From a virus, in the IMG/VR virus record IMGVR_UViG_3300023082_000010, positions 28,421 to 92,420 of that record: 64,000 nucleotides of DNA; one strand, given 5' to 3'. The translations under genes were made by a program, and so were the position numbers. Below are positions 1-64,000 of this stretch, one piece after another. Every line of letters starts with the position of its first letter. Within the stretch, counting starts at the first letter, position 1. The notes beneath the pieces were generated by a model. That model was not told where the DNA came from. It was given only the letters and a program-made list of their open reading frames with translations, and did not search any database.

Positions 1-336
1 GCTTGTTTGGAATACATAAAGAAAGAAGATATCACAAGGCACATCTTGCATAAGAATCTACCTAAAGATTTAGACTGGATTTATTGTGGAACTAAAGCAA
101 CTAACATCTGGGCACATAAAACTATAGCTGTACATGCTTACAATAGGTATGTAAATACAGCTATTAAAGCATATTTACAAGATTATGGTACACCACCAAA
201 TGATGATAAATTTGCGTTGTCTGAGATGGTACAGTGGATATATAGAACACAAATCAGGAATGATAAACCAATATCTTTGTGTATTATGAGTGCTAGAATG
301 AAGAAGCTTTTATGTAATTGGTTAGATAGTAAATAG
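1..336 (+). CDS. C-terminal part (truncated by window edge) of SF2 helicase-like protein; paralog of 52974..54281
   Basis: Frame is open from base 1. TKATN...YNRY...ALSEMVQWIYRTQIRNDKPISLCIMSARMKKLLCNW aligns by eye with TKAVN...YNSY...PLSELLQWIYRSRVRKDEPINLYIPSSRMRGLLQDW. Confidence 0.8.
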   Translation, partial: ACLEYIKKEDITRHILHKNLPKDLDWIYCGTKATNIWAHKTIAVHAYNRYVNTAIKAYLQDYGTPPNDDKFALSEMVQWIYRTQIRNDKPISLCIMSARMKKLLCNWLDSK

Positions 337-364
337 TTAGTGTTTTAGATTTTCAAACAGTGGA

Positions 365-397
365 CCTCTGTAAGCTACGTATTCCGTGGCCTGTAGG
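365..397. repeat. Imperfect palindrome copy A (CCTCTGTAAGCTACG-tattc-CGTGGCCTGTAGG)
   Basis: 19/20 identity to the reverse complement of 54328..54347; shares CCGTGGCCTGTAG with the reverse complement of 39254..39266. Confidence 0.75.
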
Positions 398-438
398 TTT
401 ATATCCTATAATGCTAGAAAGCTTAATTTTAGACACAG

Positions 439-465
439 AAAAGCCCCGACCGTAAGGAAGGGGCT
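439..465 (-). terminator. Rho-independent terminator at the end of the late/lysis operon
   Basis: AGCCCC-N12-GGGGCT followed by TTTC on the minus strand, downstream of 492..1046. Confidence 0.65.
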
Positions 466-491
466 AAAGGTCTTGTATCTGTATATTATTC

Positions 492-1046
492 TTATTGTCT
501 TGCTGTAGTGATAGCACCAAAACTATTGTTATTAATATTAGTGTTTATTACTTTTGTTCCATTCTTTTTATCTTGTTGCAACCCTTCAACTCTTTGTTCT
601 AAAACACTAACTCTTGCACTTAATCTGTTGTCAACAATGTCTAACTTCTCATCAAGTTTGTTGGCCTTACTTTCAAAGTAGGATAAATTCTTGTCGATAA
701 CAGAATCATTATGAGGAAGAGCACTTGCTACTATTTGTGCTGGTGTATTAGCATTAACAATAGGTGCAGGATCTTTCTGATATAGCTCATATAATTTGTC
801 AAGTCTTTGAGCATACAACTGAGCACGGGCCTCTCTCAGTTGCTGATACCTATTAAGATTGTCTTCTACTATTTTAATCTTACCTTCGTAGTTCTTTTTC
901 TCAACATCAAATCTATCTTGCACTTGTCTTTGAAAGTCTTCTAGAGCCGTGTTAGCAGATTGTTTAGTTGTGATTGTAATTATTAAAACTAAAGCTAGGA
1001 CTATAATTATTGCATGTGAGAGTCCCTTCAACACTTTCAAAAACAT
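492..1046 (-). CDS. Membrane-anchored coiled-coil protein (lysis-cassette accessory)
   Basis: N-terminal hydrophobic helix then heptad-rich sequence; AGGAGA SD; last gene of the operon. Confidence 0.6.
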   Translation of the reverse strand: MFLKVLKGLSHAIIIVLALVLIITITTKQSANTALEDFQRQVQDRFDVEKKNYEGKIKIVEDNLNRYQQLREARAQLYAQRLDKLYELYQKDPAPIVNANTPAQIVASALPHNDSVIDKNLSYFESKANKLDEKLDIVDNRLSARVSVLEQRVEGLQQDKKNGTKVINTNINNNSFGAITTARQ

Positions 1047-1082
1047 ATCAATCTCCTACTGCTTATTTTATTTTTAAGGAGA

Positions 1083-1364
1083 CTATTTCTTTTCGTTCTG
1101 AGCCTGCACCAATTTCAGGAGCAAATCGAGTCTTGAACTAAGATCGCTAAACCTAACCTCAATCGACCTTGAAATTCTTTCCTCTAATTGGGTTGCAGAC
1201 TGCTGAGTCATCGCAGTAGCCTGCATCGTATATAAACGTTCTTCTAGGCGATTAATACCATTATAGAAGTATCCTGCCAAAAGAAACAGAAGTGCAATCA
1301 AAGCACTTTTAATACTCTCGTAAGATTTTTCTCTTTGTGCTGCATTAGGATCTGATGTAGGCAT
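1083..1364 (-). CDS. Single-TMD membrane protein (possible holin/antiholin-type)
   Basis: One TMD (SALIALLFLLAGYFY) plus coiled coil; translationally coupled to the upstream o-spanin. Confidence 0.5.
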   Translation of the reverse strand: MPTSDPNAAQREKSYESIKSALIALLFLLAGYFYNGINRLEERLYTMQATAMTQQSATQLEERISRSIEVRFSDLSSRLDLLLKLVQAQNEKK

Positions 1365-1630
1365 TATTTATCCCCAAACCTTTCTGAGTTGATACGCTTC
1401 CATGTTTGGAGCATTTTTAGTTTCTTCTGACAAGCAGCTAAATTTGTAGTCTGTTGAATCCAAGCTGATGTTAGTGTAAGCTTGTCTTTGGAGTCTTTAC
1501 CAGAAATTTCAGGAGGGGGACTAATGACACAATCTGATATTGCCTCATCAGAAGGTAAAATAACTATTGGTTTTTGATAACCACAAGAAGAGATAGACAT
1601 ACAAACAAGGCAGAGGAGTATATATCTCAT
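1364..1630 (-). CDS. o-spanin (Rz1-like lipoprotein) #2
   Basis: Lipobox ISSC, Pro-rich DCVISPPP, C-terminal NLAACQKKL typical of o-spanins. Confidence 0.7.
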   Translation of the reverse strand: MRYILLCLVCMSISSCGYQKPIVILPSDEAISDCVISPPPEISGKDSKDKLTLTSAWIQQTTNLAACQKKLKMLQTWKRINSERFGDK

Positions 1631-2124
1631 TTCTTCACCTTCGGACAGATTTTATCTTCAGGAAAACTTGTGCAAAAACTTGTCTTCATCATAGCCTTAA
1701 GTTCAGCATCAACTGGAACTAATTTTTCAATAGTTTGTGTCTGAGTTTTAGTTATTACTTTTGTCTCAACAACAGGAGTGTTGATTAGAGTGTTTTGTAC
1801 TTTCTCAATCTTATCATTCAAGCGATTACTAATCTTTTCAACTGTAACAGACACGGGAGGTTGTGCAACAGGCAGGTTAGATGAGGGTACTTTATTCAAC
1901 TCTGCTTGAGATTGAAGAATGGAGATTGCACGATCTTTCTCAATACCCGTCATCATAAGCTGTGTGTTAGCTTGCCTCAGGTCCTTATTCTTTTCTGTTT
2001 CCGTGTAAAGCATAACTCCCAGTACGGATACAACCACAATGGTTAGAACACCAAAATAGATGTGTAAGTCATTCTCTATAAACCATGCTTCTGATTTAGC
2101 CAAGAAAGGTTTTATACGGTGCAT
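1627..2124 (-). CDS. i-spanin (Rz-like) #2
   Basis: N-terminal TMD, coiled coil, C-terminal Cys pair; 4-nt overlap with the lipoprotein gene. Confidence 0.55.
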   Translation of the reverse strand: MHRIKPFLAKSEAWFIENDLHIYFGVLTIVVVSVLGVMLYTETEKNKDLRQANTQLMMTGIEKDRAISILQSQAELNKVPSSNLPVAQPPVSVTVEKISNRLNDKIEKVQNTLINTPVVETKVITKTQTQTIEKLVPVDAELKAMMKTSFCTSFPEDKICPKVKK

Positions 2125-2126
2125 GG

Positions 2127-2411
2127 TTATTCCTTCTTTGGTTTGTAAATTCTTTGCTGATCAGCGTCCCATTCAGCTAATTTCTTTAGCCTAATACTAA
2201 ACTCACCAATACACCCTGTATTACTCACATACCCTTGTGCCAAACTAGACAGTGTGTCACCAGCCTCCACAGGCTTACACGGATCACTTAAGAGGTTGAT
2301 TGGGATCGATACATAGACCGGGGATTGATTGACAATAGCTTTCTGAGAGCACGCTACGCAACTCATCACTAAGATAAATATCATCAGAGCTTGCATTATT
2401 TGTTTTAACAT
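2127..2411 (-). CDS. o-spanin (Rz1-like lipoprotein) #1, overlapping i-spanin #1
   Basis: Lipobox (VAC), P..LL.PC motif and second Cys; starts inside 2284..2727 in another frame (overlapped spanin architecture). Confidence 0.75.
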   Translation of the reverse strand: MLKQIMQALMIFILVMSCVACSQKAIVNQSPVYVSIPINLLSDPCKPVEAGDTLSSLAQGYVSNTGCIGEFSIRLKKLAEWDADQQRIYKPKKE

Positions 2412-2727
2412 CTGATGCCTCTTTGTCTTTAGTCAGTCGTGCGAGAGTGTTAATCTTCTTATTCAGTACACTTACTTTGCCTTGCAATACTTCACGCTCT
2501 TTTGAGTCTTCTAAACTCTTAAGAGTGGTTGAAGCTAAGGTAGCACTCAGGTTCTCTTTATCCTTGTTTGCGCTGATTAATTGTGCAGATAAAGCGTCAT
2601 TCTGAGCGGATAAAGCGCCTGTCTCAGCAATAGAATTCTTTAGAAGATATCCTGAAGCAAAAAGAGCAATAACAAGTGCTACAATGAGGTAGTAGGTCCA
2701 AGAGATGCCTGATAGGAAAGACATCAT
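2284..2727 (-). CDS. i-spanin (Rz-like) #1
   Basis: N-terminal TMD, long coiled coil, C-terminal Cys pair; follows the holin. Confidence 0.75.
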   Translation of the reverse strand: MMSFLSGISWTYYLIVALVIALFASGYLLKNSIAETGALSAQNDALSAQLISANKDKENLSATLASTTLKSLEDSKEREVLQGKVSVLNKKINTLARLTKDKEASDVKTNNASSDDIYLSDELRSVLSESYCQSIPGLCIDPNQPLK

Positions 2728-3041
2728 TCTTTAGGCTCTTCTGTTACTGTATACTGCCAAAGCGACTTTTGTTTTATGAAACGTGCAAAAAGTCCCAATG
2801 CGTTAAAAGAAAACATCAAGATTGCGTAGGTTTGTGTGGTCATCGTAGGTTCAAGCAACCCAAGAAACGGCAACAATTGGTCGATGAACGTAAGTATTAC
2901 AGATGAGAGGTGGAGCCAAAATGACCAAGTAAGAAAGATTTGCCTCCAGTTACTGACGACGGAAACCTTTGAAACTTTTTCCTTTACAATCTCTGCGCTT
3001 TGGGGTATAGTCAATTCTGAGGTAGGAGTTTCTTCTGCCAT
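2724..3041 (-). CDS. Holin (two TMDs)
   Basis: NWRQIFLTWSFW motif, 2 TMDs, ARFIKQ basic C-terminus; lies between endolysin and spanins. Confidence 0.7.
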   Translation of the reverse strand: MAEETPTSELTIPQSAEIVKEKVSKVSVVSNWRQIFLTWSFWLHLSSVILTFIDQLLPFLGLLEPTMTTQTYAILMFSFNALGLFARFIKQKSLWQYTVTEEPKE

Positions 3042-3072
3042 AATTTAATATTCTTGATAAAGGTGATATATA

Positions 3073-3680
3073 ATGAAGTTAGTTTATGGTGTGGGTATAA
3101 ATGATGCTGATTACACCCTCAGTAAATATGAAAAATTTGTCAGCGCGGAGGGCTTATTGAAGGTTCGTCAGGTATGGGTTTGTCCTTTTTATTCGAGATG
3201 GCAATCCATGATTACTCGCTGTTACAGTAAGAATTTTCTTATAGAGAATCCATCCTACAAAGATTGTACCGTCTGTGAGGAATGGTTAACTTTTAGTAAA
3301 TTTAAATCTTGGATGGAGACGCAGAATTGGAGTGGTAAGACCCTTGATAAAGATATATTGTGTAAAGGCAATAAAATTTACTCTCCCGAATTTTGTGTTT
3401 TTGTTCATGCCAAAGTAAATCTTTTTATCATTGAACGTGAGAGTAAACGTGGTGAATGGCCTATTGGTGTTCACTTTGAAGAGAGCTACCAAAAGTATAA
3501 ATCCACAATAACTTCTAACAATAAGACTGTAAACTTAGGTAGGTATGATACAGCTGAGCAAGCCCATCAAGCTTGGTTGGACTTTAAGCTTGATGGGCTT
3601 ATATACTAGCTTCAGAGCAAGAAGACGATAGGGTAGCTAAAGCTCTCGTAGAAAGGTACAAAAATTATTCTCGCACATAA
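3073..3680 (+). pseudogene. HNH-type (DKD-variant) homing endonuclease with AP2-like tail; C-terminus frameshifted near 3595
   Basis: W..M..RCY...VCEEW..FSKFKSW...LDKDIL..GNKIYSP..C.FV and NLGRYDTAEQAH. The ORF stops at 3609, but another frame continues AYILASEQEDDRVAKALVERYKNYSRT* to 3680, matching the C-termini of paralogs 45168 (KVVKAL) and 58908 (RVYEAL). Confidence 0.65.
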
Positions 3681-3687
3681 GGCTTTG

Positions 3688-3717
3688 TAAAGCTGTTACA
3701 ACAACATAACAGCTTTA
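3688..3717. terminator. Hairpin between the convergent endonuclease and endolysin genes
   Basis: TAAAGCTGTTA-caacaaca-TAACAGCTTTA followed by a T-run on +. Confidence 0.5.
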
Positions 3718-3733
3718 TTTTAAATCACCAAAA

Positions 3734-4162
3734 TTAAGAGAGAAACAATTCCTTCTCAGCCAACCTGCGTTTAGTCAATCCTGCCAGAACTTTACCACCA
3801 GCTTTATCCCACCTTGGAAACTCAGATGCTGCACCAGTATAATCCAGAGAGTTTAGCTTACGAAGCAAAGTAGAGGATTTGAGATTACCCAGTCCTAAGT
3901 TAAAAGAGAAACTAATCAAAGCAGCATGTTGGTTTTCATTCAAAGGAACTTTAACCAACTCAGCAACACCTTTTTCAAACTTTGCAAGGTCAGATTTTAA
4001 AAGAGTTTCCGCTTGGGATTCAGTAATAACTTGTCCCATATAGACATCAGAGCCAGTGTGTCCATATCCAATAGTCACTACACCAACAGAGTCCTTGTAA
4101 GCTTTTAGCTCAAGTCCCTCAAACTCTTTAATCAGATCAATCCCTTTTTGAGATGTCTTCAT
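3734..4162 (-). CDS. Endolysin, GH24 phage lysozyme
   Basis: E-x8-D-x5-T catalytic motif (EGLELKAYKDSVGVVTIGYGHT), ALISFSFNLG, GLTKRRLAEKELF. Confidence 0.95.
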   Translation of the reverse strand: MKTSQKGIDLIKEFEGLELKAYKDSVGVVTIGYGHTGSDVYMGQVITESQAETLLKSDLAKFEKGVAELVKVPLNENQHAALISFSFNLGLGNLKSSTLLRKLNSLDYTGAASEFPRWDKAGGKVLAGLTKRRLAEKELFLS

Positions 4163-4175
4163 GTTTTATTTCCTC

Positions 4176-4201
4176 AAAAGACATCTGCCCTTACGGGCAG
4201 A
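4176..4201 (-). terminator. Hairpin/terminator between tail fibre and endolysin
   Basis: TCTGCCC-gtaa-GGGCAGA then TGTCTTTTG on minus. Confidence 0.5.
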
Positions 4202-4212
4202 ACATCCCCGTA

Positions 4213-5223
4213 TCAATACCACTCAATAATAATCAGACCACCTGATCCATTACCACCTGTGCCACCACGGTTGCTGCCATTCACACGATAGCAACCACCA
4301 CCACCTCCACCGCCTGCACCAAACTGTCCGGCGTTAACACCCGGATCACCATTGGATTTAGTACCACGGCCGCCCGCACCACCACCACCAAACGGGCTAC
4401 TGGCACCATTACCACCAGCACCACCGGAGCCTGCATTATCATCACCAATGGAGCCAGAAGCGTCTGAGCCACCACCACCATTGGGGTAGCCTGTACCACC
4501 TAGAACACCACCACCAGAACCATTGTTTACATTAGGACCTCCAAGCCCACCATTACCACCATCCAGGGTGAGGAAAGTACCAACTTTGGTGTCTCCGCCA
4601 GCTTGCCCGTTTGGGCCTGTGGTAAATGTACCTTGGAAACCTGATCCACCTGCACCGATAACAACTGCTAGAGTGCTGCCGGGAACTACAGTGAAAGGCA
4701 CTTTGATAATAGACTGTCCAGCACCACCACCGCCTGCGTTAGCACCAATGCGCCCTAATGATCCAGAGGCAGCAGAACCACCTCCAGCCCCACCACCACC
4801 ACCACCTGCAACACCGCTGATGTAGATAGTGGTTTTACCAGCAGGAACTACAAAGTAGCCGCTGCTAATAAACCGCATCATACCAGCAGAGGATACACCA
4901 AATGCTGTAGTCCAAGCACCGGTGGTATCTGTTACAGGGTTTACATTAGAGTTGGTTCTTACCGCACGATAGAGAGTACCGTTGCTGCCTTTGGTGTAGC
5001 TAAGGCTTGCCTGATACTCTGTCGCGTTATCCCACACAGGGATGCCATGTTGGTTTACGTGAGCGTTAAATCTGTCTTGTTTATTATCAAGCCAGTTGAA
5101 ATACTCACGAGGTGGGATAATAGCTTCCCAACCATTTGCAACATAAGCTGCATCTGGAGCTGCAATGTCTCCAGTAGCAGCCCAGATATTGTTAATGTCA
5201 TTAGGTTTGTTTATGTTAGGCAC
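4213..5223 (-). CDS. Tail fibre protein with glycine-rich C-terminal domain
   Basis: N-terminal baseplate-attachment motif (PPREYFNWLDNKQD, WDNATEY); GGGGGG-rich domain ending GGSGGLIIIEW. Confidence 0.85.
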   Translation of the reverse strand: MPNINKPNDINNIWAATGDIAAPDAAYVANGWEAIIPPREYFNWLDNKQDRFNAHVNQHGIPVWDNATEYQASLSYTKGSNGTLYRAVRTNSNVNPVTDTTGAWTTAFGVSSAGMMRFISSGYFVVPAGKTTIYISGVAGGGGGGAGGGSAASGSLGRIGANAGGGGAGQSIIKVPFTVVPGSTLAVVIGAGGSGFQGTFTTGPNGQAGGDTKVGTFLTLDGGNGGLGGPNVNNGSGGGVLGGTGYPNGGGGSDASGSIGDDNAGSGGAGGNGASSPFGGGGAGGRGTKSNGDPGVNAGQFGAGGGGGGGCYRVNGSNRGGTGGNGSGGLIIIEWY

Positions 5224-5224
5224 G

Positions 5225-7495
5225 TTACATCCTCTTTATTACATTTCCGGCAGCAGTATCAACCCACAAACTTCCGGCTGGTAAGCCGCTAGAGGATGTT
5301 GGTAGACTAGAAAGATTTAACTGTTCAAAACTAATACGCCCAAAAACTACAGGCTCTCTTGCGTGGTATAGTCTTATACGGCCCACTGCTAGTGTACCTG
5401 TTGCCCCAGACAAATTTATAAGCTGAAATGTTGGAGCTAACGTATTACTACGGAACTTGAAAGGAAATCGAAACCTTGTCCAACCGATCCCCGGCACTGC
5501 TATTCGTTGAAAAGAGTTTGCACCAGAGCTGTGGGCTATTCTGGCAGTTATCAGAGTTAGAGGAGTAGTACCGTTGGCCTTAAGATCAAACTCAATCCAA
5601 CTTACAGCCCCTGCAACAATTGATCCTGTTGGCAGTACACAGTTAACTGCCGAAAAGTTAGGGAATGTTAGAGCATATGCATCACTTTCTCCGGTGGCAT
5701 CTGTTGTAGTTCCCTGAGAAGTTGACCCACCCGCCAAAGGCATTCCAGAAATCCTGCTATTAAATAACTCTACATACCCTGTCTTGTCATTAGCACCAGA
5801 TGTGTGCGGATAGAAAAGAGTACCCCTCCCTGCATTTTCATAAGACGTGTCAACAAAAGTTGCAGTATAGTTTCCATTACTTGGTGATAAAGGAGGTGTA
5901 GCAAGGCCAGCACTAAGATTAATATTATCCGAGAGAAGGTTTAAGGATGCTGTACCTTCGTTGACAGTAGGCGTTGTTCTAAATTCAAGCAAAAATTTAG
6001 GTGTATTGTACTGTAGTTGGTTATCAGATACTACCAATCCTCGAATATAAGGGGTAGTTGTATACACAATTGAAGGGCTTGATAGATCGCTACCACAGAA
6101 AACATTCTCTGAAATTGTAGCTCCATATACATACTCAGCCGTATCCGCCGACAGATCGGGCATTGCTAGGCCATTTGATGCCCCTGATAATTCAGGGGCA
6201 TAAACGACTCTATAGTCAGTTGCTTGAAGATTCTCAAGGCCAAATTTATTACCGCCCGATATCGTACAACCATGCCCCTCATTCGTTGCGCCCGGTACTA
6301 ACCAAATTGAAATTCGGGGTGTTCCATTTCCAGTTTCAAACTGAATGAAGTCATTAGACTCAACAGCAACACATTGTCCTGCGGTGCGCAGCTTTAGGTG
6401 GATTCTATTTGTAAGGAAGGCATTGCCTTTTATCAGCGATACATCTGCCCAGCGGTTTAGCGCGATACCGATAGTGGATACCGAATTTGCGGCACGGAAA
6501 CTATTGAACTGGATTTTCCAGTACGGGCAATCACTCGCGTTTACATCGATTGCGCAGGCCGTATAACCGATGAATACGTTCTTATGGATCAGCTTTTGAT
6601 AGCTTACGTCCACGCCTGCAAACGTGGACCGGAAGGCACCTAGACCGTTAGCGAATTGCAGGCCTTGAATTTCTAAAACTACCTTGGCGGTGGCGGTATC
6701 GATCAGGCGAGAGGTTGCCCCGAGAATTATTACCGTAGCCTCCGCGCCTTCACCCTCGATAAATAGACGCGTTCCTGTAAATGGATGCCCTGTACCCGTG
6801 TAACGATATGTGCCTTTCTTGAACCATAGACATTTGGAGTTAGTGCTACAGTAAGTAAGCGCGGGATCGATTGCGAAAGTATCATCACTAGCCGCATCGT
6901 TACCGTTAGCACCCCACCACTGAGGGAAAACCTTACCATCAAAGCGGCGTTTTATCCTACGCCCTAATCCATCAACAAACGTAACACCCCCGTCATCGGG
7001 AGTAGTAGTATCGCTTGTGTCGATATAGAATTCACCACCAATACCCGGTGTTACAATTTCAAAAGCTGTTGCTGAACCTGTATATGCACGCATCTGCGCA
7101 TAACTAGCAAATTTCTTGGATAAATTTAGTTGTGATGTTAATGGGCCGCTGTCCCAACCAATTAAATTGGCTCCAAGATCTGTACTATCTTGTCTCGCAA
7201 GATCTGCTCTAAGAGCGGCAGCACTGCCCCCACTTGATATTTCACCTTCGATTATATCTACACGACCATCAATATCAGTGGCTTGTGTTTGAAGGGTGCC
7301 AATATCACTCTCAGCAGTTGTGAGCCTTTGATTAAGATTGAATGTACGATTAGCTAATTGCTGTGCTTGAGCATTTGCATGGCCTGCACTTGGAACACCA
7401 CCGTCAATAACTGGAGCGCCACCAAGAACAGGAGTGGACTTCTCTAGTTGAAAAATCCCTTCTTCATAAATAGGACTCTCAGTTAAGTTGGTCAT
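5225..7495 (-). CDS. Tailspike / receptor-binding protein with right-handed beta-helix (putative depolymerase)
   Basis: N-terminal IFQLEKSTPVLGG...ANAQAQQLANRT anchor; PQWWGANGND..DDTFAI start of a pectate-lyase-3-like helix; CBM-like C-terminal region. Confidence 0.8.
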   Translation of the reverse strand: MTNLTESPIYEEGIFQLEKSTPVLGGAPVIDGGVPSAGHANAQAQQLANRTFNLNQRLTTAESDIGTLQTQATDIDGRVDIIEGEISSGGSAAALRADLARQDSTDLGANLIGWDSGPLTSQLNLSKKFASYAQMRAYTGSATAFEIVTPGIGGEFYIDTSDTTTPDDGGVTFVDGLGRRIKRRFDGKVFPQWWGANGNDAASDDTFAIDPALTYCSTNSKCLWFKKGTYRYTGTGHPFTGTRLFIEGEGAEATVIILGATSRLIDTATAKVVLEIQGLQFANGLGAFRSTFAGVDVSYQKLIHKNVFIGYTACAIDVNASDCPYWKIQFNSFRAANSVSTIGIALNRWADVSLIKGNAFLTNRIHLKLRTAGQCVAVESNDFIQFETGNGTPRISIWLVPGATNEGHGCTISGGNKFGLENLQATDYRVVYAPELSGASNGLAMPDLSADTAEYVYGATISENVFCGSDLSSPSIVYTTTPYIRGLVVSDNQLQYNTPKFLLEFRTTPTVNEGTASLNLLSDNINLSAGLATPPLSPSNGNYTATFVDTSYENAGRGTLFYPHTSGANDKTGYVELFNSRISGMPLAGGSTSQGTTTDATGESDAYALTFPNFSAVNCVLPTGSIVAGAVSWIEFDLKANGTTPLTLITARIAHSSGANSFQRIAVPGIGWTRFRFPFKFRSNTLAPTFQLINLSGATGTLAVGRIRLYHAREPVVFGRISFEQLNLSSLPTSSSGLPAGSLWVDTAAGNVIKRM

Positions 7496-7504
7496 AAACT
7501 TCCT

Positions 7505-8311
7505 TTAATATAAAATAATTTCAATATCTGATTCATCAAATTTATCAGAATATGTTGGAACTGAATTGTATGTAGCTGGGATGTCATACGGGAATGAGCC
7601 GTTATATGTCACAGACCAGCTAATTGGTGTGTCTGTACGAACATATTCACCGTATCTTACGTTAACACCAATTGTCTTAGGAATAAGGCCTGATGCGTAC
7701 CCTGAAGAGGAATCTGTATAATTCAATAGACCCCTTTCAAAATCAGATAAAGGTCTTCCAAATAACACCGTGACATTACCAGACTGCTCAGCACTCTCAT
7801 CTTCAATGGCAATAACTGAGCTGTCACCAAAGATAAGGTTCATACTCCTGATAAATTCTTCAGAAGTAGAAGATGTAGTATTCTTTAAAATCTTAGCTCT
7901 GATAAACAACCGATAGGTTTCATCATCAAGCTCGACATTCCCACCTAATGGCTCACCAAGAGAGTAGAAAATGCTGCCAATTGTTGGGTCACTCAGAGTA
8001 CCCATAGACCCTGCTTTCAAAGCACCTTGAAAACCGAAGAATGTGTACAAGTCTGAGTTGAGCAACACCCTGTCTTGACCAACGATGCGCCCAAGGATAT
8101 TAAGCTGCTCACCTGTTGCTGTGTCTAGTGAGCGAAGTTGCATAAGGTCTTTAAAGACAGACTGGATTTCGACTTGGGCCGATATCATCAGTCTTAGAAA
8201 TCGGTCCAGCACCTTCGCGCCAGTATCAGTGTTTGGATCATAGCGAAACTGCTCAGTTATTCTTGAGCGTGCAACACCTAGGTAGTCTTCTTCAATAAAT
8301 TCATTCAACAT
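7505..8311 (-). CDS. Baseplate wedge protein (DUF2612-like)
   Basis: LDTATGEQLNILGRIVG, FFGF and LDDETYRLFIRAKI motifs; position after baseplate J. Confidence 0.85.
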   Translation of the reverse strand: MLNEFIEEDYLGVARSRITEQFRYDPNTDTGAKVLDRFLRLMISAQVEIQSVFKDLMQLRSLDTATGEQLNILGRIVGQDRVLLNSDLYTFFGFQGALKAGSMGTLSDPTIGSIFYSLGEPLGGNVELDDETYRLFIRAKILKNTTSSTSEEFIRSMNLIFGDSSVIAIEDESAEQSGNVTVLFGRPLSDFERGLLNYTDSSSGYASGLIPKTIGVNVRYGEYVRTDTPISWSVTYNGSFPYDIPATYNSVPTYSDKFDESDIEIILY

Positions 8312-8325
8312 TTAGAAGACCTCAT

Positions 8326-9765
8326 TTATGATATAACTATGTTGGACGCAGACAGCGTGGCGATCTGCTGAAAGCTGATAGGAATATTGATGACGCCTGT
8401 TGGACTAGCAGCTGTACCAATCCGGAGACTGTTGACAAAATGACCGGGAATACTATTAATTGGCGTATAAAGACGGCTGTAGATAACATCATCCCCAATA
8501 CCTAAATTATTATTGAAGTATTCTATCAAAGCCGTTTTGATGGCATCATCGCCATTACCGGGATAAGAGCTATCTTTGGTCAAGCTGATTGTGATATAAA
8601 TAGGCACAGGATCTGGGCGCTTAAATGCAATATTATGAGCAAACCCTTGTGTGTCATAAATCACAACAACTGTGTCACCAAAACTTCTGATCCCCATTGG
8701 TTTGTTTTCCCAAATAGCTTGTCCAATCTCTGAGGACAAACCACCAAGAACAATAGGAAGAAAGCTGTGAGATGGGATCCCCATGCTATCTGTTACATCA
8801 CTATCATTTTCATACACAACTACTTGATCAACACCACTAATATCAATCAATGCTGAATAAATACTGTCCACTGTTGAGCTTGCACGTTCAAACTTGGTGT
8901 TCCTAAAACGGATACGAAGCTCTTCATCTGTCTCAATGTTACGTCCCTCAGATGCAGCAAGGGGGTTTGTAACGTTATCCCAGCCAAGTTGAGGGGTTAG
9001 GATGTTGGTTAATGTACCCACTTCAGATGCAACAGGACCAGCTTCATCAGCCACCACTTCACCTATCTTCTGAATCTTGGTAATGCCAAGGTTTGCAGAG
9101 GTGGTGAGATTAACTACAGAGAAGGGGTCAACTCGTGTAAGAGTGAGGCTTGTACCATTAATACTTGCAGAAAAAGAGGGGTGTGAGACGCCTACAACAG
9201 CTGCAAGACCTGCTACAATGGATGCAGCTGTAGCACCAACTGTTGAGGTATAATTGATGGTGTTTGTTGTGGTTATGCTTTGATATGTGATGGTGTAGAG
9301 CGCGCTATCAGCAATCACTAGAGGAGTGAAGCTGCCACCACTTGCACCTGTAGCTGATAGTGTGACAGGAGCTACAAGAGTCCACTGTGTACGGTCTACA
9401 GAGCTACCGATAGAAAGGTTGTTTGCAATAACAGTGTCCGTGTCACCTGTGAGCAACACTTGAGCTGTGGAGAATGTCTGCTCTTGGCGTGTAATACCGC
9501 CCAAAGCTACAAGGTTATCAAGAGCAATGCCCATAGATGTGTTTGGGTCAAAGGCTGCATAGTCTTGTTGAGCTGCTTCCCATAGGTCTGCAAGGGACGG
9601 AGAGATTGTATTAATCAATCGACCTAGAACAGCACTGTCACTGACATCTACCTGATCGCCTACCGCTACTTGATCTTGAAACAACTCAATAGCTTTAGCG
9701 CGTAAATCTGAGACAACCTCAGTTAGCCTCTTAATTGCAAAACCTTGGTCAGAGATACCCGCCAT
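8326..9765 (-). CDS. Baseplate J-like wedge protein
   Basis: GIALDNL, GRNIETDEELRIR, IGDDVIYSRLY motifs. Confidence 0.9.
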   Translation of the reverse strand: MAGISDQGFAIKRLTEVVSDLRAKAIELFQDQVAVGDQVDVSDSAVLGRLINTISPSLADLWEAAQQDYAAFDPNTSMGIALDNLVALGGITRQEQTFSTAQVLLTGDTDTVIANNLSIGSSVDRTQWTLVAPVTLSATGASGGSFTPLVIADSALYTITYQSITTTNTINYTSTVGATAASIVAGLAAVVGVSHPSFSASINGTSLTLTRVDPFSVVNLTTSANLGITKIQKIGEVVADEAGPVASEVGTLTNILTPQLGWDNVTNPLAASEGRNIETDEELRIRFRNTKFERASSTVDSIYSALIDISGVDQVVVYENDSDVTDSMGIPSHSFLPIVLGGLSSEIGQAIWENKPMGIRSFGDTVVVIYDTQGFAHNIAFKRPDPVPIYITISLTKDSSYPGNGDDAIKTALIEYFNNNLGIGDDVIYSRLYTPINSIPGHFVNSLRIGTAASPTGVINIPISFQQIATLSASNIVIS

Positions 9766-9780
9766 TTTATTTCCTTTTAA

Positions 9781-10155
9781 TTAATTTGTTGGGTTAACTG
9801 TAATTGTATCCGTCACAGAGCCGTCTACAACTCTGACACTAAAGGTCAGTGAATAAATTCTGTTTACAAGAGTTGAGTCAAAAGTAACAATCTCTTTGAC
9901 TCCGGGCTCACTTAAAATAGCTTGTTGGAACAATAGGTCTACGCCAGCTTTTGAAGCTTGCTTGCGGCCTAATATCCTGCCCCAGTAATCTATACCGTAT
10001 GCTAGGTTCCAGAAGTACTCTCCCATAAAAGTCAAAAGCAATATTTTAAGCCTTTGAGCCACTGTTTCTGTATAAGGTTGTGTCGTTTCACTTTTACGTA
10101 AAGGACCATTCACCCAAACACAATCATGAGTCACTTCATCTAATTTTAAATCCAC
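9781..10155 (-). CDS. Baseplate wedge / sheath initiator (gp25/W-like)
   Basis: VAQRLKILLLTFMGEYF...YGIDY; size and synteny. Confidence 0.75.
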   Translation of the reverse strand: MDLKLDEVTHDCVWVNGPLRKSETTQPYTETVAQRLKILLLTFMGEYFWNLAYGIDYWGRILGRKQASKAGVDLLFQQAILSEPGVKEIVTFDSTLVNRIYSLTFSVRVVDGSVTDTITVNPTN

Positions 10156-10165
10156 CTCTATATCC

Positions 10166-10936
10166 TCAGATCATAGGGCCTGTATTTGACGGCCCGGATT
10201 GCACGCCCGGATGGAAGTGTGTATTGACGTTAACACCATTCAAGGTGTAAATGCCTGTCTGAGTGTACCCACCCAAATGTGTAATATTGCCAATGAATGT
10301 AATATCCGGTACATCCACAGTAATTTGAGGACTGTTAATATTTACACTCTCAGATGCATTAATAGTTGCATTTGAACAATTAATAGTGACAGGTTGGTTG
10401 CTCGTATTAATCTCAATACTGCCATCAGCTTTTAGCCTTACCTCGCACTCTACAGCACCTAAGTTTCCAAAAAGAACTGTGTCTTCTGTGCTGTGGGTCA
10501 GCACATGCTTGGCTGGGTTGTTTACGGCCATTCCCGGAGGTTGAATTCCCGGATAAAATACAGCATCACCAGCAGCCATCTTGGAAGTGTTGTTAGGTGT
10601 TGAGGGCCTACCATTACCAGATTTCCAAGCATCCATATCTCTCATTGAGAATACAGCTAACCCTGTATCACCCACTTTAATGGGGAAGGTCATTCCTGCT
10701 GTACTGGACACTTGGAAGCCGATGGGGACACCAAGAATAGGGGGTCTTTCTTTTATACTACCGTCTTGCAGCTTCTGGTTAATCGTTGGTTGGATATCCA
10801 CCATCTGCCCAGCACCGCTATCCCTTACAGCCAGAACAATGCAAGGAATGGATGTATTAATACTTTCCATTTTATAATCAAAAGCTGAGTTCACCGTATC
10901 TTGGATAGCAGCTACCAAACCTGTATCAACTGGCAT
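10166..10936 (-). CDS. Baseplate central spike (gp138/gpV-like)
   Basis: FPIKVGDTGLAVFSMRD OB-fold, beta-helix repeats, HxH iron-binding tip (THFHPGV). Confidence 0.9.
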   Translation of the reverse strand: MPVDTGLVAAIQDTVNSAFDYKMESINTSIPCIVLAVRDSGAGQMVDIQPTINQKLQDGSIKERPPILGVPIGFQVSSTAGMTFPIKVGDTGLAVFSMRDMDAWKSGNGRPSTPNNTSKMAAGDAVFYPGIQPPGMAVNNPAKHVLTHSTEDTVLFGNLGAVECEVRLKADGSIEINTSNQPVTINCSNATINASESVNINSPQITVDVPDITFIGNITHLGGYTQTGIYTLNGVNVNTHFHPGVQSGPSNTGPMI

Positions 10937-11825
10937 TTTTATCTACCTTCTCAAGATATGAAGCTCTTATTTCTGTTGCCCACTCGCGACTTCTCCAACC
11001 ACCTGTGTGACGAAGACTGTCTACACGAAACCAACCTGTGATGTATGTGTCTTCAAGACGAATAATATCTCCAGCATTGATATCTGGATTTAGCATTATT
11101 TTCATCTGAATACCGGGTTTCTTGGCCTTATCTTTCTTGGATCTTTTACGATCACCAGCAACACGGTAGGCATTTTCAATTAAACCTGTGTATTTAGAAA
11201 TTACATAAGCTTGATTGAAGTTCTCATTGTTAGCTCTGTCATTATTTTTAACGTACAGAACATCATCATCCACTTGCCAATCAAGTGCATACTTGGAAGC
11301 TAGTTCATCAAGCATCTCTTTAGGACTACCCATTAAAGGATACCCATAAAGAATTTGATTATTTAGGTTAGTTCCATTGTAAACACCACGACTAACTCCC
11401 GGAAGAGCCTTACGAAGAGTTTCAGCTACATCTCTTACACTTTTACCGGGAGGGACTATCTCACTCAATACAGAGTGGTTAAGGTCTGTGTATCCACTAC
11501 CGATCTGAAGCTGTGTCACCAAATCCGTTCCTTGCTTCCTTGTAGAGACGTGGTTAACTTGACCACCAAAGATGCGTTTGATGTTACCAGCATCTAAGTA
11601 CCCTACACTAAAACTTGCAGCTGGGTAGTCTGTATCAAGGAGTTTTATCTGATCAGCGTTGAGATTATAAATTTCAATTGCCGCAGAGTTGGTACGCTTT
11701 TTGTTATCTGTAGACTTTGAAATATCAAAAGTAATCTGAAGCTGATTAGAAACTTGAAAGGCTTCGCCAGTCTTACCATCACCTACGATAAGTTCGTAGA
11801 CTCTATTGATTTGCTGGCCTTCCAT
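10926..11825 (-). CDS. Baseplate hub protein
   Basis: ITFDISKS...NSAAIEIYNL, LNPDINAGDIIRL motifs; synteny. Confidence 0.8.
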   Translation of the reverse strand: MEGQQINRVYELIVGDGKTGEAFQVSNQLQITFDISKSTDNKKRTNSAAIEIYNLNADQIKLLDTDYPAASFSVGYLDAGNIKRIFGGQVNHVSTRKQGTDLVTQLQIGSGYTDLNHSVLSEIVPPGKSVRDVAETLRKALPGVSRGVYNGTNLNNQILYGYPLMGSPKEMLDELASKYALDWQVDDDVLYVKNNDRANNENFNQAYVISKYTGLIENAYRVAGDRKRSKKDKAKKPGIQMKIMLNPDINAGDIIRLEDTYITGWFRVDSLRHTGGWRSREWATEIRASYLEKVDKNAS

Positions 11826-11831
11826 AAGCTA

Positions 11832-12167
11832 TCAGTCCTCGGTAGAATAGAGATAATAAAAATTATAATACTGGTCAATATTTTCAGGGTATACTTTGTA
11901 AGGTTCAGAGATAATGTCTGCCTTCTCTTCTAACCAGAAAAAACCAGTAAGAGGGTACAGGGCATAATCTTTGGTTATCGGATATGTTGGAACCAAACCT
12001 ACACCAAGCACAATAGGCACATTCTCCGCTGTATAGATAGAAAGAAAATATAACTTAACTCTTTCATTATATTTAAAATCAAGAATATATGACTGACCTT
12101 GAAGATTTACAGCATAGCTATAGTCAGCCTCACTATACAAAGGCAAGGAAATAAAATGATCAGCCAT
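11832..12167 (-). CDS. Baseplate/virion structural protein
   Basis: Synteny between the Dit-like gene and hub; YNER..LY.LSIY motif. Confidence 0.65.
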   Translation of the reverse strand: MADHFISLPLYSEADYSYAVNLQGQSYILDFKYNERVKLYFLSIYTAENVPIVLGVGLVPTYPITKDYALYPLTGFFWLEEKADIISEPYKVYPENIDQYYNFYYLYSTED

Positions 12168-12948
12168 TGTTTGCCTGTGCCTCTATTGAAGGATCTACAT
12201 CTGGTGGATTTTTAGGTGCAGTCCCTGCGTCTGGTGTACTGTCAACCTTACCTTTTGTAGAAGGTGCTGCTGCTTTCTTTTTCAAAGAGTTAGTAATATC
12301 TTTCGGGATAGTGGTTTTCTTCAAGAAAGCAAAAGTAACTTGCTCAAGCGTCATATCAAAATACAGAGCATATCCTGTATTGGCATCTTCTTTAAAATTA
12401 AGATTTGTTACAACAAGATTGTTAATTACTTTACGAAGTAATGTTCCATCATACTCGTATATTTGAACAAGTTGGATATTAGGGTCAAACTGTCCAGTTT
12501 TGTCATTAAAGATTACACCGGAAGTAAGCTTCTCAAGAGATTCTCTTACTTGTTCAAGCATATCTTCCCTTGCACCATCCATAACAACATCAGGGCTACT
12601 GTCAGAGAGAAACTGTCCAATGCTATCAGGCAAAAACTTCTTCAAAACACTCTGATCAGTGCTGTTAACACTAACTGGCGTAGGAGGTAACGAGCTATTG
12701 TATGGTGAATTACCTTCATCATCTAAAAGTAAGTAGCTATTGGTGGATATGTCAGCGCCAGATATCACAGCAGACAAGGTTAGTATCTGATTATCCTTAA
12801 GATAATGATCAGTGACGGATGATCCTGTAGAAATAGGGTGCTTAGTTACTTGACCTTTATTATTCCTAGTATATGCAGTGGTACAGTCAAATGTTATAAA
12901 ACCTGCATTTTGAGTATTATCAACACCCCAAGAAATTGCTAATGACAT
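12160..12948 (-). CDS. Baseplate tail-tube initiator / Dit-like protein
   Basis: VTKHPISTGSSVTDH motif; follows the tape measure. Confidence 0.75.
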   Translation of the reverse strand: MSLAISWGVDNTQNAGFITFDCTTAYTRNNKGQVTKHPISTGSSVTDHYLKDNQILTLSAVISGADISTNSYLLLDDEGNSPYNSSLPPTPVSVNSTDQSVLKKFLPDSIGQFLSDSSPDVVMDGAREDMLEQVRESLEKLTSGVIFNDKTGQFDPNIQLVQIYEYDGTLLRKVINNLVVTNLNFKEDANTGYALYFDMTLEQVTFAFLKKTTIPKDITNSLKKKAAAPSTKGKVDSTPDAGTAPKNPPDVDPSIEAQANNG

Positions 12949-12960
12949 GTTGATTTATCC

Positions 12961-15237
12961 TTATTCACGGCTTGGGAAGTTAACTTGAGCTTGTTCAAAT
13001 GCACCAGTAAGTTGAGCTGTAAATGCTTCTGCCATAGCTTGTGCTTGAACTTCAATATCCATACCACCAAGGGTGGCTGCATCAACATTGATTGAGATAT
13101 CAAACTGATTGGTTTGTGTATTGTTGTTGGTGATTTGTTGATTAGCCTGAGACATGGCAGCAGATTTATTCATATCTGCCAACTCTTCTGGTGTAGTTGA
13201 GTTATACTGAGAGAGGTCTTGGAATGGCTGTCCTGAAGGAGTAACGTCTGGATTTCCGTAAAGCATAAGAGAAGCTTCTATCGGATTTCTGTTATCAAAT
13301 CCAAACCCTTGGTTCTTATAATTGTCGGAGATAATATCCCTTGTAGACAATGTACTCTTAAGCCTTTCACCAAGAGACTCCGCATCCATTGCTTCTTGTA
13401 CAGCATTCCCTAAAGCAACACCATCAGGATCAGCTTGGATAGCCTTAAAGTTCTGGTAGGCTTGAGCATTACCCTCACGATCTTGGTCAAACTTTGCAGG
13501 ATTCTGATAGAAAGGGGATGTAGGGTCATCATAAATAGCCCGCCCACGAAGTTTAGCCACTCCAAGACCAACACCGATATCTGTGATAGCATCACCAACA
13601 ACAGCAGCAGGACTTGTATAGGTCATACCGAATGCTGTAGCTTTTTCAGTTTCTGAGCGTTTACCTTTTTCAGGTACAGTAGGAAGATCGCCATTTTTCC
13701 AGCGCTCAAGTGCTGCAATTCCATTTAAAATAGCTGCAATTTCTTGAGAAGTAGCTTTAAGTGTCGGCAAGAAATCAAATTTAAGACCAGAAATATCAGT
13801 GAAGATTTGTTTAATTGCTTTCCAATCTTCTTGGAGTTGCTTAGTCTTACCTTCACCAAGCCAATTTGCCACAAGACTATCTTTACCTTCCAAGGCACGT
13901 ATGAAGGATTGTGGAAACAGTAGAAGATCATCAGCCCATTTTGTAGCGTTATTGAAGCCTTCTGCCAAGGTTTTAACTAACCCACCAGACTCACTTAGTC
14001 CAGCGTTAAGGGTGCGGAAAATACGAGCAAAACCCTCTTCTACACCTGAGTTTGAAGCTACTACAGCAAGATCGTTTACACTGTTCTGATATCGGGCTTG
14101 TTCGGCTTGGGATGCTGTAGAGGCTTTACCTAAAGCACCGCCCTCATTAGCCCGTTGCGAAGCTGTTGCACCGGCATATGTAAGAATCTCACTAGAAACA
14201 CTTCCTTTCTTCATATCCGCAAGAAGTTTTTGGATAGCAGCTTGCCCAGTTAATCCACCTCCCTGACCTTTAGCTGCTAGTTGAGCTTGATAAGCTTGGG
14301 CAAAGAGAGCTGTACCACCCGGCAAAGCCTCACTTATTTGGCCGACCAACTCTTCAGATTGCAATTTTCCTTTACCGGCAACTTGTGACAATGCCCTGAA
14401 CAATCTATTTTGAGTAGTCTTATCAAGTTTGTTTACACGGGCAAGCTCTGCAAAACCAGAGAATACTTTCTGACTTTCTTTAATACTAACACCAGAACCT
14501 GTCAATCCGGAAATAAGCTTGTTGTAATCACCGGAAGCGTCTAGGTAGTTAAACCCAATACGTTGACCTTCACCTCTCAAATACTGAAAAGAGTTACTAC
14601 CTTCTTGAGCAGTACCACCAGCTTGTTGTACCACAGCTTGAGATTGTAGCTGAGCACTAACCACTTGCTGGTTACGTTGGTTGAGCTGTGACAGACCATA
14701 GCCGCCGAGGGCCAACCCCAAGGCTGGAGCATAAAGGCGAGACAATCCACCAGCAATACCACCTGCTGCAACAGCAGACCTTCGTGGAATACCCCTTTCT
14801 GCTTCAGCCAATCCTTGTCCTGCAACACGAGGACGCAGCACCGAAGCAGCGGAAGCAACCTTAGTAGCCGCAACCATCGCTGCAATCATTGACGCGTTAA
14901 GATGAGACTGATCAACATTGAACTTTGCAATATGAAATGTTGTTCTTGTAGATGCAATATCTAAAGCTGTACCTAGTGCAATATTCAAGGCTGTCTGATT
15001 TACATCAAACTTGCCTATATTGAATACCGACTTAAGGCTTGCAATTTCTAAAGCTTTGGCAAGTTCAGCTTCAAGCTTTGTCTGGTTGACATTGAATCGA
15101 CCAAGTCGAAAACCACTAGCCCTACCACCTAAACCGTTTAGTCGAGCTTCTAAACCATCAAGAGTTGCATCAACTTTCTTTACAGAAGCTTTATCAATCT
15201 TGATGGAAAACTCTGAAAAGTATTCTGAAATCTTGAT
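12961..15237 (-). CDS. Tape measure protein (~758 aa, probable non-canonical ATC start)
   Basis: ALSQVAGKGKLQSEELVGQISEALPG tape-measure motif. Frame is open 83 codons upstream of the TTG at 14988, bounded by an in-frame TAA; GGGAG SD lies 9 nt before the ATC at 15237. Confidence 0.8.
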   Translation of the reverse strand: MKISEYFSEFSIKIDKASVKKVDATLDGLEARLNGLGGRASGFRLGRFNVNQTKLEAELAKALEIASLKSVFNIGKFDVNQTALNIALGTALDIASTRTTFHIAKFNVDQSHLNASMIAAMVAATKVASAASVLRPRVAGQGLAEAERGIPRRSAVAAGGIAGGLSRLYAPALGLALGGYGLSQLNQRNQQVVSAQLQSQAVVQQAGGTAQEGSNSFQYLRGEGQRIGFNYLDASGDYNKLISGLTGSGVSIKESQKVFSGFAELARVNKLDKTTQNRLFRALSQVAGKGKLQSEELVGQISEALPGGTALFAQAYQAQLAAKGQGGGLTGQAAIQKLLADMKKGSVSSEILTYAGATASQRANEGGALGKASTASQAEQARYQNSVNDLAVVASNSGVEEGFARIFRTLNAGLSESGGLVKTLAEGFNNATKWADDLLLFPQSFIRALEGKDSLVANWLGEGKTKQLQEDWKAIKQIFTDISGLKFDFLPTLKATSQEIAAILNGIAALERWKNGDLPTVPEKGKRSETEKATAFGMTYTSPAAVVGDAITDIGVGLGVAKLRGRAIYDDPTSPFYQNPAKFDQDREGNAQAYQNFKAIQADPDGVALGNAVQEAMDAESLGERLKSTLSTRDIISDNYKNQGFGFDNRNPIEASLMLYGNPDVTPSGQPFQDLSQYNSTTPEELADMNKSAAMSQANQQITNNNTQTNQFDISINVDAATLGGMDIEVQAQAMAEAFTAQLTGAFEQAQVNFPSRE

Positions 15238-15252
15238 AGTATATTACTCCCG

Positions 15253-15803
15253 CTATTTCTTAGTATTCTTAGCTCGAATATCAGCTTGTTCTTTTTGTGC
15301 ATCATACATATCAAGCATTTCAATTGTATTGAACAAAGTTCTTACACTATATCTATCAGATAAAAACTTGGCTGCAAAATCAAATCCACCTTTTGGGTGT
15401 GTTGCTATGCGATAGATATAGAATGAACCTGAAAACTTATCTTGTATTTCTTTATCTACACTTGATACAGCCGCTAAAGATTTTTCTTTTACTCTTCTGT
15501 AGCGGGTGCCTGAAAAAAATCAGGGAAGTTCCAAGTAATAACTTTCTGGTACAAGTCAGACAGATGCTTATACTTACGAGAGAACACAGCATCAAAGCGC
15601 TTCTCTGTAATCATCTGATTGTCTTTAGAAACATAGTTACAGATAACTTGTTTACGCATTGCAAGGTTATCTTTACCACTGTCCAACTCTTCTTGAAATT
15701 GCTCAAGAAATTGTAAACCTTTGGTAGTTGGCATAGCACTTACGAGGTACTGAACGCCATCAACTTCAATTTCAGTCTGTTCTAGGATTTCTAGAGTAGC
15801 CAT
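15253..15803 (-). CDS. Tail assembly chaperone G (15489..15803, 104 aa) and -1 frameshift product GT (~183 aa)
   Basis: Slippery T TTT TTT at 15513..15519; the -1 frame reads SGTRYRRVKEKSLAAV...DIRAKNTKK* to 15253 with no start of its own; lies between tube genes and tape measure. Confidence 0.85.
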
Positions 15804-15816
15804 GTTAATCCTTTAG

Positions 15817-16314
15817 TTAAAATAGGTCGTTTATAAAGCTTGAAGCTTCATCCAACAAACCATCAAGTAGGTTAGTAGAAGCTCTTGCATTACCAGCCAA
15901 GGTATAGCTTCCTGTCTTTTGCAGGAACAATTCCCATGTGCGAAACTCAAACTGTCCCGAGAATGTTGTAACTGGATAGCTAGTGAGATATGCTTCATCT
16001 GATGAGAACACACTCTTACCAGACTTATCTTTGAGAATCACCGAGATTCTACCTGTACTATATTCCAAATCCTGTTCGTGAATAGAGGACAACACCTCAT
16101 TACTTTGAGATGTTTGCAGAACTGGGAATGTAATAGTGGCAGAAGTATCTGTATTTTTAACTCGTGTGTTTTTACCACGAATTCCACGAATAGATGTGAA
16201 TCCTTTCACTGAGCGAGCAATACTAATCCTCTCCCATCCCGTGATTGTATATCCTGCTATCACAAGTTGGATATCCTTTGGACTATAGCTGTTTACTGTA
16301 AATCCATTAGCCAT
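15817..16314 (-). CDS. Tail tube-like structural protein (paralog)
   Basis: YSPKDIQLVIAG, ATITFP..QTSQSNEVL, KDKSG; similar to 16865..17395. Confidence 0.7.
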   Translation of the reverse strand: MANGFTVNSYSPKDIQLVIAGYTITGWERISIARSVKGFTSIRGIRGKNTRVKNTDTSATITFPVLQTSQSNEVLSSIHEQDLEYSTGRISVILKDKSGKSVFSSDEAYLTSYPVTTFSGQFEFRTWELFLQKTGSYTLAGNARASTNLLDGLLDEASSFINDLF

Positions 16315-16822
16315 TTAAGACATCCTCAACAATAGGAAGGGCTGAAGATGCAAGGTTAACCAAATCATTTAAGATGGAAGATGCATCACCATTACCACCA
16401 ATATTGATAACTGCCTGAGATGATCTAATCACCCATGTACGAGCTTCAAAACTATCACTCTTGACAATAGGTGGAACAGATTCAATCCAACTTGTGGTTG
16501 AGAAGAATAAGTCAGAGCCACTACCATCTTTGATGAAGGTTGGAAACTTACCTCTCTGAGTGACCTCGTCCAACAACCAAAGCTTGGTTAGCACATCGTT
16601 GGAGTCGCTACCACTATAAAGAGTTAAGGCAATTGTGTAAGTTTGGTCACTATTGTAAAGTCTTGCTACAGTTCCATCTGGAGTCTTGACGGTTGTAAAA
16701 GGATTAATATCTTTAGTTATAGATATGAAAGTTCCTTTAGCAAAACCGTCAAGAGGGATACCAAATACTAGAAATGTACAGTCTTCAGGAATGTAAGTTG
16801 CAAGATTGTTAGCCATAATCAT
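16307..16822 (-). CDS. Tail tube-like structural protein (paralog)
   Basis: TYIPED, GFAKGTFISI, TIALTLYSGSDSNDVL, KDGSG, RTWVI. Confidence 0.75.
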   Translation of the reverse strand: MIMANNLATYIPEDCTFLVFGIPLDGFAKGTFISITKDINPFTTVKTPDGTVARLYNSDQTYTIALTLYSGSDSNDVLTKLWLLDEVTQRGKFPTFIKDGSGSDLFFSTTSWIESVPPIVKSDSFEARTWVIRSSQAVINIGGNGDASSILNDLVNLASSALPIVEDVLNG

Positions 16823-16831
16823 TCCTTGTTA

Positions 16832-16852
16832 AAGGGCAGAAATTCTGCCCTT
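16832..16852 (-). terminator. Hairpin after the major tube gene (attenuator/terminator)
   Basis: AAGGGCAGAA-N-TTCTGCCCTT inverted repeat. Confidence 0.5.
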
Positions 16853-16864
16853 ATTGTACATTTC

Positions 16865-17395
16865 TTAAGTCAACTGCCAACGAGTATCAACCTCAGCACC
16901 CAATGCATTCATAGCTTGAACTTCGGAAGCAGAGAATAGAGTGTTAGAGCCAATATTAGCACTCAAGCTAACAGCTTGGATTACCCAGTCACGAGTCTCA
17001 GTAGTTGTACTGAAAGTGGTATCTGGGTTAGTAGCAATAAATGCTTGGTTAGAAGACCAAACACCAGTGCCTGACAAGTCGCGGATGGTGATTGCAAAAA
17101 CGAATTTGTTGCCAGTATCATCTTCTTCATCAGCACGTTGTAGAGCTTGCAACACAGCATTCGATGCACTATGTTGAAACAAAGTTAGTGTAATGGTAGA
17201 AGCTTTATTACGACGCTTGGTACGACCTGTACTCAAATCTGCCGCAACATACAGCTCTGAAGCTGGCGTAATACGGGAGATGGATAAAAATGTACCATCG
17301 GCCATTCCTGTAAGGGTATGTACGAAATCACCCTTACTAATAACAATGACCATACTTTCTGGGCTGTAACTGCCCAGCAGAGAATCCGAAGCCAT
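16865..17395 (-). CDS. Major tail tube protein (DUF3277-like)
   Basis: YSPE, GMADGTFLSI, TITLTLFQHSASNAVL, RDLSG, RDWVI; directly after the sheath. Confidence 0.8.
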   Translation of the reverse strand: MASDSLLGSYSPESMVIVISKGDFVHTLTGMADGTFLSISRITPASELYVAADLSTGRTKRRNKASTITLTLFQHSASNAVLQALQRADEEDDTGNKFVFAITIRDLSGTGVWSSNQAFIATNPDTTFSTTTETRDWVIQAVSLSANIGSNTLFSASEVQAMNALGAEVDTRWQLT

Positions 17396-17412
17396 ATTAA
17401 TAACCTCCTAGG

Positions 17413-18696
17413 TTATACAGAAAGGAAGCCATTTACGATGACTTTGCGAATGGACCCGGCCAGACGTGCCCGGAATACGAAAACACCAGCTGTACGAGCA
17501 GCACGAAGTGTTACTGGGATGTCCAATACATCAGGTGTAGTTACAGTCCAACCACGAGCAATCAAGCCATTAGCTTCTGCTTGAGAGAGTACGGAACGAA
17601 TTTCATTTTCAATGATAACCAAACCTTGGTTTGTCATTGGGATTTTCAAAGTGTTGATCAGGCGGAAGTAGATTTGCTCTTGCAGACGAGCATAAAGCCA
17701 GTCCACTCCAATCGTTTCGTCAATCGGTGTACCATCAAACATGTTACCATCTTGCATCACGTTGACACCACCAACAGCGGTGTACATGTTCATGTTCTTG
17801 GCACGAAGATTTGCACGAGCAGTGTCGCTAATGTTGCTGACAGTTACGCCAGATACACGTTTGAAATCCCAGTCGTTGCTGCCCGGAGTATAGGCAAGTT
17901 GAGCCCCCATCCAAGCTGCTTCAGGGTACTCAGTGTCGGCAGTAGGCAGATAGACGCCATAGGTGCGAGACGCGCTAGCAGCACTCAAAACAGCGGCAAT
18001 ATCGGTTGTTCCTGTGGTGATTACAGCAGGGTCTTGACTAGATGTACCGAAGATTTTACGGCGACTTGCAACAGCATTACTAAGAGCTACCACCTCAGCT
18101 TGAACATGGGTATCAGCAACTACTGCATACCAAGTGTTGTTAACTTGAGCAACGGCGTCCAAAGCATCAGCCATAGCTTCAGTTGACGCAACGTTGGTCT
18201 GAGTAAGGTTTGAGCTGCCAGTTACGCTCCAGTTGGAACCGGGAGTGGTTGGTGCCACAGTGAGGCTAGTTGTACCAGAAAGAGTAATGCCTGCTGGTGT
18301 ACCAATTGCAGCTTTCAAGCCAGTAACGATGCTAGTGGCAGTAGCACCAGTCCCAGAAGTGAAGGTGTACGGAACACCATTGACTGTGACAGTGTAGACA
18401 GTTGCATCTGCTACAGTTGGCACCAGTGTAGCACTATCAATCTGGCGACGACCAATTACGATACTTGGTGGGACAGCGCCAACAGCGCTTTGACCAAATT
18501 CTTTCTGAGCGATGATGTAAGCTTTGTCGGTAGCATTAAAGTCTTCTGCAACAGCATCCATGTCACCATAGACACGGGCACGTTCAGGGAAATTAGTGAA
18601 GGATGCCAGAATCAGGGGGATATTGAAACTAGCTGTGCTAACAGCGGTACTCTCCCGGCTAATCGTAATTTGTACTACGTTATCAATCTCACTCAT
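17413..18696 (-). CDS. Tail sheath protein (DUF3383-like)
   Basis: YPEAAWMG, PGSNDWDFKRVSGV, IDETIGVDWL, KIPMTNQG, ARLAGSI. Confidence 0.9.
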   Translation of the reverse strand: MSEIDNVVQITISRESTAVSTASFNIPLILASFTNFPERARVYGDMDAVAEDFNATDKAYIIAQKEFGQSAVGAVPPSIVIGRRQIDSATLVPTVADATVYTVTVNGVPYTFTSGTGATATSIVTGLKAAIGTPAGITLSGTTSLTVAPTTPGSNWSVTGSSNLTQTNVASTEAMADALDAVAQVNNTWYAVVADTHVQAEVVALSNAVASRRKIFGTSSQDPAVITTGTTDIAAVLSAASASRTYGVYLPTADTEYPEAAWMGAQLAYTPGSNDWDFKRVSGVTVSNISDTARANLRAKNMNMYTAVGGVNVMQDGNMFDGTPIDETIGVDWLYARLQEQIYFRLINTLKIPMTNQGLVIIENEIRSVLSQAEANGLIARGWTVTTPDVLDIPVTLRAARTAGVFVFRARLAGSIRKVIVNGFLSV

Positions 18697-19478
18697 TGGT
18701 AAGGCCTCTTGCTGATTTCATAAGAATATTCATAGGTAAATCCTTCTTTGTTTTCATTTAAATTGTTAGAGATTTTACTTCTAGAAATACCTGTCTGTTT
18801 TGAGGCGCTTAGTATGGAGTCATAAACAATATTATCTATTTTAAACTTCCACTTACCAACTCTAGAATTCTTATTTTTAATGCTTATATCTTCTTCTACC
18901 AAACCTAGTGATATATGGAGATATAAAAGCTCGGGATCTTCATTTAAAGCTTCTGCTGCTTCTCGTAAAGTATTAAACCAAATACCTCTTACATACTGAG
19001 GAGCATCATATACAGACCCTTTTCTTGGATTAGATACTTCACCTAATATCCCTTGCCTTTTTCTGTTATGGAAGGTTACAGCAGCCATGCCAAGAGAAGC
19101 TAAGGCCACTCTTCTATTAGGAAACCAGAAACCTGATACAAATACTGGTTCATCATCAGACCTAGATGCAACTTTATGGCCTGTTCCACCAGCACCACCC
19201 GGCTTGATGTTGTAACCATTTTCCACTGTATTAAAAGCTGAAATGGCTTTTACTTCTAGATCATAAATATATTCTTTTGAGCCAACACATAACACATCAA
19301 AACTGAAATTCTCCGGGCCGTATTTATTTACAGCCTTTTTAATGATTGAATTTTTATTTTGATTAGGGTTGTAGAAGTGTTGTTTCTTTCGTGCGCTTAA
19401 GTTCTTAGTAACACCAATGTATAGCTTTCCATTTACCAAATTCGTAATCTTATAAAGATAGTGAACAATTTCTTTCAT
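18693..19478 (-). CDS. Free-standing GIY-YIG homing endonuclease
   Basis: YLYKITNLVNGKLYIGVT...R..QH...E...I..FNT..NGYN; C-terminal NUMOD-like repeats. Confidence 0.9.
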   Translation of the reverse strand: MKEIVHYLYKITNLVNGKLYIGVTKNLSARKKQHFYNPNQNKNSIIKKAVNKYGPENFSFDVLCVGSKEYIYDLEVKAISAFNTVENGYNIKPGGAGGTGHKVASRSDDEPVFVSGFWFPNRRVALASLGMAAVTFHNRKRQGILGEVSNPRKGSVYDAPQYVRGIWFNTLREAAEALNEDPELLYLHISLGLVEEDISIKNKNSRVGKWKFKIDNIVYDSILSASKQTGISRSKISNNLNENKEGFTYEYSYEISKRPYQ

Positions 19479-19493
19479 TTACTACCTCTATGT

Positions 19494-20036
19494 TTATATT
19501 ACGGGGATTGGGCCTTCCGGCACTCTGAAAATTGTATCTGCTGTTACATCTTCAACTACTACGGCTTCTATCAAATCAACTACATCTTGCGTCAGTGCAA
19601 TATAAGAGAAGGTGACATCCATGTTATGATATTCAACCCACTTAGTATCTCTTTTCTGTGGAGCACGTCTCACATTACTTTTTCGCATAATACCAAGTTT
19701 GTTTCTTTTTAAATCTTCAAATACAAGATAGTTATTATTAATTCTTTGATTGAGGCTGTGTGACATGTCGCCACTTTGACTACCAATAAAACTTAGTTGT
19801 ACCAATACCTCATAAGCTACTTGAGTTGCTTGTCTGTTTTGGATGTCAAGCTTACTGGATGTTACGTGATGACCTTGTTGTGTAATACTTAAGATGTTTA
19901 CAACAACATAGGATTCAGCAGGTTCAGATCCATTTGAGTTTGAGTGGATTACTGGTACTGTTGGATATTCTGATAAAGCTGTGATTACCACTTTGCGAAT
20001 GTTTGTTCTAAGCTGAGTGAATAAATTACTTGCCAT
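19494..20036 (-). CDS. Tail terminator / neck protein
   Basis: Synteny, size, DVTFSY C-terminal strand. Confidence 0.65.
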   Translation of the reverse strand: MASNLFTQLRTNIRKVVITALSEYPTVPVIHSNSNGSEPAESYVVVNILSITQQGHHVTSSKLDIQNRQATQVAYEVLVQLSFIGSQSGDMSHSLNQRINNNYLVFEDLKRNKLGIMRKSNVRRAPQKRDTKWVEYHNMDVTFSYIALTQDVVDLIEAVVVEDVTADTIFRVPEGPIPVI

Positions 20037-20524
20037 TAAACACTCCCAACCCTTGAGCTAACATTTGCAATCAACTCACTGGTTTCAACCAAAGGATCAT
20101 CAAACCCTTTGAGTTCAATTGTAAGGGGTGCGTTTCGTGGAGTATCCCAATCCAGCATCACTTTACGAAGAGTTCGTTCAAAGTTTTGACCAGCCTTGTT
20201 CAGTACAGTCATAACCTCTTTCCCGGAAGCTACAGCTTTAATCATATCCTTGAAATCATCTTTATTAGCACCGGCTTTCAATGCACCCATAAGACCAGAA
20301 GTCATGAACGGTCTGGGTGGTGTAACAGAACCCGGAACTAGGGAGTTTTGACCGTTGATATGGCCTTCATTTGCCCATTGAGCTACCTGAGCGTAGGGAA
20401 GGTTATCATTGTCTGAACCATAGTTTTGACCAGCGAACCAACCAACATTTACAGGAGGGATGTTCTTTAGAAGGTCAGCTTTAAGTTTATCCCACACAGC
20501 TGTGTTTTTCTTTATAGTGGCCAT
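20036..20524 (-). CDS. Neck / tail completion protein
   Basis: VNVGWF, AQVAQWANEG, PPRPFM, NAPLTIELKGFDDPLVET motifs. Confidence 0.75.
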   Translation of the reverse strand: MATIKKNTAVWDKLKADLLKNIPPVNVGWFAGQNYGSDNDNLPYAQVAQWANEGHINGQNSLVPGSVTPPRPFMTSGLMGALKAGANKDDFKDMIKAVASGKEVMTVLNKAGQNFERTLRKVMLDWDTPRNAPLTIELKGFDDPLVETSELIANVSSRVGSV

Positions 20525-20533
20525 GGGGAATCC

Positions 20534-20908
20534 TTAGTTTGGGGTGAGTTCTATGCGGACTAGCTTTGCCTCAAAATGGTCTTGCACACCCATTTTAAAA
20601 TTCTGAACCGCACGAACCTCGTACAAATCACCATCCCACGTTACACGGTCGGCGTCATTTCCATTAGCGCCTTCTTTCTTTTGTCTGACCAAACTTGCGG
20701 TAAACAACCACATCCAACTTTTAGTTCTGTCACTCTCAGGGAGCATCATTACTTGATAGTCTGAGAAAGGGTGTACGTTGGCTTGAATAACTACCTGTTG
20801 TTCAGCACCTTCCACCCAATCTCCATCAACGAAAGCGCCTTGGGAGTGACGTAGAATTGTGACTGGTGTTTTTCTTACTAGGGAGAATTGTGCAATACTC
20901 ATAACCAC
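20534..20908 (-). CDS. Head closure / head-tail joining protein
   Basis: ANVHP, ADRVTWDGDLYEV; synteny. Confidence 0.7.
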   Translation of the reverse strand: MVMSIAQFSLVRKTPVTILRHSQGAFVDGDWVEGAEQQVVIQANVHPFSDYQVMMLPESDRTKSWMWLFTASLVRQKKEGANGNDADRVTWDGDLYEVRAVQNFKMGVQDHFEAKLVRIELTPN

Positions 20909-21369
20909 TGACCGTTGGTATAATCATTGTAAAAATCATATGAAGTATTATTCCAAAATAAGTGGTTATATGGACAACCAGAAATCCTTGGTAAGCAAAG
21001 TCTCACAACATCCGGGTTAAGATTATTACGGAGCATATCCTGCCTAGAAATACCACCAGCATAAGGCATAGCTACAAAAAGGGAAGACTCACCACCACTA
21101 ATCAAGTCACCCAAAGCGGCTGTATAAAGTGCTGCAAAATCATTCCAAACTTCATACTTACCCGCAGTTTCACGAGTAGGAGCTTTTGCAATTTGAAACC
21201 TTATTACTTTGGCAGCGGCGATTCCCGCTGACATCTCATCGTTAGGGTATTTATCTGCAAAATACTGATATGTGGCATCGTCAAGTATTTCAAAATCCTC
21301 AAAAACATCGCCTGTTATTAGTCTTAGGCGATCTATTACTGAGGTTGCGGGGTGTCCTGTATAAGCCAA
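20899..21369 (-). CDS. Head-tail adaptor
   Basis: IDRLRLITGD...ILDDATY, PYAGGIS motifs. Confidence 0.75.
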   Translation of the reverse strand: MAYTGHPATSVIDRLRLITGDVFEDFEILDDATYQYFADKYPNDEMSAGIAAAKVIRFQIAKAPTRETAGKYEVWNDFAALYTAALGDLISGGESSLFVAMPYAGGISRQDMLRNNLNPDVVRLCLPRISGCPYNHLFWNNTSYDFYNDYTNGQWL

Positions 21370-21408
21370 TGCTATCTCCTTATTCTACATAAGGCAGCAA
21401 TGCCTTCA

Positions 21409-21612
21409 TTATTCTTGAAGAGCTTTAACAAGCTTGTTATAAGCTTCAGCTACATCTTTAATTGTAAGCTTGGATTCAAGATCCAATTCTTCAATCTTAC
21501 TAAAATCTCTAGCTTCACCACCCAAAGTATTTACATGGGCAACAAGCTTATCCATCATTTGACGATTACCAGAGCGCAAATCATCTTGTGTAAATTCAAA
21601 ACTCATATTCAT
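21409..21612 (-). CDS. Small virion protein, head-fibre-like C-terminal helix
   Basis: TIKDVAEAYNKLVKALQE resembles head-fibre trimerisation ends; AAGGA SD. Confidence 0.45.
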   Translation of the reverse strand: MNMSFEFTQDDLRSGNRQMMDKLVAHVNTLGGEARDFSKIEELDLESKLTIKDVAEAYNKLVKALQE

Positions 21613-21628
21613 ATCCTTTATTAAATGT

Positions 21629-21652
21629 AAGAGGGGCTTTTACACCCCTCTT
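21629..21652 (-). terminator. Terminator after the major capsid gene
   Basis: AAGAGGGG-N8-CCCCTCTT followed by AT-rich tail. Confidence 0.65.
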
Positions 21653-21663
21653 TAATCCAAGTC

Positions 21664-22767
21664 TTATGGAGTATAAGGTTGAACTGGAACAGTACCACCC
21701 GGCAGGTAGGCAACAACAATTTCCTGTGGACGACTTACGAAGTTCAAGAGGTTAGTCTCAGTTTCAACTTCAATGATTTCGTCTTTAGGGTCACGGAATT
21801 CCCAAGCGTAGGAAGCTTGAGCAACCGAGTTGACGGTGCTGAACTTGTTAGGAGTGGCATAGTAGGTGGTGAACAGATCATCTACGCCCAACGGCAGGAA
21901 GTAGGCTTGACCTTCTGGAATGAAGGTGGTGCCAGCTTGAGGACGTACTTCGTAGAAAGTAACACCTTGGTATTCAAAGCTGCGATACAGAACACCTTCT
22001 GCGCCACCAACCAAACCACCAACTTGACGATTCAACAGGAGGTTGGACGTACCACCAGCCAGTTGAGCTTTCAGGATATCAGTGATGTAAGCGTTGTTGA
22101 TCAGCGCTTGGAAGTAGGTAGGCGAGCACAGAGCGATGAAACGGTTTACAATTTCACCCGATTGCAGGTTATCTTGCAGACCAGCAACTACGTTGTTAAT
22201 AGTTGCATCTGGGGTGGTGGAGGTAGCCAGATCAGTAGAAATCTGAGTACGCTGTACTTGGAACTCTTGGTAGAAGTTCTGGGTAACAGTGCCACGAGGG
22301 GCGTAAACACTACCAGTGGTGATCAGGTTGAAACGTGAGACTTCACGAACCCATGCGTGTGCTTTACGGGCTTTAGCCAGCTTGCGAGCACGAACGGCAT
22401 CGATGGTTTCCAGATCATTACCTTGATACACTTGTGCCCAAGCAGCGATACCTTCCACGTCCTGTGGAGTGATAGCGTAAGATGCTGGGAAGTGAGGAAC
22501 GTCAATGCGCATGTAGCGCTTGCCATCTGGAGACAGAGTTTGGGATTTCTCACCCCAGTTGTAGTCTTGCAGAGCACCAGCCAAAACTTCGTTGTAAACT
22601 GGAACCAGAGCGTGTTTCTGGGTCAAGAATACATCTTCAAACAGACCAAGTTGGTCCATCAAGAAATAGCGGTTAGGGACAATGTTGATTGCAGGGGTGA
22701 TTTCAATACGGCGATTTGCGTTAGCCGGATCGAAAGCGAGTGCTTTACTCAGGAATTGCTCAGACAT
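21664..22767 (-). CDS. Major capsid protein (lambda E-like, HK97 fold)
   Basis: AINIVPN, LGLF, PHF....ITPQDV, FIPEGQAYFLP, IETETNLL; strong codon bias. Confidence 0.9.
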   Translation of the reverse strand: MSEQFLSKALAFDPANANRRIEITPAINIVPNRYFLMDQLGLFEDVFLTQKHALVPVYNEVLAGALQDYNWGEKSQTLSPDGKRYMRIDVPHFPASYAITPQDVEGIAAWAQVYQGNDLETIDAVRARKLAKARKAHAWVREVSRFNLITTGSVYAPRGTVTQNFYQEFQVQRTQISTDLATSTTPDATINNVVAGLQDNLQSGEIVNRFIALCSPTYFQALINNAYITDILKAQLAGGTSNLLLNRQVGGLVGGAEGVLYRSFEYQGVTFYEVRPQAGTTFIPEGQAYFLPLGVDDLFTTYYATPNKFSTVNSVAQASYAWEFRDPKDEIIEVETETNLLNFVSRPQEIVVAYLPGGTVPVQPYTP

Positions 22768-22793
22768 TTAATATATTTCCTTTAGATTAATTT

Positions 22794-23195
22794 TTAGACA
22801 GCGACCAACACGTCAATACCTTGGGCATTGAGTTGGGCGGTGACAGCAACCATCTGAGCAGTATTAATACCGTTTACAGATTTCAGCAGGTAGTCACTAA
22901 CTTGAGCCGGACCACGATACATAACCAATGCAGGAGCGTTGGCAGTCAGGGTGAAAGTGTCACGAACGTCGTAGTGATCACCCAACACCATTGCCAGAAT
23001 AGAACCGGCAGGAATAGCAGCACCAGCAACATACTTAGCAAAGGTAGCGCTCAAAGCAGTACCGACAACCAAAGTACCCAGCGGGTAGGTGCCAGCAGGC
23101 AAGGTGACTTCATCACGGCAGTAGCCATCAGCAGGCGAGAATTCACGTACAACGAGGTCGCCGAGGGTGCGAATATTAAAGTTTACCAGAGGCAT
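22794..23195 (-). CDS. Head decoration protein
   Basis: GYCRDEVT, RGPAQV; directly upstream of the major capsid gene. Confidence 0.8.
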   Translation of the reverse strand: MPLVNFNIRTLGDLVVREFSPADGYCRDEVTLPAGTYPLGTLVVGTALSATFAKYVAGAAIPAGSILAMVLGDHYDVRDTFTLTANAPALVMYRGPAQVSDYLLKSVNGINTAQMVAVTAQLNAQGIDVLVAV

Positions 23196-24169
23196 TATTT
23201 AGCTTCCTTTTGAAATTTTTCTTGATAGGATTTGGTAAGAGCAGCAACACCGTCAAGTTCAACAGTATCGGCAGCTTCACCCGAAACGCCTTGTTCTTTG
23301 AACAGGTCACTTTCTTCAACAGCTTTTTTGTCCTTAGCCATTGCTTTAGCAACTACTTCAAAGGCTTCAGCGGACAACGCCTCGGTGGATTTGTAGAGAA
23401 TTTCTACTTCGTCTTCGGCTACACCTGCTTCTTTCAGGACTGCTTTACGGCCCTTCTCAACAGATTCTTTTTCTTTAGCTTGCAAGCCTTTGACAACTTC
23501 AAGAGCTGCATCCAGTTCGACTTGTTTAGCTACGATTTCTTCTTGTTTTTCTTGAACAGCTTTAGCTACAGCTTCTTCAACAGCTTTGCTAATCTGTTCT
23601 TCGTGAACTGCTTTAGTTACGAACTCAGACATTTCATTACCTTTATTGATGGACTTTTCCACAGAGGGAGAGGTTGTACCTTGCAGTACGTTCACGCCCT
23701 CTTGCGAGGACAATGCTTGCTCAAACTTCTTTTGTGTCTCAAGAAGCAAAAGCAATTCTTCTGGTTTAAGGGAAGCAATAGCTTTGTTAATCTCAGCCTC
23801 GCTTTTATCCATAACCAAGGATTTCATAAGAGTTACAGCAGATACTTTTTCATTAATCCACTGCTCATACCAATCTACAGTTTCTTCTTGCTCTTCGGGC
23901 TCAGTATCCAGTCCCATAATCTTTGCAAGAACAATTGCGTCATCCCACCAAAGGCCAAAGAATGTGGTTAGGAAGTCAACAATGTTCATTTCAACTTGAA
24001 CCATTGTTGCTTTATCTACTTGCTCGTCGGTAATCTTGTCAGTAGCTTTTGTGAGCAAAGTAGTGACGCCATTTGCTGGACCACCCTGATGCTTTCCAAC
24101 AAGGGCTACGTGCGAGCCTTCACCTTCAAAGTTAAAGTTAGATAGCCGCTTACGTGCTTGATCTGTCAT
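23195..24169 (-). CDS. Capsid scaffold protein (N-terminal protease-like segment; possible internal start at 23632)
   Basis: SHVALVGKHQGGPANG N-terminus; long acidic coiled coil; AAAGG SD before MSEFVTK. Confidence 0.75.
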   Translation of the reverse strand: MTDQARKRLSNFNFEGEGSHVALVGKHQGGPANGVTTLLTKATDKITDEQVDKATMVQVEMNIVDFLTTFFGLWWDDAIVLAKIMGLDTEPEEQEETVDWYEQWINEKVSAVTLMKSLVMDKSEAEINKAIASLKPEELLLLLETQKKFEQALSSQEGVNVLQGTTSPSVEKSINKGNEMSEFVTKAVHEEQISKAVEEAVAKAVQEKQEEIVAKQVELDAALEVVKGLQAKEKESVEKGRKAVLKEAGVAEDEVEILYKSTEALSAEAFEVVAKAMAKDKKAVEESDLFKEQGVSGEAADTVELDGVAALTKSYQEKFQKEAK

Positions 24170-24622
24170 TTACAATTCTTCCACAGTAGCGCGGCAACCA
24201 ATGCTGACTCCGCAAATATCACCAGATTTAACTTGCTTCCACAGTTTATCGGAATCACTGTTTCCTTCTGGAAAGTAAAACCACTGTAGCCAAGTACCTT
24301 TTTTAATCATTCGTCCATCATCAAGCATAAAGTCTGAGGGAGAGATAAATGATTGTTCAATCTTTGCAGTTTCAATTTGAACTTGATGAAACAAGTTTGC
24401 TTTATTACAATGAGTGTTAAAGTTAATGCAAGCTTTCTCTACTTCATCAGCAGAATAGATATCACCATGCAAGTCAACAGTGTCAGGCTCAAGAACCACA
24501 AACAAAGCTCTTCGCTGTTCAAGGTCAATAGTTTTGGTCACCTCTACAACAGGTTCTTGTTCCTTTGAACCACCAAAGAATTTCTCAAGCAGTTCGTAAA
24601 GCTTTTCTGATTTATTAGGCAT
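24170..24622 (-). CDS. XkdF-like prohead serine protease (start MPNKSEK)
   Basis: VLEPDTVDLHGD, NLFH, IKKGTW, LWKQVKSGDICGVSIG; the upstream extension in the ORF track overlaps the portal. Confidence 0.8.
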   Translation of the reverse strand: MPNKSEKLYELLEKFFGGSKEQEPVVEVTKTIDLEQRRALFVVLEPDTVDLHGDIYSADEVEKACINFNTHCNKANLFHQVQIETAKIEQSFISPSDFMLDDGRMIKKGTWLQWFYFPEGNSDSDKLWKQVKSGDICGVSIGCRATVEEL

Positions 24623-26117
24623 TTTCTGTATTCCCTGTTGAACTATCACCACTGCCGCCTGTGTTATCACCCGTACCACCGGGAAGCCCTGAACTAAATG
24701 AATCGCCACTTGAGCTTGTCTTTTCAGGCAAGTATTCTTCCATAGGTTCTTTATCCATGTCGTGTGGCTTAGCACCAATAGACTGCCGAGTGATGTTCAA
24801 TACTTCACGGTCAAGTTCAATAGAGCCGGTAGCAGCATAACGTTGAACAGCCTTGGACAAGATATCAAGATCACTTTGTTGAACTTCTTCATATTCCCAG
24901 TAAGGCAATTCGCCTTCTAGGTTCCAGCCATTCATCTTGAATAGAAGATCACGAAGCTCTTTAAGAGTCTCTTGCATACCCATGAGCTTGTCTTCAACAG
25001 CCATTATTACCAAGGAATTCTTGGTATCGGACAGGCTGTAGGAGCCAACCGAACTCTGACCCATCTGAAGGATATCGGCCCAAAGAGCTTGTAAAATAGC
25101 AGAGTTATACCGACCAATGATGTCGTTTGTATTGAATCGATTAGACCCACCAGAGCTTACAAGGTCGAACTCAAATAACAAGTTACCATTATCATCCCGA
25201 TCAGATGGGGTTGTAAGAGATGCCTGTTCATTAGCTTGAATATTACGCCCAATATTCATGTAAGCTTCATAAGCAGCTTTCTTATCATCACTAGCATTCT
25301 CTGCCATGTAATCAGACGGAATCCTAAAATGGGGAATACCATTCAAATCACGAGACAGGCTTATAGCTTCATGCTCTTCAATCTTGGTGCGATACTTCCA
25401 AGCGTAGTAGCACTTTAGCAAAGGGCTTGTACCCATTGGGTTGCCACGGCTGCTGTCACAAGTAAAGTTCAGAAGCTTACTCTTACGAATAAACACTTCA
25501 TCCATACTTGTAGCTTTACCACCGTTAAAACCACCATAGAAATCTAGAATACCTTTGGGATTCTGCCAGAAGCCCAGAAATGTACGACCGTCTTCTGAAA
25601 ACTCAGCACGACTAATGGTGTCTTGTGAACGAATGGGCAATTTTCTAATTGCTACCAAACCATCATCATACTTAGAACCAGCAGACTTCAAACGTTTACG
25701 CAGTACGATTTCATGAGGGGCAAATCCGTAAGTATAAAAACTTACAGCTTCCTTAATAAATGAATACCACGAATGCTCCATGTCATCTTGTACTTGAGCC
25801 AAGAACTTAGCGTGTTTCTTAGTCTCTTCACTAGCATCCACAGGGACATGAACATTCCATTTAACCCTACTCATCATCATCTGAAAGAGGTTAAGACCAG
25901 ATGCAATAGTTGCATCATTGCTCATTGTCTTGTAAGTTTTAGCTGCTTGAGGATATTGAAGTTCTCTGCGCGATTCCTCAAGGATTTGACCATTAATTTG
26001 CTTCAGACCAATTGCACCAGTTTCACTGTAAGGGATACGTGGCACACTTTCAGATCCAGTGGAGAGGTCTAGGCTATCAGCAGCAGCTTTTTTAACGCGT
26101 GCCATAGGCATCACCAT
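24615..26117 (-). CDS. Portal protein
   Basis: YGFAPHEIV, KLPIRSQDTI, NPMGTSPL, GSYSL motifs; lies between terL and protease. Confidence 0.9.
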   Translation of the reverse strand: MVMPMARVKKAAADSLDLSTGSESVPRIPYSETGAIGLKQINGQILEESRRELQYPQAAKTYKTMSNDATIASGLNLFQMMMSRVKWNVHVPVDASEETKKHAKFLAQVQDDMEHSWYSFIKEAVSFYTYGFAPHEIVLRKRLKSAGSKYDDGLVAIRKLPIRSQDTISRAEFSEDGRTFLGFWQNPKGILDFYGGFNGGKATSMDEVFIRKSKLLNFTCDSSRGNPMGTSPLLKCYYAWKYRTKIEEHEAISLSRDLNGIPHFRIPSDYMAENASDDKKAAYEAYMNIGRNIQANEQASLTTPSDRDDNGNLLFEFDLVSSGGSNRFNTNDIIGRYNSAILQALWADILQMGQSSVGSYSLSDTKNSLVIMAVEDKLMGMQETLKELRDLLFKMNGWNLEGELPYWEYEEVQQSDLDILSKAVQRYAATGSIELDREVLNITRQSIGAKPHDMDKEPMEEYLPEKTSSSGDSFSSGLPGGTGDNTGGSGDSSTGNTENA

Positions 26118-26156
26118 TAGGCATCCGTGTGTGCCTCCTTATAGTAGTTTGGCTAA

Positions 26157-27560
26157 TCAAAGCCTGAATTCGTTTGTCTTGGTGTAGATGGGAACTGCGA
26201 AGGATGGTACGCTTTTGTTTTGTGCCAAAGTGAGGTAGGCCAAAGAAGCACAGTCTGCCATATCATCGTGGCCCATTTCTCCACTACGTCTCTGTCCATC
26301 AAAAGCTTCAAGTTCCTTGTGAAAGAAATCATTATCCGCTACAATTTTATTCCAAAGATCATTGCAGCAACCTTTCACAATAGAAACAACACCTAGTTCG
26401 GCAGATGCAGCAAAAGGTCTGAAGGAGTCCAGCTTACCTAGTGATGCTCTTTTTGTTTTAACCACATATCCATGTTCAATAATAGAACGAGCTATTAGCA
26501 TAGTAGATGCCTTAGCTGCTGGGTTAGGGTCTTCTCCGAGAATAATTTCTACTTCGGGACCATCCCTTTGAGCACTGTCTAGGATTTGTTTTTCCCAATC
26601 ACCAAATGTTATTCGTGTTCTATAGACATCAAGGATCACATAATTACCATTTCTCAGCTTACCAAGCTTCAATGAGGCGAAGTAATCGGGCGATCTGTTT
26701 CCGTCGTGTGGCAAAGTGCCAGCGAAGTCAAAAACCCGAACTACCTTTGAAAACTCTGAATGGTGGGGTGCTTGAGTCAACACTGGAACAGTATTCCTAT
26801 CGTAATAGGTGCTGTTCTCCGGCTTTGCAAACCAATTCCCATAGAGCAATCGCTCGCGGTCAAGTTTTGGAAGAGATTCCAAATTTGAGCGATATAGTGG
26901 GTTACTTTTCTTCAGTGGGGGGTTATCATCAATAGTGCCAAATAACCCTTGAAAGCTAATTGGCTTTACTTGATCGTCATGTTCGGCTTCTAATTTAGGA
27001 TTTCCGTACTTGTCAATAAGCTCTTGCGCACTTTCACCCCAAACAATATCACCAGCCACTCGGAGCAGATAACGAACTGTGCCATTCTTTTCTGGGTCTG
27101 GGCGGCCAGCTAGTGCATGGCCCTCTGGATATAAATACCATTGTGCGTACTTTAGAAGCCAGCTTGAATTGTCAGGATTGCATGACATGACAATTCCGTG
27201 GACATTCTTCGCCTCAGACCTAAGCCGCGACCAAAGCCACCAAATATCTTCTTCCTCCGCGTGAGTTGCCTCATCATAAAAGATATTTGAAATTTGAATA
27301 CCTTGATATTTCTTAGCTGCGTTAGCATTCTCATAGTGCGAGAAGCTAATCTCTGCACCACTAGAAAATACTAATTTTTGATCTTTCAATCGAATTTTAA
27401 GACTAGGATCATACTGACTATATAGTTTAACTGCTTCCTGAAACAGACCACCAGAAGCCATAATCGCACTGGAGTTCTTACGAATACAATAAGCCTTATA
27501 GTTTGGATCTTCTACGAAACGAAGATGCCGCATTAACCCAACATAACTTTTGGAACTACC
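26157..27560 (-). CDS. terL: Terminase large subunit, exon 2
   Basis: Begins GSSKSY (second half of Walker A); FYDEATH Walker B, SCNPD motif III, FDFAG and HDDMAD nuclease motifs. Confidence 0.95.
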   Translation of the reverse strand, partial: GSSKSYVGLMRHLRFVEDPNYKAYCIRKNSSAIMASGGLFQEAVKLYSQYDPSLKIRLKDQKLVFSSGAEISFSHYENANAAKKYQGIQISNIFYDEATHAEEEDIWWLWSRLRSEAKNVHGIVMSCNPDNSSWLLKYAQWYLYPEGHALAGRPDPEKNGTVRYLLRVAGDIVWGESAQELIDKYGNPKLEAEHDDQVKPISFQGLFGTIDDNPPLKKSNPLYRSNLESLPKLDRERLLYGNWFAKPENSTYYDRNTVPVLTQAPHHSEFSKVVRVFDFAGTLPHDGNRSPDYFASLKLGKLRNGNYVILDVYRTRITFGDWEKQILDSAQRDGPEVEIILGEDPNPAAKASTMLIARSIIEHGYVVKTKRASLGKLDSFRPFAASAELGVVSIVKGCCNDLWNKIVADNDFFHKELEAFDGQRRSGEMGHDDMADCASLAYLTLAQNKSVPSFAVPIYTKTNEFRL

Positions 27561-27790
27561 CAATAAATTCTAAGGTTCGTTAAACCTTCTCACATTTCTA
27601 TGAGGATCGGACTATATCACCTGTTATTTCTAACAGCCCCCCGTTTCGATTGCACTTGCAACCTACTCTGCTACACTCATCACAGATAGTCTCTGAACGT
27701 TACTTATTTCTAAGTCTTCGCTGCTGATTACCTTTAACTTAATAGTAAGGGTTCCAGCAATTAGAGGGGTTTAAAGCGGCCCGTAGTTCA
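27561..27790 (-). ncRNA. Group I self-splicing intron (230 nt, ORF-less, IA2-like) in terL
   Basis: Exon 1 ends in U and the intron ends in G. P1 GCGGCU/GGCCGC has the U.G at the splice site; P10 GAACUAC/GUAGUUC pairs with exon 2. Core elements AAUUGCUGGAA, AAUCAGCAG, UUCAGAGACUA, GAUAUAGUCC. Splicing restores GGAA|GSSKS in frame. Confidence 0.93.
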
Positions 27791-27880
27791 AGCCGCCCCT
27801 CCAACTAGGAGGATTTGAGCATCTGAGAGCAGGTATTGCGATTGGAACCTGCTCTGAGCTGAGATAACAGTTTCTGTCAT
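27791..27880 (-). CDS. terL: Terminase large subunit, exon 1 (MTETVISAQSRFQSQYLLSDAQILLVGGAA)
   Basis: 30 codons with the Q-motif region and first half of Walker A; its ATG overlaps the TGA of the upstream endonuclease (ATGA). Confidence 0.9.
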
Positions 27881-28614
27881 ACTTGCACCAGTTTAATCCT
27901 TTTAGTTCTTGGAGTTTTTGAGGCTGCTGATTTGTTTTCAAACTCAGTAGCGAAAATACAAGCTTCTCTAGAATAAACTTTATTACCTTCAAATTTAAGA
28001 TCTTTGTCTAAATTATAAGGGCTTGTACCGAGCTGTTTAGCTTCCAACCAAGAATCAAAATTATCTAAACTGGAGATGTCTGAAAGAAAGTTAGCAAAAC
28101 AATGCCACCTCGTATCTACGAAACATTTGCCAAAATACCCATGAGCATCTTTAGGATTATAACAACGCTTCATCATATTTGACCAAAGCTGCTTAGCTTG
28201 TTTCCAATAAGGCAGAAGCTCATACTCTCCTAAATAACCAATCCCAAGAAAGGTTTTGCTATAAGGATCGGATATTTTACCCATCCGTACATTATCAATG
28301 TGTACTTCTGCTGTGTAGCCTGTATCATAGAATTGAACTACGCACTTCTTGGACTTCTTACTAATAATTTTTCCACTGTATCCAGCATTATTAGTAAACT
28401 CTTCGTCCCAAGGTTGCCAGTCGTGAGCTGTACATTTTGGTACGCTAAAGTCTCTAACCTTACCAGCAAGTACATTGCCAGCGTCAGCTGTTGTTTCATA
28501 ACCTGTAGTAACAAATCTTAAATGTAGTTTTCGGCCATCTCGACCAATAACTTCCATAATTCCGTAGCCATTCGACTCGTAAAACTGATCATAAATTTTT
28601 CTTACATTAGCCAT
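27877..28614 (-). CDS. Free-standing HNH-type (DKD-variant) endonuclease with two N-terminal repeats
   Basis: WSNMMKRCY, RWHCFANF, LDKDL..GNKVYSREACIFAT..N; duplicated (S/T)N.YG...V.F..TGY.......G.(V/I).D unit. Confidence 0.75.
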   Translation of the reverse strand: MANVRKIYDQFYESNGYGIMEVIGRDGRKLHLRFVTTGYETTADAGNVLAGKVRDFSVPKCTAHDWQPWDEEFTNNAGYSGKIISKKSKKCVVQFYDTGYTAEVHIDNVRMGKISDPYSKTFLGIGYLGEYELLPYWKQAKQLWSNMMKRCYNPKDAHGYFGKCFVDTRWHCFANFLSDISSLDNFDSWLEAKQLGTSPYNLDKDLKFEGNKVYSREACIFATEFENKSAASKTPRTKRIKLVQV

Positions 28615-28653
28615 GTGAATTCTCCCATGCTAGTTAGTTAGATTTTAAACTTC

Positions 28654-28998
28654 TTATTTCTTCTCAAAACTTTCTTCATACTGTCGAATAAGCTGTGCTC
28701 TGTCGCGACCACTAATGCCACGTTCTTTACAGACAGCTTTCAACTTATCCCATTCAAATTCTTCAAGCTGCTCTTTACTATACTGCAACTCAACAGGATA
28801 CACCCGAACACCATTCACCATGTCATCTTCAAGAAACTCTTCAGTTTCAACGTTCAGCATGACTTTATTCGGAAAGGTATTTTTGGTTGGATAACTGCTG
28901 TCAATCGTAGCACCGAGGTTAGCGAACCGTACCACATTCTCAAGAAATTTAATCCCTGAGCTATCTGTTGCTTTAAGCTCTACTTTATAAGTATTCAC
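28654..28998 (-). CDS. Conserved phage protein with C-terminal HeH/Rho-N-like helix pair
   Basis: YSKEQLEEFEWDKLKAVCKERGISGRDRAQLI. Confidence 0.55.
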   Translation of the reverse strand: MNTYKVELKATDSSGIKFLENVVRFANLGATIDSSYPTKNTFPNKVMLNVETEEFLEDDMVNGVRVYPVELQYSKEQLEEFEWDKLKAVCKERGISGRDRAQLIRQYEESFEKK

Positions 28999-29031
28999 TG
29001 TTCGTTTCGCCTTTCTAATGTCTATATGAGT

Positions 29032-29060
29032 ATATTACTGAGAAAGGTCAATTCTGTCAA
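29032..29060 (-). promoter_or_regulatory. sigma70-like promoter upstream of the terL/head module
   Basis: TTGACA-17-TAATAT. Confidence 0.6.
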
Positions 29061-29140
29061 TAGATATTTTCAATTAAGTTAAAGTATTTTAATAAGAACC
29101 TCTATATTGCAAGAGGCTCCTATAAATCACCTTATTTTAA

Positions 29141-31273
29141 TTACAACAGCACTTCCTGTGCTGATTGAAACGCATACGTTGGTGTTCCGGTTACGTTTGC
29201 CGTTCTCAACCTTACAAACTTACCTGCGGGAATAATACCTGCAAGGTTTGCTGTGCCAAGATTTGTAATACTCAGAACACCGCCTGTAGAATTACCAGAA
29301 GATGCTACTACCGTAACCCCTGTAGTAAAGCCAACCTCGTTAGCATATTCAAGATAAACCCTACCACTTGTGCCACCAATCAAAATAGCTTGAACAGTGA
29401 TATCCACGGAATACACCACTTGACTATCTCGTGTACTGCTCACTTGAAATGCTGTGTTTAATGTTCTTGTAGGGTTTGTAAATACACGAGCTTGAGGAAG
29501 GCTTGTTAATGGTGCCTTAGCATCCAATGCAGACTGCAACGCTGTCACGTCTGCAATAACATGTGTATGAGCAGACGGTGGGAAGCTTGTAGGCTTGCCA
29601 GTTAGACTTGCATACGTTCCATCAAACAATACTGGCTTATTTGTAAGGTCAGTGTAACTTCCACTAAATAATGTTGGCTTCCCTGTCAGATCCGAATATA
29701 CACCACTGAACAATACAGGCTTATTGATCAAGTCTGTATAAGACCCTGAAAACAGTGACGGCTTATTCAGTATCTGTGCAGCACCTGATGTCGCATTCCA
29801 ATCACTCTGAACCTGTGCAGCAGGGATAATCGGAAAAGTTACTACAGATCCATCGCCCCGAAGATATTCAGTTGTAAATCCTGTTGGTGAATTAAACTTA
29901 CCGGCTAATAGGTTATTCAAGGATTGTGTAGTGGTGTAGTTACCTAGTGTCGAAGTAACACTTGCTGTTGTAGCATATCCACTCAAAGCCGCTGTAGATA
30001 CTTTGCTATCAAGAGTGTTTTGAAGATTGGTAACATCACTAATGGCATGTGTGTGACTTGTGGGAGCTGCACCAACATCTATGTTCGTTAGAACAACAGT
30101 TCCAGTCTTACCATTAACAGACACAACAGGGAAAGTTACGTTTGTAAGATATCCACTATCATTAGTGAGTTGTGATGTCTTGGTGACAGCTGAAGGAATA
30201 ATTGGTTGGTTGGTCAAATCAGTGTAGCTACCTGAAAACAGAACAGGTTTTCCACTTAGATCAGAATAAGCGCCAGAGAACAGATTAGGTTTATTTGTCA
30301 GATCATTATAGCTGCCTGAAGTAGCAACTGTTGCCAGCCCACCTAGTCCACTATTTGCAGCTTGAATACCGCTTGTTAGTGCTGATAATTGATCAGTTAA
30401 ACCGTTTACTTCGGATATGCTGTGAGTGTGTTGACTTGGAACAAAGGACGCTGGAACACCCGTTAAATCTGCATACTTTCCAGAGAATGGTGTAGCCATT
30501 GTACTAATTTGTGTTTGAAGATTTGCCACATCATTGGCATCAGCAACACCAACAAAATAACCTTCTTGCAGCCAAGCTGATATCGCGGGAACTCCATTGG
30601 TTCCTGACAAAGCAATATTATCCCCCTGAATATCATAGGCCAATACTGTGCCAGCTTGGAAGATTAATGCAGTATCTTGAAAATCAATTAAATTATCACC
30701 AACCTCAAAGGTTGTACCACCCTCTCCAGTCAACCATGCAGACTTACTAGGGAAATACTTTACAACAATGCCACTCACCTTATCCATGATACGCAGACGA
30801 ACATTATTCATCTGTTGTGTTGCATTAAAGCTTAGTGTATTAGTACGAGCCGTAAGACGTGTCGTGTATTCAAAATGTAAAGGGTTTGTTGTGATGACTG
30901 TATTGCCTGCCGAAGCTTGAAATTTCTTCTGAGCTTCGATCAGTTTAAAATAATATGGCTTAGATGATGCGGATGTTCTTGGAACTGCATAATCTACAAG
31001 TTGGTATTTGATACCATCAACCATGTTTTCAAATGCAAGGAAACCCGCTGATTCTGATAGTCGTAAAACATCACCAAAATCAATACTGCCTGATTCTACA
31101 GAAAACCCCACAGGAGCCAAAAGGCTTCCTGATGTCAGCATTCTCAGGCCAGAGCTTTGTAGTGTCCCATCTGGAGCTTTATAGGGTACTTCAAAAGTTT
31201 CTAAGTTATCCAGATTTACACCACTGTCACCAGTGATAACCGTAACAGCATTCTTGCTAGGTATGATAGCCAT
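29141..31273 (-). CDS. Fibre-like virion protein with tandem 14-aa repeats
   Basis: Repeated LFSGSYTDLTNKP units, HTH.I.DV..LQ motifs, VVSVNGKTG. Confidence 0.7.
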   Translation of the reverse strand: MAIIPSKNAVTVITGDSGVNLDNLETFEVPYKAPDGTLQSSGLRMLTSGSLLAPVGFSVESGSIDFGDVLRLSESAGFLAFENMVDGIKYQLVDYAVPRTSASSKPYYFKLIEAQKKFQASAGNTVITTNPLHFEYTTRLTARTNTLSFNATQQMNNVRLRIMDKVSGIVVKYFPSKSAWLTGEGGTTFEVGDNLIDFQDTALIFQAGTVLAYDIQGDNIALSGTNGVPAISAWLQEGYFVGVADANDVANLQTQISTMATPFSGKYADLTGVPASFVPSQHTHSISEVNGLTDQLSALTSGIQAANSGLGGLATVATSGSYNDLTNKPNLFSGAYSDLSGKPVLFSGSYTDLTNQPIIPSAVTKTSQLTNDSGYLTNVTFPVVSVNGKTGTVVLTNIDVGAAPTSHTHAISDVTNLQNTLDSKVSTAALSGYATTASVTSTLGNYTTTQSLNNLLAGKFNSPTGFTTEYLRGDGSVVTFPIIPAAQVQSDWNATSGAAQILNKPSLFSGSYTDLINKPVLFSGVYSDLTGKPTLFSGSYTDLTNKPVLFDGTYASLTGKPTSFPPSAHTHVIADVTALQSALDAKAPLTSLPQARVFTNPTRTLNTAFQVSSTRDSQVVYSVDITVQAILIGGTSGRVYLEYANEVGFTTGVTVVASSGNSTGGVLSITNLGTANLAGIIPAGKFVRLRTANVTGTPTYAFQSAQEVLL

Positions 31274-31560
31274 TAGTCAAAAACCTGAATAAACATTTTA
31301 CCATTTCCTTTAGCCCAAACTCTGGAGCCAACAGGAACCTTATTAATAGTTGTCCATTCACCACCTGCTGCCGTACCTATACCATTCAACTGCCATCCAT
31401 CAATCGATGCAGCCGTGGGCGTACTTGCTCTAATCTGAATATAAATTGCATTACTACTTTTATTTTTTACTACAAGATCACTCTGTGGAGCAATACCTGA
31501 TGCAGCATAGACATCTAACCAAACACCACTTATAAGTGTGAGATCTGGGATTGTATCCAT
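31273..31560 (-). CDS. Small beta-rich virion-associated protein (start MDTIPD)
   Basis: AAAGGTG SD before the ATG at 31560; coupled to the fibre gene. Confidence 0.55.
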   Translation of the reverse strand: MDTIPDLTLISGVWLDVYAASGIAPQSDLVVKNKSSNAIYIQIRASTPTAASIDGWQLNGIGTAAGGEWTTINKVPVGSRVWAKGNGKMFIQVFD

Positions 31561-31710
31561 TTGTAAACACCTTTTTGTTATTTTATTTTTAGGTGTCTTT
31601 TTTCGAGGTATTATAGCCACAGACAGACAAACAGTGGCTTCTATATTTAACAGCCTCGCCTGTTCTAAATCTGTTTAGAATGTATGGGCTTCCCTGCCCC
31701 TTAATGCTCT

Positions 31711-34281
31711 TCAGCTATTCAACGCAGCCGAGGTGATAGGCATATCCTCGGCAGCCAATTCAATATGGCCTTGTGTCTGAGGGTGTAGCCCATCATTGGT
31801 GTAAACACGAGGTGTGCTGGACGATACTTTCCATTTGTGTACATCTGTGCCACGAACAGCATTGCCGGGAAGGATATAATCAAACCCCGCATTATCAATC
31901 AGTGTGTTGTACTGATCAGCTTGTTGTCCCGTATTCCAGCCATATACAGTTGTCTGATCAGCTTCTGTCTGATAATTACCTGTACCATCTTGTGTGCAAA
32001 GCAGAAGATGTCTTACACCAATTGGAGACAGACTCTGTGCTTTAAAATCAGATACACGAAGCTTGAGCTGTTCAAACACTTGTTGTGCTGTAACACCATT
32101 ATCAGAGCCACGAGGAAGATCATTTGTGCCCAATGTACCAGCTTCAGCAAATGTTGACATACGTGCGTATTGCAATACACGCTCATCGTTCATGCCAGCA
32201 ACTGTCTTACCGCCCGGTACACAGAAGTTAAATCCTGCTGCTGGAACTGGAAGACTTGCAAGTTTACGCTGTGTAAAGCCAATACCAGAGACTGAGCCAG
32301 CACCACTATCACCAATACCTGCCGGGATAGAATCACCAATGAAGAATGCTACAGAAGGTGTTGAGCCTGTCACATACTTACCAAGAATATAAGGTGTGTA
32401 GCCTGCTGCAATAGAATCTGGGGCTGGACCTGATGTGACAGTGAATGCACCAGAGACATCTACACTTGAAAGTGTTGTGACAGATGGATCGTACACATAT
32501 ACTTTATCACGAGGGAATGCTGTAAGAAGACCACGAACACCAAATGGACACTGACCACCGTTAGGAAAGGCAAGCCTTACTTTAACATGAACCTGTGTGC
32601 CTGCTGGCAAACTATCTACACCAAATGCTGTAGGGATGGAAATAGGATTCATCATTACACCACCATGTCCGTCAGGTAGTGTAAAGGATCTTGTATTACC
32701 CGAAAAGAAGCATGGAACTGTAACACCTAATGCCTCAAAGGATACGTCCAATACAGGACGATCAGCACCTACGTTAGTCCCCATACCTGTGCTTTCACTT
32801 GTTACAATAAAGTTTGGAAGGCATAAGGTGATTTCATTAACTGGGGCACCGCCTGCAATAATACTTGTAAAGTCTGTTGCTACAACACGATTAGAGGATA
32901 CACCAAAGAGACTTGTGTAGACAGCATTCCAATATGTGACGCCCATTGTACGATTAGCTTGTGGGACATCTGCAAGGTCTTCTGCCCACGCTGTAACCCC
33001 ATCAATCTCAGCATCTGTAAGATCACGGTTAACAATTAATAGCCCTGCCACTGTGCTGTTGACACTATAGGATGTACCAATTGTCTGGTTGGAAAGAATC
33101 TGTGCCCCAACCCCTGCAATACTTTTAACAACTGTGACATTGCTCCCAAGAGCCGTCCCAAAGTTTACAGGAAGAGCATCATCAACACCATCTGCATAGA
33201 CATGGGCTGGAACGCTTCGATAACTTAAGCGATTGCCGCCTGTTTGCCTAGCATGGTTTCCTGCCACAGCTTGAATCGTGACATTAGCCCAAGATGATCC
33301 ACCGTTGCCATTACCAGCACTACCAATTGTCAGACGGGCTGTCTTGGTAGTTGGAACAGTGAAATAAACATTGCCTGTGTATGTACCACCATAAAGTGAT
33401 GGACGAATAACATCTTGCTCATCAAATCGGATAGCTAAATCTGTATCTCCGTAACCACCAAAGGTGCCCGATGCTTTGTAGAGCTGACCTGCAACACCTG
33501 CAAACGAGCCATTAAGCTGCGATTGGCTAAAGTTGTTATCAGCATTGCCTGTAGCATTTTCCAATACAGCGTTAGCACCAAGAGTGAGGCCTTTGGACTT
33601 ATCTAGCCACAAACCTACACCATCTCCCATTGCTGTGACAGGGCGTGCCCCATCAAAGTATTGGAAGAGAGTGGATGTATCAGATGCATCAAGCCACAAC
33701 CCACGTTCACCATCTGCAAACAACCCTTCCATTGTAAATGGGCCGGGATCAGTTGCTACAACAGCATTTGTGCTATAAAGCTTCCAGTGCTGTGCATCGG
33801 AGCTATAAGCTGGAACACCGCCCATGTCGCTGATAAAGACTGTCGTGTTTGGATGATCTGCTGCAAGGTAGGTGCTTTTAAGCTCAACAAGGGTTTTACT
33901 TAAAGGTGAGCTTGGGGCGATAGAATTGATAGCTTGTTGTACAGCTGTGCTGATAGGCTTGTTTAGATCTGATGTGTTGTCAACTTGAGATAAACCAATA
34001 TCAGATTTATCAAGGACAACTACTCCCGTCTCACCATTTACACTCTGAACACCTGATGTACCACTACCAACATCTCCCTTCTGAGCCAAAACACCCCAAT
34101 AACTAGTGTTGGTTGGAACGTGATTGATACCAGCAGAGATAGCAAGATAGCTAGACCCGTTATAACTTACAGCATCATCGATAGCGTAAGTTTGTGTAGG
34201 GTTGTAGACACCTTTCCAGATAATCCCCTTGTCACCTTTATCACCTTTGAAATATTGCCCTACAAATTCCACATCAATCAT
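31711..34281 (-). CDS. Multidomain fibre/spike protein with C-terminal SGNH/GDSL esterase
   Basis: KGDKGDKG, WKGVYNPTQTYAIDDAVSYNGSSY, VDNTSDLNKPIS, GLWLDASD; SGNH blocks FIGDSI / GTND / DGLHP. Confidence 0.75.
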   Translation of the reverse strand: MIDVEFVGQYFKGDKGDKGIIWKGVYNPTQTYAIDDAVSYNGSSYLAISAGINHVPTNTSYWGVLAQKGDVGSGTSGVQSVNGETGVVVLDKSDIGLSQVDNTSDLNKPISTAVQQAINSIAPSSPLSKTLVELKSTYLAADHPNTTVFISDMGGVPAYSSDAQHWKLYSTNAVVATDPGPFTMEGLFADGERGLWLDASDTSTLFQYFDGARPVTAMGDGVGLWLDKSKGLTLGANAVLENATGNADNNFSQSQLNGSFAGVAGQLYKASGTFGGYGDTDLAIRFDEQDVIRPSLYGGTYTGNVYFTVPTTKTARLTIGSAGNGNGGSSWANVTIQAVAGNHARQTGGNRLSYRSVPAHVYADGVDDALPVNFGTALGSNVTVVKSIAGVGAQILSNQTIGTSYSVNSTVAGLLIVNRDLTDAEIDGVTAWAEDLADVPQANRTMGVTYWNAVYTSLFGVSSNRVVATDFTSIIAGGAPVNEITLCLPNFIVTSESTGMGTNVGADRPVLDVSFEALGVTVPCFFSGNTRSFTLPDGHGGVMMNPISIPTAFGVDSLPAGTQVHVKVRLAFPNGGQCPFGVRGLLTAFPRDKVYVYDPSVTTLSSVDVSGAFTVTSGPAPDSIAAGYTPYILGKYVTGSTPSVAFFIGDSIPAGIGDSGAGSVSGIGFTQRKLASLPVPAAGFNFCVPGGKTVAGMNDERVLQYARMSTFAEAGTLGTNDLPRGSDNGVTAQQVFEQLKLRVSDFKAQSLSPIGVRHLLLCTQDGTGNYQTEADQTTVYGWNTGQQADQYNTLIDNAGFDYILPGNAVRGTDVHKWKVSSSTPRVYTNDGLHPQTQGHIELAAEDMPITSAALNS

Positions 34282-34620
34282 TTATGCCACCACAGAATTA
34301 GTAAGGAAAGTAATATCTTGGATGATATTGACAGAGATTGTAGAGGTGCTAATGACAACACCAAGAGGGCTTGTCAGTTGAATGTCAATTGAGGCATCCC
34401 CTACAGGCCATGCCGTTGTATCAAGGTGAGAGATACGAACAGTGCGTGTAGTAGCGGGATCAAGCCATTCAGGGGAAAGGTCAGCAATAAACGTCAAGTA
34501 GCGGGATGTACGGATTTGGGAGGATAGAGTCCATGATGCAAAGTATCCGTCACCAAATGTGGCGGGGAGGTTGATTAGCTCCGAGAGTGAATCCCCTCTT
34601 TTTATTGAGATTGAAGCCAA
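34282..34620 (-). CDS. BppU-like fibre-attachment/adaptor domain protein
   Basis: ISIKRGDS, WTLSSQIR, DIQLTSP.G...ST.TISVNI..DIT. Confidence 0.6.
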   Translation of the reverse strand: MASISIKRGDSLSELINLPATFGDGYFASWTLSSQIRTSRYLTFIADLSPEWLDPATTRTVRISHLDTTAWPVGDASIDIQLTSPLGVVISTSTISVNIIQDITFLTNSVVA

Positions 34621-34818
34621 TTGAAATTCCCCTTATTATAATAGTTGTGCCAGCGTCCACAATCTTAACCTGACCTGACAACTCTCCCTCTGCAAGATTC
34701 AAAGGGTTTCTCCGCAATCAACCGTCTTTCCGGTTTGTCATTTATTTTAGCTAACCGCCAGATTAGCTTATGAAGGTCTAGGCAAGATCTTCAATACCAA
34801 GCATCACTACTTGATTCT

Positions 34819-34856
34819 TTATAGGTCATTATAGACCAATTATAGAGTGATTATAG
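34819..34856. repeat. Four helically phased TTATAG hexamers
   Basis: TTATAG at 34819, 34829, 34840, 34851. Confidence 0.7.
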
Positions 34857-34884
34857 ACTAAGAACTCAGATATGAATAATAAGA

Positions 34885-35289
34885 TTACTCGTCTTCGTCA
34901 GGGTCTACATACACCAACGAAAGTCGGGGTTTGAGTTCAGATTTGATTTCTTCAGGAGTCTGTTCTTCAGGATCACGCTTACCTTCAAGACGTGCCTTGA
35001 AGTTAGAGATTTCATCGGCATTTGCGGCTTTTTCTACCGATACAAGTGATTGAATCACCCACTTGGCGCTCGCTACGCTGTCAGCGTTTACAGTCTCACT
35101 TTTCAGGCTCTTATCAATCAACTCCAATGCAATGTCTTCTCGCTGGCGTAGCTTATCCGCAAGATCACGCAATTTAGATTGTTTAATACGAACTTTCGAA
35201 TTACCTTTGGTATTTCTATTACTTTTTTCACCATCAAAACGGGTTGCCTTTTGGGCAGCCGTTTGTTTATCTTTTGTTGGACCAGCCAT
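34885..35289 (-). CDS. Putative terminase small subunit (start MAGPTKDK)
   Basis: Basic N-terminus (ATRFDG), helical core, acidic tail after RLSL; first gene upstream of the packaging/virion block; AAAGG SD. Confidence 0.45.
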   Translation of the reverse strand: MAGPTKDKQTAAQKATRFDGEKSNRNTKGNSKVRIKQSKLRDLADKLRQREDIALELIDKSLKSETVNADSVASAKWVIQSLVSVEKAANADEISNFKARLEGKRDPEEQTPEEIKSELKPRLSLVYVDPDEDE

Positions 35290-35356
35290 TATTAAATACC
35301 TTTGTGTTATACACTTGTTTAAAGCCATTCGGTTACAGAATAGATACTGTGGTGAC

Positions 35357-35560
35357 TAAGTGATGGAATGGACTTAAAGAAATGTCTTCCAGAGCGGGAG
35401 AGGGCACTTTGGAAGACACAATACCAATAATAGGAGGAGAGAAACCACTATTGGCGAGGAGCACATACCATATGTTATCGGAGGATTATAATTGTGGTAT
35501 GTGTAGGGAATTAGCCGGGGAGGTAGGATAATACATTTTCAGTCCTAGCCTCCCCGTAGC
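35357..35560. ncRNA. Array of five adjacent hairpins; GGA-rich on +, CU-rich anti-SD loops on -
   Basis: Stems at 35357-76, 35383-418, 35424-54, 35462-503, 35516-56; 12 GGA triplets in ~170 nt; no ORF. Confidence 0.55.
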
Positions 35561-35580
35561 TTATCTGAAGTTCACTTTAA

Positions 35581-35664
35581 GGTGGCAGTTAGTGGAGTTC
35601 GATATCCACATCTCTCAAGCCCATCTGACTGTAACTTGAGTGTCTTCGTTAGACGACCTTCGCC
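35581..35664 (-). ncRNA. tRNA-like element with 15-nt anticodon loop (degenerate tRNA)
   Basis: D-stem GTCT/AGAC, anticodon stem CTCAAG/CTTGAG, T-arm GTGGA-TATCGAAC-TCCAC, partial acceptor GGCG/TGCC-A-CC. Confidence 0.5.
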
Positions 35665-35802
35665 ATAAATAAATGCAGCGTGAAACTCATAAAGTCTTGG
35701 GAACGATATGAATCTCCTTGAAAGGCATCCTGTGCCAACTCCGCTTCAGCCCCAACAGCTTAAGCTCATTATTTTGACAAGTGCTACAAATCTTTTAAAA
35801 CT

Positions 35803-35879
35803 TGGTGGGTCCATCCAGACTTGAACTGGAAATCAACGAATTATGAGTTCGCTGCATTAACCAATTATGCTACAGACCC
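35803..35879 (-). tRNA. tRNA with CAU anticodon (Ile2-lysidine or elongator Met)
   Basis: Full cloverleaf GGGTCTG...GCGAA-CTCATAA-TTCGT...TCCAG-TTCAAGT-CTGGA-TGGACCC-A-CCA with encoded CCA. Confidence 0.92.
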
Positions 35880-36243
35880 TGAATTAGTTCCTAGCGTCTG
35901 CTAGGCTACGATGCAGTTACGTTTGAGTGGTATTTTCTCAAATAGAAAGGACGCACACACATCTTGTCTTGCACCATCACAAATCATATCAAAGATTTTA
36001 GTAGGAGAGAGCTTTGACTGTTTCTTGTAAAGACGACTTTATCAGAACTCGACTGCTCTACTTGATAATGGAGAACCAGACATTATCTTTCAGGCTGAAC
36101 ATCCTCGCGGGTAGTTCGCATTCTGACTTTTTAAACCTCTTGTTCTCACACTACACCGACAAACATATGGAAATCGATGGTGTTGCTCCATACAGCCAAG
36201 AGGAATTCTTTTCAGCCCAAAAGCCAAGGGCTTTGCGTCTCCT

Positions 36244-36271
36244 ATTATACGGCATTTCTATCAGTTGTCAA
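36244..36271 (-). promoter_or_regulatory. Consensus sigma70 promoter driving the non-coding/tRNA block
   Basis: TTGACA-16-TATAAT. Confidence 0.75.
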
Positions 36272-36303
36272 TACCTAATAGCGATATTGTATACATTTAT
36301 TTT

Positions 36304-36477
36304 CTATTCATCACGATCAGCATAGTTTTTCTTAAATTTAGTTCCATAATAACTACACCCTTCATGTTGGTACTCCCATCGGAACTTACCTTCAATTACT
36401 TCATCTTCAAAAACATCTTCACAATTACAGTCTTGGTATTCATTGCCACAGGATTGGCAATAATGCAATTCGCCCAT
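36304..36477 (-). CDS. Small Cys-rich protein (57 aa, MGELHYCQSCGNEYQDCNCE...)
   Basis: AAGGAG SD and own promoter; below the ORF-track cutoff. Confidence 0.55.
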   Translation of the reverse strand: MGELHYCQSCGNEYQDCNCEDVFEDEVIEGKFRWEYQHEGCSYYGTKFKKNYADRDE

Positions 36478-36510
36478 TCTGTGGACTCCTTTAATTAATC
36501 TTGTTTATGG

Positions 36511-36539
36511 ATTATCCATTCTTGATAGCTATTTGTCAA
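36511..36539 (-). promoter_or_regulatory. sigma70 promoter
   Basis: TTGACA-17-GATAAT. Confidence 0.65.
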
Positions 36540-36551
36540 CAACTAATTTAA

Positions 36552-36818
36552 CTAATTATCAAATCCCCAATAACTTTCCCAATCATCTTCAGCAAAGCAT
36601 AAGTAAAACCATTGATCCAGATAGCCAGCATACTTACCCTTATAGAACATTACAGGCACATAGCCAAACGTAAGATCATCAATTTTAATCTTATTAACAT
36701 CCCAACCAGCATTCTTACAAACCCAGTTAATCTCTTTTGTATACTGCCTGTTGTCGGCCCATTCTGTAGTGGTATCAGTAATGGGAAGATTTTCTTCATG
36801 GAATTTGTATTTCACCAC
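36552..36818 (-). CDS. Hypothetical protein
   Basis: ORF in a coupled operon, GAGG SD. Confidence 0.6.
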   Translation of the reverse strand: MVKYKFHEENLPITDTTTEWADNRQYTKEINWVCKNAGWDVNKIKIDDLTFGYVPVMFYKGKYAGYLDQWFYLCFAEDDWESYWGFDN

Positions 36819-37048
36819 TTTTCCTCACAATATCCTTTTGGGTTAGTTTTACACCAAGCATTGTATTTAAGAGACATACTTTCATGATCAAAATTAGGTA
36901 GCTCTACAAAAGCTAAGGTCTGGGTACTAAAAGTCCAAAGATTGCATCCTGTACATTCAATATGCCACGATAGGATATCCAAATCCCTTGTAGATGAAAA
37001 TTCAACATCTTCACATAAACATCTGGGACAACGGCTTAATTTAATCAT
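36812..37048 (-). CDS. Zn-ribbon protein (Lar-like)
   Basis: LSRCPRC...IECTGC...W spacing. Confidence 0.5.
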   Translation of the reverse strand: MIKLSRCPRCLCEDVEFSSTRDLDILSWHIECTGCNLWTFSTQTLAFVELPNFDHESMSLKYNAWCKTNPKGYCEEKW

Positions 37049-37105
37049 ACACTCGAATTCTCCTAAATTACTTTTATTTATTGATTAACACCATTTGATA
37101 TGTAT

Positions 37106-37336
37106 TTACCAAGACTTATTTAAAATAATATCTTTATTCTCATTAAGATATCGGATGTAGTCAAGAACTCCTGTCTTACGTTCTTTATCTTTCAGGGGAA
37201 TACCAACCATGCAGCTTCCCTTCTCAAAGTAAATATAATTGCTTATGAAATCATTAAAATCAGGCACAAAACCTTCATAAAATAGCTGCTCAGCTTCCTT
37301 GAAACCATACCACCATGTGTTTGTATCGGTTTTCAT
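37106..37336 (-). CDS. Hypothetical protein
   Basis: ORF overlapping its neighbour by 4 nt. Confidence 0.55.
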   Translation of the reverse strand: MKTDTNTWWYGFKEAEQLFYEGFVPDFNDFISNYIYFEKGSCMVGIPLKDKERKTGVLDYIRYLNENKDIILNKSW

Positions 37337-37542
37337 TTATAAATCTCCGGGATACAAAAATTAACAAAATCAGTATTACTCAACCCTGTGAATCTCCATT
37401 CTTCTAAAGTATCATCAGAAATAGTAATTTTCTCTCCGTCTAGATACCACTCAATATCTTTGATGTCCAGACTATTGATCTGATTACGTTTTGATTGTGC
37501 ATCTAGGATGTCTTCAATATTAAGTTTCATTTTAAACTCCAC
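37333..37542 (-). CDS. Hypothetical protein
   Basis: ORF in a coupled operon. Confidence 0.55.
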   Translation of the reverse strand: MEFKMKLNIEDILDAQSKRNQINSLDIKDIEWYLDGEKITISDDTLEEWRFTGLSNTDFVNFCIPEIYK

Positions 37543-37808
37543 TCTAAAGCTTTAAGTAGTACATCACCGTGACATGCTTGTGGTTTACAGAAACAACCTA
37601 AAACAGCGCCATTCAGTTCATGTAAAGATTCTTTAGTAACTTCCCCAGATTTGATTTGTTCCCAAAGATGGAGTCTATACTTCTCAATAACTTCTTCTCG
37701 AGTGCCATCTTTACCAATGCTGAAAGGGTTGCCCCATTTAGAACCACGACCAATATAGATGTCATAGTCCTCTTTGTATTTGTTAACTACTCTTGTATTA
37801 GGATTCAC
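37527..37808 (-). CDS. DUF4326 domain protein
   Basis: YIGRGSKWGNPF...LGCFCKPQACHGDVL. Confidence 0.85.
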   Translation of the reverse strand: MNPNTRVVNKYKEDYDIYIGRGSKWGNPFSIGKDGTREEVIEKYRLHLWEQIKSGEVTKESLHELNGAVLGCFCKPQACHGDVLLKALEWSLK

Positions 37809-39163
37809 TTCTTATCCACCTTGCAAAATGTGGTATCTCCTAATACTGTTTTCCATGCTGTGAACATGGCCTCTCTCAAATCATCTTCTGCTGATTCCTT
37901 AACCAGCACACTATCATGATAAGACAATACGGCATGACCTTTCTCACCCATTGCACCAACAATGTTCATCATAATCTTACTGTCAATATTTTGAAGCATG
38001 ATACCACCATCGTTAAAGAACATGTCGCGAATAAAGTCATTATGACTCCTTACAGCTTCTAGCACCTTACCATAATCTGTCTTACCAACTAGGGCATAAA
38101 ATTCTTGATCTTCAACCTCCTTCTCTCGATCAAGCTTCACCTTGTTACCAAGTGTCCAAGCTGCACTATTCATATCATCAGAGTTCATACCAATGAGAAT
38201 TCCAAGCTTTGCTAGTGAACGCCTTGGGTTATGCTTTTTACCTGTCAAGTTTTCCCATTGTTCTTTTAGCTTCTCATCCACTTTAACAAATGATAAGTCA
38301 GCATCATAAGGGGAGAACTCACTCCCCATTACATCATAAATACTAAAGCCATCATTGTTATACATCTGTTGGTAGCAGATACTTGGGTGAATAGCTGAGT
38401 AGTCTAGCTCCACTACAGCTTCACCATCAATTCGCAAGGACGAAGCCCTGATGTGTTGTGGAAGAAGCTGAACTCCACCACCAAGCGTGTAAAGTCTGCC
38501 GCCTTTATCCAAATCACCACTGAAGATACGACGATATGCAACATCTGCAATTGGCTTGCCATCAAATGTGATATCTGCACCTTCCAAACTGTTATTCATG
38601 TTCCTCACCTCAGATTTGATATCTTTAAAGCCCTTGTGACCACGGGTGGACATTAATTGTTTTGTCTCACGATTGCGTATAATAGCAAGATCACTTTCTT
38701 CAAGATCCCGCCATAGATTGTAAGACACATCCACCCCTTCCCACATATCTAGTGTTCGCTTACGAAAGATTAGGCATGAGGGGACAACAACATCAGGTTT
38801 TGGTTTACCTTTGATTGTCTTCCAAGATTTAACATACCCTTTGTAAAGATCAATATAACCTTTCTGCTCAAGGAAATCAACTAATGATTTAACCTTCCTG
38901 TATCCAATACCCTGAACAGAGGCAGTATAGCTATTCTTATCCAAGCTAAATACAAATCCATTAGCTTTATGTTTGATAGCACGAGCACTATTGCTGATCC
39001 ACCACCTGACTGCTTCTTCCCATCTTTCTTCTGTATGGTCTAGTACCTGATCTACTATCTTCTTATAGTATTTAGATTCATGATAATAAATATAACTTCG
39101 TACACATCTTAGATTAATAGAATACACTTCTGATTCTTTCATCTTACTTAATTCATAAATCAA
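37805..39163 (-). CDS. wHTH + family-A-polymerase-like palm protein of unknown function
   Basis: N-terminal GYRKVKSLVDFLEQKGYI; RRIF..GGRLY..Q; motif A-like ELDYSAIHP, motif B-like R..AK, LQNIDS, motif C-like YHDS; AGGAGG SD. Confidence 0.65.
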   Translation of the reverse strand: MIYELSKMKESEVYSINLRCVRSYIYYHESKYYKKIVDQVLDHTEERWEEAVRWWISNSARAIKHKANGFVFSLDKNSYTASVQGIGYRKVKSLVDFLEQKGYIDLYKGYVKSWKTIKGKPKPDVVVPSCLIFRKRTLDMWEGVDVSYNLWRDLEESDLAIIRNRETKQLMSTRGHKGFKDIKSEVRNMNNSLEGADITFDGKPIADVAYRRIFSGDLDKGGRLYTLGGGVQLLPQHIRASSLRIDGEAVVELDYSAIHPSICYQQMYNNDGFSIYDVMGSEFSPYDADLSFVKVDEKLKEQWENLTGKKHNPRRSLAKLGILIGMNSDDMNSAAWTLGNKVKLDREKEVEDQEFYALVGKTDYGKVLEAVRSHNDFIRDMFFNDGGIMLQNIDSKIMMNIVGAMGEKGHAVLSYHDSVLVKESAEDDLREAMFTAWKTVLGDTTFCKVDKK

Positions 39164-39253
39164 TTACTCTCCTCCTTCTTGGTGTATGTGTGTGTAGTAG
39201 TAATAGAATGATAGATAAGTACTAGATACATGTATTCCAGTACACAAACTAAG

Positions 39254-39282
39254 CTACAGGCCACGGTTTATATAGGTTTGTA
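39254..39282. repeat. Imperfect palindrome copy C upstream of the polymerase-like gene
   Basis: CTACAGGCCACGG is the exact reverse complement of the right arm of copy A (384..396). Confidence 0.6.
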
Positions 39283-39343
39283 CCCCTTGCTACTCGGTAC
39301 TTTCTCTAAAGTAGACATTACTACCCTCCCAAAGATAAGACAC

Positions 39344-39371
39344 AGAATACCACGCTTTCTCCCCACGTCAA
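39344..39371 (-). promoter_or_regulatory. Leftward sigma70 promoter (divergent pair)
   Basis: TTGACG-16-TATTCT with TG extended -10. Confidence 0.6.
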
Positions 39372-39427
39372 CCCCTTTCTTCACAAATCATCTCCCCTAC
39401 CTTCCTAAAAATATTCTCAAATCCCCC

Positions 39428-39456
39428 TTGCACATTCCACATGCATACCTTACAAT
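39428..39456 (+). promoter_or_regulatory. Rightward sigma70 promoter (divergent pair)
   Basis: TTGCAC-17-TACAAT. Confidence 0.65.
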
Positions 39457-39498
39457 GACTAGACACAAACAGATATGCACATATGTGTGCGGGAGAGA

Positions 39499-39906
39499 AT
39501 GATGATTAAAGGACAAAGGAATCAGCTAGCTAACGTTGGAAATCAATTCCAGACTAAAGTGAAAAAGGTGTTATGTGTCTGCTCTGCTGGGATGCTCAGA
39601 AGTCCAACTCTGGCAAACGTACTTCATAAAGAGTATGGGTTCAATACTAGGGCTGTTGGTGCAGACAAAGAATTTGCACTGATCCTCATTTCACAAGCAT
39701 TGATCTGGTGGGCGGATGAAATTGTATTTGTAAATGGCTCAGCTTACTACAGTCTTGATCAAGAAGAGAAGGACGAAATTGATGATGTTGGTGTTGTCAC
39801 AACTCTTTTAGATATTCAGGATGATTTTGACTGGAATGAAAATGGTTTGAAAAGTCTTCTACTTCATGAGTACAATCGTGTCTGGAATATTAAGGAGGAA
39901 GAATGA
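39499..39906 (+). CDS. Low-molecular-weight protein-tyrosine-phosphatase-like protein
   Basis: KVLCVCSAGMLRS (C-x5-R-S P-loop), WADEIVF, LDIQDD. Confidence 0.75.
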   Translation: MMIKGQRNQLANVGNQFQTKVKKVLCVCSAGMLRSPTLANVLHKEYGFNTRAVGADKEFALILISQALIWWADEIVFVNGSAYYSLDQEEKDEIDDVGVVTTLLDIQDDFDWNENGLKSLLLHEYNRVWNIKEEE

Positions 39907-40109
39907 TGGCTAAATTTATTCCTGTCGTAGAAGGCTACCTTGCTGGCCGTAATTCATCCAGTCTTGAGCTACCAGAATGTCATCTTGACAAGCCAGCAGC
40001 TTTCAAACATGGTTGGTTAAATGGACGAGATGATAGAATCAAATGTCCACGAGACAAGGCTAGCGTATTGCGGGCAAGATATGAATTGATTGAGAGGAAC
40101 ACTAAATGA
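39903..40109 (+). CDS. Small protein, Rmf/CrpP-like motif
   Basis: EGYLAGR...P.C....AFKHGWLNG. Confidence 0.4.
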   Translation: MMAKFIPVVEGYLAGRNSSSLELPECHLDKPAAFKHGWLNGRDDRIKCPRDKASVLRARYELIERNTK

Positions 40110-40291
40110 AAGACCTATTCCTTGCATCAAGCAGCGTCACCAGAAACAGTAAGAACGAAGAAATTCTTAAACAAGAATGCCTATTAGCTTCCAAAGAAGG
40201 AAGATCATTTGAGATTCATGAAACCTATGACTCTACATTAGGTGCTTGGGTAAGTAATTACAAGATTTGGTATTTTGAGGTGAAGAAATGA
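40106..40291 (+). CDS. Hypothetical protein
   Basis: Coupled ORF with GAGG SD. Confidence 0.55.
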   Translation: MKDLFLASSSVTRNSKNEEILKQECLLASKEGRSFEIHETYDSTLGAWVSNYKIWYFEVKK

Positions 40292-40512
40292 AACAATTCT
40301 GGATCACATCCCGAACAATCCTAATCGTACTGAGCATACCTCTGTTACTGACAGGGTTGTCTGCTTGGGCTGTACCAATCTTGTGGGTGCAAGGATCTTC
40401 AGCAGCATTTGAGTTTGCAGGGTTTCTTGTTATATTGTGCATAGTTCTTTGGGGTGGTGTATGGTGGCTGTTGAATGGTTGGTATCAGGAAAGTAAGGGG
40501 ACTAAGAAATGA
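40288..40512 (+). CDS. Small membrane protein (2 TMD)
   Basis: Two hydrophobic segments; coupled ORF. Confidence 0.6.
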   Translation: MKQFWITSRTILIVLSIPLLLTGLSAWAVPILWVQGSSAAFEFAGFLVILCIVLWGGVWWLLNGWYQESKGTKK

Positions 40513-40904
40513 GAACCCTGAAAATTATGTCTGTTATTGTTCTATTCTCACTAGGTTGTTGGGTATGGAATTGGGCAGGAATACGTAATCATGAAGAAAT
40601 GCGTGATGCAGTAATGATTGACACACGATCAGATATGTCTTCGCACAAAGGAACAAAACACTTTAACACTGTAGGAATCTTTCGTGATAAGCTGACGGGT
40701 AAGGTGTTCGGAGATAGTATTAACGATTCACTGTACAGACAGTTTGAGCGTGATGGCAAACCAATTGAATGCCGTTGGCCTTACAGTATTGACAAAGTAG
40801 AACAGACATCTATTGGATTCTTTGCACTGCTGCTGGCATTCTTTCTATGGATAGGTACAGGCTGGTTGTTAGTGTACACTTGTTTTGATTGGAATGAGAA
40901 ATGA
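40509..40904 (+). CDS. Membrane protein (N- and C-terminal TMD)
   Basis: Hydrophobic ends flanking a soluble domain. Confidence 0.6.
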   Translation: MRTLKIMSVIVLFSLGCWVWNWAGIRNHEEMRDAVMIDTRSDMSSHKGTKHFNTVGIFRDKLTGKVFGDSINDSLYRQFERDGKPIECRWPYSIDKVEQTSIGFFALLLAFFLWIGTGWLLVYTCFDWNEK

Positions 40905-41061
40905 AAACCACACCCCTCATCTCCAACGGATGGTTAGCCTTTGTCCAAGCTGTCAAAGATCTGTATCCTGTCAAAGAGCTAGTCAACAAAGACTACAGCA
41001 AAATGATGGACTGGTATGTCGCTGGAAAATCTGCTGAGAATTATGTAAAGGAGAATGTGAA

Positions 41062-41250
41062 ATGACAACGGCGGAAAGTTTTAAATATAGACTACCTAAG
41101 TGTGGAAGGTGTGGTACACAGATTAAAGGCCCAACTGAATCTATATGTGACGTATGCCAAGAAAGTTTGTGGGTTACAGGGGTAGGAGTTTTTGGAGGAG
41201 GTGCTGGAGGCGGATCAGGTGACAAACCTATAGGTGAGGATAAGCAATGA
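41062..41250 (+). CDS. Small Zn-finger protein
   Basis: CGRCG...CDVC; AGGAGA SD. Confidence 0.5.
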   Translation: MTTAESFKYRLPKCGRCGTQIKGPTESICDVCQESLWVTGVGVFGGGAGGGSGDKPIGEDKQ

Positions 41251-41579
41251 ACGTACAACGATTTTCAAAAGAGATTATTAAGATTGGTGACACATTGGTC
41301 GCTTTATCTACAATCTATGCCATTACTCCTGTGTTTCTGTTGGGCGAGCGTGGCTATGGAGATATGTGCTACCAATTCTGTATTAGTACGTGCCTAGGAC
41401 AAGGTGGGAAGGTGAATATTTTGGGATCGACTATACCTTACTGGCAAGCAGACAGCAAAGAATTCACTTGGGGTAAGGAAGATGAGCATCCAATTTACGC
41501 AGATAAGAAAATTGAGCTGCTTGTAGTAAGAGATGAGGTGGTTGAAATTTGGGATAAATATTTGGAGGAGAATAAATGA
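41247..41579 (+). CDS. Hypothetical protein
   Basis: Coupled ORF with SD. Confidence 0.6.
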   Translation: MNVQRFSKEIIKIGDTLVALSTIYAITPVFLLGERGYGDMCYQFCISTCLGQGGKVNILGSTIPYWQADSKEFTWGKEDEHPIYADKKIELLVVRDEVVEIWDKYLEENK

Positions 41580-41785
41580 AGTGGACACAAGAACTTCCAA
41601 AGATATCCGGCTACTATTGGTTTGCTATGAAAAGTGGAGGACAGACTAGCTGTGTGTTTGTTGATCTCAGTTATGTTTTATATGGTGTAGAAATTTGTAT
41701 TGACCTCTCTAAGCGAATATACTGTGTAGAAGAAGATGGTTATTTCTTCTCATCAGGGTCTGTTCAGCCGTTGGAGTGGACATGA
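41576..41785 (+). CDS. Hypothetical phage protein (WT.ELP...GYYW type)
   Basis: GGAGGAG SD; common phage N-terminal motif. Confidence 0.6.
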   Translation: MKWTQELPKISGYYWFAMKSGGQTSCVFVDLSYVLYGVEICIDLSKRIYCVEEDGYFFSSGSVQPLEWT

Positions 41786-42084
41786 AAATCTGTTGTGACA
41801 CAGGAAAAGAAATCAAGACAGATATGGATAGGCTTGGGTGTGGGCATGATAGGTGTACCGGAGCTAAAGAAATGATTGAAGAACCTATTGGTGTTTTATG
41901 TGGTAAGATTCCTGTTGTAGAGAAGCACATCCCTTACTACCTTCAAGACTCATCTCATTCCCACAAATATCATTGGGAAGCATTTGAAGATAGAAATGGG
42001 AATAAGGCTGATTTGAAAGTGGTGGGGTGGGTGACGAAGAAAGGGAAGGATAGGGAGGCTGTTATTGTGGTTAAGTGGAGGTGA
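41776..42084 (+). CDS. Hypothetical protein
   Basis: Coupled ORF. Confidence 0.55.
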   Translation: MDMKICCDTGKEIKTDMDRLGCGHDRCTGAKEMIEEPIGVLCGKIPVVEKHIPYYLQDSSHSHKYHWEAFEDRNGNKADLKVVGWVTKKGKDREAVIVVKWR

Positions 42085-42396
42085 TTTACCCAGCCTTAAA
42101 TACCCACCCTCGGATACCCGCATTTTGCCGATCAAAAGTCTTGTATTGTGGGGGAATACCAGTGTAGAATCAACGAACGCAAAGGGGTCTGTATACCCAT
42201 AGCCACTTTTTGGACTAGGGTTAAAATTACGTAGATATAGTCAGGAGAAAATGATGGGAACTGATAAAATTGAAATTGAAGCAAAACTTTTAGTAAAGAT
42301 TCTTTCTGCACTAAATTGGCATCTTGAACCTGACTCACCAGACTGGACTGAAGAAGCCTTTTTGGAAGGTGAGAAAGTACTTGAAGGTACAGACGA

Positions 42397-42747
42397 ATGA
42401 GCCTACCTAATTTCACCCCGGAAGAACGCCTTATTGCTCAGCAGAAAGCACAGGAGTCAAGAGAAGCTAAGAGGTTGTTTGCTGAGGCTAACTTGAGCCT
42501 TTCATATTCGGACGAACCCTACTGGCGTGAAACCGCTAGTTTGTTGAAGGTGCGTTTGCCACAGAGATATGATGTTGGTCCTAAAGGTATTAAGAAAGTG
42601 GCTAAGGCATTGAAAGTGGATATTAAAGACTACGTTGTAAGCACAGGGTTTGCATCTTTGAAGGATTTGTGCGAAGCTAATCCTAAATGGACATCATTAG
42701 CCCTGTCGGGATTGCTAATCGAGTGGTATGTGGGAGAGAAGAAATGA
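42397..42747 (+). CDS. Hypothetical protein
   Basis: Coupled ORF. Confidence 0.6.
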   Translation: MSLPNFTPEERLIAQQKAQESREAKRLFAEANLSLSYSDEPYWRETASLLKVRLPQRYDVGPKGIKKVAKALKVDIKDYVVSTGFASLKDLCEANPKWTSLALSGLLIEWYVGEKK

Positions 42748-43229
42748 AACAAATGACACCCTTGGTAGAAACAAAGCACTACGCTGTTTGTCCTTGTTGT
42801 GACAAACGCACAAGTAGTATTGACCACTTACTGAATACTGAAATTTCTACTTCTTGGTATTGTGATAGCTGTGGTGAGCGTTATGATATCACTTTCAATA
42901 GTAAGGGTGAGGTGTTCACACAAGCAACCGGAGAACGTGTAAACAAAAACATTGTTTTACTTAAAAATGGTAATGTTGGTCTAATTGTTGAGGGTCTGTA
43001 TTTTTCTGATGCAGAAAGCAACCAAGAATATTATTACAATGAACATACCTGCCCAACAAATTATATGAAAAAGGTATTGGCTGTTATTGATTTGGAGTAT
43101 AATGATTCAGACCCTCATGGAATCTTTGAGTATGTGGCGGCGCTAGATTGGGACAAAGATATTGAAGACTGTAATTATGACTATTCTAATATCATGACTT
43201 TGTTTGAGGAGAAGCAAAATGCTTTCTAA
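42744..43229 (+). CDS. Zn-binding hypothetical protein
   Basis: CPCC, WYCDSCG, YYYNEHTCPTN; GGGAGA SD before ATG 42744. Confidence 0.6.
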   Translation: MKQMTPLVETKHYAVCPCCDKRTSSIDHLLNTEISTSWYCDSCGERYDITFNSKGEVFTQATGERVNKNIVLLKNGNVGLIVEGLYFSDAESNQEYYYNEHTCPTNYMKKVLAVIDLEYNDSDPHGIFEYVAALDWDKDIEDCNYDYSNIMTLFEEKQNAF

Positions 43230-43386
43230 AGTAGAAATGACTAAGATTATATTGCTTCTTGATTCTCTAGGAACAAAAGAGTCCAGTAATGGGTATGGAT
43301 TGCCAACATGGGATGAAAAATGGATGGCTTTGGCACGTGAAGAGATTTATGAATTATTGAATGACGGTGAGGAGCAGAAGAAATGA
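43219..43386 (+). CDS. Hypothetical protein, LD-x10-YGLP family (paralog of 63496..63732)
   Basis: Same motif spacing as 63496..63732. Confidence 0.55.
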   Translation: MLSKVEMTKIILLLDSLGTKESSNGYGLPTWDEKWMALAREEIYELLNDGEEQKK

Positions 43387-43658
43387 AATACCAGTTTGAA
43401 GACTTTTATGGTAGCGGTAGGCTAGTTGCTGAAGATAAATCTTACATCACAATCCCAACTAATGGAATTCTGGTCAAGGTTGGTAATATGACAGGTAAAC
43501 TTTACTCCCTTGTAGATGCTTCCACTCACAACGGTGGGCACGGGATGGGGCAAATGTCATCTTGTCAAGGAGTGATTAGTCCTGCTGATATGAGTTTAGG
43601 GGTGTTGAAACCTTCTTGGGTTGGTCCATTTGATATTGAGGTGCTTGATAATGAGTAA
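43383..43658 (+). CDS. Hypothetical protein
   Basis: Coupled ORF with GAGGAG SD. Confidence 0.55.
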   Translation: MKYQFEDFYGSGRLVAEDKSYITIPTNGILVKVGNMTGKLYSLVDASTHNGGHGMGQMSSCQGVISPADMSLGVLKPSWVGPFDIEVLDNE

Positions 43659-43944
43659 CCTACTACGCAATTCACTACTAGACATGTACAAAAATGATTT
43701 CTATGTCCTAGAACTCCTTGCACAGTGCAATCTGGACACCCTTGAGAACAACTATCTTCGTGAGCTTTATGCAAGGATGCCTAAAGAAGATGTGCTGAAG
43801 GCTCAAGAGATTATTAATAGTGATATTGTAAAGCAATATGATGTAGCAGCAACTGGAGCAGTGCTTGCTTTGACGATGGAGATTAGTAAAGTGCTGGACT
43901 TGGTGCTTTGTATTAACGAAAATGGTTATAAGGGGATTAATTAA
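43651..43944 (+). CDS. Hypothetical protein
   Basis: GAGGT SD before ATG 43651. Confidence 0.55.
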   Translation: MSNLLRNSLLDMYKNDFYVLELLAQCNLDTLENNYLRELYARMPKEDVLKAQEIINSDIVKQYDVAATGAVLALTMEISKVLDLVLCINENGYKGIN

Positions 43945-44276
43945 TGTATATTGAATGGCACTTCGGTGAAGACTTTGGTTTAGAGATTAATGAACACATG
44001 CAATTTAGTTTGTATGATAAGGATGGCAAAGCTACACACTATCAAGCAACTAATGTGCAGACAAATAATAGTGGTATGATCGGTGGTGGTGGTGGGATTA
44101 GTCCCAGCTATACTGGCGGTGTAACTCTTGCTAAAAAGAGTGTTCAGGCACAGAGGATTCAACAACTTAAAGTAGAAACACCAGAAGAGAAAGTTGCTAA
44201 AGAAGCTGTCGAGAAAGCTGAAGAAAGTCTTAAAGCGGCTAAGGACACTTTGAAGGCTGTAAAGGGGATTAATTAA
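43944..44276 (+). CDS. Hypothetical protein with C-terminal coiled coil
   Basis: Coupled ORF. Confidence 0.55.
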   Translation: MYIEWHFGEDFGLEINEHMQFSLYDKDGKATHYQATNVQTNNSGMIGGGGGISPSYTGGVTLAKKSVQAQRIQQLKVETPEEKVAKEAVEKAEESLKAAKDTLKAVKGIN

Positions 44277-44279
44277 ACA

Positions 44280-44308
44280 TTGACAGTGGTGAGAAGTTTT
44301 GGTAGTAT
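44280..44308 (+). promoter_or_regulatory. sigma70-like promoter upstream of phoH
   Basis: TTGACA-17-TAGTAT. Confidence 0.5.
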
Positions 44309-44352
44309 GATTGATGTTGGGCTAATTTATTAATTGAGAAAGAGGTGGTATC

Positions 44353-45159
44353 TTGGGAGCGCGCGAAAGGTCTTTCATCGTAAATGTTGATGGTCAGGAT
44401 ATTCCTGTAAATCGTAAATCCACACGGAAAACACGTAATGGTGGCCTTCCGCAAGAGCAAAAGGAGAAATTTGTACAAGAAGCTGCTGCAAAGATTGAAT
44501 ATATTAAGAAATTTAAACCAACACCTTCACAAGAACAGGCTATTGAGATTGCACGAACTCACACATTGAGCTGGATTGTGGGTGTAAGCGGTAGTGGTAA
44601 GAGTACATGCGTACTTTGGGACTATTGCCAAGAATATCTTCGGGATAACACCAAAAAGATTTATGTTATCAAGGGTGCTACTGAAGTAAGTATGGACAAG
44701 ATTGGATTTCTTCCTAATGGTCTAGATGAGAAGATGTCTGCACATATGGTGGCTAACCGTAAGATTCTTGAAGATTTCTTGGGTGCTGAAAAGGTAGCAG
44801 CGGACTTGAACAAGCGAATCTTCTTGTTGCCGCCAAATTATTTGCTCGGCCAAACGCTAGAGGGACTCATCCTCATTGAGGAGTCACAGCAACTACAGCC
44901 TAATGTTCTGAAATTGATTCTTGAACGAACAGGCTCCAAAGGAAGTCGTGTCTGTGTGGTCGGTGATGCTAGCCAACTCTATACAGATGCAAAAGAATCT
45001 AAGTTGCGTAATGGGCTGACAGATGGTCTTAAACGTTTCTTTAAAGAAGATATGACGTCTAAGTTTTCAGATGTTGGTTATTTTGAATTTAATATTGAAG
45101 ATGTTCAAAGGTCAGAAATTGTGAAGACTATTTTGCGGGCATACTCTGATTATCAATAG
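44353..45159 (+). CDS. phoH: PhoH-family ATPase
   Basis: GVSGSGKS, IGFLPNGLDEKM, LIEESQ, GDASQ, DVQRSEIVK. Confidence 0.9.
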   Translation: MGARERSFIVNVDGQDIPVNRKSTRKTRNGGLPQEQKEKFVQEAAAKIEYIKKFKPTPSQEQAIEIARTHTLSWIVGVSGSGKSTCVLWDYCQEYLRDNTKKIYVIKGATEVSMDKIGFLPNGLDEKMSAHMVANRKILEDFLGAEKVAADLNKRIFLLPPNYLLGQTLEGLILIEESQQLQPNVLKLILERTGSKGSRVCVVGDASQLYTDAKESKLRNGLTDGLKRFFKEDMTSKFSDVGYFEFNIEDVQRSEIVKTILRAYSDYQ

Positions 45160-45167
45160 GAGAGAAT

Positions 45168-45743
45168 ATGGCAGGTTTAGTTCATGGTTGGGGTGTAAAT
45201 GACCTTATAGGAAAGTATGACTGTAATTTTAGCTTGTGTCCTATATACAAAACTTGGAAAAAGATGGTTGGTCGTTGTTATGACCCTAAATACCATGAAA
45301 CACGGCCAACTTATATATTGTGCACAGTTACAGAGGAATGGAAACATTTTTCAAATTTTAAAGCTTGGATGGAAACGAAGAACTATACTGGCATGAGCCT
45401 AGATAAGGACATTTTGTCAGCAGGTAACAAAGAGTATAATTCTTCAACTTGCACTTTTGTACCTAAAGCAATTAACTCTTTCTTTACGTTTGTTAAAACT
45501 AAAGATGGTAATCTTCCTTACGGAGTTAGCTGGTGCGTATCTGAAAACTGTTATAAAGCTTATTGTGCCAAGCTAGACGGTAGAAATAAAACTTTGGGAC
45601 GGTTTAAATCACCAGAAATGGCGGGAGAGGTTTACCGGAAATTTAAAAACTCTCTAGCAGCAAAATTAGCTAAAGAGTATGAAGGTGTTATCGAAGATAA
45701 AGTTGTAAAGGCTTTAGTCAATTTTGATGTATCAAATTACTAA
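45168..45743 (+). CDS. HNH-type (DKD-variant) homing endonuclease with AP2-like tail
   Basis: WKKMVGRCY, VTEEWKHFSNFKAW, LDKDILSAGNKEY..TCTFVP..IN, LGRFKSPEMA. Confidence 0.75.
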   Translation: MAGLVHGWGVNDLIGKYDCNFSLCPIYKTWKKMVGRCYDPKYHETRPTYILCTVTEEWKHFSNFKAWMETKNYTGMSLDKDILSAGNKEYNSSTCTFVPKAINSFFTFVKTKDGNLPYGVSWCVSENCYKAYCAKLDGRNKTLGRFKSPEMAGEVYRKFKNSLAAKLAKEYEGVIEDKVVKALVNFDVSNY

Positions 45744-45755
45744 GAGGAATATACT

Positions 45756-46511
45756 ATGAAGCACGAAGAATTGATGCTGTTGCCACAAAAGTCGCGTATT
45801 TCCTCTAGTCATAATGGTGGTATGACTCACGTTATTCGGATTCACGAGGATATTTCTGAACCAAGTAATTGGAGCGATGAGCTGGACCTAATCAACGGAG
45901 CCTCAGAATCTGATACCATCGTATTGGACGTTTGCTCGCCGGGTGGATATCTTGATACGGCAATGTTGTTTCACCGGAGCTTGAATAACTGTGCTGCACA
46001 TACAATCGCAATCATTGGGCCTGAGTGTGCAAGTGCTGCTTCGATCATCAGTCTTTCGGCTCGGGAGTGGATATTGGATGACACTTCTAGCTTAATGATT
46101 CACACAAGTTCCTATAGTTTGGGAGGAAAAGACACAGATATCCTAGAACATGCAAACTTCTCTCGTGGGCAGCTGAAACGCTTGTACGAGAAGGTGTATT
46201 CGGGTTTTCTCAGTTCTGACGACCTCAGCGATGTAATTAAAGGGACTCCGTTTTACTTTAGTGCTGAACAGATTGCAGATCGATTGGATGCTTTGACTGA
46301 GTATCGTAATAACCAACCTTGCACAAATCCTGATTGTCAAGAGTGTGGTATTGTTGAAGACTTCGAAGACGAAGAACCTCACTTGACAATTGACGAAATC
46401 GTAGAACAAGCCGTGGCACGAGCACTAATCGCCCACGATAAGCGATTAGAAGCTGCTAAACGTAAATCAGCCAGTGCTGAGAAAAAGAAACTTGTAAAAG
46501 ATTCAGAATAA
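45756..46511 (+). CDS. ClpP-like serine protease
   Basis: CSPGG, CASAAS (catalytic Ser), SLMIH (catalytic His). Confidence 0.85.
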   Translation: MKHEELMLLPQKSRISSSHNGGMTHVIRIHEDISEPSNWSDELDLINGASESDTIVLDVCSPGGYLDTAMLFHRSLNNCAAHTIAIIGPECASAASIISLSAREWILDDTSSLMIHTSSYSLGGKDTDILEHANFSRGQLKRLYEKVYSGFLSSDDLSDVIKGTPFYFSAEQIADRLDALTEYRNNQPCTNPDCQECGIVEDFEDEEPHLTIDEIVEQAVARALIAHDKRLEAAKRKSASAEKKKLVKDSE

Positions 46512-46553
46512 TATTACACTGCCACGGACGGCATTTGCTTTAGGAGAGAATAT

Positions 46554-46739
46554 ATGAAATACCTAGCTATGGTCGCAGTAGGTTTAGTTATTGCAGGTTG
46601 TGTTGAAGCTGATTCGCCAGTGAAGTTTAAAACAGAAGATATTGGGTATCCTTTCTACAGTCTCAAACGAACAGTTGATGAAGATTACAAGGTGGTTTGT
46701 TATACACACACTAACATGGTTTCTTGTGTAAAACTCTGA
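46554..46739 (+). CDS. Small lipoprotein
   Basis: Lipobox IAGC; VVCY...SCVKL. Confidence 0.65.
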   Translation: MKYLAMVAVGLVIAGCVEADSPVKFKTEDIGYPFYSLKRTVDEDYKVVCYTHTNMVSCVKL

Positions 46740-46747
46740 GGTGTAAT

Positions 46748-47041
46748 ATGGCAGCTAAAGAAAAAGAGTTGAGAGTAACAACAGTTTCTTACGAAGATTT
46801 CACAGCCTACGACTACATTTGCCAAGCTGCATTTTACTTCAAAGATGCCCTAGGTCAAATTCATATGTTACATAGCAGTAAACGTGATGAGTGTCAAGCT
46901 TGGGTTGATGAGAACTACCCACCGAAGGGTAAATATAAAGTTATTGCAAGTCGGGAACAAAAAACTAAAAGTAAGCTTGAAAGTGGAGGACTCTCTTGTT
47001 ATGGTACGGCCACGAGAAAGGGACAGCGTTCCCCGAACTAA
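46748..47041 (+). CDS. Conserved hypothetical phage protein
   Basis: GAGGTG SD before ATG 46748. Confidence 0.55.
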   Translation: MAAKEKELRVTTVSYEDFTAYDYICQAAFYFKDALGQIHMLHSSKRDECQAWVDENYPPKGKYKVIASREQKTKSKLESGGLSCYGTATRKGQRSPN

Positions 47042-47204
47042 ATTAAACAAATAGGAGAGAACAAATGTTAGTATGGGAATTTTCAGATATGCTCGATATT
47101 TCAACAGAAGATTCATATCAGATTCAGGAGATGTTGACAGCACAAACTTGCCGTGATGATTATGATCAAGATTATTCTGATTACTTTAGTGTAGGTATGG
47201 AAGA

Positions 47205-47684
47205 ATGAAGGAGAAAGAGCTTCACTTCTACATGCAAACAGCAGAGAACGCTGCACAGATGAGCCATGCTGTACGTAAGAAGGTGGGTGCATGTGTAATC
47301 ACTAAGAATCGTGGTATTTATATTGGATACAATGGACGATTGGAGGGGCAGGATAATACTTGTGAAGAAACGGTCTGCACCACCATCCACGGAACGATGC
47401 ATCAAGGTAGGGTACAAATAGAAAAAGGGCTTGATTGTAAGTCAGTCACAAGAAAAGATGTGGTTCATGGGGAGATGAACGCATTGGCTAAGATGCTTAA
47501 AGAGGGCGTATCAGCAGAAGGTGCTTCACTGGTCGTTACCTTAGCACCGTGTTCTAGCTGCGCTATTATGATTGCTTCAAGTGGAATCAAGGAGGTTGTG
47601 TACAAAGAGAAGTATCGAGATGAGGATGGATTGAAAATATTAATCGACTCAGGTGTTATAGTTAAACAATACAATCAACAATGA
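47205..47684 (+). CDS. dCMP deaminase
   Basis: KVGAC, GYNG, HGEMNA, PCSSC zinc motif. Confidence 0.9.
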   Translation: MKEKELHFYMQTAENAAQMSHAVRKKVGACVITKNRGIYIGYNGRLEGQDNTCEETVCTTIHGTMHQGRVQIEKGLDCKSVTRKDVVHGEMNALAKMLKEGVSAEGASLVVTLAPCSSCAIMIASSGIKEVVYKEKYRDEDGLKILIDSGVIVKQYNQQ

Positions 47685-47694
47685 TCTATACAAC

Positions 47695-47742
47695 GGCTGC
47701 TTAGTGACTTATAATTTAGGTCACAAGGCGGCCTTTTTTTTT
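47695..47742 (+). terminator. Rho-independent terminator
   Basis: GGCTGC-TTAGTGAC...GGTCACAA-GGCGGCC followed by a long T-run. Confidence 0.7.
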
Positions 47743-47767
47743 AAGCTAAAATTGGGAGAAATAAAAA

Positions 47768-48010
47768 GTGGATAAGATTATAGGAGATGTAGCTGTTTTA
47801 GATAATGGGACTGCTTGGAGATTGCCTAGGACTAAAGACGAACTTTCTTGGCGTTGTACTTGGTCTCCAGATTCAATTACACATCAAGATTTACTTCGGA
47901 TTGCTAGCACACTACAATCTTATCAGTACATGGTTGAGTGTATGACTCAAAAAGAACGTAATGATGTTTGTGAAAGACTTAAAAACTTGATGAAAGGAGA
48001 GACAAAATGA
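47768..48010 (+). CDS. Hypothetical protein
   Basis: GGGAGA SD, GTG start. Confidence 0.55.
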   Translation: MDKIIGDVAVLDNGTAWRLPRTKDELSWRCTWSPDSITHQDLLRIASTLQSYQYMVECMTQKERNDVCERLKNLMKGETK

Positions 48011-48201
48011 CTTACCTAATTATCTGGCTTGTATCTGGAATCATTGGCAGCATTATGCTAGCCCTCGGCGGATCTGTAGACGGAGAAAAGATTGACTCTG
48101 TAGATGTTCTCTTCCTAGGCTTCCTTTCTCTTGGTGGAATTGGAACATTCCTCCTAGGAATCCCAATGCTGTCTGTATGGGTGAGAAGTAAATTCAAATG
48201 A
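48007..48201 (+). CDS. Small membrane protein
   Basis: Two hydrophobic segments. Confidence 0.6.
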   Translation: MTYLIIWLVSGIIGSIMLALGGSVDGEKIDSVDVLFLGFLSLGGIGTFLLGIPMLSVWVRSKFK

Positions 48202-48362
48202 CTCGTGATCAATTGAACAAACAATTAGTACTTTTACAGAAAGATGCACTGAAAGTAGAAAAGCGGATGTCTTCTATTGCAAAGAAGCTTGATATCCCTG
48301 ATAATGAAGATATCAAGAAGATTGTTAATGAAATACAGCTGCTATTGCAGCACATTGATTAG

Positions 48363-48629
48363 GTGGGAATAGCCATGCAAACTGAATATTCTGCTGATTT
48401 TCAACTGACATCCCTTAAAGACATTCTTTTTCAATTGCAAATCAGCGCATCAAAAGTGTCAGATGAGGAATTTAAACGTGTAGGCTGCACAGGGTTGATG
48501 AATTCAATTCAGAACTGTAAAAAGCTAATAAAACTAGCTGAACAGCTTACGATTTATGAACAGATTAGTATGTACAGTGACCAAGTGTGTGGATACTCGG
48601 ATTCACTTGGCATTCACAACGAGGTGTAA
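48363..48629 (+). CDS. Hypothetical protein
   Basis: ORF in operon. Confidence 0.5.
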   Translation: MGIAMQTEYSADFQLTSLKDILFQLQISASKVSDEEFKRVGCTGLMNSIQNCKKLIKLAEQLTIYEQISMYSDQVCGYSDSLGIHNEV

Positions 48630-48630
48630 G

Positions 48631-48825
48631 ATGGTTAAAGATAAAACACTACCTCTTCTCAATTCAGAAAAGAAAGAGCTTCTTGAGAGGATCAAGGCTG
48701 AGAAGAATCGAGCTGACCAAGTATTTGGCTGCGTAATGAGGAAAGTGAATGGTGTTGTGATTCGTGCTGACTACCTCACAACTGAACAGAAAGAAAAACT
48801 GATAGCACAACTCTTGGAGAATTAG
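48631..48825 (+). CDS. Hypothetical protein
   Basis: GAGGTG SD before ATG 48631. Confidence 0.55.
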   Translation: MVKDKTLPLLNSEKKELLERIKAEKNRADQVFGCVMRKVNGVVIRADYLTTEQKEKLIAQLLEN

Positions 48826-49160
48826 AAATGTTCTTTTTATTTATAATCTGTATGACCGTGTTTACAATGTATGTTGATGCAATCTGTTGCATGTCAGTGA
48901 AACACAGGTATAACTGGAAAACTTCAATGTTGTCTGCTTTGTTCTGGCCTGTAACATTGATTATTGTCATCATTGCAGTAGTCAAAGAAACAAAGGAGTA
49001 TTGAAATGACCATAGTATTTCTCCTATACGAAGTAGCCACTGTTGGCAGAGTGGAGCACACATTGATTGATATCTTCTCTGACTGGAAAGAAGCTGAAGA
49101 CGCTCGTGTTGGAATGAACAGTCAGCGTGAACATGGTTTTATTGAATATGTTCTACAAGA

Positions 49161-49502
49161 GTGGTATGTAAGATGACCACAAACAATGAATTAACTGTGA
49201 TCTCCTACCCAATTGAGGACGATGAAGCAGCTATTAGAGTATTATCCAAGCGTCTGAATATGTTCCTTAAACGCCCCTTAATGTACACAAATGAAGAGAA
49301 TGTAGCAGCTATTGTGGAAGGGTTTGAGTATGTGTTACAATCAGTCCTGAAACTACCAATGGATCGGGATTACCATAAATATTGGTGTGCCGTAAACGGC
49401 TGTAGATGTCCAAAGCTGGATAATCAAGACAGGTGGGGTACACCTTACAGGGTGATCAGTGCTGATTGTCCTTATCATAATATTAAAGGAGAAAGTAAAT
49501 GA
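49161..49502 (+). CDS. Conserved phage protein with C-terminal CxCPKxDN...CPxH motif
   Basis: GCRCPKLDNQDRWGTPYRVISADCPYH. Confidence 0.6.
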   Translation: MVCKMTTNNELTVISYPIEDDEAAIRVLSKRLNMFLKRPLMYTNEENVAAIVEGFEYVLQSVLKLPMDRDYHKYWCAVNGCRCPKLDNQDRWGTPYRVISADCPYHNIKGESK

Positions 49503-49714
49503 CTTACACAATTCAGTATGATGGCAGTACAGACACATATAAAATGAATGACTGTACAGAGAATTGGATTGGATGCCATTTGATGCAGATTGCTAAAGAG
49601 AATGATATTGACCCAAACTCTTTTATCAGTGAGAGCCACGGTCTGCATATACTTCGTGGTCAAGAGCTTGACATTGATATTCTAGATGAAGATGGCTCAC
49701 CCCTTATTTGGTAA
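49499..49714 (+). CDS. Hypothetical acidic protein
   Basis: AGGAGA SD. Confidence 0.55.
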   Translation: MTYTIQYDGSTDTYKMNDCTENWIGCHLMQIAKENDIDPNSFISESHGLHILRGQELDIDILDEDGSPLIW

Positions 49715-49799
49715 AAGTAGCCTGTAGATGGTACTTTTGGTAAAGTAGCCCCTGAAGGCTACAGTGTACTAGAAAGTCAGATTATAGGAGAAAGTATAA

Positions 49800-50030
49800 A
49801 TGAATTACGAATTAGAATTTGAGAAAGCGGTGTATAATCTGCTCAATGTTTGGCAGCAATACAACTCTTGGGGAAGTGATAAAGAACACTTCTCGCATGC
49901 GTGCATGCGTGCTGGAGAGAACGCTTCGGAATTCTTGGAAAGACATGGCTATGGTACGGACACAGGATGGGGATTTGAGCCCAATAATAAAGCCATTGAA
50001 CTAATGAAGCGAGAGGAGCTAGATGAATGA
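49800..50030 (+). CDS. Hypothetical protein
   Basis: AGGAGA SD. Confidence 0.55.
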   Translation: MNYELEFEKAVYNLLNVWQQYNSWGSDKEHFSHACMRAGENASEFLERHGYGTDTGWGFEPNNKAIELMKREELDE

Positions 50031-50366
50031 GTACAGAACCTAAATACACGCCTCCCACATTTGAGGAAACAATCATTCGTGACTTCCTCTCTTTTGTAGC
50101 TAAAGAACATTGTGCAGTGTTGGTGAATATTCAGACAGAGGGGAAATATAAGTTTCTTAATATGGATGGGATCGTTAAAGAATATGTGCAAGGGGGAGAG
50201 AAATGAGTGACAATAAAGATATAAACTTATGGGTAATTCTTAATGACCTCTATGCAGCTAATCAACAATTAGAAAAAGTTGAGGGTATGCTAAGGACTAA
50301 ACAAAATCTTAGGTATTTGATTGATGATCTTGAACAAGAACTTAAATCAATTAAGGAGAAAGAATT

Positions 50367-50846
50367 GTGATTATTGACTGGAGTAAATCTAAAGATGCAT
50401 CTCAATACTACATTGAGCACATCACCAATGATTTGGCGTATAATAGTGATCGTGATGGATTTTATAAATTGACAGACTACGCTTTTTATAGTGAAAAGGG
50501 AAGTTGGATAAAAGGTAAAGATCATGTGTTTAATAATCTAGGTGTTTTATATAATATATATTCCAAACCTAAAGAAACAAAGCCTCTAGATTATCACACA
50601 AGGATGTGTCCGTACTCAAATATCGAAACTAAAAAAGATAATCTAGTTTCGATGGGAATGCGAACAGAAAAATTAGAACTTACCCCTCTCGCCCGATTTT
50701 TAGAAGTACATTTGTCTGGGGATATCTACGAGATAGATAAAAGATACGTTGAAAAAGGTTTCTATTTTAAACTTGATGGTGAAGTGTTTGAGTATTCAGC
50801 TGTAGATCTTCGTAATATCTTTCGTAAACATGAGGAAAACAAATAA
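50367..50846 (+). CDS. Hypothetical protein
   Basis: AAGGAG SD. Confidence 0.55.
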   Translation: MIIDWSKSKDASQYYIEHITNDLAYNSDRDGFYKLTDYAFYSEKGSWIKGKDHVFNNLGVLYNIYSKPKETKPLDYHTRMCPYSNIETKKDNLVSMGMRTEKLELTPLARFLEVHLSGDIYEIDKRYVEKGFYFKLDGEVFEYSAVDLRNIFRKHEENK

Positions 50847-51037
50847 TGGAACTGCGTACAGAAGTTAAATGCTTCACTGTAAAAATGATGTGTGATGAAT
50901 GTTTCTCAGGCGAGATGCTTTCCACAGGTTTGGTGCTGACAAGCTATCCTGCCTTGTACAAACATAAGTGTACATTGTGTAGTCATAAAGGTAACTATTA
51001 TAGTGTTTATCCTAAAGTGGAGTATTCAGAATGTTGA
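50846..51037 (+). CDS. Zn-ribbon protein
   Basis: CDEC..GEM...YP..YKHKCTLC. Confidence 0.6.
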   Translation: MELRTEVKCFTVKMMCDECFSGEMLSTGLVLTSYPALYKHKCTLCSHKGNYYSVYPKVEYSEC

Positions 51038-51264
51038 AAACACGTCGTATCAAAGGAGAGCTTGCTTTTTACGAATCAACTACTGGGGTCACTCTGAACA
51101 GCATTAAGAGTGTTGCATTTACCGGATACCCCGAAATCATTGTTACTGTTGTGTATAAAGATGGAGTGCCACACGTATTTCTGCCCTTCAGAGATGGCAA
51201 TCCCCTAGTTTCATTGCAGACAGCTATTGAACGAATGGATTTGATTATTACGAAGGTGGCTTGA
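51031..51264 (+). CDS. Hypothetical protein
   Basis: GGAG SD, coupled. Confidence 0.5.
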   Translation: MLKTRRIKGELAFYESTTGVTLNSIKSVAFTGYPEIIVTVVYKDGVPHVFLPFRDGNPLVSLQTAIERMDLIITKVA

Positions 51265-51265
51265 T

Positions 51266-51490
51266 ATGTGGGAGCTAATTCACATCGCAGGATGTGGTGG
51301 AGTGTGCTACAGACGAAGTAGTCAGCCAGAGCTGCATACAAAGCTTGATGAGAAAGATAGTTTTAATCTTGATGGAACTCCTGTAGAGAGAAATCAAGCT
51401 GTTATATGTCAGTCTTGTGGTGAGGTTCTTAAAGTTTATAATCCTTACAATGAGGTTCATCCTAGTAAATGGAGACATGTTGATGACTAG
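51266..51490 (+). CDS. Zn-binding hypothetical protein
   Basis: H..GCG...CQSCG. Confidence 0.5.
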   Translation: MWELIHIAGCGGVCYRRSSQPELHTKLDEKDSFNLDGTPVERNQAVICQSCGEVLKVYNPYNEVHPSKWRHVDD

Positions 51491-51704
51491 AGAACAGTTC
51501 ATTAAAAAGTTCTTTAATGTAGAGGGATTTAATGAATCCTCAGAAATGTGGAAAGGAATCTCTAGAGCTTCTTCTATTTTCGGTATTGAATATGCTTTAA
51601 TAGGGGCTGTGTATGACCTTCAACAGCAGATTACACAGAAAGATGAGTTCATTGATTATCTAGATCAGAGATTGATTAATCTGGAACAGGAGGTTTATAA
51701 ATGA
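51417..51704 (+). CDS. Hypothetical protein (true start probably near 51480)
   Basis: C-terminal coiled coil; coupled. Confidence 0.5.
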   Translation: MVRFLKFIILTMRFILVNGDMLMTREQFIKKFFNVEGFNESSEMWKGISRASSIFGIEYALIGAVYDLQQQITQKDEFIDYLDQRLINLEQEVYK

Positions 51705-51982
51705 TTTATCCTAAACACATCTATCGTGATTTTGAGATTATAGAAAAAGAGATTTGTGGAGAGAGGCACTTTGCTATTGTGGAGACCAAAACCTTTCTGT
51801 TCTTTTGGGAACGTAAGTGCCATGTCTATTTAGGTAGTTTTTCCTTCAACGGGTGGGCTGGTTATGAATCCTCAAAAGGTTGGGGTGATATCTGGCACAA
51901 ATATAGCTACACATGTGAGTCTGCTATCAAAGCAATGAACGAGCAAAGCGAATATAGATTTAAAAGGAAAGTGTTAAATTGA
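51701..51982 (+). CDS. Hypothetical protein
   Basis: AGGAGG SD. Confidence 0.55.
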   Translation: MIYPKHIYRDFEIIEKEICGERHFAIVETKTFLFFWERKCHVYLGSFSFNGWAGYESSKGWGDIWHKYSYTCESAIKAMNEQSEYRFKRKVLN

Positions 51983-52197
51983 GCACACGAGTTTGTGAAT
52001 TCTGCAAAGACTGGACACCAGAATACCTAGAAGAATTCTACACAAAAGACTTAATTACTGGAGGCATCTTTGATGCCGCATTTCCAGTGTGTGGGGCGTG
52101 TGAGGGGACTAGGGAATTGGATAGTAGGGCTTGTTTCTGTCACGCTTGGGATGAGACAGAATGTGGGTGTAATGCTGATTGGAGTGATGAGGGATGA
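51979..52197 (+). CDS. Cys-rich hypothetical protein
   Basis: Multiple CxxC/CxC motifs. Confidence 0.5.
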   Translation: MSTRVCEFCKDWTPEYLEEFYTKDLITGGIFDAAFPVCGACEGTRELDSRACFCHAWDETECGCNADWSDEG

Positions 52198-52784
52198 ATA
52201 ATCTAAGTGTAAATGAACACAAGAGTGAAAGTTATGCACCAAGGACATATCACAACGCTTCCCAAGGTTGTACATTAGCTGTAGCTGTGGACTTCAACAC
52301 AGCAGGAGAACGTCTTACACATAAAGCTGCCAAGGATAAGATTGTGCAGATTGCTTGGGGAACAGACGTTATTACAACAGCACGTAAACTATATTCATTG
52401 CTTAAGAAATATGATTGTCATGTTGTGAATGTTGCAGGTAATGGAATCTATACACTAGTGAAGAAAGGGGTAGACCAGAAGACAGCTAATAAATTTGTTT
52501 ATGATGTACTAAAGCTTGTGAATACACATTGGCCTATTACAAAGGTTGTCAGTGGAGGTCAGACAGGGATGGATATGGCAGGATTGGTTACTGGACTTGC
52601 TTTAGGAATTGAAACAGAAGCTATGTATCCCAAAGGATTTCTGATGCGATTAGTTGATGGGAAAGATACTTACATGTGGAAGCTAGATATGCAACAAGCT
52701 GAGATGGAAATTTGTTCTAAATGGGCCTACCGTATTTATAGGAGTGTTCAGAAGGTGCTTGATAGAGGAGATGAATTGGTGTGA
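52194..52784 (+). CDS. SLOG-superfamily protein (circularly permuted YpsA-like)
   Basis: YAPRT.HNA, VNVAGNG, VVSGGQTGMDMAGL, PKGF. Confidence 0.7.
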   Translation: MNNLSVNEHKSESYAPRTYHNASQGCTLAVAVDFNTAGERLTHKAAKDKIVQIAWGTDVITTARKLYSLLKKYDCHVVNVAGNGIYTLVKKGVDQKTANKFVYDVLKLVNTHWPITKVVSGGQTGMDMAGLVTGLALGIETEAMYPKGFLMRLVDGKDTYMWKLDMQQAEMEICSKWAYRIYRSVQKVLDRGDELV

Positions 52785-52981
52785 CAGATATTAAAGAGCA
52801 GGCTGAAAGCCTTAGAAAACAAGGACTGACACCACAAGAACAAATTCTACAAAACTGGGCGAATGAGTTTGTAGATATTTATGGTAAAGAGCCTTCTCAA
52901 GATACAATAAATTATTGGAAGCTTCAGATAAATGCACTACACTGGACAGACTATGACACTGAAGAGGATTTAGATGACTAA
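52781..52981 (+). CDS. Hypothetical protein
   Basis: Coupled ORF. Confidence 0.5.
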   Translation: MTDIKEQAESLRKQGLTPQEQILQNWANEFVDIYGKEPSQDTINYWKLQINALHWTDYDTEEDLDD

Positions 52982-54281
52982 AGTAATCGTGTACGATGAA
53001 CTTCCCGGAACGGGTAAGTCATGGAGAATGATTGACAAGATTAATAACTCTGACAAAGATCGGAGATTTATTGTTGTTACTCCTTTTCTAGCAGAGTGTC
53101 ACAGGTACGCTGGCACAGTACTTGACAAAGATAGTGGAGATAAACAACTCCCTAGTAAAGATGACCATGGGAATATAATCTATGATGGTACTGGCTGTAG
53201 TGCGTCTGGTCGTAGATTTGAACACCCTATCTCTGGATACAAAACAAAGGTAGAGCATATTGCAAAGCTTGTCCATGAGGGGAAGGATATAGTAACAACC
53301 CATGCCGCGCTTAAGCTCTTTACACCCGAGACAGTTAAGGATGTAAAGGATGCGGGTTACACTCTTGTAATTGATGAGGAGCTTGAATGTATCAGACCAC
53401 ATCCTTGCAAGATGCACAGAAGGAAGATGCTACTAGGCTCTAATGTTATTTATGAGGATGAGTTAGGACTTCTACGTTGGAACGAAGACTACCCAATTGA
53501 TGACATCAAAGACCTAGATAGCTCGGGCTTTAGCTGGGACATGCAGATCAAAGCTTTGTGTGATAATGGTAGTCTTGTACTGATTGCAGATGAGAAAGGT
53601 AATCGTGATTTATTCATGTGGGAATATCCTATTGAGTTTATCAAAGCATTTGACAAGGTTGAAGTGCTAACCTACTTGTTTAAAGGATCTATGTTTGAGA
53701 AATATCTAGACTTCTACGGTATTCCGCATGAAACAAAGTTAGGCATCCAAATGCAATCTAACATCTTTGATTTGATTAACATCATTGACAATCCAAAGAT
53801 GAATCGTATTGGTGATCGAGAAACTGCCTTCTCAGTAAGTGACCAGAAGAGGTATGCAAAAGACAGTGCTACTGCTGTTACAGTGAAAGCCAATCTCGGT
53901 AACTACTTTAGGAACAGTACGTATGGTAAGTCAAACACAGAGGACAGGTTGTGGACTTGTTTAGGAGAAGCCTTTAGCACATTCAAAGGTGCTGGATATA
54001 CTAAGTGTCACATTGCCCATAATACTAAAGCTGTGAATGATTATATGGAAACAAGTCAGCTAGCCTATATCTACAACTCTTACATCCATCCCGAACCTTA
54101 CAAATATCTGCTAGATAGAGGTACAGAGTTTGCACCAGATCAGAATAGATATCCACTGAGCGAGCTTTTACAATGGATCTATAGAAGTAGAGTTAGGAAA
54201 GACGAACCTATAAACCTGTATATTCCCAGCAGTCGTATGAGAGGGTTACTCCAAGACTGGATGAGTGGAAATATGACTTAG
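52974..54281 (+). CDS. SF2 helicase-like protein (DEAD/DEAH-like N-terminus)
   Basis: Walker A PGTGKS, motif Ia VVTPFLAE, TTHA, Walker B LVIDEE, LTYLF, C-terminal SELLQWIYRSRVR. Confidence 0.75.
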   Translation: MTKVIVYDELPGTGKSWRMIDKINNSDKDRRFIVVTPFLAECHRYAGTVLDKDSGDKQLPSKDDHGNIIYDGTGCSASGRRFEHPISGYKTKVEHIAKLVHEGKDIVTTHAALKLFTPETVKDVKDAGYTLVIDEELECIRPHPCKMHRRKMLLGSNVIYEDELGLLRWNEDYPIDDIKDLDSSGFSWDMQIKALCDNGSLVLIADEKGNRDLFMWEYPIEFIKAFDKVEVLTYLFKGSMFEKYLDFYGIPHETKLGIQMQSNIFDLINIIDNPKMNRIGDRETAFSVSDQKRYAKDSATAVTVKANLGNYFRNSTYGKSNTEDRLWTCLGEAFSTFKGAGYTKCHIAHNTKAVNDYMETSQLAYIYNSYIHPEPYKYLLDRGTEFAPDQNRYPLSELLQWIYRSRVRKDEPINLYIPSSRMRGLLQDWMSGNMT

Positions 54282-54313
54282 TATTTATTTCTGTTTAAAA
54301 GTACTAAAATTAG

Positions 54314-54347
54314 ACCTCAGCCCTTGTAATACGTGGCTTACAGAGGT
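54314..54347. repeat. Imperfect palindrome copy B downstream of the helicase-like gene
   Basis: Reverse complement ACCTCTGTAAGCCACGTATTACAAGGGCTGAGGT matches copy A. Confidence 0.75.
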
Positions 54348-55104
54348 GTTGCCCTAAAGGAAGTAGGTATAGAAATATGTTTTAAGTAAGAGCAAAAGCA
54401 TTATTTTCTTATTTATCTCTTACTTCTATCCTTACTTTTAAGGGTGTTTCTAGGTGTAAAATATCAACCATTTTATATTTTGGGAGTCAGCTTGTATCAG
54501 TGACTCTTTACTTTTCTGTGTCCAAATATCCTTGAAAGCCTTATGTATTAAGGTGTCTATTCAATTCCCCTATAAACCAGATCTCTAGTAGACCGTCTTA
54601 ACGCACCAACACAGTGCACAAATATACCCTTATGCGATTATAAAATATTTGAAGAGAATAATCCAATTGATTGTCACTATAGCTTTGACCAGATCAATAG
54701 ATACTATTCAATACACCCTCACATACCTTGGCCTAAGACTTGCCTTGCTTATACTGTGCCAAGTAGTGTAAAGATAGTAATAAGTAATACTGATCCGTAG
54801 CATAACGTAACAGTGGTCGTAAGGTGGCATATGTTAAATGTTACCCGATAGGTATTACTCATTGACCTATCTGACAGACAGCCTTGACAACACCCTACAG
54901 TCTATGCTCTATAGCCACTGTGTATACTATTAGACGTACGTTAGTACACACCTATCAATACTGCATATGTAATGAATAAAAGCTATATGATAAGGGAATT
55001 GTTGACAAGGAATGGTTAGTATGGAGTGGAATGAGGGTGGTACAGGGAGGGATTCGTGCCTGTGCTTAATCTTTCGATTAATCCCAACCACCCACACAGA
55101 CGCC

Positions 55105-55223
55105 TATAAAGTGACTAATAGTCCTCTTTCAGTCACATTGTAGACTAAGTGGGACAAAGCTTTGAGAGAATTTACAGGTGTTTATAAAGTGACTAGAATT
55201 GTGTTTGTAGTCATATTGGAGAC
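55105..55223. repeat. Two 41-bp direct repeats, each with an internal inverted repeat
   Basis: TATAAAGTGACTA-N13-AGTCA(C/T)ATTG(T/G)AGAC at 55105 and 55183 (78-bp period). Confidence 0.75.
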
Positions 55224-55224
55224 G

Positions 55225-55251
55225 AAAGAAAAGGGACTATCTAGTCCCTTT
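55225..55251 (-). terminator. Terminator closing the early region
   Basis: AAAGGGACTA/TAGTCCCTTT stem followed by a T-rich tail on minus. Confidence 0.7.
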
Positions 55252-55274
55252 GAAGTTACCCTGCTACAAGACTA

Positions 55275-55589
55275 TTAGAAGCCTTCTTTAAGTTCACTCT
55301 TCATGATCATAGCCACACCATCTACAATCATCACTACACCCACCTTCTGGGCTGCATACCAGCTAGTATTGAAGGTTTGGTAGCCTTCCACTTTACCTTT
55401 GAAGTAGATACGAGCACCTTCTTGTTTAGTGGTGAAGGTATCACAAACAACCCATTCCACTTTGGTACGTTTCTGTGCAGGAGCTACTTTTTTGATGCAA
55501 GTGTAGCCATAAGGTTTACCTTGGAAGAATTGAGGCATCGTTACATCACTACCGCAGCAAGTGCACTGAACGAGTTTAGGAGTAGCCAT
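55275..55589 (-). CDS. Zn-binding early protein
   Basis: CTCCG...YGYTC; GGAG SD and own promoter. Confidence 0.6.
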   Translation of the reverse strand: MATPKLVQCTCCGSDVTMPQFFQGKPYGYTCIKKVAPAQKRTKVEWVVCDTFTTKQEGARIYFKGKVEGYQTFNTSWYAAQKVGVVMIVDGVAMIMKSELKEGF

Positions 55590-55647
55590 GGTATTTCTCC
55601 CGAAGAGGGTAGGATCTGGATGACCCTGTTTCCCTTTCTGTATGTTC

Positions 55648-55675
55648 AGTATAGCAAGGCTGTAGATAGGTGCAA
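55648..55675 (-). promoter_or_regulatory. Early sigma70 promoter
   Basis: TTGCAC-16-TATACT with TG extension. Confidence 0.6.
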
Positions 55676-55753
55676 GGAGAATTTGAAAGAAAATAAAGAT
55701 ATTTTTATTACGGGCAGGTGGGGTGATTACCTCTAAGCCTCCTTAGTAACCCA

Positions 55754-55782
55754 AGCATAAGCCAGGATTAGGAGACTGTCAA
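55754..55782 (-). promoter_or_regulatory. Early sigma70 promoter
   Basis: TTGACA-17-TATGCT. Confidence 0.65.
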
Positions 55783-55786
55783 TAGT

Positions 55787-55987
55787 TTATTTAGGCATTT
55801 CAGGGATGTAGCACCAATGAGTGATTGACCTATTACACGTATCACCGTCAGGCCACTCCCAGGGGTTTAGCTCTCTGTTCTTCCTAACAGCGAAGAAAGG
55901 TTGATAGGATGTCTTTCCTACTCGACAAACTAGAACCCTCACATTAGGCTTAGGAAGAGATTCTTCTACTTTAATCCAATCTGACAT
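55787..55987 (-). CDS. DUF551-like protein
   Basis: MSDWIKVEESLP...ITHW..IPE.P. Confidence 0.75.
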   Translation of the reverse strand: MSDWIKVEESLPKPNVRVLVCRVGKTSYQPFFAVRKNRELNPWEWPDGDTCNRSITHWCYIPEMPK

Positions 55988-56015
55988 ATTATTTACCTAT
56001 TGTATTGATTAGGGA

Positions 56016-56318
56016 TTACTTGCAAAGCTTCTGAGCTGCTGTATTGAACTTGATAGCCATTTCCATTACATGTTCATCAGTGGTATTGAATTCGCAGATA
56101 AACCCAAGGTTGAAACGCTTTTCACCATGAACCAGATAAAAGAAAGTGTTGTTAACAATCTCTAGGCTCCACAGTGTGTCTGCATCAGGTTGAAAGAACA
56201 CTTGAGGATTGACATAGGCAACTTCACCTTGTTTGGTATATGTGATAGTAGTCCAGTCAAAGGAAACAGCAAGGAGAGCTTTCTTAACCATCTGATATTT
56301 AGCTTCTTGTGCGTTCAT
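56016..56318 (-). CDS. Hypothetical early protein
   Basis: AAGGA SD. Confidence 0.55.
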   Translation of the reverse strand: MNAQEAKYQMVKKALLAVSFDWTTITYTKQGEVAYVNPQVFFQPDADTLWSLEIVNNTFFYLVHGEKRFNLGFICEFNTTDEHVMEMAIKFNTAAQKLCK

Positions 56319-56610
56319 GTTCTTTATTCCTTTGACTGGTTTGTATGTTTGAATTGTAGGGTATTTAATGCTTCTAGCTCTTTACGTCAAGCTTTTTCTT
56401 AAAACAACCTCAAAAGAACTTCACCACCTCTCTGATGTCAATATCTCTCCCTTGCCAATCCTTCCCAACAAGCTCAATAGCCTTCCATACAGCTTCTGAT
56501 TCTGACATAGCACACACTACCACCCACAGGATATTCTTTGTAATAGAGGTGTTATACGATACAGTAAACATAAGGAATTCCTTTTAAGAAGAGTTTGTTT
56601 CGTTAAAAGA

Positions 56611-56640
56611 ATTATACAAGAAAGGGTTATGAATGTACAA
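56611..56640 (-). promoter_or_regulatory. Early sigma70 promoter
   Basis: TTGTAC-18-TATAAT. Confidence 0.55.
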
Positions 56641-56672
56641 GGAGTTGTTTAGGATTAGTGTAACTAATAGAT

Positions 56673-56696
56673 AAAAGAAAGCCCTCCGAAGAGGGC
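56673..56696 (-). terminator. Rho-independent terminator with UUCG loop
   Basis: GCCCTC-TTCG-GAGGGC-TTTCTTTT. Confidence 0.85.
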
Positions 56697-56712
56697 ATAT
56701 TTCTAGCTGACC

Positions 56713-56943
56713 TTAGGCTTTCCAGAAGTTACCTTTGTTAGCTTGTAGAGCACACACCTGAGCAGCCTTAGCGACAAGCTTTGCCACCTGATTGACAACA
56801 TTAGGCACTTCCAGTTTGAACGCTTCACAAGCCAATTCATAAGTCTGACCATTGGTCTTAGCTACCAATTTTAAAGCATCTTCCAAAGCAATCTGTACGA
56901 AAGCTGGGGAGTTCATGAAAGACATTGCTGTGTATGTGGTCAT
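56713..56943 (-). CDS. Hypothetical early protein (monocistronic)
   Basis: Flanked by its own promoter and terminator. Confidence 0.65.
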   Translation of the reverse strand: MTTYTAMSFMNSPAFVQIALEDALKLVAKTNGQTYELACEAFKLEVPNVVNQVAKLVAKAAQVCALQANKGNFWKA

Positions 56944-56989
56944 GGCTTCTATCTCTTTGGTGACTAGCTGTTTGCTTGTCTATGAGTCC

Positions 56990-57018
56990 ATTCTAGAGAC
57001 ATTCAGAAGGCAAGTCAA
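56990..57018 (-). promoter_or_regulatory. Early sigma70 promoter
   Basis: TTGACT-17-TAGAAT. Confidence 0.7.
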
Positions 57019-57190
57019 CAGGTGTTTGCAGAAACTCGATAAATTCTTTCTCTGGTGTTTCTGTGCAGTCAGCCCAATCAGCGTAGAAGTGAGGGATTTC
57101 TACAGGATGGCACCAACGAGCACGAACCTTATCAGGACTGATCATAAACCTATACCCTTGGCCTTTGAGCGTCATAGCCCATCTCTCCAC
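56993..57190 (-). CDS. Hypothetical early protein
   Basis: ORF track; GGAG SD. Confidence 0.5.
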   Translation of the reverse strand: MERWAMTLKGQGYRFMISPDKVRARWCHPVEIPHFYADWADCTETPEKEFIEFLQTPVDLPSECL

Positions 57191-57329
57191 AAATCTCTCT
57201 TATCAACACGCTTAGTCGCCAATGTCTTGTCTTTACGTGAGGTCGATTCTTCAGAATCTCTTCGTTCATAACGCTTAGCTTTTGTAAAACGTTCGAATGT
57301 GTTTGTCTGGGTTGCAGCATTGCTTGTGT

Positions 57330-57659
57330 TCATTTGTTTCTCCATACAGCAGGGACTGGGTAGTCTTTGAATTCTGTGATAGCTGTCAGACGAATAAAAC
57401 TAGACATCACTCCCACACAGCGTTGATAGTGGGTGGAATCTTCAGGAATACCATACATCCAGCCATTAGATGGATTCAAACCATCAATCCAATCTTTAGT
57501 CTGCATAAGATCATACTCTTTAACGATCTTTGACAGCACTTGCGTAATGTGGTAGTCACTAAAATGATGGTAATAGACTTTAGAATAGAGACGCCTTACA
57601 CGAAACTCAGGAGATTTACTTTTAAGGGCTCGTACAAACAAAGCGTCATACTTATTCAT
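57330..57659 (-). CDS. Hypothetical early protein
   Basis: ORF track; GGGGA SD. Confidence 0.55.
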   Translation of the reverse strand: MNKYDALFVRALKSKSPEFRVRRLYSKVYYHHFSDYHITQVLSKIVKEYDLMQTKDWIDGLNPSNGWMYGIPEDSTHYQRCVGVMSSFIRLTAITEFKDYPVPAVWRNK

Positions 57660-57813
57660 TTCATATCCCCAAACAGTTCATTCCACTTGTTAACACCTTG
57701 TGTGTTAGCCTCCACACATCTCACATGCCACACTCCATCAGATGTGCGATACAGCTTGCAAGCTATCTTGTGTGAAGCTAATAGTTCTGCGATGGAAAAT
57801 GCTTTTATCTGAC

Positions 57814-57996
57814 TCATTTAGATTCAACCTCGTCAAGGAAATAGACTGTGAATCCCTGTTTCTCTAGCATCTCTTTAGAATGTTCCAATCCCCTGTTGAA
57901 CATCCGACCCCCATAAAGCTCGTTACCAAACTCACCCCAAGCTTCTTCTCGGCGTGGCAAGATTAGGGTGGGTTTTGTTTCTTCTGAAGAATTCAT
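57814..57996 (-). CDS. Hypothetical early protein
   Basis: GAGGTG SD. Confidence 0.55.
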   Translation of the reverse strand: MNSSEETKPTLILPRREEAWGEFGNELYGGRMFNRGLEHSKEMLEKQGFTVYFLDEVESK

Positions 57997-58044
57997 CTCA
58001 CACCTCGCTCAAAGTTTTAATGTAGTGTTTCGTTTTGATAGCCC

Positions 58045-58073
58045 ATCTTACCAATGTCTTGTATGTGTGGCAA
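58045..58073 (-). promoter_or_regulatory. Early sigma70 promoter
   Basis: TTGCCA-17-TAAGAT with TG extension. Confidence 0.6.
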
Positions 58074-58080
58074 GCTTTAA

Positions 58081-58275
58081 TTAGTTACCACCATTCAGTT
58101 TTTCATTAAGAACTTCGATGATATCTTTTGCTGAGCAGTCTGCATCAAGACCAAGCATGTTCCTGACAGACTGGATAATGTGTGCCGCTTCTTTGGCAGC
58201 CTCTTGTGACTGAGCGTTCAGCACACTGCAATCACCGAGTTTAGCCAACTGCCAATCAATATTTTTGATGTTCAT
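58081..58275 (-). CDS. Hypothetical early protein
   Basis: Coupled ORF. Confidence 0.55.
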   Translation of the reverse strand: MNIKNIDWQLAKLGDCSVLNAQSQEAAKEAAHIIQSVRNMLGLDADCSAKDIIEVLNEKLNGGN

Positions 58276-58276
58276 T

Positions 58277-58888
58277 TCAAAGTGCCTTCAAAGTAGAGTA
58301 GTAATGTGCTGCTTTATGGGATAATTCTACAGCTTTCTTCCAAGCTCTGCAACCCTTCACAATGACTTTTTTCACACTATTTTGATCGCTAACTGTCTTG
58401 AGCCACTCTGGCGCAGATTCATCACCCACGCCATTCTGTGCAGTGTTTTCTCCGCCATATTCAGCGTATTGTTCGTCATAATCATAGCTGTCTTCATCGT
58501 CTGAAGGGGTTGGCTCAGGTTTCTTGACAGAGACAGCTTTCTTCAGTAGCTCCTGGGCACGTGAACGCTTGGAACACAAAACATCTCTCAGGAGGCTATA
58601 TTCGGAGATTTCCATCTTGCCTGATTTATATTCGGCCTCAAGCTCAATCAGTTGGTCGGTGAGTGTGTTCACACGTTTCATCTGAGGTAGGATGCGATCA
58701 ACCAAAGGAATAGAGGTCTTACGCTTCTCTGGTGCAGTGTTGTCACCGTACTTCGAAACGTTGGCCGAACCATCCTTGTTGAAATGAGATGCATCACGAG
58801 AAGCCCCAAGACGATTACCCATAAGCTGCTCACCCGAGTAATCATACTCATCAGCGTTAGCCCATGAACCGATCAGATATTGTCTCAT
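58277..58888 (-). CDS. Hypothetical protein with SHOCT-like helix and acidic linker (start MRQYLIG)
   Basis: GAGGTG SD before ATG 58888; LEAEYKSGKMEISEY. Confidence 0.55.
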   Translation of the reverse strand: MRQYLIGSWANADEYDYSGEQLMGNRLGASRDASHFNKDGSANVSKYGDNTAPEKRKTSIPLVDRILPQMKRVNTLTDQLIELEAEYKSGKMEISEYSLLRDVLCSKRSRAQELLKKAVSVKKPEPTPSDDEDSYDYDEQYAEYGGENTAQNGVGDESAPEWLKTVSDQNSVKKVIVKGCRAWKKAVELSHKAAHYYSTLKAL

Positions 58889-58907
58889 GCTACACCTCAA
58901 AGCTTTA

Positions 58908-59795
58908 TCAGTTGACTTGCCATGAGTATAGAGCCTCATAGACACGGCTGTCAAGAACATTTTTATATTCATCTGCAACAGCTTTTACAGCAAGCTCTTT
59001 TAGCACCTTATACCACTGTTGCCCAGACTCACGAGTTTTGAAACTCTTACTTAATTTAACCCCTGAATAATCTCTAGTTGTGAAGTAAAAAGTTCCAAAC
59101 TTGTCAGGTCCACGTCCTTTCACGTCAGAGCGAATTATTAAGCTGTTGATACGAGCTGGCACGAAGCAACATGCACTTGGGGAGTATTCACGATTACCAC
59201 TCACCAGAATGTCTTTATCCAGCTGCCAACCTTTCAAACCATACCCAACTTGATCTACAGCCCAACCAGCAAAGTTTTGAAAGCACAACCACTCTTTTGT
59301 AACACTAACATCAAAGTAGTTCCTATGCTCATAAGCTGTGCTGTGACAACGTTTTATCATGTGAACCCAATGAGCATAAGCAACTGGATGCGTCTTTGGT
59401 GAAAAATCTCCGTAGCCTATATACCCAACACTTGATGCTATAGGGGCCATGTAGTCCATGATCTTGCCTCTTAGGATATTGCCCGCAGGGTGCCATGCAA
59501 CCGTTCCCGTATTGTTGAATACCACCTTAACATTAAAAGAATCTTTCCATTCAAGAACAGTAACATCCCCATACATAGTTGTAGGTAAAATTTCACCAAT
59601 CCTTTCTCTCAAACAATTGGACCAATCCTTAACTTGTCCGCTACGAATGGCTCCAACTTCTGCCTTCGTAATGTACCCAGTTGCGATAAATTTAACAGTG
59701 GCACTCTTAGGTCCGTCAATCGAGATTACCTGAAGCTTACCGAAGTTATTCGTTTCATAAACACCACCGACCTCAACAGCTTTATAACTTGTCAT
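58908..59795 (-). CDS. HNH-type (DKD-variant) endonuclease with two N-terminal repeats
   Basis: WVHMIKRC, VTKEWLCFQNFAGW, LDKDILVSGNREYSPSACCFVPARIN; same architecture as 27877..28614. Confidence 0.75.
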   Translation of the reverse strand: MTSYKAVEVGGVYETNNFGKLQVISIDGPKSATVKFIATGYITKAEVGAIRSGQVKDWSNCLRERIGEILPTTMYGDVTVLEWKDSFNVKVVFNNTGTVAWHPAGNILRGKIMDYMAPIASSVGYIGYGDFSPKTHPVAYAHWVHMIKRCHSTAYEHRNYFDVSVTKEWLCFQNFAGWAVDQVGYGLKGWQLDKDILVSGNREYSPSACCFVPARINSLIIRSDVKGRGPDKFGTFYFTTRDYSGVKLSKSFKTRESGQQWYKVLKELAVKAVADEYKNVLDSRVYEALYSWQVN

Positions 59796-59854
59796 ACATT
59801 AAATCTCCTAAATAAGTTTAGCCCCAATTAAGGGGCTTTTTTGTTTTACATCAA

Positions 59855-60280
59855 TTATTTCTTAGGTGTTTCTTCAGCAAGCTCACGCTTAGCTTTAGCA
59901 AGAATCCCTTTCAGCACATCAAAAGCATCATTACCAATCTGCTGTGCTTGTGGTGTCTCTGCAATCTTCTCTCCGGCATACACAGCAGCCATTGTATACA
60001 TCGTCTTTTCGGAAGGTATTAAACTGGCAATGAAGCCCAAAGACAAAGTGAGCACAAACACTTTAAGAATGCGTTTACCCCACAAACCACACACCTTGTT
60101 TTGTTTATCAATCTGCTCTTTATCCTCCCAGCTGTATGTGGCTGTCCTGAAGTTTGAAACTGCCAATAGGATTAAACTAGCGCTTAATGAAACAAAACTA
60201 CCAATAAAACTAATAACTCCAAGGCTTGTAGCTAAAGCTGGTAAGATTCCCATCAGATATACAATAAATACTAAGCTCAT
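59855..60280 (-). CDS. Membrane protein
   Basis: Hydrophobic segments; IPSEKTMYTMAA motif common in phage membrane proteins. Confidence 0.65.
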   Translation of the reverse strand: MSLVFIVYLMGILPALATSLGVISFIGSFVSLSASLILLAVSNFRTATYSWEDKEQIDKQNKVCGLWGKRILKVFVLTLSLGFIASLIPSEKTMYTMAAVYAGEKIAETPQAQQIGNDAFDVLKGILAKAKRELAEETPKK

Positions 60281-60295
60281 ACCATTTCTCCTTAT

Positions 60296-60520
60296 TTAAT
60301 CGCGGTAATTTTTGTAGATATTCTGTTGCTTAAGTTCTCTGAGCAATTGATTCTGCTCTTTAAGCAAAGCATTTGTAGTCCTCTGTGCAGGTTTGCCGCT
60401 ACTACATGCTGCACAAATTATCCAGACTATCGCCCAAGGAAACCAGAACAATGTGATAATTGCATGTACTACATGTGATCCCGGTCCCATTTTAAACCAC
60501 CTCACTAACAACAAAGTCAT
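60296..60520 (-). CDS. Small membrane protein
   Basis: HAIITLFWFPWAIVWII hydrophobic hairpin. Confidence 0.5.
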   Translation of the reverse strand: MTLLLVRWFKMGPGSHVVHAIITLFWFPWAIVWIICAACSSGKPAQRTTNALLKEQNQLLRELKQQNIYKNYRD

Positions 60521-60640
60521 AAAGAGCCAACATCATCCCAACAACAACACACAAGACAGCATTAACTGTGCTATATGGAACTGTCATGATTGCTGCATAA
60601 ATGAGGGCTGTGTACAGAATGTATGTCAAGAACTGTTTCA

Positions 60641-60865
60641 TTATAAAGCACCGTTGTATTTAAAGTATTCAGGCCAACGAGAGGCCGAAAAGCTATGAAA
60701 TTTAGCTAAACTTGTATTTTTATAGTGGATATCACCGTACTTGTCCATGGTAAATTGGTAACTCTTACCTTCATAAAAGGCGATATCTCTGTTGTCCATT
60801 ACAACATTTTTTACACACAAGAAAAGTAGCATCTCAATTCCCCTTGCTAACCACATAGCGACCAT
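60641..60865 (-). CDS. Hypothetical early protein
   Basis: ORF track. Confidence 0.45.
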   Translation of the reverse strand: MVAMWLARGIEMLLFLCVKNVVMDNRDIAFYEGKSYQFTMDKYGDIHYKNTSLAKFHSFSASRWPEYFKYNGAL

Positions 60866-61016
60866 TCAGGCCATCGTTCAATTTAGCTGCCCACTTGTCG
60901 GCAGAAGCTTTCGTACCCCTTTGTGCAACGACTTCTTTGGTCAGTGTGTCGATGATGGAGAATTTCATGCCTGTGTCCTTTGGTGTGTGAGAAGCTTTGT
61001 GCTTCCTATGTGTTAG

Positions 61017-61045
61017 ATTCTAATCCCTCACCACACCCCTGTCAA
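61017..61045 (-). promoter_or_regulatory. Early sigma70 promoter
   Basis: TTGACA-17-TAGAAT. Confidence 0.75.
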
Positions 61046-61166
61046 CAAGAGAATTGAGAAATTTGTGGATTATTTTAGGCTCATTTCAAAAATGATGTAC
61101 AGATTCCAGAAGATGTCTAGTGTGCAGACCATTACACCCACAAAAATCACTGTCCAACCAATTATT

Positions 61167-61469
61167 TCAAAGAACGTATTCATTCCCAATTCCTCTTAAT
61201 TGTCCTAGGCTTTTGTCACAGTTCAAGCGCTCGATTTCGTCTCCGAAGGCTGCCCAGCCCCTGCGAAATTCATCTGTGTGCCGTAAGTCCGGTGAAAATT
61301 TTGGCATTATAATCTCAGGCTTTTTTACATCAAGGTTTGGTTTGTTTCTTACGTTCTGCTCCAGTATTCGACGCAATACATCAATAAATTCCACCGGACA
61401 GTCTTCGTGCTGGTGTAGGTGCTCCAGCAGCTCACGCGGCACGCTCACCACTTGTGTGTTGTTGTTCAT
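61167..61469 (-). CDS. Hypothetical protein, temperate-phage-like
   Basis: VSVPRELLE and GW.A..DEIERLN motifs; GC-richer DNA. Confidence 0.55.
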   Translation of the reverse strand: MNNNTQVVSVPRELLEHLHQHEDCPVEFIDVLRRILEQNVRNKPNLDVKKPEIIMPKFSPDLRHTDEFRRGWAAFGDEIERLNCDKSLGQLRGIGNEYVL

Positions 61470-61636
61470 CAGTCGTTATCCTTGTTCCGGTAGAAGCTTG
61501 GCTCCTTCAGGTGAAGATCGACTGTCTCGCGCGAACCCTTCGCTGCTGGCGCGTTTTGCCAGCAGCTCTCGTCGACGTTGCAGGCGATGAAGTTCGCGGA
61601 TGGTAAGGATTGGTGGGTTTCTAGGTAGGCTTTCAT

Positions 61637-61939
61637 TTAAAAACCAACTGCAACAGTTTTAGCAATCGATGTCGGATACTTCTCATCCCAAAGGAGCACG
61701 TCGTGGGCTTTCCTGATCAACTCCCGCGCCTTGGTCAGTTCGTATTGGGCCGAATCGCGCTGTTCTAGTAATAGAACCGAATCTTTAAAGAACTTCTCGC
61801 GCTCACTCCACAATTGCCTCACCTCTGCCTGTAGCAAAGCCACAACACGATCATGGTCATCTTCTGCCACATACAACCCCATAGGTTCTGTAGCTTGCCC
61901 TCTATAGCGAGGTACGTGTAGTTCACGACTATTCATCAA
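61637..61939 (-). CDS. Hypothetical coiled-coil protein, temperate-phage-like
   Basis: YVAEDDHDRVVALLQAEV...ELTKARELI; GAGG SD. Confidence 0.55.
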   Translation of the reverse strand: MMNSRELHVPRYRGQATEPMGLYVAEDDHDRVVALLQAEVRQLWSEREKFFKDSVLLLEQRDSAQYELTKARELIRKAHDVLLWDEKYPTSIAKTVAVGF

Positions 61940-62258
61940 AATTCCCCTCGTTTCATCTTACGTTCAAGTTTACGATTATCCTGTCGAATACGTTTAGATT
62001 CTTTCCTATCTCGTTTGGAAGAGGATGTGCCAGCACCTTCATCGCTATCAACCCATTCATCCGCACTGTATGTCTGTTCAATATTGCTTTCGTATTGCGC
62101 TTGCATTTGTTAGTCCTTAGTTATAAATCAGTTTTGCTGACAGCTTACAATCATTAGCCCACTCATACATCTCTCCTAGACCCAACCCGTAAGCAATACG
62201 AGCATCTGTCCAGTTAGATGAGTCTTTATACCAAGCAATGGTGTCTTTGAGGATATTT

Positions 62259-62570
62259 TTATAAGACTGTTTGAAGCGTTTTGACTTTTTCATTTTCAGG
62301 CCCTTCCATGAATGATTTAATTGCTTTAACACGACCAAGATAACCCACTTCTTGATCATTTTCAAGTGGTAATTCATCAGTCCACAAAGAAAGATGTGTG
62401 CGAGTACAATGCTCACCCAAGCTCATAGCATATGTCAAATCTTTTGCCAGCTCCTCCCAACCAATCCAGTATGAGCGTGTTGGACGACTTGGCAGCTTAT
62501 GAGCCACGTCTACACATTCCTGTTGCTCTGTGCGGGCGATTGCTTTTTGTAGCTTAAGTAGGTAGCTCAT
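62259..62570 (-). CDS. Hypothetical protein
   Basis: Coupled ORF. Confidence 0.5.
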   Translation of the reverse strand: MSYLLKLQKAIARTEQQECVDVAHKLPSRPTRSYWIGWEELAKDLTYAMSLGEHCTRTHLSLWTDELPLENDQEVGYLGRVKAIKSFMEGPENEKVKTLQTVL

Positions 62571-62839
62571 TTTGTGTAATCACCCCAATTGTCAGATTCT
62601 GTAACAAGGATATGATCAATTACTTTGTAAGGCAAGCCTTTTTCTTTCATAAAGTTCAACGCACCAATACAAGGTTTAGTATTATCAGAGTGGCAAGCCC
62701 ATATTTTATTGTGAATCTGCCGCATTGCTACGATATCGTAAGGTTCGGGTAGGCATCCATAGTTTTGTACTTTGTCAGAAGCTTCTGTCCAAGCAAAAGG
62801 ACAAGTACACTCAGTAGAATCGTGGTCACATACACTCAC
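62567..62839 (-). CDS. Cys/His-rich conserved phage protein
   Basis: CPFA...QNYGCLPEP...WACH...KPC.G; GGAGGTG SD. Confidence 0.6.
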   Translation of the reverse strand: MSVCDHDSTECTCPFAWTEASDKVQNYGCLPEPYDIVAMRQIHNKIWACHSDNTKPCIGALNFMKEKGLPYKVIDHILVTESDNWGDYTK

Positions 62840-62984
62840 AAAACACCTCCAATCTCAGCATTCATTTTCCAGATAACGTCTGATAAAACCTTGCCTGAAA
62901 CATCTCTCCACTCCCCTCGGCTTTTACTGTATATCTGAGGCATCATAAGTCCACAGTATGTTATAAAGATGCGTCTTTTTGGAA

Positions 62985-63314
62985 TCATACATACTCCAAA
63001 TCTTGAAGGTTTCTAGCATTCATAATATCTTGAATACGGGCTATCTTTAGGCTATCAAGATTTTGTTGTGCCAACCTTTTATCCACTTGACTGTCTATAT
63101 GGTCATTAACGCGCTTAAACACATCCTCAAGGTTAGAAAACTCAAACCCATTGATGTGGACAGAGAATTCAATATTCTTAGAACTCCACTCAGGGGCCTT
63201 AACCATTTGGTTAAACTTACTCTCCGGGTTGCTGTGAGTGTCGGGGTCACTAGATGCACAAGTGATCAGAAACCAATATGCAAAGCTTTCTCGGTCTTCC
63301 ATACTCAGTTTCAC
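62985..63314 (-). CDS. Hypothetical protein
   Basis: GGAGG SD; coupled. Confidence 0.55.
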   Translation of the reverse strand: MKLSMEDRESFAYWFLITCASSDPDTHSNPESKFNQMVKAPEWSSKNIEFSVHINGFEFSNLEDVFKRVNDHIDSQVDKRLAQQNLDSLKIARIQDIMNARNLQDLEYV

Positions 63315-63496
63315 AAAACACCTCCAAGATCTTTCTCAACACGACGTACCAATTCACCTCTAAAGTGGTTTGATGCCACTGGAATGTCATCTTGATCAAC
63401 ACAATACCAGACATTTTTCTCATACTGCTTGTCATGTGATTTACGAAACCGATAACCAAGGCTGATAAGTGTAGCTTCCACTTGTGCTGTGTTCAT
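63311..63496 (-). CDS. Hypothetical protein
   Basis: Coupled ORF. Confidence 0.5.
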   Translation of the reverse strand: MNTAQVEATLISLGYRFRKSHDKQYEKNVWYCVDQDDIPVASNHFRGELVRRVEKDLGGVL

Positions 63497-63732
63497 TAGA
63501 GCTTACCACTTTCAATAAGATCAATTGCAACCTTACGGGAGCAGCCTGTGTATTCCATGACAGTGGCTATACGTGGGTCTTGCTCAACATCAAGAGCAAG
63601 TTCTCGAATAATAATCTGAGCCATCTGGTCATAGTGACCGTCATAAACAGGCAAGCCATATTCATATGGGTCGGTGTCTCTTGCATATTGATCTAATACG
63701 CCAATCATTTTTAAAATCTTTTCGTAGTTCAT
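63496..63732 (-). CDS. Hypothetical protein, LD-x10-YGLP family with C-terminal UBA-like helix pair
   Basis: Paralog of 43219..43386; IATVMEYTGCSRKVAIDLI tail. Confidence 0.55.
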   Translation of the reverse strand: MNYEKILKMIGVLDQYARDTDPYEYGLPVYDGHYDQMAQIIIRELALDVEQDPRIATVMEYTGCSRKVAIDLIESGKL

Positions 63733-63765
63733 CTCATTTCCCCTTCAATTGTCGTAGCTGATGCT

Positions 63766-64000
63766 TTAGATTGTAGATTGTGCAGCCTTACTTGACTTGA
63801 AGTGCCCTTTCACATTCTTAATGTACTGTGTATCAACAATGAGCTTTTGTTCCCAAGCCTCTTCTGAGCAGACAGGTTTTGTATAAAGATAGCCAGTCTT
63901 GATTTCCTCTTCCACGCCTTGGACAATCACTTTACAACGCTTGTCACCATCATAGTAGAGAATCTTAACCTCACGAATAGGTGCCTCTTCTCCTGAGATA
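63766..64000 (-). CDS. Partial hypothetical protein (5' end outside window)
   Basis: Open frame ...APIREVKILYYDGDKRCKVIVQGVEEEIKTGYLY...*. Confidence 0.55.
   Translation of the reverse strand, partial: ISGEEAPIREVKILYYDGDKRCKVIVQGVEEEIKTGYLYTKPVCSEEAWEQKLIVDTQYIKNVKGHFKSSKAAQSTI

Follow-up and report, generated by a model that had tools for sequence, protein, structure and literature searches.

A conserved hairpin element accompanies YonV-family helicase-like and phrog_4756 polymerase-like genes across phage genomes

Introduction

The YonV family (PF27199) and phrog_4756 are widespread phage protein families without a known role. In the window analysed here, a 64,000-nucleotide stretch of a 92,420-bp phage genome, similar imperfect palindromes lie beside members of both, which raises the question of whether these palindromes constitute one specific element and what such an element might do. 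The original prediction held that a single palindrome is present only next to these DNA-transaction genes and that, together with an easily melted, strand-biased tract, it represents an origin-like or end-like cis site. Its first part is supported by the comparisons presented below, in which the palindrome emerges as a cis element specifically associated with the polymerase-like gene and the helicase-like paralogs; as to the second part, nothing computed shows an origin or an end. The best explanation of the data is that the palindrome forms an intrastrand hairpin and is passed on together with every copy of the two gene families as a single unit. No published description of this palindrome was found. 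The features under discussion are listed in Table 1.

Table 1. Positions of the element copies, adjoining genes and neighbouring signals (window coordinates unless stated otherwise)
Feature	Position	Strand	Remarks
YonV-family helicase-like paralog 1, 3' part	1..336	+	phrog_2467, E 2e-62; weak DEAD match
Copy A of the hairpin element	364..398	+	nhmmer E 5e-6
GC hairpin with GTAA loop, then T-run (context)	440..470	-	kept in G005, G006
phrog_4756, stand-alone family-A polymerase-like protein, 452 aa	37805..39163	-	motifs A/B/C; model pLDDT 91
Copy C	39240..39283	-	nhmmer E 0.23 alone; position kept in at least 15 loci
Predicted sigma-70-type promoter, TTGACG-16-TATTCT with TG	39344..39371	-	consensus scan only; kept in G006
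YonV-family helicase-like paralog 2, 435 aa	52974..54281	+	Walker A GTGKS, DEE box, motif VI YRSRVR
Upstream box AAAAGTACTAAAAT	54297..54310	+	kept before the element in paralog-2 orthologues
Copy B of the hairpin element	54314..54347	+	nhmmer E 2e-11
Downstream box GCCCTAAAGGAAG	54351..54363	+	conserved in paralog-2 and paralog-1 type copies
Hairpin GAGTCA..TGACTC, then TTTACTTTTC (context)	54477..54515	+	kept in G001, G002
Copy D of the original prediction	54534..54557	+	small hairpin
Copy E	genome 5432-5469, outside the window		beside third helicase paralog (paralog 3)

The Two Gene Families

The whole gene of YonV paralog 1 spans genome positions 27518-28756 and encodes 412 aa; its atlas clusters carry PF27199 YonV_C. 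A 20-sequence YonV alignment leaves G12, G14, K15, S16, D134, E135, R404 and R408 invariant, and the structure model of paralog 2 (pLDDT 82) displays a two-RecA SF2 fold, with CasDinG, XPD and DinG as the best PDB matches (probability 1.0, TM ~0.5). As had been claimed for the paralogs, and as far as motifs and modelled structure can tell, the YonV proteins belong to the SF2 helicase superfamily with an XPD/DinG-like fold, their unwinding activity being only predicted.

The phrog_4756 protein contains motif A (VELDYSAIHP), motif B (R..AK) and motif C (YHDS), and 29 sequences of the family all have D254, K319, H416 and D417. The listed top PDB matches of its model are all family-A DNA polymerases (Pol I, T7 DNA polymerase; probability 1.0), at a global TM of just ~0.3. 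As to a 3'-5' exonuclease or another N-terminal editing domain, the protein measures only 452 aa and Pfam found no domain in it; its N-terminal part is winged-helix-like by the secondary structure of the model. The model points to a family-A DNA polymerase fold with motifs A, B and C, in agreement with the earlier description of the gene as PolA-like. This family occurs in 242 cultured phage records, including ICP1.

Copies of the Palindrome in the Phage Genome

Copies A, B and C form one family of ~35-bp imperfect palindromes. A and B have the 20-mer ACCTCTGTAAGCYACGTATT in common (19/20 identical, as reported earlier), and at up to 3 mismatches they are its sole matches both in the window, where 0.01 would be expected, and in the whole 92,420-bp genome. 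They begin 28 nt (A) and 33 nt (B) after the stop codon of the respective helicase-like gene, close to the ~30 bp originally noted. Copy A reads ACCTCTGTAAGC-TACG-TATTC-CGTG-GCCTGTAGGT, with the left arm intact and the right arm decayed, and its reverse complement is identical to the element at locus L067 in 32 of 35 positions. Copy B has kept its right arm, CGTGGCTTACAGAGGT, while its left arm has decayed. The shared arms do stand in opposite orientation, as had been claimed, but this appearance results from unequal arm decay of one near-perfect ancestral palindrome, of which A retained the left arm and B the right.

Copy C is centred on the core CCGTGGCCTGTAG (39254-39266, minus strand), an exact 13-mer in common with A, placed within the inverted repeat GTACAAAC...GTTTGTGTAC ~95 nt 5' of the phrog_4756 start. 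Taken alone, this 13-mer match is borderline; C is nevertheless a genuine copy, because the same element lies 69-126 nt before the start codon in orthologues and paralogues of the adjoining gene (in G001, G002, G004, G005, G006 and at least 15 further loci). The predicted sharing of an arm between A and C was thus settled by comparison across loci. The statement that there is no other copy is correct for the A/B 20-mer in the window, but copy E accompanies a third YonV paralog elsewhere in the genome. In total, four copies are found in 92 kb, all of them beside YonV or phrog_4756 genes.

Specificity and Conservation across Phages

Eight complete related phage genomes (712 kb in total), containing 11 YonV and 10 phrog_4756 genes (21 genes), were searched with a profile (nhmmer). 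The 15 best matches all fall within ~160 nt of a gene of one of these families, with no orphan copy among them. The seven relatives resemble this phage in that copies accompany YonV or phrog_4756 genes only, and three second phrog_4756 paralogs were first noticed through the adjoining element match. A scatter of the motif over many unrelated intergenic sites, looked for in the eight genomes, is absent there, and homologous genes in other genomes do carry the palindrome. In Bacillus phage SPbeta, for instance, the element follows yonV. Its distance from YonV stop codons is 42-94 nt across loci. In the outer arms, CACCTCTRYA / TRYAGAGGTG, it is the sequence that is conserved, and these arms are kept across ~30%-identical paralogs and across host phyla. 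Chance similarity is excluded as the source of the shared element.

Gene plus element is a unit conserved between mosaic genomes. This phage (G000) is 86% identical to G004 over paralog 3 and copy E only, 90% identical to G001 over paralog 2 and 273 bp, and 88% identical to G006 over phrog_4756 and its leader; the flanks of all three blocks are largely unalignable at this level.

Hairpin Structure

Base pairing was assessed in an alignment without gaps, for which AGRGG served as the anchor and the structure was not used as a guide. Paired cells amount to 72.7% against 69.7% in shuffles (14 of 500 shuffles as high), cells changed on both sides number 32 against 20.8 (4 of 500 as high), and the true register outscores every slid register; the sequences behind these values are related, and no signal was obtained from a previous alignment whose register was poorer. 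Apical pairs alternate between CG, UA and AU, with pairs 21-31 and 22-30 switching between CG and UA, while in the main stem G.U (28) outnumbers A.C (16). Since the apical stem co-varies, intrastrand pairing is indicated. From these patterns, the element appears to be a structured nucleic-acid hairpin, as RNA or single-stranded DNA, whose pairs are kept by compensatory changes.

Among 17 non-redundant copies linked to phrog_4756, 13 fold better as sense-strand RNA, whereas YonV-linked copies have no strand preference (7 vs. 6). Rfam 15, at the gathering score, matched nothing in the window except a group I intron and tRNA; a search of the surroundings of A and B at a limit of E 10 gave only chance-level snoRNA matches in L001 and none in L002, none of them overlapping the elements.

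Flanking Signals and Composition

The boxes around copy B have counterparts elsewhere: phrog_4756 copies are preceded by a related box, AAAGTAC..TAGAAT, and the downstream box together with AGAGG could form a small second hairpin. There is no TTGACA-17-TATAAT-type site within or abutting A, B or C; a separate promoter is predicted 60 nt upstream of C, and -10-like boxes near the elements stand 11-15 nt from TTGACA-like hexamers, as read from the sequences. If the promoter in front of C is real, this copy would lie in the 5' leader of the phrog_4756 mRNA. Phage vB_PsaM_M1 has an equivalent layout, with a TTGACA-17-TAGAAT promoter upstream of the element.

The flanking DNA is ~70% A+T, compared with 59% overall, and ~20% of same-size windows are equally G-poor, so that, statistically, the proposed easily melted, strand-biased tract does not stand out. 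The elements have no iterons or repeat arrays, only two-copy short direct repeats. GC-skew turns, suggested as a sign of an origin, coincide with changes in transcription direction. The sequence is present in a single DNA run, stored as contigs.

Two neighbouring hairpins are likely terminators, judging from their sequences: that at 440..470 would end the converging late/lysis block, and that at 54477..54515, read from the sequence and missed by the strict terminator scan, would serve as the plus-strand terminator of the early block. The same scan gave no site at A or B.

Possible Functions of the Element

Whatever its function, the element is the first concrete handle on both families, now joined by one conserved cis element: a sequence of 35-60 nt for work on binding, cleavage, priming or regulation. 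Tractable carriers include SPbeta (Bacillus subtilis), Pseudomonas phage vB_PsaM_M1, Psychrobacter phage D'Alembert, and Vibrio and Edwardsiella phages.

The reading favoured here, albeit tentatively, is that of a gene-attached regulatory stem-loop. The element would be part of each gene's own expression unit, located in the 5' leader for phrog_4756 and paralog-3 type YonV genes and just past the stop codon for the paralog-1 and paralog-2 types. Its conserved arms may be read by one common factor, candidates being one of the two enzymes, by an action on its own mRNA, an RNase III-type activity of the host, or the anti-Shine–Dalgarno end of the ribosome, which the AGAGGTG arm matches. Processing, stability or read-through could then set the dose of both enzymes. 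This would amount to a small conserved post-transcriptional regulon across phages of distant host phyla. Specificity, fixed positions, the leader location, covariation, sense folding of phrog_4756 copies and the conserved gene-element unit all speak for regulation. Such a part also predicts one-to-one adjacency with near-identical sites, and strict adjacency of one gene and one element fits it at least as well as an origin. Several observations point the other way. Orientation relative to YonV genes is mixed (~20 sense, 9 antisense, including the asymmetric flank in L060/L136), and the YonV copies lack a folding preference. In ET-ABTNL-9, VH-8 and D'Alembert, the element is upstream of the YonV promoter, outside the leader. 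Moreover, a regular U-tract is missing, only 3 of 47 YonV loci below 35% identity have an element that the model detects, and it is not obvious why an expression signal should be restricted to helicase-like and polymerase-like families.

The RNase III hairpins of phage T7 early genes and lambda sib retroregulation, which set mRNA stability or translation, offer a parallel to a regulatory stem-loop. They are similar in hairpin size, internal loops, leader or post-stop sites and a sequence common to the copies. However, T7 sites separate most early genes, whereas the present element tags particular families and its cleavage is putative; mixed orientation at YonV genes is also unexpected for an RNA-only signal.

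The idea first proposed, of an origin-like or loading site, is possible but rather unlikely. The polymerase-like protein and/or the YonV helicase would engage the genome at the hairpin, extruded from duplex or single-stranded, for example in origin-specific priming and unwinding, and each gene would stay beside its site as a transferable initiator-site module. In its favour, the enzymes of both linked families act on nucleic acids and have their catalytic motifs intact, the linked element may lie before or after the gene and point either way, as with initiator-origin pairs, covariation comes without a consistent strand bias at YonV copies, and gene and element form a mosaic unit. A phage-encoded RNA polymerase is absent among the proteins scanned. 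An initiation site would reveal how replication begins in Felix-O1-like phages. A further lead, and only that, comes from ICP1, where gp100, a distant phrog_4756 homologue, is at ~53-55 kb and a theta origin peak was mapped 'near the 60 kb position' (PMC7145576).

Against an origin stand the missing iterons, the unremarkable AT-rich flank, the skew turns that track transcription, and the sense-strand folding bias of phrog_4756 copies. Four near-identical sites in 92 kb, with no orphans in 712 kb, are not what an origin of shared specificity predicts. SPbeta, G003 and G007 have YonV and the element without phrog_4756, and the phage already encodes a separate canonical primase-helicase and replicative DNA polymerase. 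Known initiator-linked origins include phage P4 alpha/ori, plasmid ColE2 Rep/ori and the multiple orc/cdc6-adjacent origins of archaea. The element resembles them as a cis site beside the gene of a candidate acting enzyme, with several pairs per genome in a transferable module, but it has no iterons or demonstrable unwinding element, and pairwise specificity is lacking, as sites of different paralogs are nearly identical.

A more specific proposal, which must be called doubtful, is that two enzymes of a hitherto undescribed system enter the DNA at the hairpin as their common site, with the minimal family-A polymerase starting synthesis there and the YonV helicase opening the hairpin. If true, phages without their own RNA polymerase (Ounavirinae-like ones and, for YonV, also SPbeta) would possess one or several self-contained, transferable modules for replication initiation or repair priming, and the N-terminus of the polymerase would be DNA-binding. 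The promoters of the phage N4 virion RNA polymerase, with 5-7-bp stems and 3-nt loops, are comparable as DNA hairpins that have conserved bases next to them and are recognised by a right-hand (Pol I/T7-like) polymerase, a reader that is putative here. They require a giant virion RNA polymerase, a gene absent among the proteins scanned; in addition, the loops of the element measure 5-8 nt, and the phrog_4756 fold best matches DNA polymerases.

A recombination or mobility cassette, meaning a small insertable or deletable unit or a PeSL-like boundary that promotes the shuffling, duplication and exchange of these genes between phages, with regulation being secondary, is improbable. Copy number and position do vary between close relatives (1-3 YonV and 0-2 phrog_4756 genes), different paralog types occupy the same junction in G000, G005 and G006, and homology blocks stop at the element. 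A comparison of L033 and L072 with the other orthologues of paralog 2 reveals a clean presence or absence of the palindrome between conserved boxes. PeSLs of T4-type phages provide the precedent for cassettes driving modular shuffling; each unites a strong sigma-70 promoter and an effective terminator, and they adjoin numerous unrelated small ORFs within hyperplastic regions (Arbiol et al. 2010; PMC2839356). The element likewise is a short conserved intergenic stem-loop, repeated per genome, at the edges of exchanged segments. Yet it carries neither a joined sigma-70 promoter nor a regular U-tract, and its four copies adjoin two enzyme families only, so it is not a PeSL cassette. No target-site duplications were seen, and the sequence itself would have to be under selection to be conserved as far as SPbeta.

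Ordinary intrinsic terminators, or chance similarity left by an old gene duplication, are very improbable and largely refuted by the strict scan, arm conservation and profile specificity: A and B do sit where the genome map has its two convergent junctions, G003 has a classical minus-strand terminator with a T6 tail at the equivalent position, and the SPbeta copy is annotated as a stem-loop and is flanked by A and T runs, but C is upstream of its gene, terminator stems are not constrained in sequence as these arms are, and the lack of a regular U-tract argues against a standard terminator. T-rich tails are confined to paralog-2 type copies (minus strand) and SPbeta, while both strands lack a T-run in the copies of L143 and L146, which are preceded by a separate terminator.

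The small hairpin D, proposed as a degenerate copy, does not score as a family member in the profile search and is not supported as one. It is kept in G001 and G002, and it marks the end of the 90%-identical block common to this phage and G001.

Distribution of the element

In eight complete related genomes, this one included, the imperfect palindrome of about 35 bp is a companion of two gene families, the helicase-like YonV genes and the polymerase-like gene phrog_4756. A first profile, built from YonV-linked copies and run over these genomes (712 kb), returned nine matches at E <0.001, none of them farther than ~100 nt from a YonV gene, of which there are 11. Since copy C precedes the polymerase-like gene, the regions upstream of phrog_4756 orthologues were inspected as well. 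An element-like sequence was present ~90-110 nt before the start in five relatives (G001, G002, G004, G005 and G006), and the YonV-trained profile matched at least 15 of 34 further phrog_4756 loci at 69-126 nt before the start. When the profile was retrained with phrog_4756-linked copies added, the 15 best matches (E <=0.23) all stood beside YonV or phrog_4756, in agreement with the original description of a site confined to these genes. Three matches that appeared to be orphans proved to precede, by ~75 nt, second phrog_4756 paralogs that had not been recognised before. Two diverged paralogs occur in each of G001, G002, G005 and G006, each with its own upstream element, and no phrog_4756 was detectable by tblastn in G003 and G007. 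Because only ~1% of the DNA is so close to the 21 YonV and phrog_4756 genes, the matches outside the training set exclude chance.

The element is also found at more distant YonV loci (28-32% identity) and in cultured phages, namely at L091, L060/L136 and L126 and in D'Alembert, VH-8 and ET-ABTNL-9. In Bacillus phage SPbeta, the sequence GAAACCCTTGGTACATAAGGGTTTTATAGGGGT after yonV, annotated as a stem-loop, is this element. Its detectability drops with YonV distance: a clear copy was recognised at 15 of the 24 YonV genes that share 50% identity or more, and at only 3 of 47 below 35%.

Coordinates of the element copies and of features in their genomic surroundings
Feature	Coordinates	Strand	Remark
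Copy A	window 364-398		beside YonV paralog 1
Copy B	window 54314-54347		after YonV paralog 2
Copy C	window 39240-39283		upstream of phrog_4756
Proposed copy D	window 54534-54557		
Copy E	genome 5432-5469		beside YonV paralog 3, outside window
YonV paralog 1, 3' part	window 1-336		
YonV paralog 2	window 52974-54281		
YonV paralog 3	genome 4141-5379		outside window
phrog_4756 gene	window 37805-39163	-	
Region after paralog 2	window 54282-54930		~650 bp without long ORF
Terminator-like stem	window 54477-54515		
Mini-ORF ATG TTT TAA	window 54375-54383	+	just after B
ORF of about 15-16 codons	window 39197-39247	-	ends inside C
Group I intron	window 27588-27800	-	Rfam RF00028, 76.6 bits
Large-terminase ORF	window 26157-27563		phrog_979
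ORF on the other side of the intron	window 27877-28614		
tRNA-Met (CAT)	window 35803-35879	-	between phrog_4756 block and structural genes
HNH homing-endonuclease-like gene	window 58908-59795	-	phrog_953
HNH homing-endonuclease-like gene	L004:878-1942	+	phrog_953
Plus block	genome 8995-28756	+	primase-helicase, replicative polymerase, ribonucleotide reductase
Minus block	genome 67583-28912	-	terminase, portal, tail, lysis genes
Plus block	genome 67650-82701	+	small early genes, PhoH, protease
Minus block spanning record ends	genome 8843 to 83350	-	
Terminal repeat	window 63875-64000		126 bases, repeat of genome 6-131

Sequence and structure of the element

With <=3 mismatches allowed, the 20-mer ACCTCTGTAAGCYACGTATT, reported earlier as common to A (plus strand) and B (minus strand), has just these two matches, whether the window or the complete genome is scanned, against a chance expectation of 0.01, and the 13-mer of A, CCGTGGCCTGTAG, was recovered exactly at C. 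A scan of IMG/VR for the exact 20-mer gave no match because the loop differs in relatives. The copy B region found no informative DNA match among cultured phages (megablast, blastn), and intergenic word counts revealed no abundant shared promoter-like word containing the element. Folding energies of single copies are unremarkable; the case for the element therefore rests on cross-genome comparison.

Regions downstream of paralog-2 orthologues can be aligned across at least 20 loci (protein identity 57-98%), in the order AAAAGTNCTAAAAT, palindrome, GTTGCCCTAAAGGAAG. Intact palindromes are kept at L066-L068, for example ACCTACAGGCCACG-GAATA-CGTGGCTTACAGAGGT. Once reverse-complemented, copy A agrees with the palindrome of L067 at 32 of 35 positions, whereas the left arm of copy B has decayed. 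Paralog-1 orthologues carry the element too, with the right arm better preserved in L143, L144 and L146 and the left arm in L145, as in A. At paralog 3 (copy E) and its orthologue it lies 65-74 nt upstream of the start. The full consensus is a near-perfect palindrome, CACCTCTRYA-stem-loop-stem-TRYAGAGGTG. The mutual inversion of A and B that was first described, although their 3' flanks are on the same side, is explained by this symmetry. Two parts of that description are not supported: copy D does not score as a family member, and the composition of the AT-rich flanks is not unusual. Compared with other paralog-2 orthologues, L033 and L072 (~60% identity) show a precise presence/absence difference, in which the boxes CTAAAAT and GCCCCTTAGAAGG stand 6 nt apart and the palindrome is absent.

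Aligned without gaps on the invariant AGRGG, 29 copies show pairing in 72.7% of the cells of an 8-bp stem plus a second one of 3 bp, and no slid register does as well as the true one. Two-sided changes number 32, compared with 20.8 in shuffles, a value reached by 4 of 500 shuffles, and the two loop-adjacent pairs switch between CG and UA. The proportion of paired cells, the register and the two-sided changes together argue for intrastrand pairing, as RNA or as single-stranded or cruciform DNA, over a plain duplex operator. This covariation signal belongs to the anchored alignment only; on an alignment of poor register, RNAalifold and a first pair count gave neither a consensus hairpin nor covariation. 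Evidence on the strand is weak and split: G.U outnumbers A.C by 28 to 16, and sense RNA is the better-folding strand for 13 of 17 phrog_4756-linked copies, but YonV-linked ones split 7 to 6. The orientation of the element relative to YonV genes is mixed.

High-identity alignable blocks between the otherwise mosaic genomes comprise gene plus element: phrog_4756 with its leader (88% identity to G006), paralog 3 with E (86%, G004), paralog 1 with A (76%, G005), and paralog 2 with the next 273 bp (90%, G001, against ~65-80% for other alignable stretches). Gene numbers vary among relatives (YonV 1-3, phrog_4756 0-2), the same junction holds different paralog types, and in an empty-site comparison the neighbours of paralogs 1 and 3 are not conserved in G001-G003.

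The two protein families

The three helicase-like paralogs belong to phrog_2467, named YonV in the atlas clusters, with PF27199 YonV_C. Walker A, the DEE box and motif VI are invariant in an alignment of 20 orthologues, and the best structural matches of the AlphaFold model (pLDDT 82) are CasDinG, XPD and DinG. The gene first labelled wHTH/PolA-like is phrog_4756. All 29 sequences compared share its motifs A (VELDYSAIHP), B (R..AK) and C (YHDS) unchanged, and the top matches listed for its model (pLDDT 91) are family-A DNA polymerases only. Among cultured phages, 242 records have a homologue, those of Rheinheimera, Vibrio (with ICP1) and Aeromonas among them, and 2-3 copies are frequent. One distant homologue is the hypothetical protein gp100 of ICP1 (L210; 555 aa, 21% identity, E 2e-14), for which no role was found in the ICP1 papers examined. 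D'Alembert DAL_90, a replication initiation/DnaD-like protein encoded upstream of the YonV gene, is not a homologue of phrog_4756.

PDB sequence searches matched neither protein; Pfam yielded no more than a DEAD match below threshold, at paralog 1, and NCBIfam none for the two proteins scanned. Complex prediction for YonV paralog 2 and phrog_4756 scored below threshold. No functional study of YonV was found, and the literature searched held no described function for either family and no description of the element. A search for conserved stem-loops in Ounavirinae, to which Pseudomonas phage vB_PsaM_M1, distantly related and likewise carrying the polymerase-like gene, is assigned, also returned none.

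Possible functions

The leading, still tentative, reading is that the element is a stem-loop within each gene's own expression unit. It is suggested by the strict one-to-one adjacency of near-identical sites without orphans, by the fixed distances to start or stop codons, and, at phrog_4756, by a location after a predicted promoter and ahead of the ribosome-binding site, as well as by the bias there towards the sense strand. The conserved arm AGAGGTG is a perfect Shine-Dalgarno core, and CACCTCT, the arm opposite, resembles the 3' end of 16S rRNA; read from the sequence, this likeness may be significant.

Somewhat less probable is the original proposal of an origin-like or loading site for both enzymes. 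It would best account for the tagging of precisely these two families, one helicase-like and one polymerase-like, and for the variable orientation and side of the element. Its lone lead comes from ICP1, whose theta origin peak 'near 60 kb' (PMC7145576) is several kilobases away from gp100.

An unlikely third candidate is a cassette for recombination or mobility.

The remaining candidates fail: a standard terminator (no regular U-tract; neither A nor B passes the strict scan), a PeSL in the sense of PMC2839356 (the element includes no promoter and is not spread over many ORFs), an iteron-type origin (no iterons found), and CRISPR-repeat mimicry or a ribozyme (no similarity, no Rfam match). The element matches no Rfam family.

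Genomic surroundings

The record is 92,420 bp long, with the window at bases 28421-92420, and graded complete by CheckV. A leaf-litter metagenome, the one DNA run listed for it, may be its source, and no RNA run is listed. IMG/VR classes it as 'linear', and its terminal repeat identifies it as a circularly closed assembly. A crude ORF map divides the genome into four transcription blocks; A and B mark the two convergent junctions and C a divergent one. GC-skew turns coincide with changes of transcription direction and thus carry no independent replication information.

The region after paralog 2 might encode a small RNA; its several hairpins include a 9-bp AAGTAAGAG/CTCTTACTT stem and a terminator-like one. 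A long-range 9-bp stem around B was dropped, as it is not conserved in G001. The mini-ORF after B is preceded by AAAGGAAG..AGGT. In L068, L032 and L031 the element is likewise followed by mini-ORFs, with 1-5 sense codons, which recall the bar minigenes of lambda; they are missing in L030, L064 and L066, so a conserved small ORF was rejected. The ORF running into C (MSTLEKVPSSKGYKPI) has a strong GGGAGGG ribosome-binding site; a leader peptide there is probably not conserved, as the 96%-identical G006 has no ATG at that position.

The group I intron lies directly upstream of the large-terminase ORF, and a single tRNA gene was found. The HNH-like gene of L004 carries a fused N-terminus that is nucleoside 2-deoxyribosyltransferase-like (DUF1937). 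An endonuclease-like gene overlaps the YonV 3' end in ET-ABTNL-9, VH-8 and D'Alembert.

Follow-up and report, generated by a model that had tools for sequence, protein, structure and literature searches.

In the window (the whole stretch of viral DNA that was analyzed, 64,000 nt), the Walker A motif of the terminase gene terL is predicted to be split by a group I intron that contains no open reading frame (ORF), and a free-standing nuclease gene ends on the terL start codon. Taken as a whole, the arrangement is probably best explained by an active, mobile, free-standing homing endonuclease gene (HEG) that mobilizes the Walker A intron in trans. The layout itself is already published for terL of vibriophage ICP1, and the window is a further case of that arrangement. 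What is new here is an uncharacterized nuclease family that occurs both in and outside terL introns, a Walker A-specific lineage of ORF-less introns that is common to distant phages, and a set of natural variants well suited to experiments.

The terL locus and its Walker A intron

The features of the locus are listed in Table 1. The TGA stop of the nuclease gene (27879..27877) overlaps the terL ATG (27880..27878). The ATGA overlap reported by the earlier note agrees with these coordinates (27877..27880), and its placement of the intron 90 nt from the terL start is confirmed by the extent of exon 1 (27880..27791). Because an in-frame TAA lies 15 nt 5′ of the terL ATG and the interval contains no other start codon, the terL start is unambiguous. 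It is preceded by a weak GGUG only, 6 nt upstream; the nuclease gene has a ribosome-binding site of its own (GGGAGA). The overlap and the weak GGUG are compatible with translational coupling of the nuclease and terL. In a scan for promoters and terminators, the sites were no more numerous than expected by chance. The gene upstream of the nuclease, up114, had no match in family searches (Pfam, PHROG, and NCBIfam), and it directly adjoins terL in relatives that have no nuclease at this position.

Table 1. Coordinates of the features of the terL locus in the window
Feature	Position	Strand	Basis
Free-standing nuclease ORF, 245 aa	27877..28614	minus	ORF call
Shine-Dalgarno-like GGGAGA, 6 nt 5′ of nuclease ATG	28621..28626	minus	sequence reading
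ATGA, overlap of nuclease stop and terL start	27877..27880	minus	sequence reading
terL exon 1, 30 codons (90 nt), ends ...LLVGGAA, first half of Walker A (GGAA)	27791..27880	minus	
ORF-less group I intron, 230 nt, site 1	27561..27790	minus	Rfam; P1/P10 reading
Guide sequence of the intron	27776..27787	minus	
terL exon 2, starts GSSKS; Terminase_6N and terminase nuclease domain	26157..27560	minus	Pfam
D203-K204-D205 codons of the nuclease	28000..28008	minus	alignment of homologs
N211 codon of the nuclease	27982..27984	minus	invariant in homolog alignment
N227 codon of the nuclease	27934..27936	minus	invariant in homolog alignment
up114, conserved 114-aa gene upstream of the nuclease	28654..28998	minus	ORF call and relatives
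Portal gene downstream of terL	24615..26117	minus	homologous to annotated portal of phage KIL1

The intron was matched by Rfam RF00028 at 27800..27588 over the full model (positions 1-253; 76.6 bits against a gathering score of 50, E = 1.4e-19), and it was the only group I intron found by the Rfam scan of the 64-kb window. In our reading of the sequence, exon GCGGCU pairs with the guide GGCCGC to form P1, with a terminal U.G pair; the last base of the intron is G (27561); and exon-2 GUAGU pairs with ACUAC beside the guide sequence to form a P10 of 5 bp. With the splice sites fixed by P1, the terminal G, and P10, the terL Walker A is predicted to be split by a group I intron. The exons join in frame as GGAA|GSSKS, and the same sequence is found uninterrupted in three relatives (L007, L011, and L013). 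The ORF list gave no ORF of at least 40 aa within the 230 nt of the intron, in accordance with the earlier note, which had described a terL intron without an ORF. An intron of this kind must, therefore, depend on nucleases acting in trans.

Introns recur at a minimum of three positions in the terL genes of related phages: one interrupts Walker A (site 1), one directly precedes Walker B, following residue 87 of exon 2 (site 2), and one falls at HDD|xxD (site 3). The window terL is uninterrupted at site 2 (27300|27299) and at site 3 (26262|26261, HDD|MAD), where it reads GHDD-MADCAS. When the introns were compared by identity, they grouped by insertion site. Compared with other site-1 introns, that of the window showed identities of 81% (L019, L021, L022, and L009; aligned core columns, 170-182), 72% (L027), and 68-70% (Vibrio phages R16F and 1.063.O); identity to introns at other sites was 44-64%. 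All introns of the GGAA|GSxKS type were 213-248 nt long and had no ORF. More divergent Walker A introns, inserted some bases off, were found at several loci (L010, L014, L026, L030, and L028). One pair of loci (L028 and L046) showed 93-97% DNA identity and differed by exactly the Walker A intron. Presence of the intron tracked the type of terL and not the clade of the nuclease: types X and Z have it, type Y does not, and type W is mixed.

The site-1 lineage is present in terL genes that share just 30% identity. These comparisons indicate that the Walker A intron is a site-specific lineage spanning divergent terminases. Because an ORF-less intron lineage occupies one site across terminases that are only 30% identical, its movement must rely on a trans-acting agent.

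A nuclease family inside and outside terL introns

The nuclease was matched by PHROG 2081, labeled HNH endonuclease (E = 1.3e-48), and more weakly by PHROG 953 and PHROG 374, which have the same label. A large protein collection contained 285 homologs, mostly 235-255 aa long and unnamed. The D-K-D motif singled out by the earlier note is real: D203, K204, D205, N211, and N227 were invariant in an alignment of 27 homologs, and in an hhalign comparison the D-K-D block aligned with LDR...Y..NCRW in the PHROG 374 nucleases. The designation of the enzyme as HNH-type holds in part. The PHROG labels favor it, as does the best solved-structure match of the C-terminal domain, the HNH restriction enzyme PacI (3m7k_A), which is weak (Z 4.9, rmsd 3.6 Å, 93 residues). 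Against it, neither the window nuclease nor the 26-27 family members tested had a match in Pfam or NCBIfam, and the catalytic histidine of the first HNH strand is absent, its position reading invariant D-K-D. Searches of PDB sequences with the protein and with the profile gave no match. "HNH-like, D-K-D variant" is a fair working label for what the model and the profiles suggest, as distinct from a demonstrated membership.

The AF2 model of the nuclease had a pLDDT of 85.9. It predicts two tandem small beta-barrel repeats of Tudor/SH3/KOW-like type (residues 1-117), a catalytic-type domain with a helical and a beta-beta-alpha region (residues 118-232), and a disordered tail that is unlike the family consensus (residues 232-245). 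With the whole model, Foldseek matches were confined to the N-terminal tandem barrels; with the C-terminal domain, Foldseek gave no significant match. Family-wide, divergence is faster in the N-terminal repeats than in the catalytic domain, a difference that does not separate free-standing from intron-encoded members.

In comparisons of the nuclease with its nearest relatives, pN was 0.16-0.18 and pS was about 0.75 (synonymous sites saturated); for L018 and L019, dN/dS was about 0.08. The protein is kept under purifying selection. These values bear on the reading of the ORF as an inactive remnant, in which D-K-D would be a dead HNH site and the product would no longer cut DNA. Such a remnant would agree with the absence of the canonical histidine and with a C-terminal tail off the family consensus, but we consider it highly unlikely, given that the ORF is intact and of full length, that purifying selection is strong, and that D-K-D, N211, and N227 are invariant in 27 divergent members, the intron-encoded ones included.

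Homolog-encoding loci were examined in IMG/VR (79 loci) and in metagenomes (JGI, 27 loci; few close relatives came from this set), and the lineage counts given here refer to about 40 lineages from metagenomic fragments. Nearly all members with at least 40% identity mapped to the terL-portal region, in two layouts. In the first, found in 11 lineages (the window, L018, the L019-22 group, L023/24, L025, L026/L098, L027, L029, L030, L099, and L104), the free-standing gene is flanked on one side by terL, whose start it usually overlaps, and on the upstream side by a small conserved gene. In the second, found at about 30 loci, including Pseudomonas phage KIL1, the nuclease lies inside a site-3 terL intron. 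There, a complete group I core directly follows the main terL exon, which ends in ...(H/K)DD, and a few tens of bases at most separate the core from the start of the nuclease ORF. Approximately 45 nt after the nuclease stop comes a short exon (xVDAxxDAF...) that encodes the conserved terminus of the terminase nuclease domain and extends as far as the terL stop, with the portal gene next. Because the gene was placed between a complete group I core and the terminal terL exon at all of the approximately 30 loci that have it downstream of terL, it is intron-encoded at site 3 in these phages.

The window nuclease, itself outside any intron, is 40-58% identical to the approximately 30 ORFs encoded in site-3 introns and belongs to one tree with them. 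In the maximum-likelihood tree of the nuclease, the free-standing genes cluster; one or two state changes are needed, a value reached by none of 500 label shuffles. Under a provisional midpoint root, intron-encoded genes fall on either side, so that the direction of the move between the intron-encoded and free-standing states is a leaning rather than a result.

The history of the nuclease is distinct from that of its neighbors. The window nuclease was 72-74% identical to those of L019-L022, whereas identity was 30% for terL, 29-35% for the upstream gene, and 37-41% for the portal. The nuclease tree disagrees with terL: it pairs L025 with L027 and L029 with L030, each beside different terL types. 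The gene is absent at this locus in close relatives (L007, L008, L011, L013, and L016; terL 68-82% identical). The complete virus record (92.4 kb) encodes six members of the nuclease superfamily; three further members in the window are found beside a tail-fibre gene, between phoH-like and protease genes, and elsewhere. This sporadic, scattered pattern resembles that of the seg and mob genes of T4-type phages. Judged by its distribution, the ORF is a mobile, selfish gene of homing-endonuclease type rather than a packaging factor.

The opposite reading, a domesticated packaging accessory, has a model in HK97, whose HNH protein gp74 stimulates terminase cleavage (as cited in PMC10448857, PMC3592412). 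In both cases a nuclease-like gene adjoins terminase genes. The family gene lies beside terL and portal in nearly all homolog-bearing loci and shows purifying selection, and, according to Barth et al. (PMC10448857), HEG and packaging readings need not exclude each other. However, the gp74-type proteins are canonical HNH proteins of small size and are conserved along with the terminase, whereas the window gene is sporadic, has several paralogs, and comes from a family that is usually intron-encoded. Its absence in the five close relatives, its location within a self-splicing-type intron in most phages, the scatter of its paralogs beside unrelated genes, a tree discordant with terL, and a different architecture with no Pfam HNH domain make the accessory role very improbable.

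Linkage of the nuclease and the Walker A intron

The slot upstream of exon 1 is occupied by five nuclease types in intron-bearing phages: PHROG 2081; PHROG 374 (L009 and L014); PHROG 655/NUMOD3 (L010); T5orf172/MUG113 (R16F); and NUMOD4-HNH_3 (1.063.O). Of the 17 lineages with a nuclease of any kind upstream, 12 have a Walker A intron; of the 23 that have none there, 4 do (odds ratio about 11, P about 0.001, uncorrected for phylogeny or ascertainment; two loci in the counts were found via the intron itself). Within the nuclease family, the intron was more frequent in free-standing than in intron-encoded lineages (7 of 11 vs. 4 of 19; P = 0.047, shared ancestry uncorrected). Exceptions were found in both directions. 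Walker A is uninterrupted in four of the 11 free-standing lineages (L018, L023/24, L025, and L029), and four lineages have the Walker A intron without an upstream nuclease (L028, L039, L041, and the L047 group). Thus, the co-occurrence of nuclease and intron across related phages, which the earlier note had put forward as a check, is found as a difference in frequency, with exceptions on either side.

Because 4 of 11 free-standing lineages have an intact Walker A, the intron does not seem to be generally needed for self-protection. The L018 nuclease belongs to the same clade as that of the window and is 76% identical to it (N-terminal repeats, 74-81%). When Walker A DNA was compared with the spliced junction of the window, L018 differed at about 15 of 33 bases and the others at 8-13; L018 is no outlier, and no signal emerged from the comparison. 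Nuclease-bearing alleles without the intron may be immune through sequence divergence. Sister nucleases (L025 and L027) differ in the presence of the Walker A intron.

In all 11 free-standing lineages, at least one ORF-less terL intron lies inside the co-conversion range of approximately 2 kb reported for T4 (PMC2790892). The window and L019 have unrelated exon 1 sequences between the nuclease and the intron; therefore, the two elements did not travel as one contiguous block. No elevated identity marking recent co-conversion was found in the flanking terL sequence. A candidate tract shared by the window and L012 (first 87 residues of exon 2, 96.5% identical) was rejected: L013, which has no nuclease, gives 98%, and the nucleotide identity of 0.79, compared with 0.72-0.82 in other pairs, is ordinary conservation. 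As far as these genomes indicate, the coupling of nuclease and intron is loose and not obligate.

The earlier note had proposed that the two elements form a candidate collaborative homing pair. The layout on which this rested, a free-standing gene beside an ORF-less intron, stands and recurs more often than expected; as worded, the proposal is supported in part only, since 4 of 11 lineages have the nuclease beside an uninterrupted Walker A. The note had counted a nuclease common beside intron-less terL with an intact site as evidence against the pair. This is in part what was found (4 of 11 lineages), yet the Walker A DNA of these lineages is divergent.

Alternatively, the two elements might be independent co-residents of a shared hot spot, the target of the nuclease having nothing to do with the Walker A intron; it could be the ancestral site 3, for example, or lie elsewhere than in terL. 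The site-3 intron encodes most members of the family, an ORF-less site-3 intron is kept in 9 of the 11 free-standing lineages, Walker A introns occur without upstream nucleases, and a high load of introns and HEGs would by itself bring both elements together in a phage. The two lineages without a site-3 intron are the window and L018. In the window, moreover, the DNA at site 3 does not resemble the junction conserved in types X and Z, AAAGACGAT|CAAGTTGAC; with site 3 both uninterrupted and unlike that junction, a retained site-3 specificity would be without an evident target in the terL type of the window. That the gene is found upstream in each of four terL types points to a cut close to the 5′ end of terL, and the association with the Walker A intron is positive. 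Independent co-residence is accordingly unlikely in our estimation, although less so than either a dead enzyme or a packaging factor.

Proposed mobilization in trans and known systems

Trans or collaborative mobilization of the intron is plausible from the sequences compared. The most secure part of this reading is a probably functional free-standing HEG at a known hot spot, well inside co-conversion range of an intron that is immobile by itself. The nuclease family usually resides within another terL intron; in the window it occupies the slot 5′ of terL that contains unrelated nucleases elsewhere, where fusion to the terL start through ATGA would leave terL expression undisturbed. In a mixed infection, the enzyme would nick or cut the terL region of a phage without it. 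The cut would most likely fall in the conserved 5′ part of terL, because Walker A DNA is the sole conserved sequence near the insertion point across four terL types. Repair templated by the donor would then copy the nuclease gene and neighboring DNA, including the Walker A intron 90 nt away. The outcome would be collaborative homing if the cut is at the intron site or trans homing of the MobE type if the cut is nearby; cleavage at the insertion site itself, with immunity conferred by the intron, is possible, but we lean against it.

Collaborative homing is known from cyanophage S-PM2, with F-CphI and the psbA intron, and from HEGs of T3/T7-like phages; in the model, the nuclease targets the site at which the intron inserts, and the pair is inherited jointly (PMC3984707). 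F-CphI has an Endo VII-type motif (F-CphI family, PMC6083498). Insertion-site cleavage was shown experimentally in the F-CphI and T3/T7-like systems. In the window, unlike in the F-CphI systems, the nuclease gene is upstream and overlaps the start codon, and relatives show frequent uncoupling.

A strict form of this model, which is that of the earlier note and in which intron-less terL is cut exactly at the Walker A insertion site and the intron protects its own allele, is a special case of trans mobilization. The nuclease gene is 90 nt from the insertion site, Walker A DNA is the only sequence near the gene that is conserved across terL types W, X, Y, and Z, two of the three contexts in the nuclease clade of the window carry the same intron sub-lineage (81% identity), and the S-PM2 and T3/T7-like systems are precedents (PMC3984707, PMC10448857). 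However, Walker A is intact in L018, from the same clade (76%), and in L023/24, L025, and L029. In addition, a cut at the site followed by repair from a donor with the intron should leave the recipient with the intron as well, but the sisters L025 and L027 differ. We therefore regard strict collaborative homing as rather doubtful.

In T4, MobE is a free-standing HEG of the HNH family beside an nrdB intron that is unable to move alone (Wilson and Edgell 2009, PMC2790892). MobE, the activity of which was shown in crosses, nicks off the insertion site, and the intron is co-converted within recombination distance, approximately 2 kb (PMC2790892). The window likewise has a free-standing HEG beside an intron that is not mobile by itself; the nrdB intron keeps a defunct HEG, I-TevIII, whereas the window intron has no ORF at all. 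Trans homing of this kind fits the loose coupling at least as well as strict collaborative homing does.

In a more specific version of trans mobilization, one nuclease lineage would have moved between two terL positions, within the intron at the nuclease-domain motif and free-standing beside the Walker A intron, with the free-standing branch re-targeted to Walker A DNA and driving itself and the ORF-less intron between phages with 30%-identical terminases. This version is tentative, and we would not favor it at present. If it is true, the family would provide a natural series of nucleases and introns joining and separating.

The closest published layout is that of ICP1, in which a HEG-less intron separates a short exon for the N terminus of terL from a large one (Barth, Dunham and Seed 2023, PMC10448857). 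A free-standing T5orf172 HEG adjoins the N-terminal exon, and splicing was shown by RNA-seq and RT-PCR (PMC10448857). The authors interpreted the layout as collaborative homing and offered HEG turnover as an alternative (PMC10448857). The short terL exon, the HEG-less intron, and the neighboring free-standing HEG are common to ICP1 and the window, where they are predicted from the DNA. The enzymes differ: T5orf172 of ICP1 is GIY-YIG-like, whereas the window nuclease is of the PHROG 2081 D-K-D type, which also is intron-encoded at another terL site. Vibrio phage R16F (L002) has an ICP1-like layout with a T5orf172/MUG113 ORF and an intron of the same Walker A lineage as the window.

What lets ORF-less introns persist and spread, and how a separate nuclease and ribozyme come together as a mobile intron, are old questions with few natural test cases. 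Here, a single essential gene presents many natural variants, including at least three intron sites, five nuclease types in one slot, and near-isogenic pairs with and without the intron. In the annotation of related phages, terL is routinely miscalled as truncated or split, and the nuclease is listed as an ordinary neighbor.

Junction between the nuclease and terL, and the slot upstream

In four related phages whose nuclease is free-standing upstream of terL (L018, L019, L022, and L027), this enzyme ends in a conserved C-terminal tail (..NGRY.) that overlapped the conserved start of terL (M.DMSD..) in a different frame. The nuclease cassette appears to supply terL with its start codon and first codons. 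The window nuclease had a tail unlike the ..NGRY. tail, and its overlap with terL was a plain ATGA. A conserved 114-aa protein that matched no family is encoded immediately before the nuclease gene, or before terL in the relatives; by position it might be a small terminase subunit, an assignment that none of the analyses supported. In L013, a relative with neither nuclease nor intron, the slot upstream of terL was filled by a 212-aa ORF with a P-loop and weak matches to a terminase large-subunit PHROG and a DEAD-like helicase. This ORF may be a foreign terminase ATPase fragment, the remnant of a recombination event.

Coordinates of the features described.
Feature	Sequence	Position	Strand
Tail/terL-start overlap	L018	4491-4520	
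Tail/terL-start overlap	L019	1172-1200	
Tail/terL-start overlap	L022, L027		
Conserved 114-aa gene	window	28654-28998	-
212-aa P-loop ORF	L013	3258-3896	
terL locus of R16F	OP793884.1 (L002)	2878-5368	
terL locus of KIL1	NC_030934.1 (L004)	3249-4166	
Second terL intron, core	KIL1	3249-3471	
BH774_gp152	KIL1	3498-4034	
Terminal terL exon	KIL1	about 4056-4166	
Nuclease paralog	window	3073-3609	+
Nuclease paralog	window	45168-45743	+
Nuclease paralog	window	58908-59795	-
Two nuclease paralogs	same genome	ahead of window start	
Interrupted portal gene	L011	6140-7115	
Interrupted portal gene	L015	6637-7700	
Interrupted portal gene	L053	5425-6474	
Interrupted portal gene	L016	6719-7000	

Annotation of split terL genes

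The terL of Vibrio phage vB_VpaM_R16F was entered as five separate CDSs, each named "terminase large subunit," with four group I introns (72-94 bits) between them; the beginning of the first exon shared 4 nt with a T5orf172/MUG113 nuclease ORF of 394 aa. The RefSeq terL of Pseudomonas phage vB_PsyM_KIL1, a join of two pieces, used a stop that falls within a second group I intron absent from the annotation. BH774_gp152, annotated as "HNH endonuclease," lies inside this intron, and the terminal exon (reading QVDATSDAF..., directly before the portal gene) was also missing.

Nuclease paralogs and other introns

Five further paralogs of the window nuclease superfamily (PHROG 953/2081/374) were dispersed over the 92.4-kb phage genome, none of the five adjoining an intron. 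The N-terminal repeats were present in one of them; one had holin-like and tail-fibre genes as neighbours, and one was flanked by genes for a PhoH-like protein and a protease.

Among relatives, near-identical intron-encoded nucleases were accompanied by unequal numbers of other terL introns (three in L039 vs. one in L042; two in L028 vs. one in L046), and these pairs represent natural near-isogenic variants for intron presence or absence. Portal genes were likewise interrupted in several relatives, some by introns carrying inserts of approximately 1 kb, which may hold further nuclease ORFs.

Follow-up and report, generated by a model that had tools for sequence, protein, structure and literature searches.

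A conserved multi-hairpin RNA with pyrimidine-rich loops at the end of a tRNA operon in a clade of uncultured phages

The DNA analysed here, referred to as the window, is a 64-kb stretch (bases 28421-92420) of an IMG/VR virus record that is 92,420 bp long and, by estimate, complete. The phage is myovirus-like; its large terminase shares 54% identity with the enzyme of Pseudomonas phage phiPMW and 51.5% with the counterpart in vB_PsaM_M1 (Ounavirinae). Read along the minus strand, the region of interest opens with small early genes (39163 to 36304) and carries two promoters recognized by sequence match: a sigma-70-type promoter at 36539 to 36511 and, at 36271 to 36244, a perfect sigma-70 consensus (TTGACA-16-TATAAT, 12 of 12 positions) that is directed at the tRNA gene and the RNA described below. 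An ORF-free stretch of ~360 nt separates these promoters from a gene for tRNA-Met (CAU) at 35803-35879 (minus strand; identified by ARAGORN and scoring 63.4 bits against the Rfam tRNA model). The structured RNA that is the subject of this report follows 296 nt further on, with the tRNA upstream of it on the same strand, and 28 nt downstream of the RNA begins a gene for a 134-aa protein (34885-35289, minus strand), the start of which was fixed by alignment with relatives. This gene is the first in a leftward structural and packaging block of ~35 kb that contains tail-fibre, terminase, portal, capsid and tail genes; its ribosome-binding site (RBS) is AAAGGUAUUUAAUAAUG and lacks GGAG. Comparison of the 134-aa protein with Pfam, PHROG and PDB gave it no identity, and the name terS for the gene is based on position only.

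The earlier note on this DNA described five back-to-back hairpins at 35357-35560. The hairpins are real and exceed what is expected by chance: a 241-nt stretch covering them folds with z-scores of -6.50 on the minus strand and -4.65 on the plus strand, and none of 200 shuffled sequences was equally stable. Four of them are strong (35382-35419, 35423-35455, 35462-35503 and 35516-35556), and what had been counted as a fifth hairpin is the 5' strand of a larger domain, P4. The boundaries also have to be redrawn, as the conserved element runs from 35506 to 35318, beyond the lower boundary claimed, and therefore takes in a three-way junction at 35318-35378 that had been seen only in part. The minus-strand loops read as first given, i.e. 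CCCUCUCC(CGC), UUUCUCUCCUC and AAUCCUCCGAU, and a triplet count likewise returned the 12 GGA triplets reported for the 204-nt segment, which is the maximum among all 204-nt segments of the 64 kb (mean 2.6, sd 1.8). The hairpin at 35516-35556 (minus strand), a GC-rich structure of 16 pairs predicted by folding just upstream of the RNA, is specific to the window; it is absent from the family alignment and lies outside the family, and no U-tract accompanies it on either strand.

The whole conserved RNA occupies 35318-35506 on the minus strand (189 nt) and consists, from 5' to 3', of a hairpin P0', a CU-rich linker, the hairpins P2 and P3 and the P4 domain, as defined by a covariance model (R1, see below), the P4 fold and BLAST orthology to the copy in a relative, L002. 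P0' (35462-35503) has a stem CACAUACC.../...GGUAUGUG and a large loop with AAUCCUCCGAU at 35477-35487; it is supported by folding and by its alignment to P0 of the R1 model, and is also present in L002. The linker (35456-35461), CUCCUC, is single-stranded in the fold and in the subtype alignment and provides a further exposed pyrimidine motif. P2 (35423-35455) carries the loop UUUCUCUCCUC (35434-35444) on a stem of 11 bp, and P3 (35382-35419) the loop CCCUCUCC (35397-35404) on a stem of 14 pairs; both are predicted by folding and align to the corresponding hairpins of R1, and in the upper stem of P3 both sides have changed relative to the copy in L026 with pairing preserved. In P4 (35318-35378), an AU-rich closing helix (UUUAAG.CCAUUC / GAAUGG.CUUUAAA) surrounds a weak hairpin P4a and a second hairpin P4b (ACAG...CUGU), and this fold is backed by compensatory changes in a four-sequence subtype alignment. 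An Hfq-type terminator tail is absent from the RNA.

Relatives were collected by means of the 134-aa protein, a 452-aa early protein and DNA pattern searches. Nearly all relatives fetched by the 134-aa protein have a tandem array of two to four hairpins in the corresponding position, with stems of unrelated sequence and with loops such as CCUCUCCU and UUUCUCUCCUC, and the 452-aa protein and the DNA patterns led to contigs with further copies of the RNA. MAFFT and RNAalifold detected no structure in the raw sequences, the stems having no sequence in common, and the covariance model R1 was therefore seeded with one member only, L017:548-722, folded into its predicted P0-P1-P2-P3 structure. R1 hit 25 loci, of which 24 are distinct, each with a single full-length match that in every case lay on the gene-sense strand. 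Of five related genomes searched, four yielded a single match per complete genome; in the other, a first-look filter passed over the copy, which R1 does score in the locus search. The earlier note had proposed stem conservation across related phages as a check, and the outcome is clear: pairing is kept, and all 40 modelled pairs show compensatory changes. In the R1 alignment 97.4% of the cells are paired, as compared with 35-42% after the partners are slid by 1-3 columns, and the fitting of this alignment to the model inflates the paired fraction. Despite this fitting, the structure is secure given the slid controls and the three to four pair types seen at most positions, and with covariation this strong the reality of the RNA can hardly be doubted.

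A conserved stretch 3' of P3 (UUUCUAAAUAAUCUUG or UUUCUUAAG...) at first looks like a tail. It forms the 5' side of an AU-rich helix of 12-17 bp that closes the P4 three-way junction, and the junction also holds the small hairpins P4a, with a YYUU loop, and P4b, with a URRU loop. A pseudoknot between the P0 loop and this tail was considered and rejected, given that the cognate duplex (-3.55 kcal/mol) is hardly distinguishable from non-cognate ones (-3.33 kcal/mol) and that the tail belongs to P4. A second single-seed covariance model (R2), made for P4, recovered the domain in 11 loci at E <= 1e-5; 98.3% of the cells in its alignment are paired, 12 of the 26 pairs have compensatory changes and the U.G pairs are invariant. 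The other subgroups, including the window, have the same junction built from different helix sequences, and the exact P4 helix is present in nine metagenome contigs. With P4 added, the whole RNA therefore measures ~190-260 nt, and its parts follow one another as P0, two or three pyrimidine-loop hairpins and the three-way junction. The family is an RNA of a clade of uncultured phages and lies at the end of the tRNA cluster.

Several lines of evidence establish that the RNA is encoded on the minus strand of the window. The paired columns hold 64 G.U pairs against 6 A.C in the structure-guided alignment (46 against 5 in the first alignment), the bias being smaller in an earlier symmetric count on automatically picked hairpins (26 G.U against 17 A.C). 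When R2 is applied to the mirror strand of P4, it scores at most 32 bits, as compared with 50-106 bits on the sense strand. All significant R1 matches lie on the strand of the neighbouring tRNAs, sigma-70 promoters and late genes, and upstream promoters in the sense direction with at least 10 of 12 consensus matches are found in 12 of 16 loci, three of them perfect, as against three weak antisense candidates in the same 16 loci. These data bear directly on the second of two functions that had been proposed for the hairpin array, a plus-strand decoy of the RsmY/RsmZ/CsrB type with GGA loops for CsrA/RsmA. The density of GGA triplets, the highest in the window, and the plus-strand loops (AGGAGAGG) are what such a decoy would offer. 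The 64 G.U pairs would become mismatches on the plus strand, against the 6 A.C; the U.G pairs of P4 are invariant; the mirror strand models poorly; neither the strongest promoters nor the tRNAs nor the flanking genes share its orientation; and no Rfam model of CsrB, RsmY or RsmZ matches. The minus-strand evidence therefore rules this reading out, and we give it next to no chance.

The same asymmetry speaks against a role at the level of DNA. An 8-bp motif repeated at a spacing of ~40 bp just upstream of the gene taken for the small terminase could suggest a pac or cos site, an origin or a cruciform close to the packaging genes. The flanks of these motifs are otherwise unconserved and are selected for complementarity, with G.T tolerated and A.C not, a single-strand, strand-specific signature that does not fit a DNA-level site; in addition, ~20 kb separate the element from the contig end in the only relative with direct terminal repeats. 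We consider a DNA-level element highly improbable.

In the relatives, as in the window, the RNA is preceded by tRNA genes in the same orientation. The distance from the 3' end of a tRNA to the RNA is 0-7 nt in five loci (L003, L004, L012, L022 and L025), and in L024 and L025 three or four tRNAs precede the RNA. Strand and tRNA adjacency together therefore put the RNA last in the tRNA operon, which has host-type sigma-70 promoters, and just ahead of the late genes; the RNA is probably released by tRNA processing. In L003 and L013 the RNA is separated from the 134-aa gene, and in both cases it remains with the tRNAs.

This arrangement raises the alternative that the element acts in cis as a leader of the late operon, i.e. 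as a processing site (e.g. for RNase III on the 12-17-bp P4 helix), as an antitermination signal of the put/EAR/nut kind, or as a barrier between tRNA and late transcription. A leader would account for the RNA being single-copy and for its invariable place right before genes on its own strand, in most cases those that open the ~35-kb structural block, and it would suit the window, in which no intrinsic terminator was found from the tRNA promoter to the late genes, and phiPMW, which has a terminator and a promoter at the syntenic spot. P4a in one subgroup reads UGUUCUUUAACAA, which is near the rrn boxA sequence, UGCUCUUUAACAA. We rejected a boxA (NusB/NusE) reading of P4a: the stretch forms part of a covarying hairpin whose sequence differs in the other subgroups, so that the resemblance is probably due to chance. 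The loci in which the RNA parts from the 134-aa gene and stays with the tRNAs are hard to reconcile with a leader, which would also leave the presence of the same UCUCCU motif in three or four loops without explanation. We therefore regard a function purely in cis as distinctly unlikely.

The copy in the window differs from the canonical family. With filters off, the best R1 match in the 64 kb is full-length, on the sense strand, at 35364-35506 (minus strand; 19.8 bits, E 0.003), and the next best scores 12.2 bits; the score is weak because R1 derives from one distant member. By BLAST, the region is orthologous to the copy in L002 (70% identity over ~600 nt), which is itself a significant R1 match (26 bits, E 2e-4). 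The defining traits of the family are all found in the window: significance in the model search; tandem hairpins with UCUCC/CUCC loops (UUUCUCUCCUC and CCCUCUCC, to which CCUCC in the P0' loop and the CUCCUC linker are added); a P4 junction, with a weak P4a, directly 3' of the last CU hairpin at 35318-35378, the compensatory changes of which are preserved in an alignment of the window with L002, L022 and L026; and a location between the 3' end of the tRNA cluster and the late block, in the orientation of the tRNAs. The canonical P0 loop AAGAAUCAAUUCUAGAAA, the set of three CU hairpins and the ACUUAA junction are missing from the window and from L002. Both have a different P0 hairpin with AAUCCUCCGAU in its loop, just two CU hairpins after it and no ACUUAA, and thus form a variant, divergent subtype. 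L026, the closest relative (its 452-aa protein is 96% identical), has kept the canonical P0 and shows compensatory changes in P3.

The stems of the family change completely among 24 relatives, and what is conserved is the loop motif UCUCCU. Of the 71 loops, 69 contain CUCC, 64 UCUCC, 63 CUCCU and 53 CUCUCC; the canonical anti-Shine-Dalgarno (anti-SD) core CCUCC is present in only 15, and on the transcribed strand GGA is missing from all of them. Pyrimidines make up 89% of the short loops, and loop length ranges from 8 to more than 20 nt. In the relatives, the linker between P0 and P1 is UUUCUCC or UUCUCCU, and the motif is also found in some P0 loops. The variation in loop length is more in keeping with a seed for base pairing than with a fixed site for a protein.

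Protein binding nevertheless has to be weighed. In this alternative the pyrimidine loops would bind a C/U-preferring protein (S1, Rho through its primary YC sites, cold-shock proteins, Hfq or a phage protein), which would be titrated or recruited by the RNA as a sponge or scaffold. Several G-free CU motifs displayed on a conserved scaffold would serve this purpose; P0 with its conserved loop and the P4 junction are elaborate structures that a simple antisense RNA could do without; and the RNA is embedded in a long untranslated tRNA/ncRNA transcript. Long untranslated transcripts are exposed to Rho. Loops that vary from 8 to more than 20 nt with varied flanks would, on the other hand, be unusual for a specific protein site, and no gene recurs next to the RNA consistently enough to suggest a partner. 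The 134-aa protein encoded downstream belongs to no RNA-binding family that could be recognised, and its gene is apart from the RNA in L003 and L013. Nor would a protein sponge predict the order-specific match of the loops to RBSs described below. We consider this alternative unlikely, although P0 and P4 would find an explanation in it.

The commonest RBS 7-mers in five complete RNA-bearing genomes, in which genes were called crudely, are AGGAGAA, AAGGAGA, TAAGGAG, GGAGAAA, GGAGAGA and AGGAGAG, i.e. complements of the loop motif. The genomes' own loops are perfectly complementary over at least 7 nt to the RBS window of 158 genes, as compared with 64.8 +/- 15.4 genes for composition-preserving shuffles of the loops, none of 300 of which reached the observed number; over at least 8 nt the numbers are 71 genes and 17.1 +/- 6.9. 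The generic 16S tail (GAUCACCUCCUUA) matches 81 genes over at least 7 nt and 9 over at least 8 nt, in a comparison in which the choice of start codons favoured the 16S tail. Complementarity between a CU-rich loop and a purine-rich RBS is partly inherent to any SD-like motif.

Early RBSs include the type AGGAGAGA and late ones the type UAGGUAA. RBSs that match a loop over at least 7 nt make up 6.8% in the late block as compared with 19.8% elsewhere, and those bearing GGAG 30% as compared with 47% in the five RNA-bearing genomes; the first late gene has a AUAGGUAA-like RBS, which lacks GGAG. We considered this depletion as functional evidence and rejected it. In vB_PsaM_M1 the RNA is absent, the last tRNA ending 48 nt ahead of the next gene, and the same contrast in GGAG is found (36% late as compared with 60%), whereas phiPMW, also without the RNA, has no such contrast; the depletion of the late block can therefore not be credited to the RNA.

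The first function proposed in the earlier note was a minus-strand, multi-loop anti-SD RNA, for which two targets were named. Its choice of strand is borne out by the G.U pairs, the promoters and the tRNAs. The quoted complementarities to these targets also exist in the window, as GCGGGAGAG before the ATG at 39502 for loop 1 (RBS at 39489) and as AGGAGGAGAG before the TTG at 39163 for loop 2 (RBS at 39167), and neither is conserved: relatives have other first rightward genes with other RBSs, L026 having a different first rightward gene with a UAGGUGA-type RBS together with a different P3 loop. Covariation of the unusual P3 loop of the window with the RBS at 39489, or of loop 2 with that at 39167, is absent in the relatives, and the two sites had to be given up as retained targets.

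Combining the conserved loops with the composition of the RBSs, we suggest that the RNA may act against RBSs and dampen translation starts. Among the mechanisms considered this is the best supported, and we hold it tentatively, with something short of even confidence. The RNA would be excised from its precursor by tRNA-processing enzymes and, with its hairpin loops and one linker, would expose the motif UCUCCU/CUCUCC in three or four redundant single-stranded copies. These copies would pair with RBSs of the AGGAGA(G/A) type in early and middle phage mRNAs, and possibly in host mRNAs, and the pairing would compete with the 16S rRNA tail and lower translation initiation. Late genes would be spared, their RBSs being mostly without the motif, and P0 and P4 could be scaffold or processing modules. 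As a simple antisense model, this does not explain the conserved P0 loop sequence and the P4 junction, and the absence of an Hfq-type terminator tail also speaks against it. In a bolder version, which we see as possible and rather doubtful, the RNA would be an abundant, tRNA-like stable mimic of the 16S tail, made from a consensus promoter on replicating genomes, that acts as a stoichiometric 'Shine-Dalgarno sponge': by masking the strong AGGAGA-type RBSs of host and early phage mRNAs, it would leave ribosomes to late mRNAs with weak SD sequences.

The strongest external support for an anti-RBS action would be the precedent of the cuckoo/alpha-r14 sRNAs, the nearest known design. In Alphaproteobacteria, these RNAs (CcsR1-4 = RSs0680a-d; NfeR1/SmelC397) are made up of two to four hairpins; the stems vary, and the anti-SD motif CCUCCUCCC recurs in every loop. 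The three loop motifs of NfeR1 silence mRNAs redundantly by occluding the RBS (PMC4615179, PMC10746234). The phage RNA resembles them in having adjacent hairpins, free stems and one conserved, pyrimidine-rich, anti-SD-like loop motif. It differs in the motif itself, which is UCUCCU/CUCUCC rather than CCUCCUCCC; in being phage-encoded and placed inside a tRNA operon, where the cuckoo/alpha-r14 RNAs are chromosomal and stress-induced; and in having a conserved P0 and a three-way junction in addition, where the cuckoo RNAs have no multiloop. By the published definition of ar14, CCUCCUCCC in every loop (PMC4615179), the RNA falls outside that family, its loops carrying UCUCCU, with CCUCC in 15 of 71, and the Rfam ar14 model found no match in the window at E up to 10 or in 14 relatives at E up to 1-5.

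Other known RNAs are more distant. With CsrB, RsmY and RsmZ the family shares a multi-hairpin design with a repeated short loop motif; those RNAs carry GGA on the transcribed strand, which is the case for 0 of the 71 loops here. The c4 antisense RNA of phages P1 and P7 and the CI RNA of phage P4 are processed phage RNAs in which exposed loops pair with sites that include an RBS; their loops have unique sequences for one or two cognate sites and belong to the immunity operons of temperate phages. The RNA described here is likewise a structured RNA encoded by a phage, one for which processing and RBS pairing are predicted. Unlike in c4 and CI, all of its loops share one generic anti-RBS motif, and the phages look virulent; in addition, the Rfam C4 model has no match in the window or in 14 relatives, and the long matches specific to the window are not conserved. 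T4 encodes in its tRNA cluster two small stable ncRNAs, RNAC and RNAD, the function of which is still unknown (PMC9697503). Their likeness to the RNA described here is one of genomic context alone, i.e. location in a phage tRNA cluster. We know of no report of anti-SD loops in either RNA. Finally, the endoribonuclease RegB of T4 inactivates early mRNAs through the SD sequence GGAG (PMC1702504). This is a functional analogy only, as RegB is a protein that cleaves the mRNA and the RNA described here would mask the site.

No family in Rfam 15 matches the RNA in the window or in 14 relatives. Neither similar DNA nor a homologue of the 134-aa protein was found among 50,697 cultured-phage records, the P4 pattern had no match in GTDB genomes, and we found no description of the RNA in the literature. 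Judging by these sequence and literature comparisons, we rate the family as uncatalogued, with a multi-hairpin design of a putative anti-SD type that appears to be new in being phage-borne, linked to a tRNA operon and provided with extra domains.

To our knowledge, the control of translation by phages is known almost wholly from proteins, e.g. RegA and RegB of T4, and phage non-coding RNAs with an assigned function are few. The family described here offers a clear and testable seed motif, UCUCCU, together with a fixed position in a tRNA operon. Should the RNA bind a protein such as Rho or S1 instead of mRNA, it would be more novel still. If it does mask RBSs, it would represent a compact, modular, multi-seed repressor design and a new viral route to host shut-off or to the switch from early to late gene expression.

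P4a, one of the two small hairpins of the three-way junction P4 at the 3' end of the conserved RNA, reads UGUUCUUUAACAA(U)AAUG in one subgroup of relatives (L017:722-740, L008, L016, L024, L007 and L027), a sequence close to the boxA of the Escherichia coli rrn operons, which is UGCUCUUUAACAAUUUAUCAG; in the remaining subgroups, the same position is taken by a different hairpin, which covaries. In several relatives (L004; L007, L008 and L016), the conserved RNA is followed on its 3' side by a stretch of 150-350 nt that starts with a conserved UAUUUCUCAUGUGUUUUG and contains a tRNA-like sequence, for which the Rfam tRNA model gives a sub-threshold score of 26.4 bits in L004 (3883-3965). In these loci, the conserved RNA may lie between tRNA-like elements.

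Immediately upstream of the conserved RNA, the window carries a GC-rich hairpin of 16 pairs (35516-35556). This hairpin is absent from the relatives, and neither of its strands carries a U-tract. Further upstream, within 35880-36271 (minus strand), a sigma-70 promoter with a perfect consensus (36271 to 36244) is directed toward tRNA-Met, from which it is separated by an ORF-free stretch of ~360 nt. This leader has an additional hairpin with the pyrimidine loop CUCUCUCCUACUAAAAU (36018 to 35988, minus strand), which matches neither R1 nor R2, the covariance models of the hairpin array and of P4.

The conserved RNA is absent from the cultured relatives phiPMW (L053) and vB_PsaM_M1 (L055). In phiPMW, the interval from the last tRNA to the first late gene contains a Rho-independent terminator and a TTGACA-17-TAATAT promoter (L053:14540-14760); in vB_PsaM_M1, this interval is just a 48-nt gap (L055:39885-39934). 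In the window, the first late gene (34885-35289, minus strand) encodes a 134-aa protein whose N-terminus is basic and contains an invariant F..GE.SNRN, whose central part is helical and whose tail is acidic. Pfam, PHROG and PDB gave no identity for this protein, and its position alone makes it a candidate small terminase.

In the rightward early/middle genes (39502-54281, plus strand), an extended RBS, (A/G)GGAGAGAA, recurs at 39502, 42744, 45168, 46554, 47065, 48007 and 50203. The RBSs of structural genes are mostly AAGGA or GAGG. The divergent early control region contains a non-coding block (~39255-39330) that is conserved in L019-L026 upstream of the early 452-aa gene, reads CUACAGGCCACGGUUUAUA..GGUUUGU ... 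CUACUCGGUACUUUCUC and is followed, ahead of the rightward promoter, by a C-rich, G-poor stretch. This conserved block may have a regulatory function or act as an origin.
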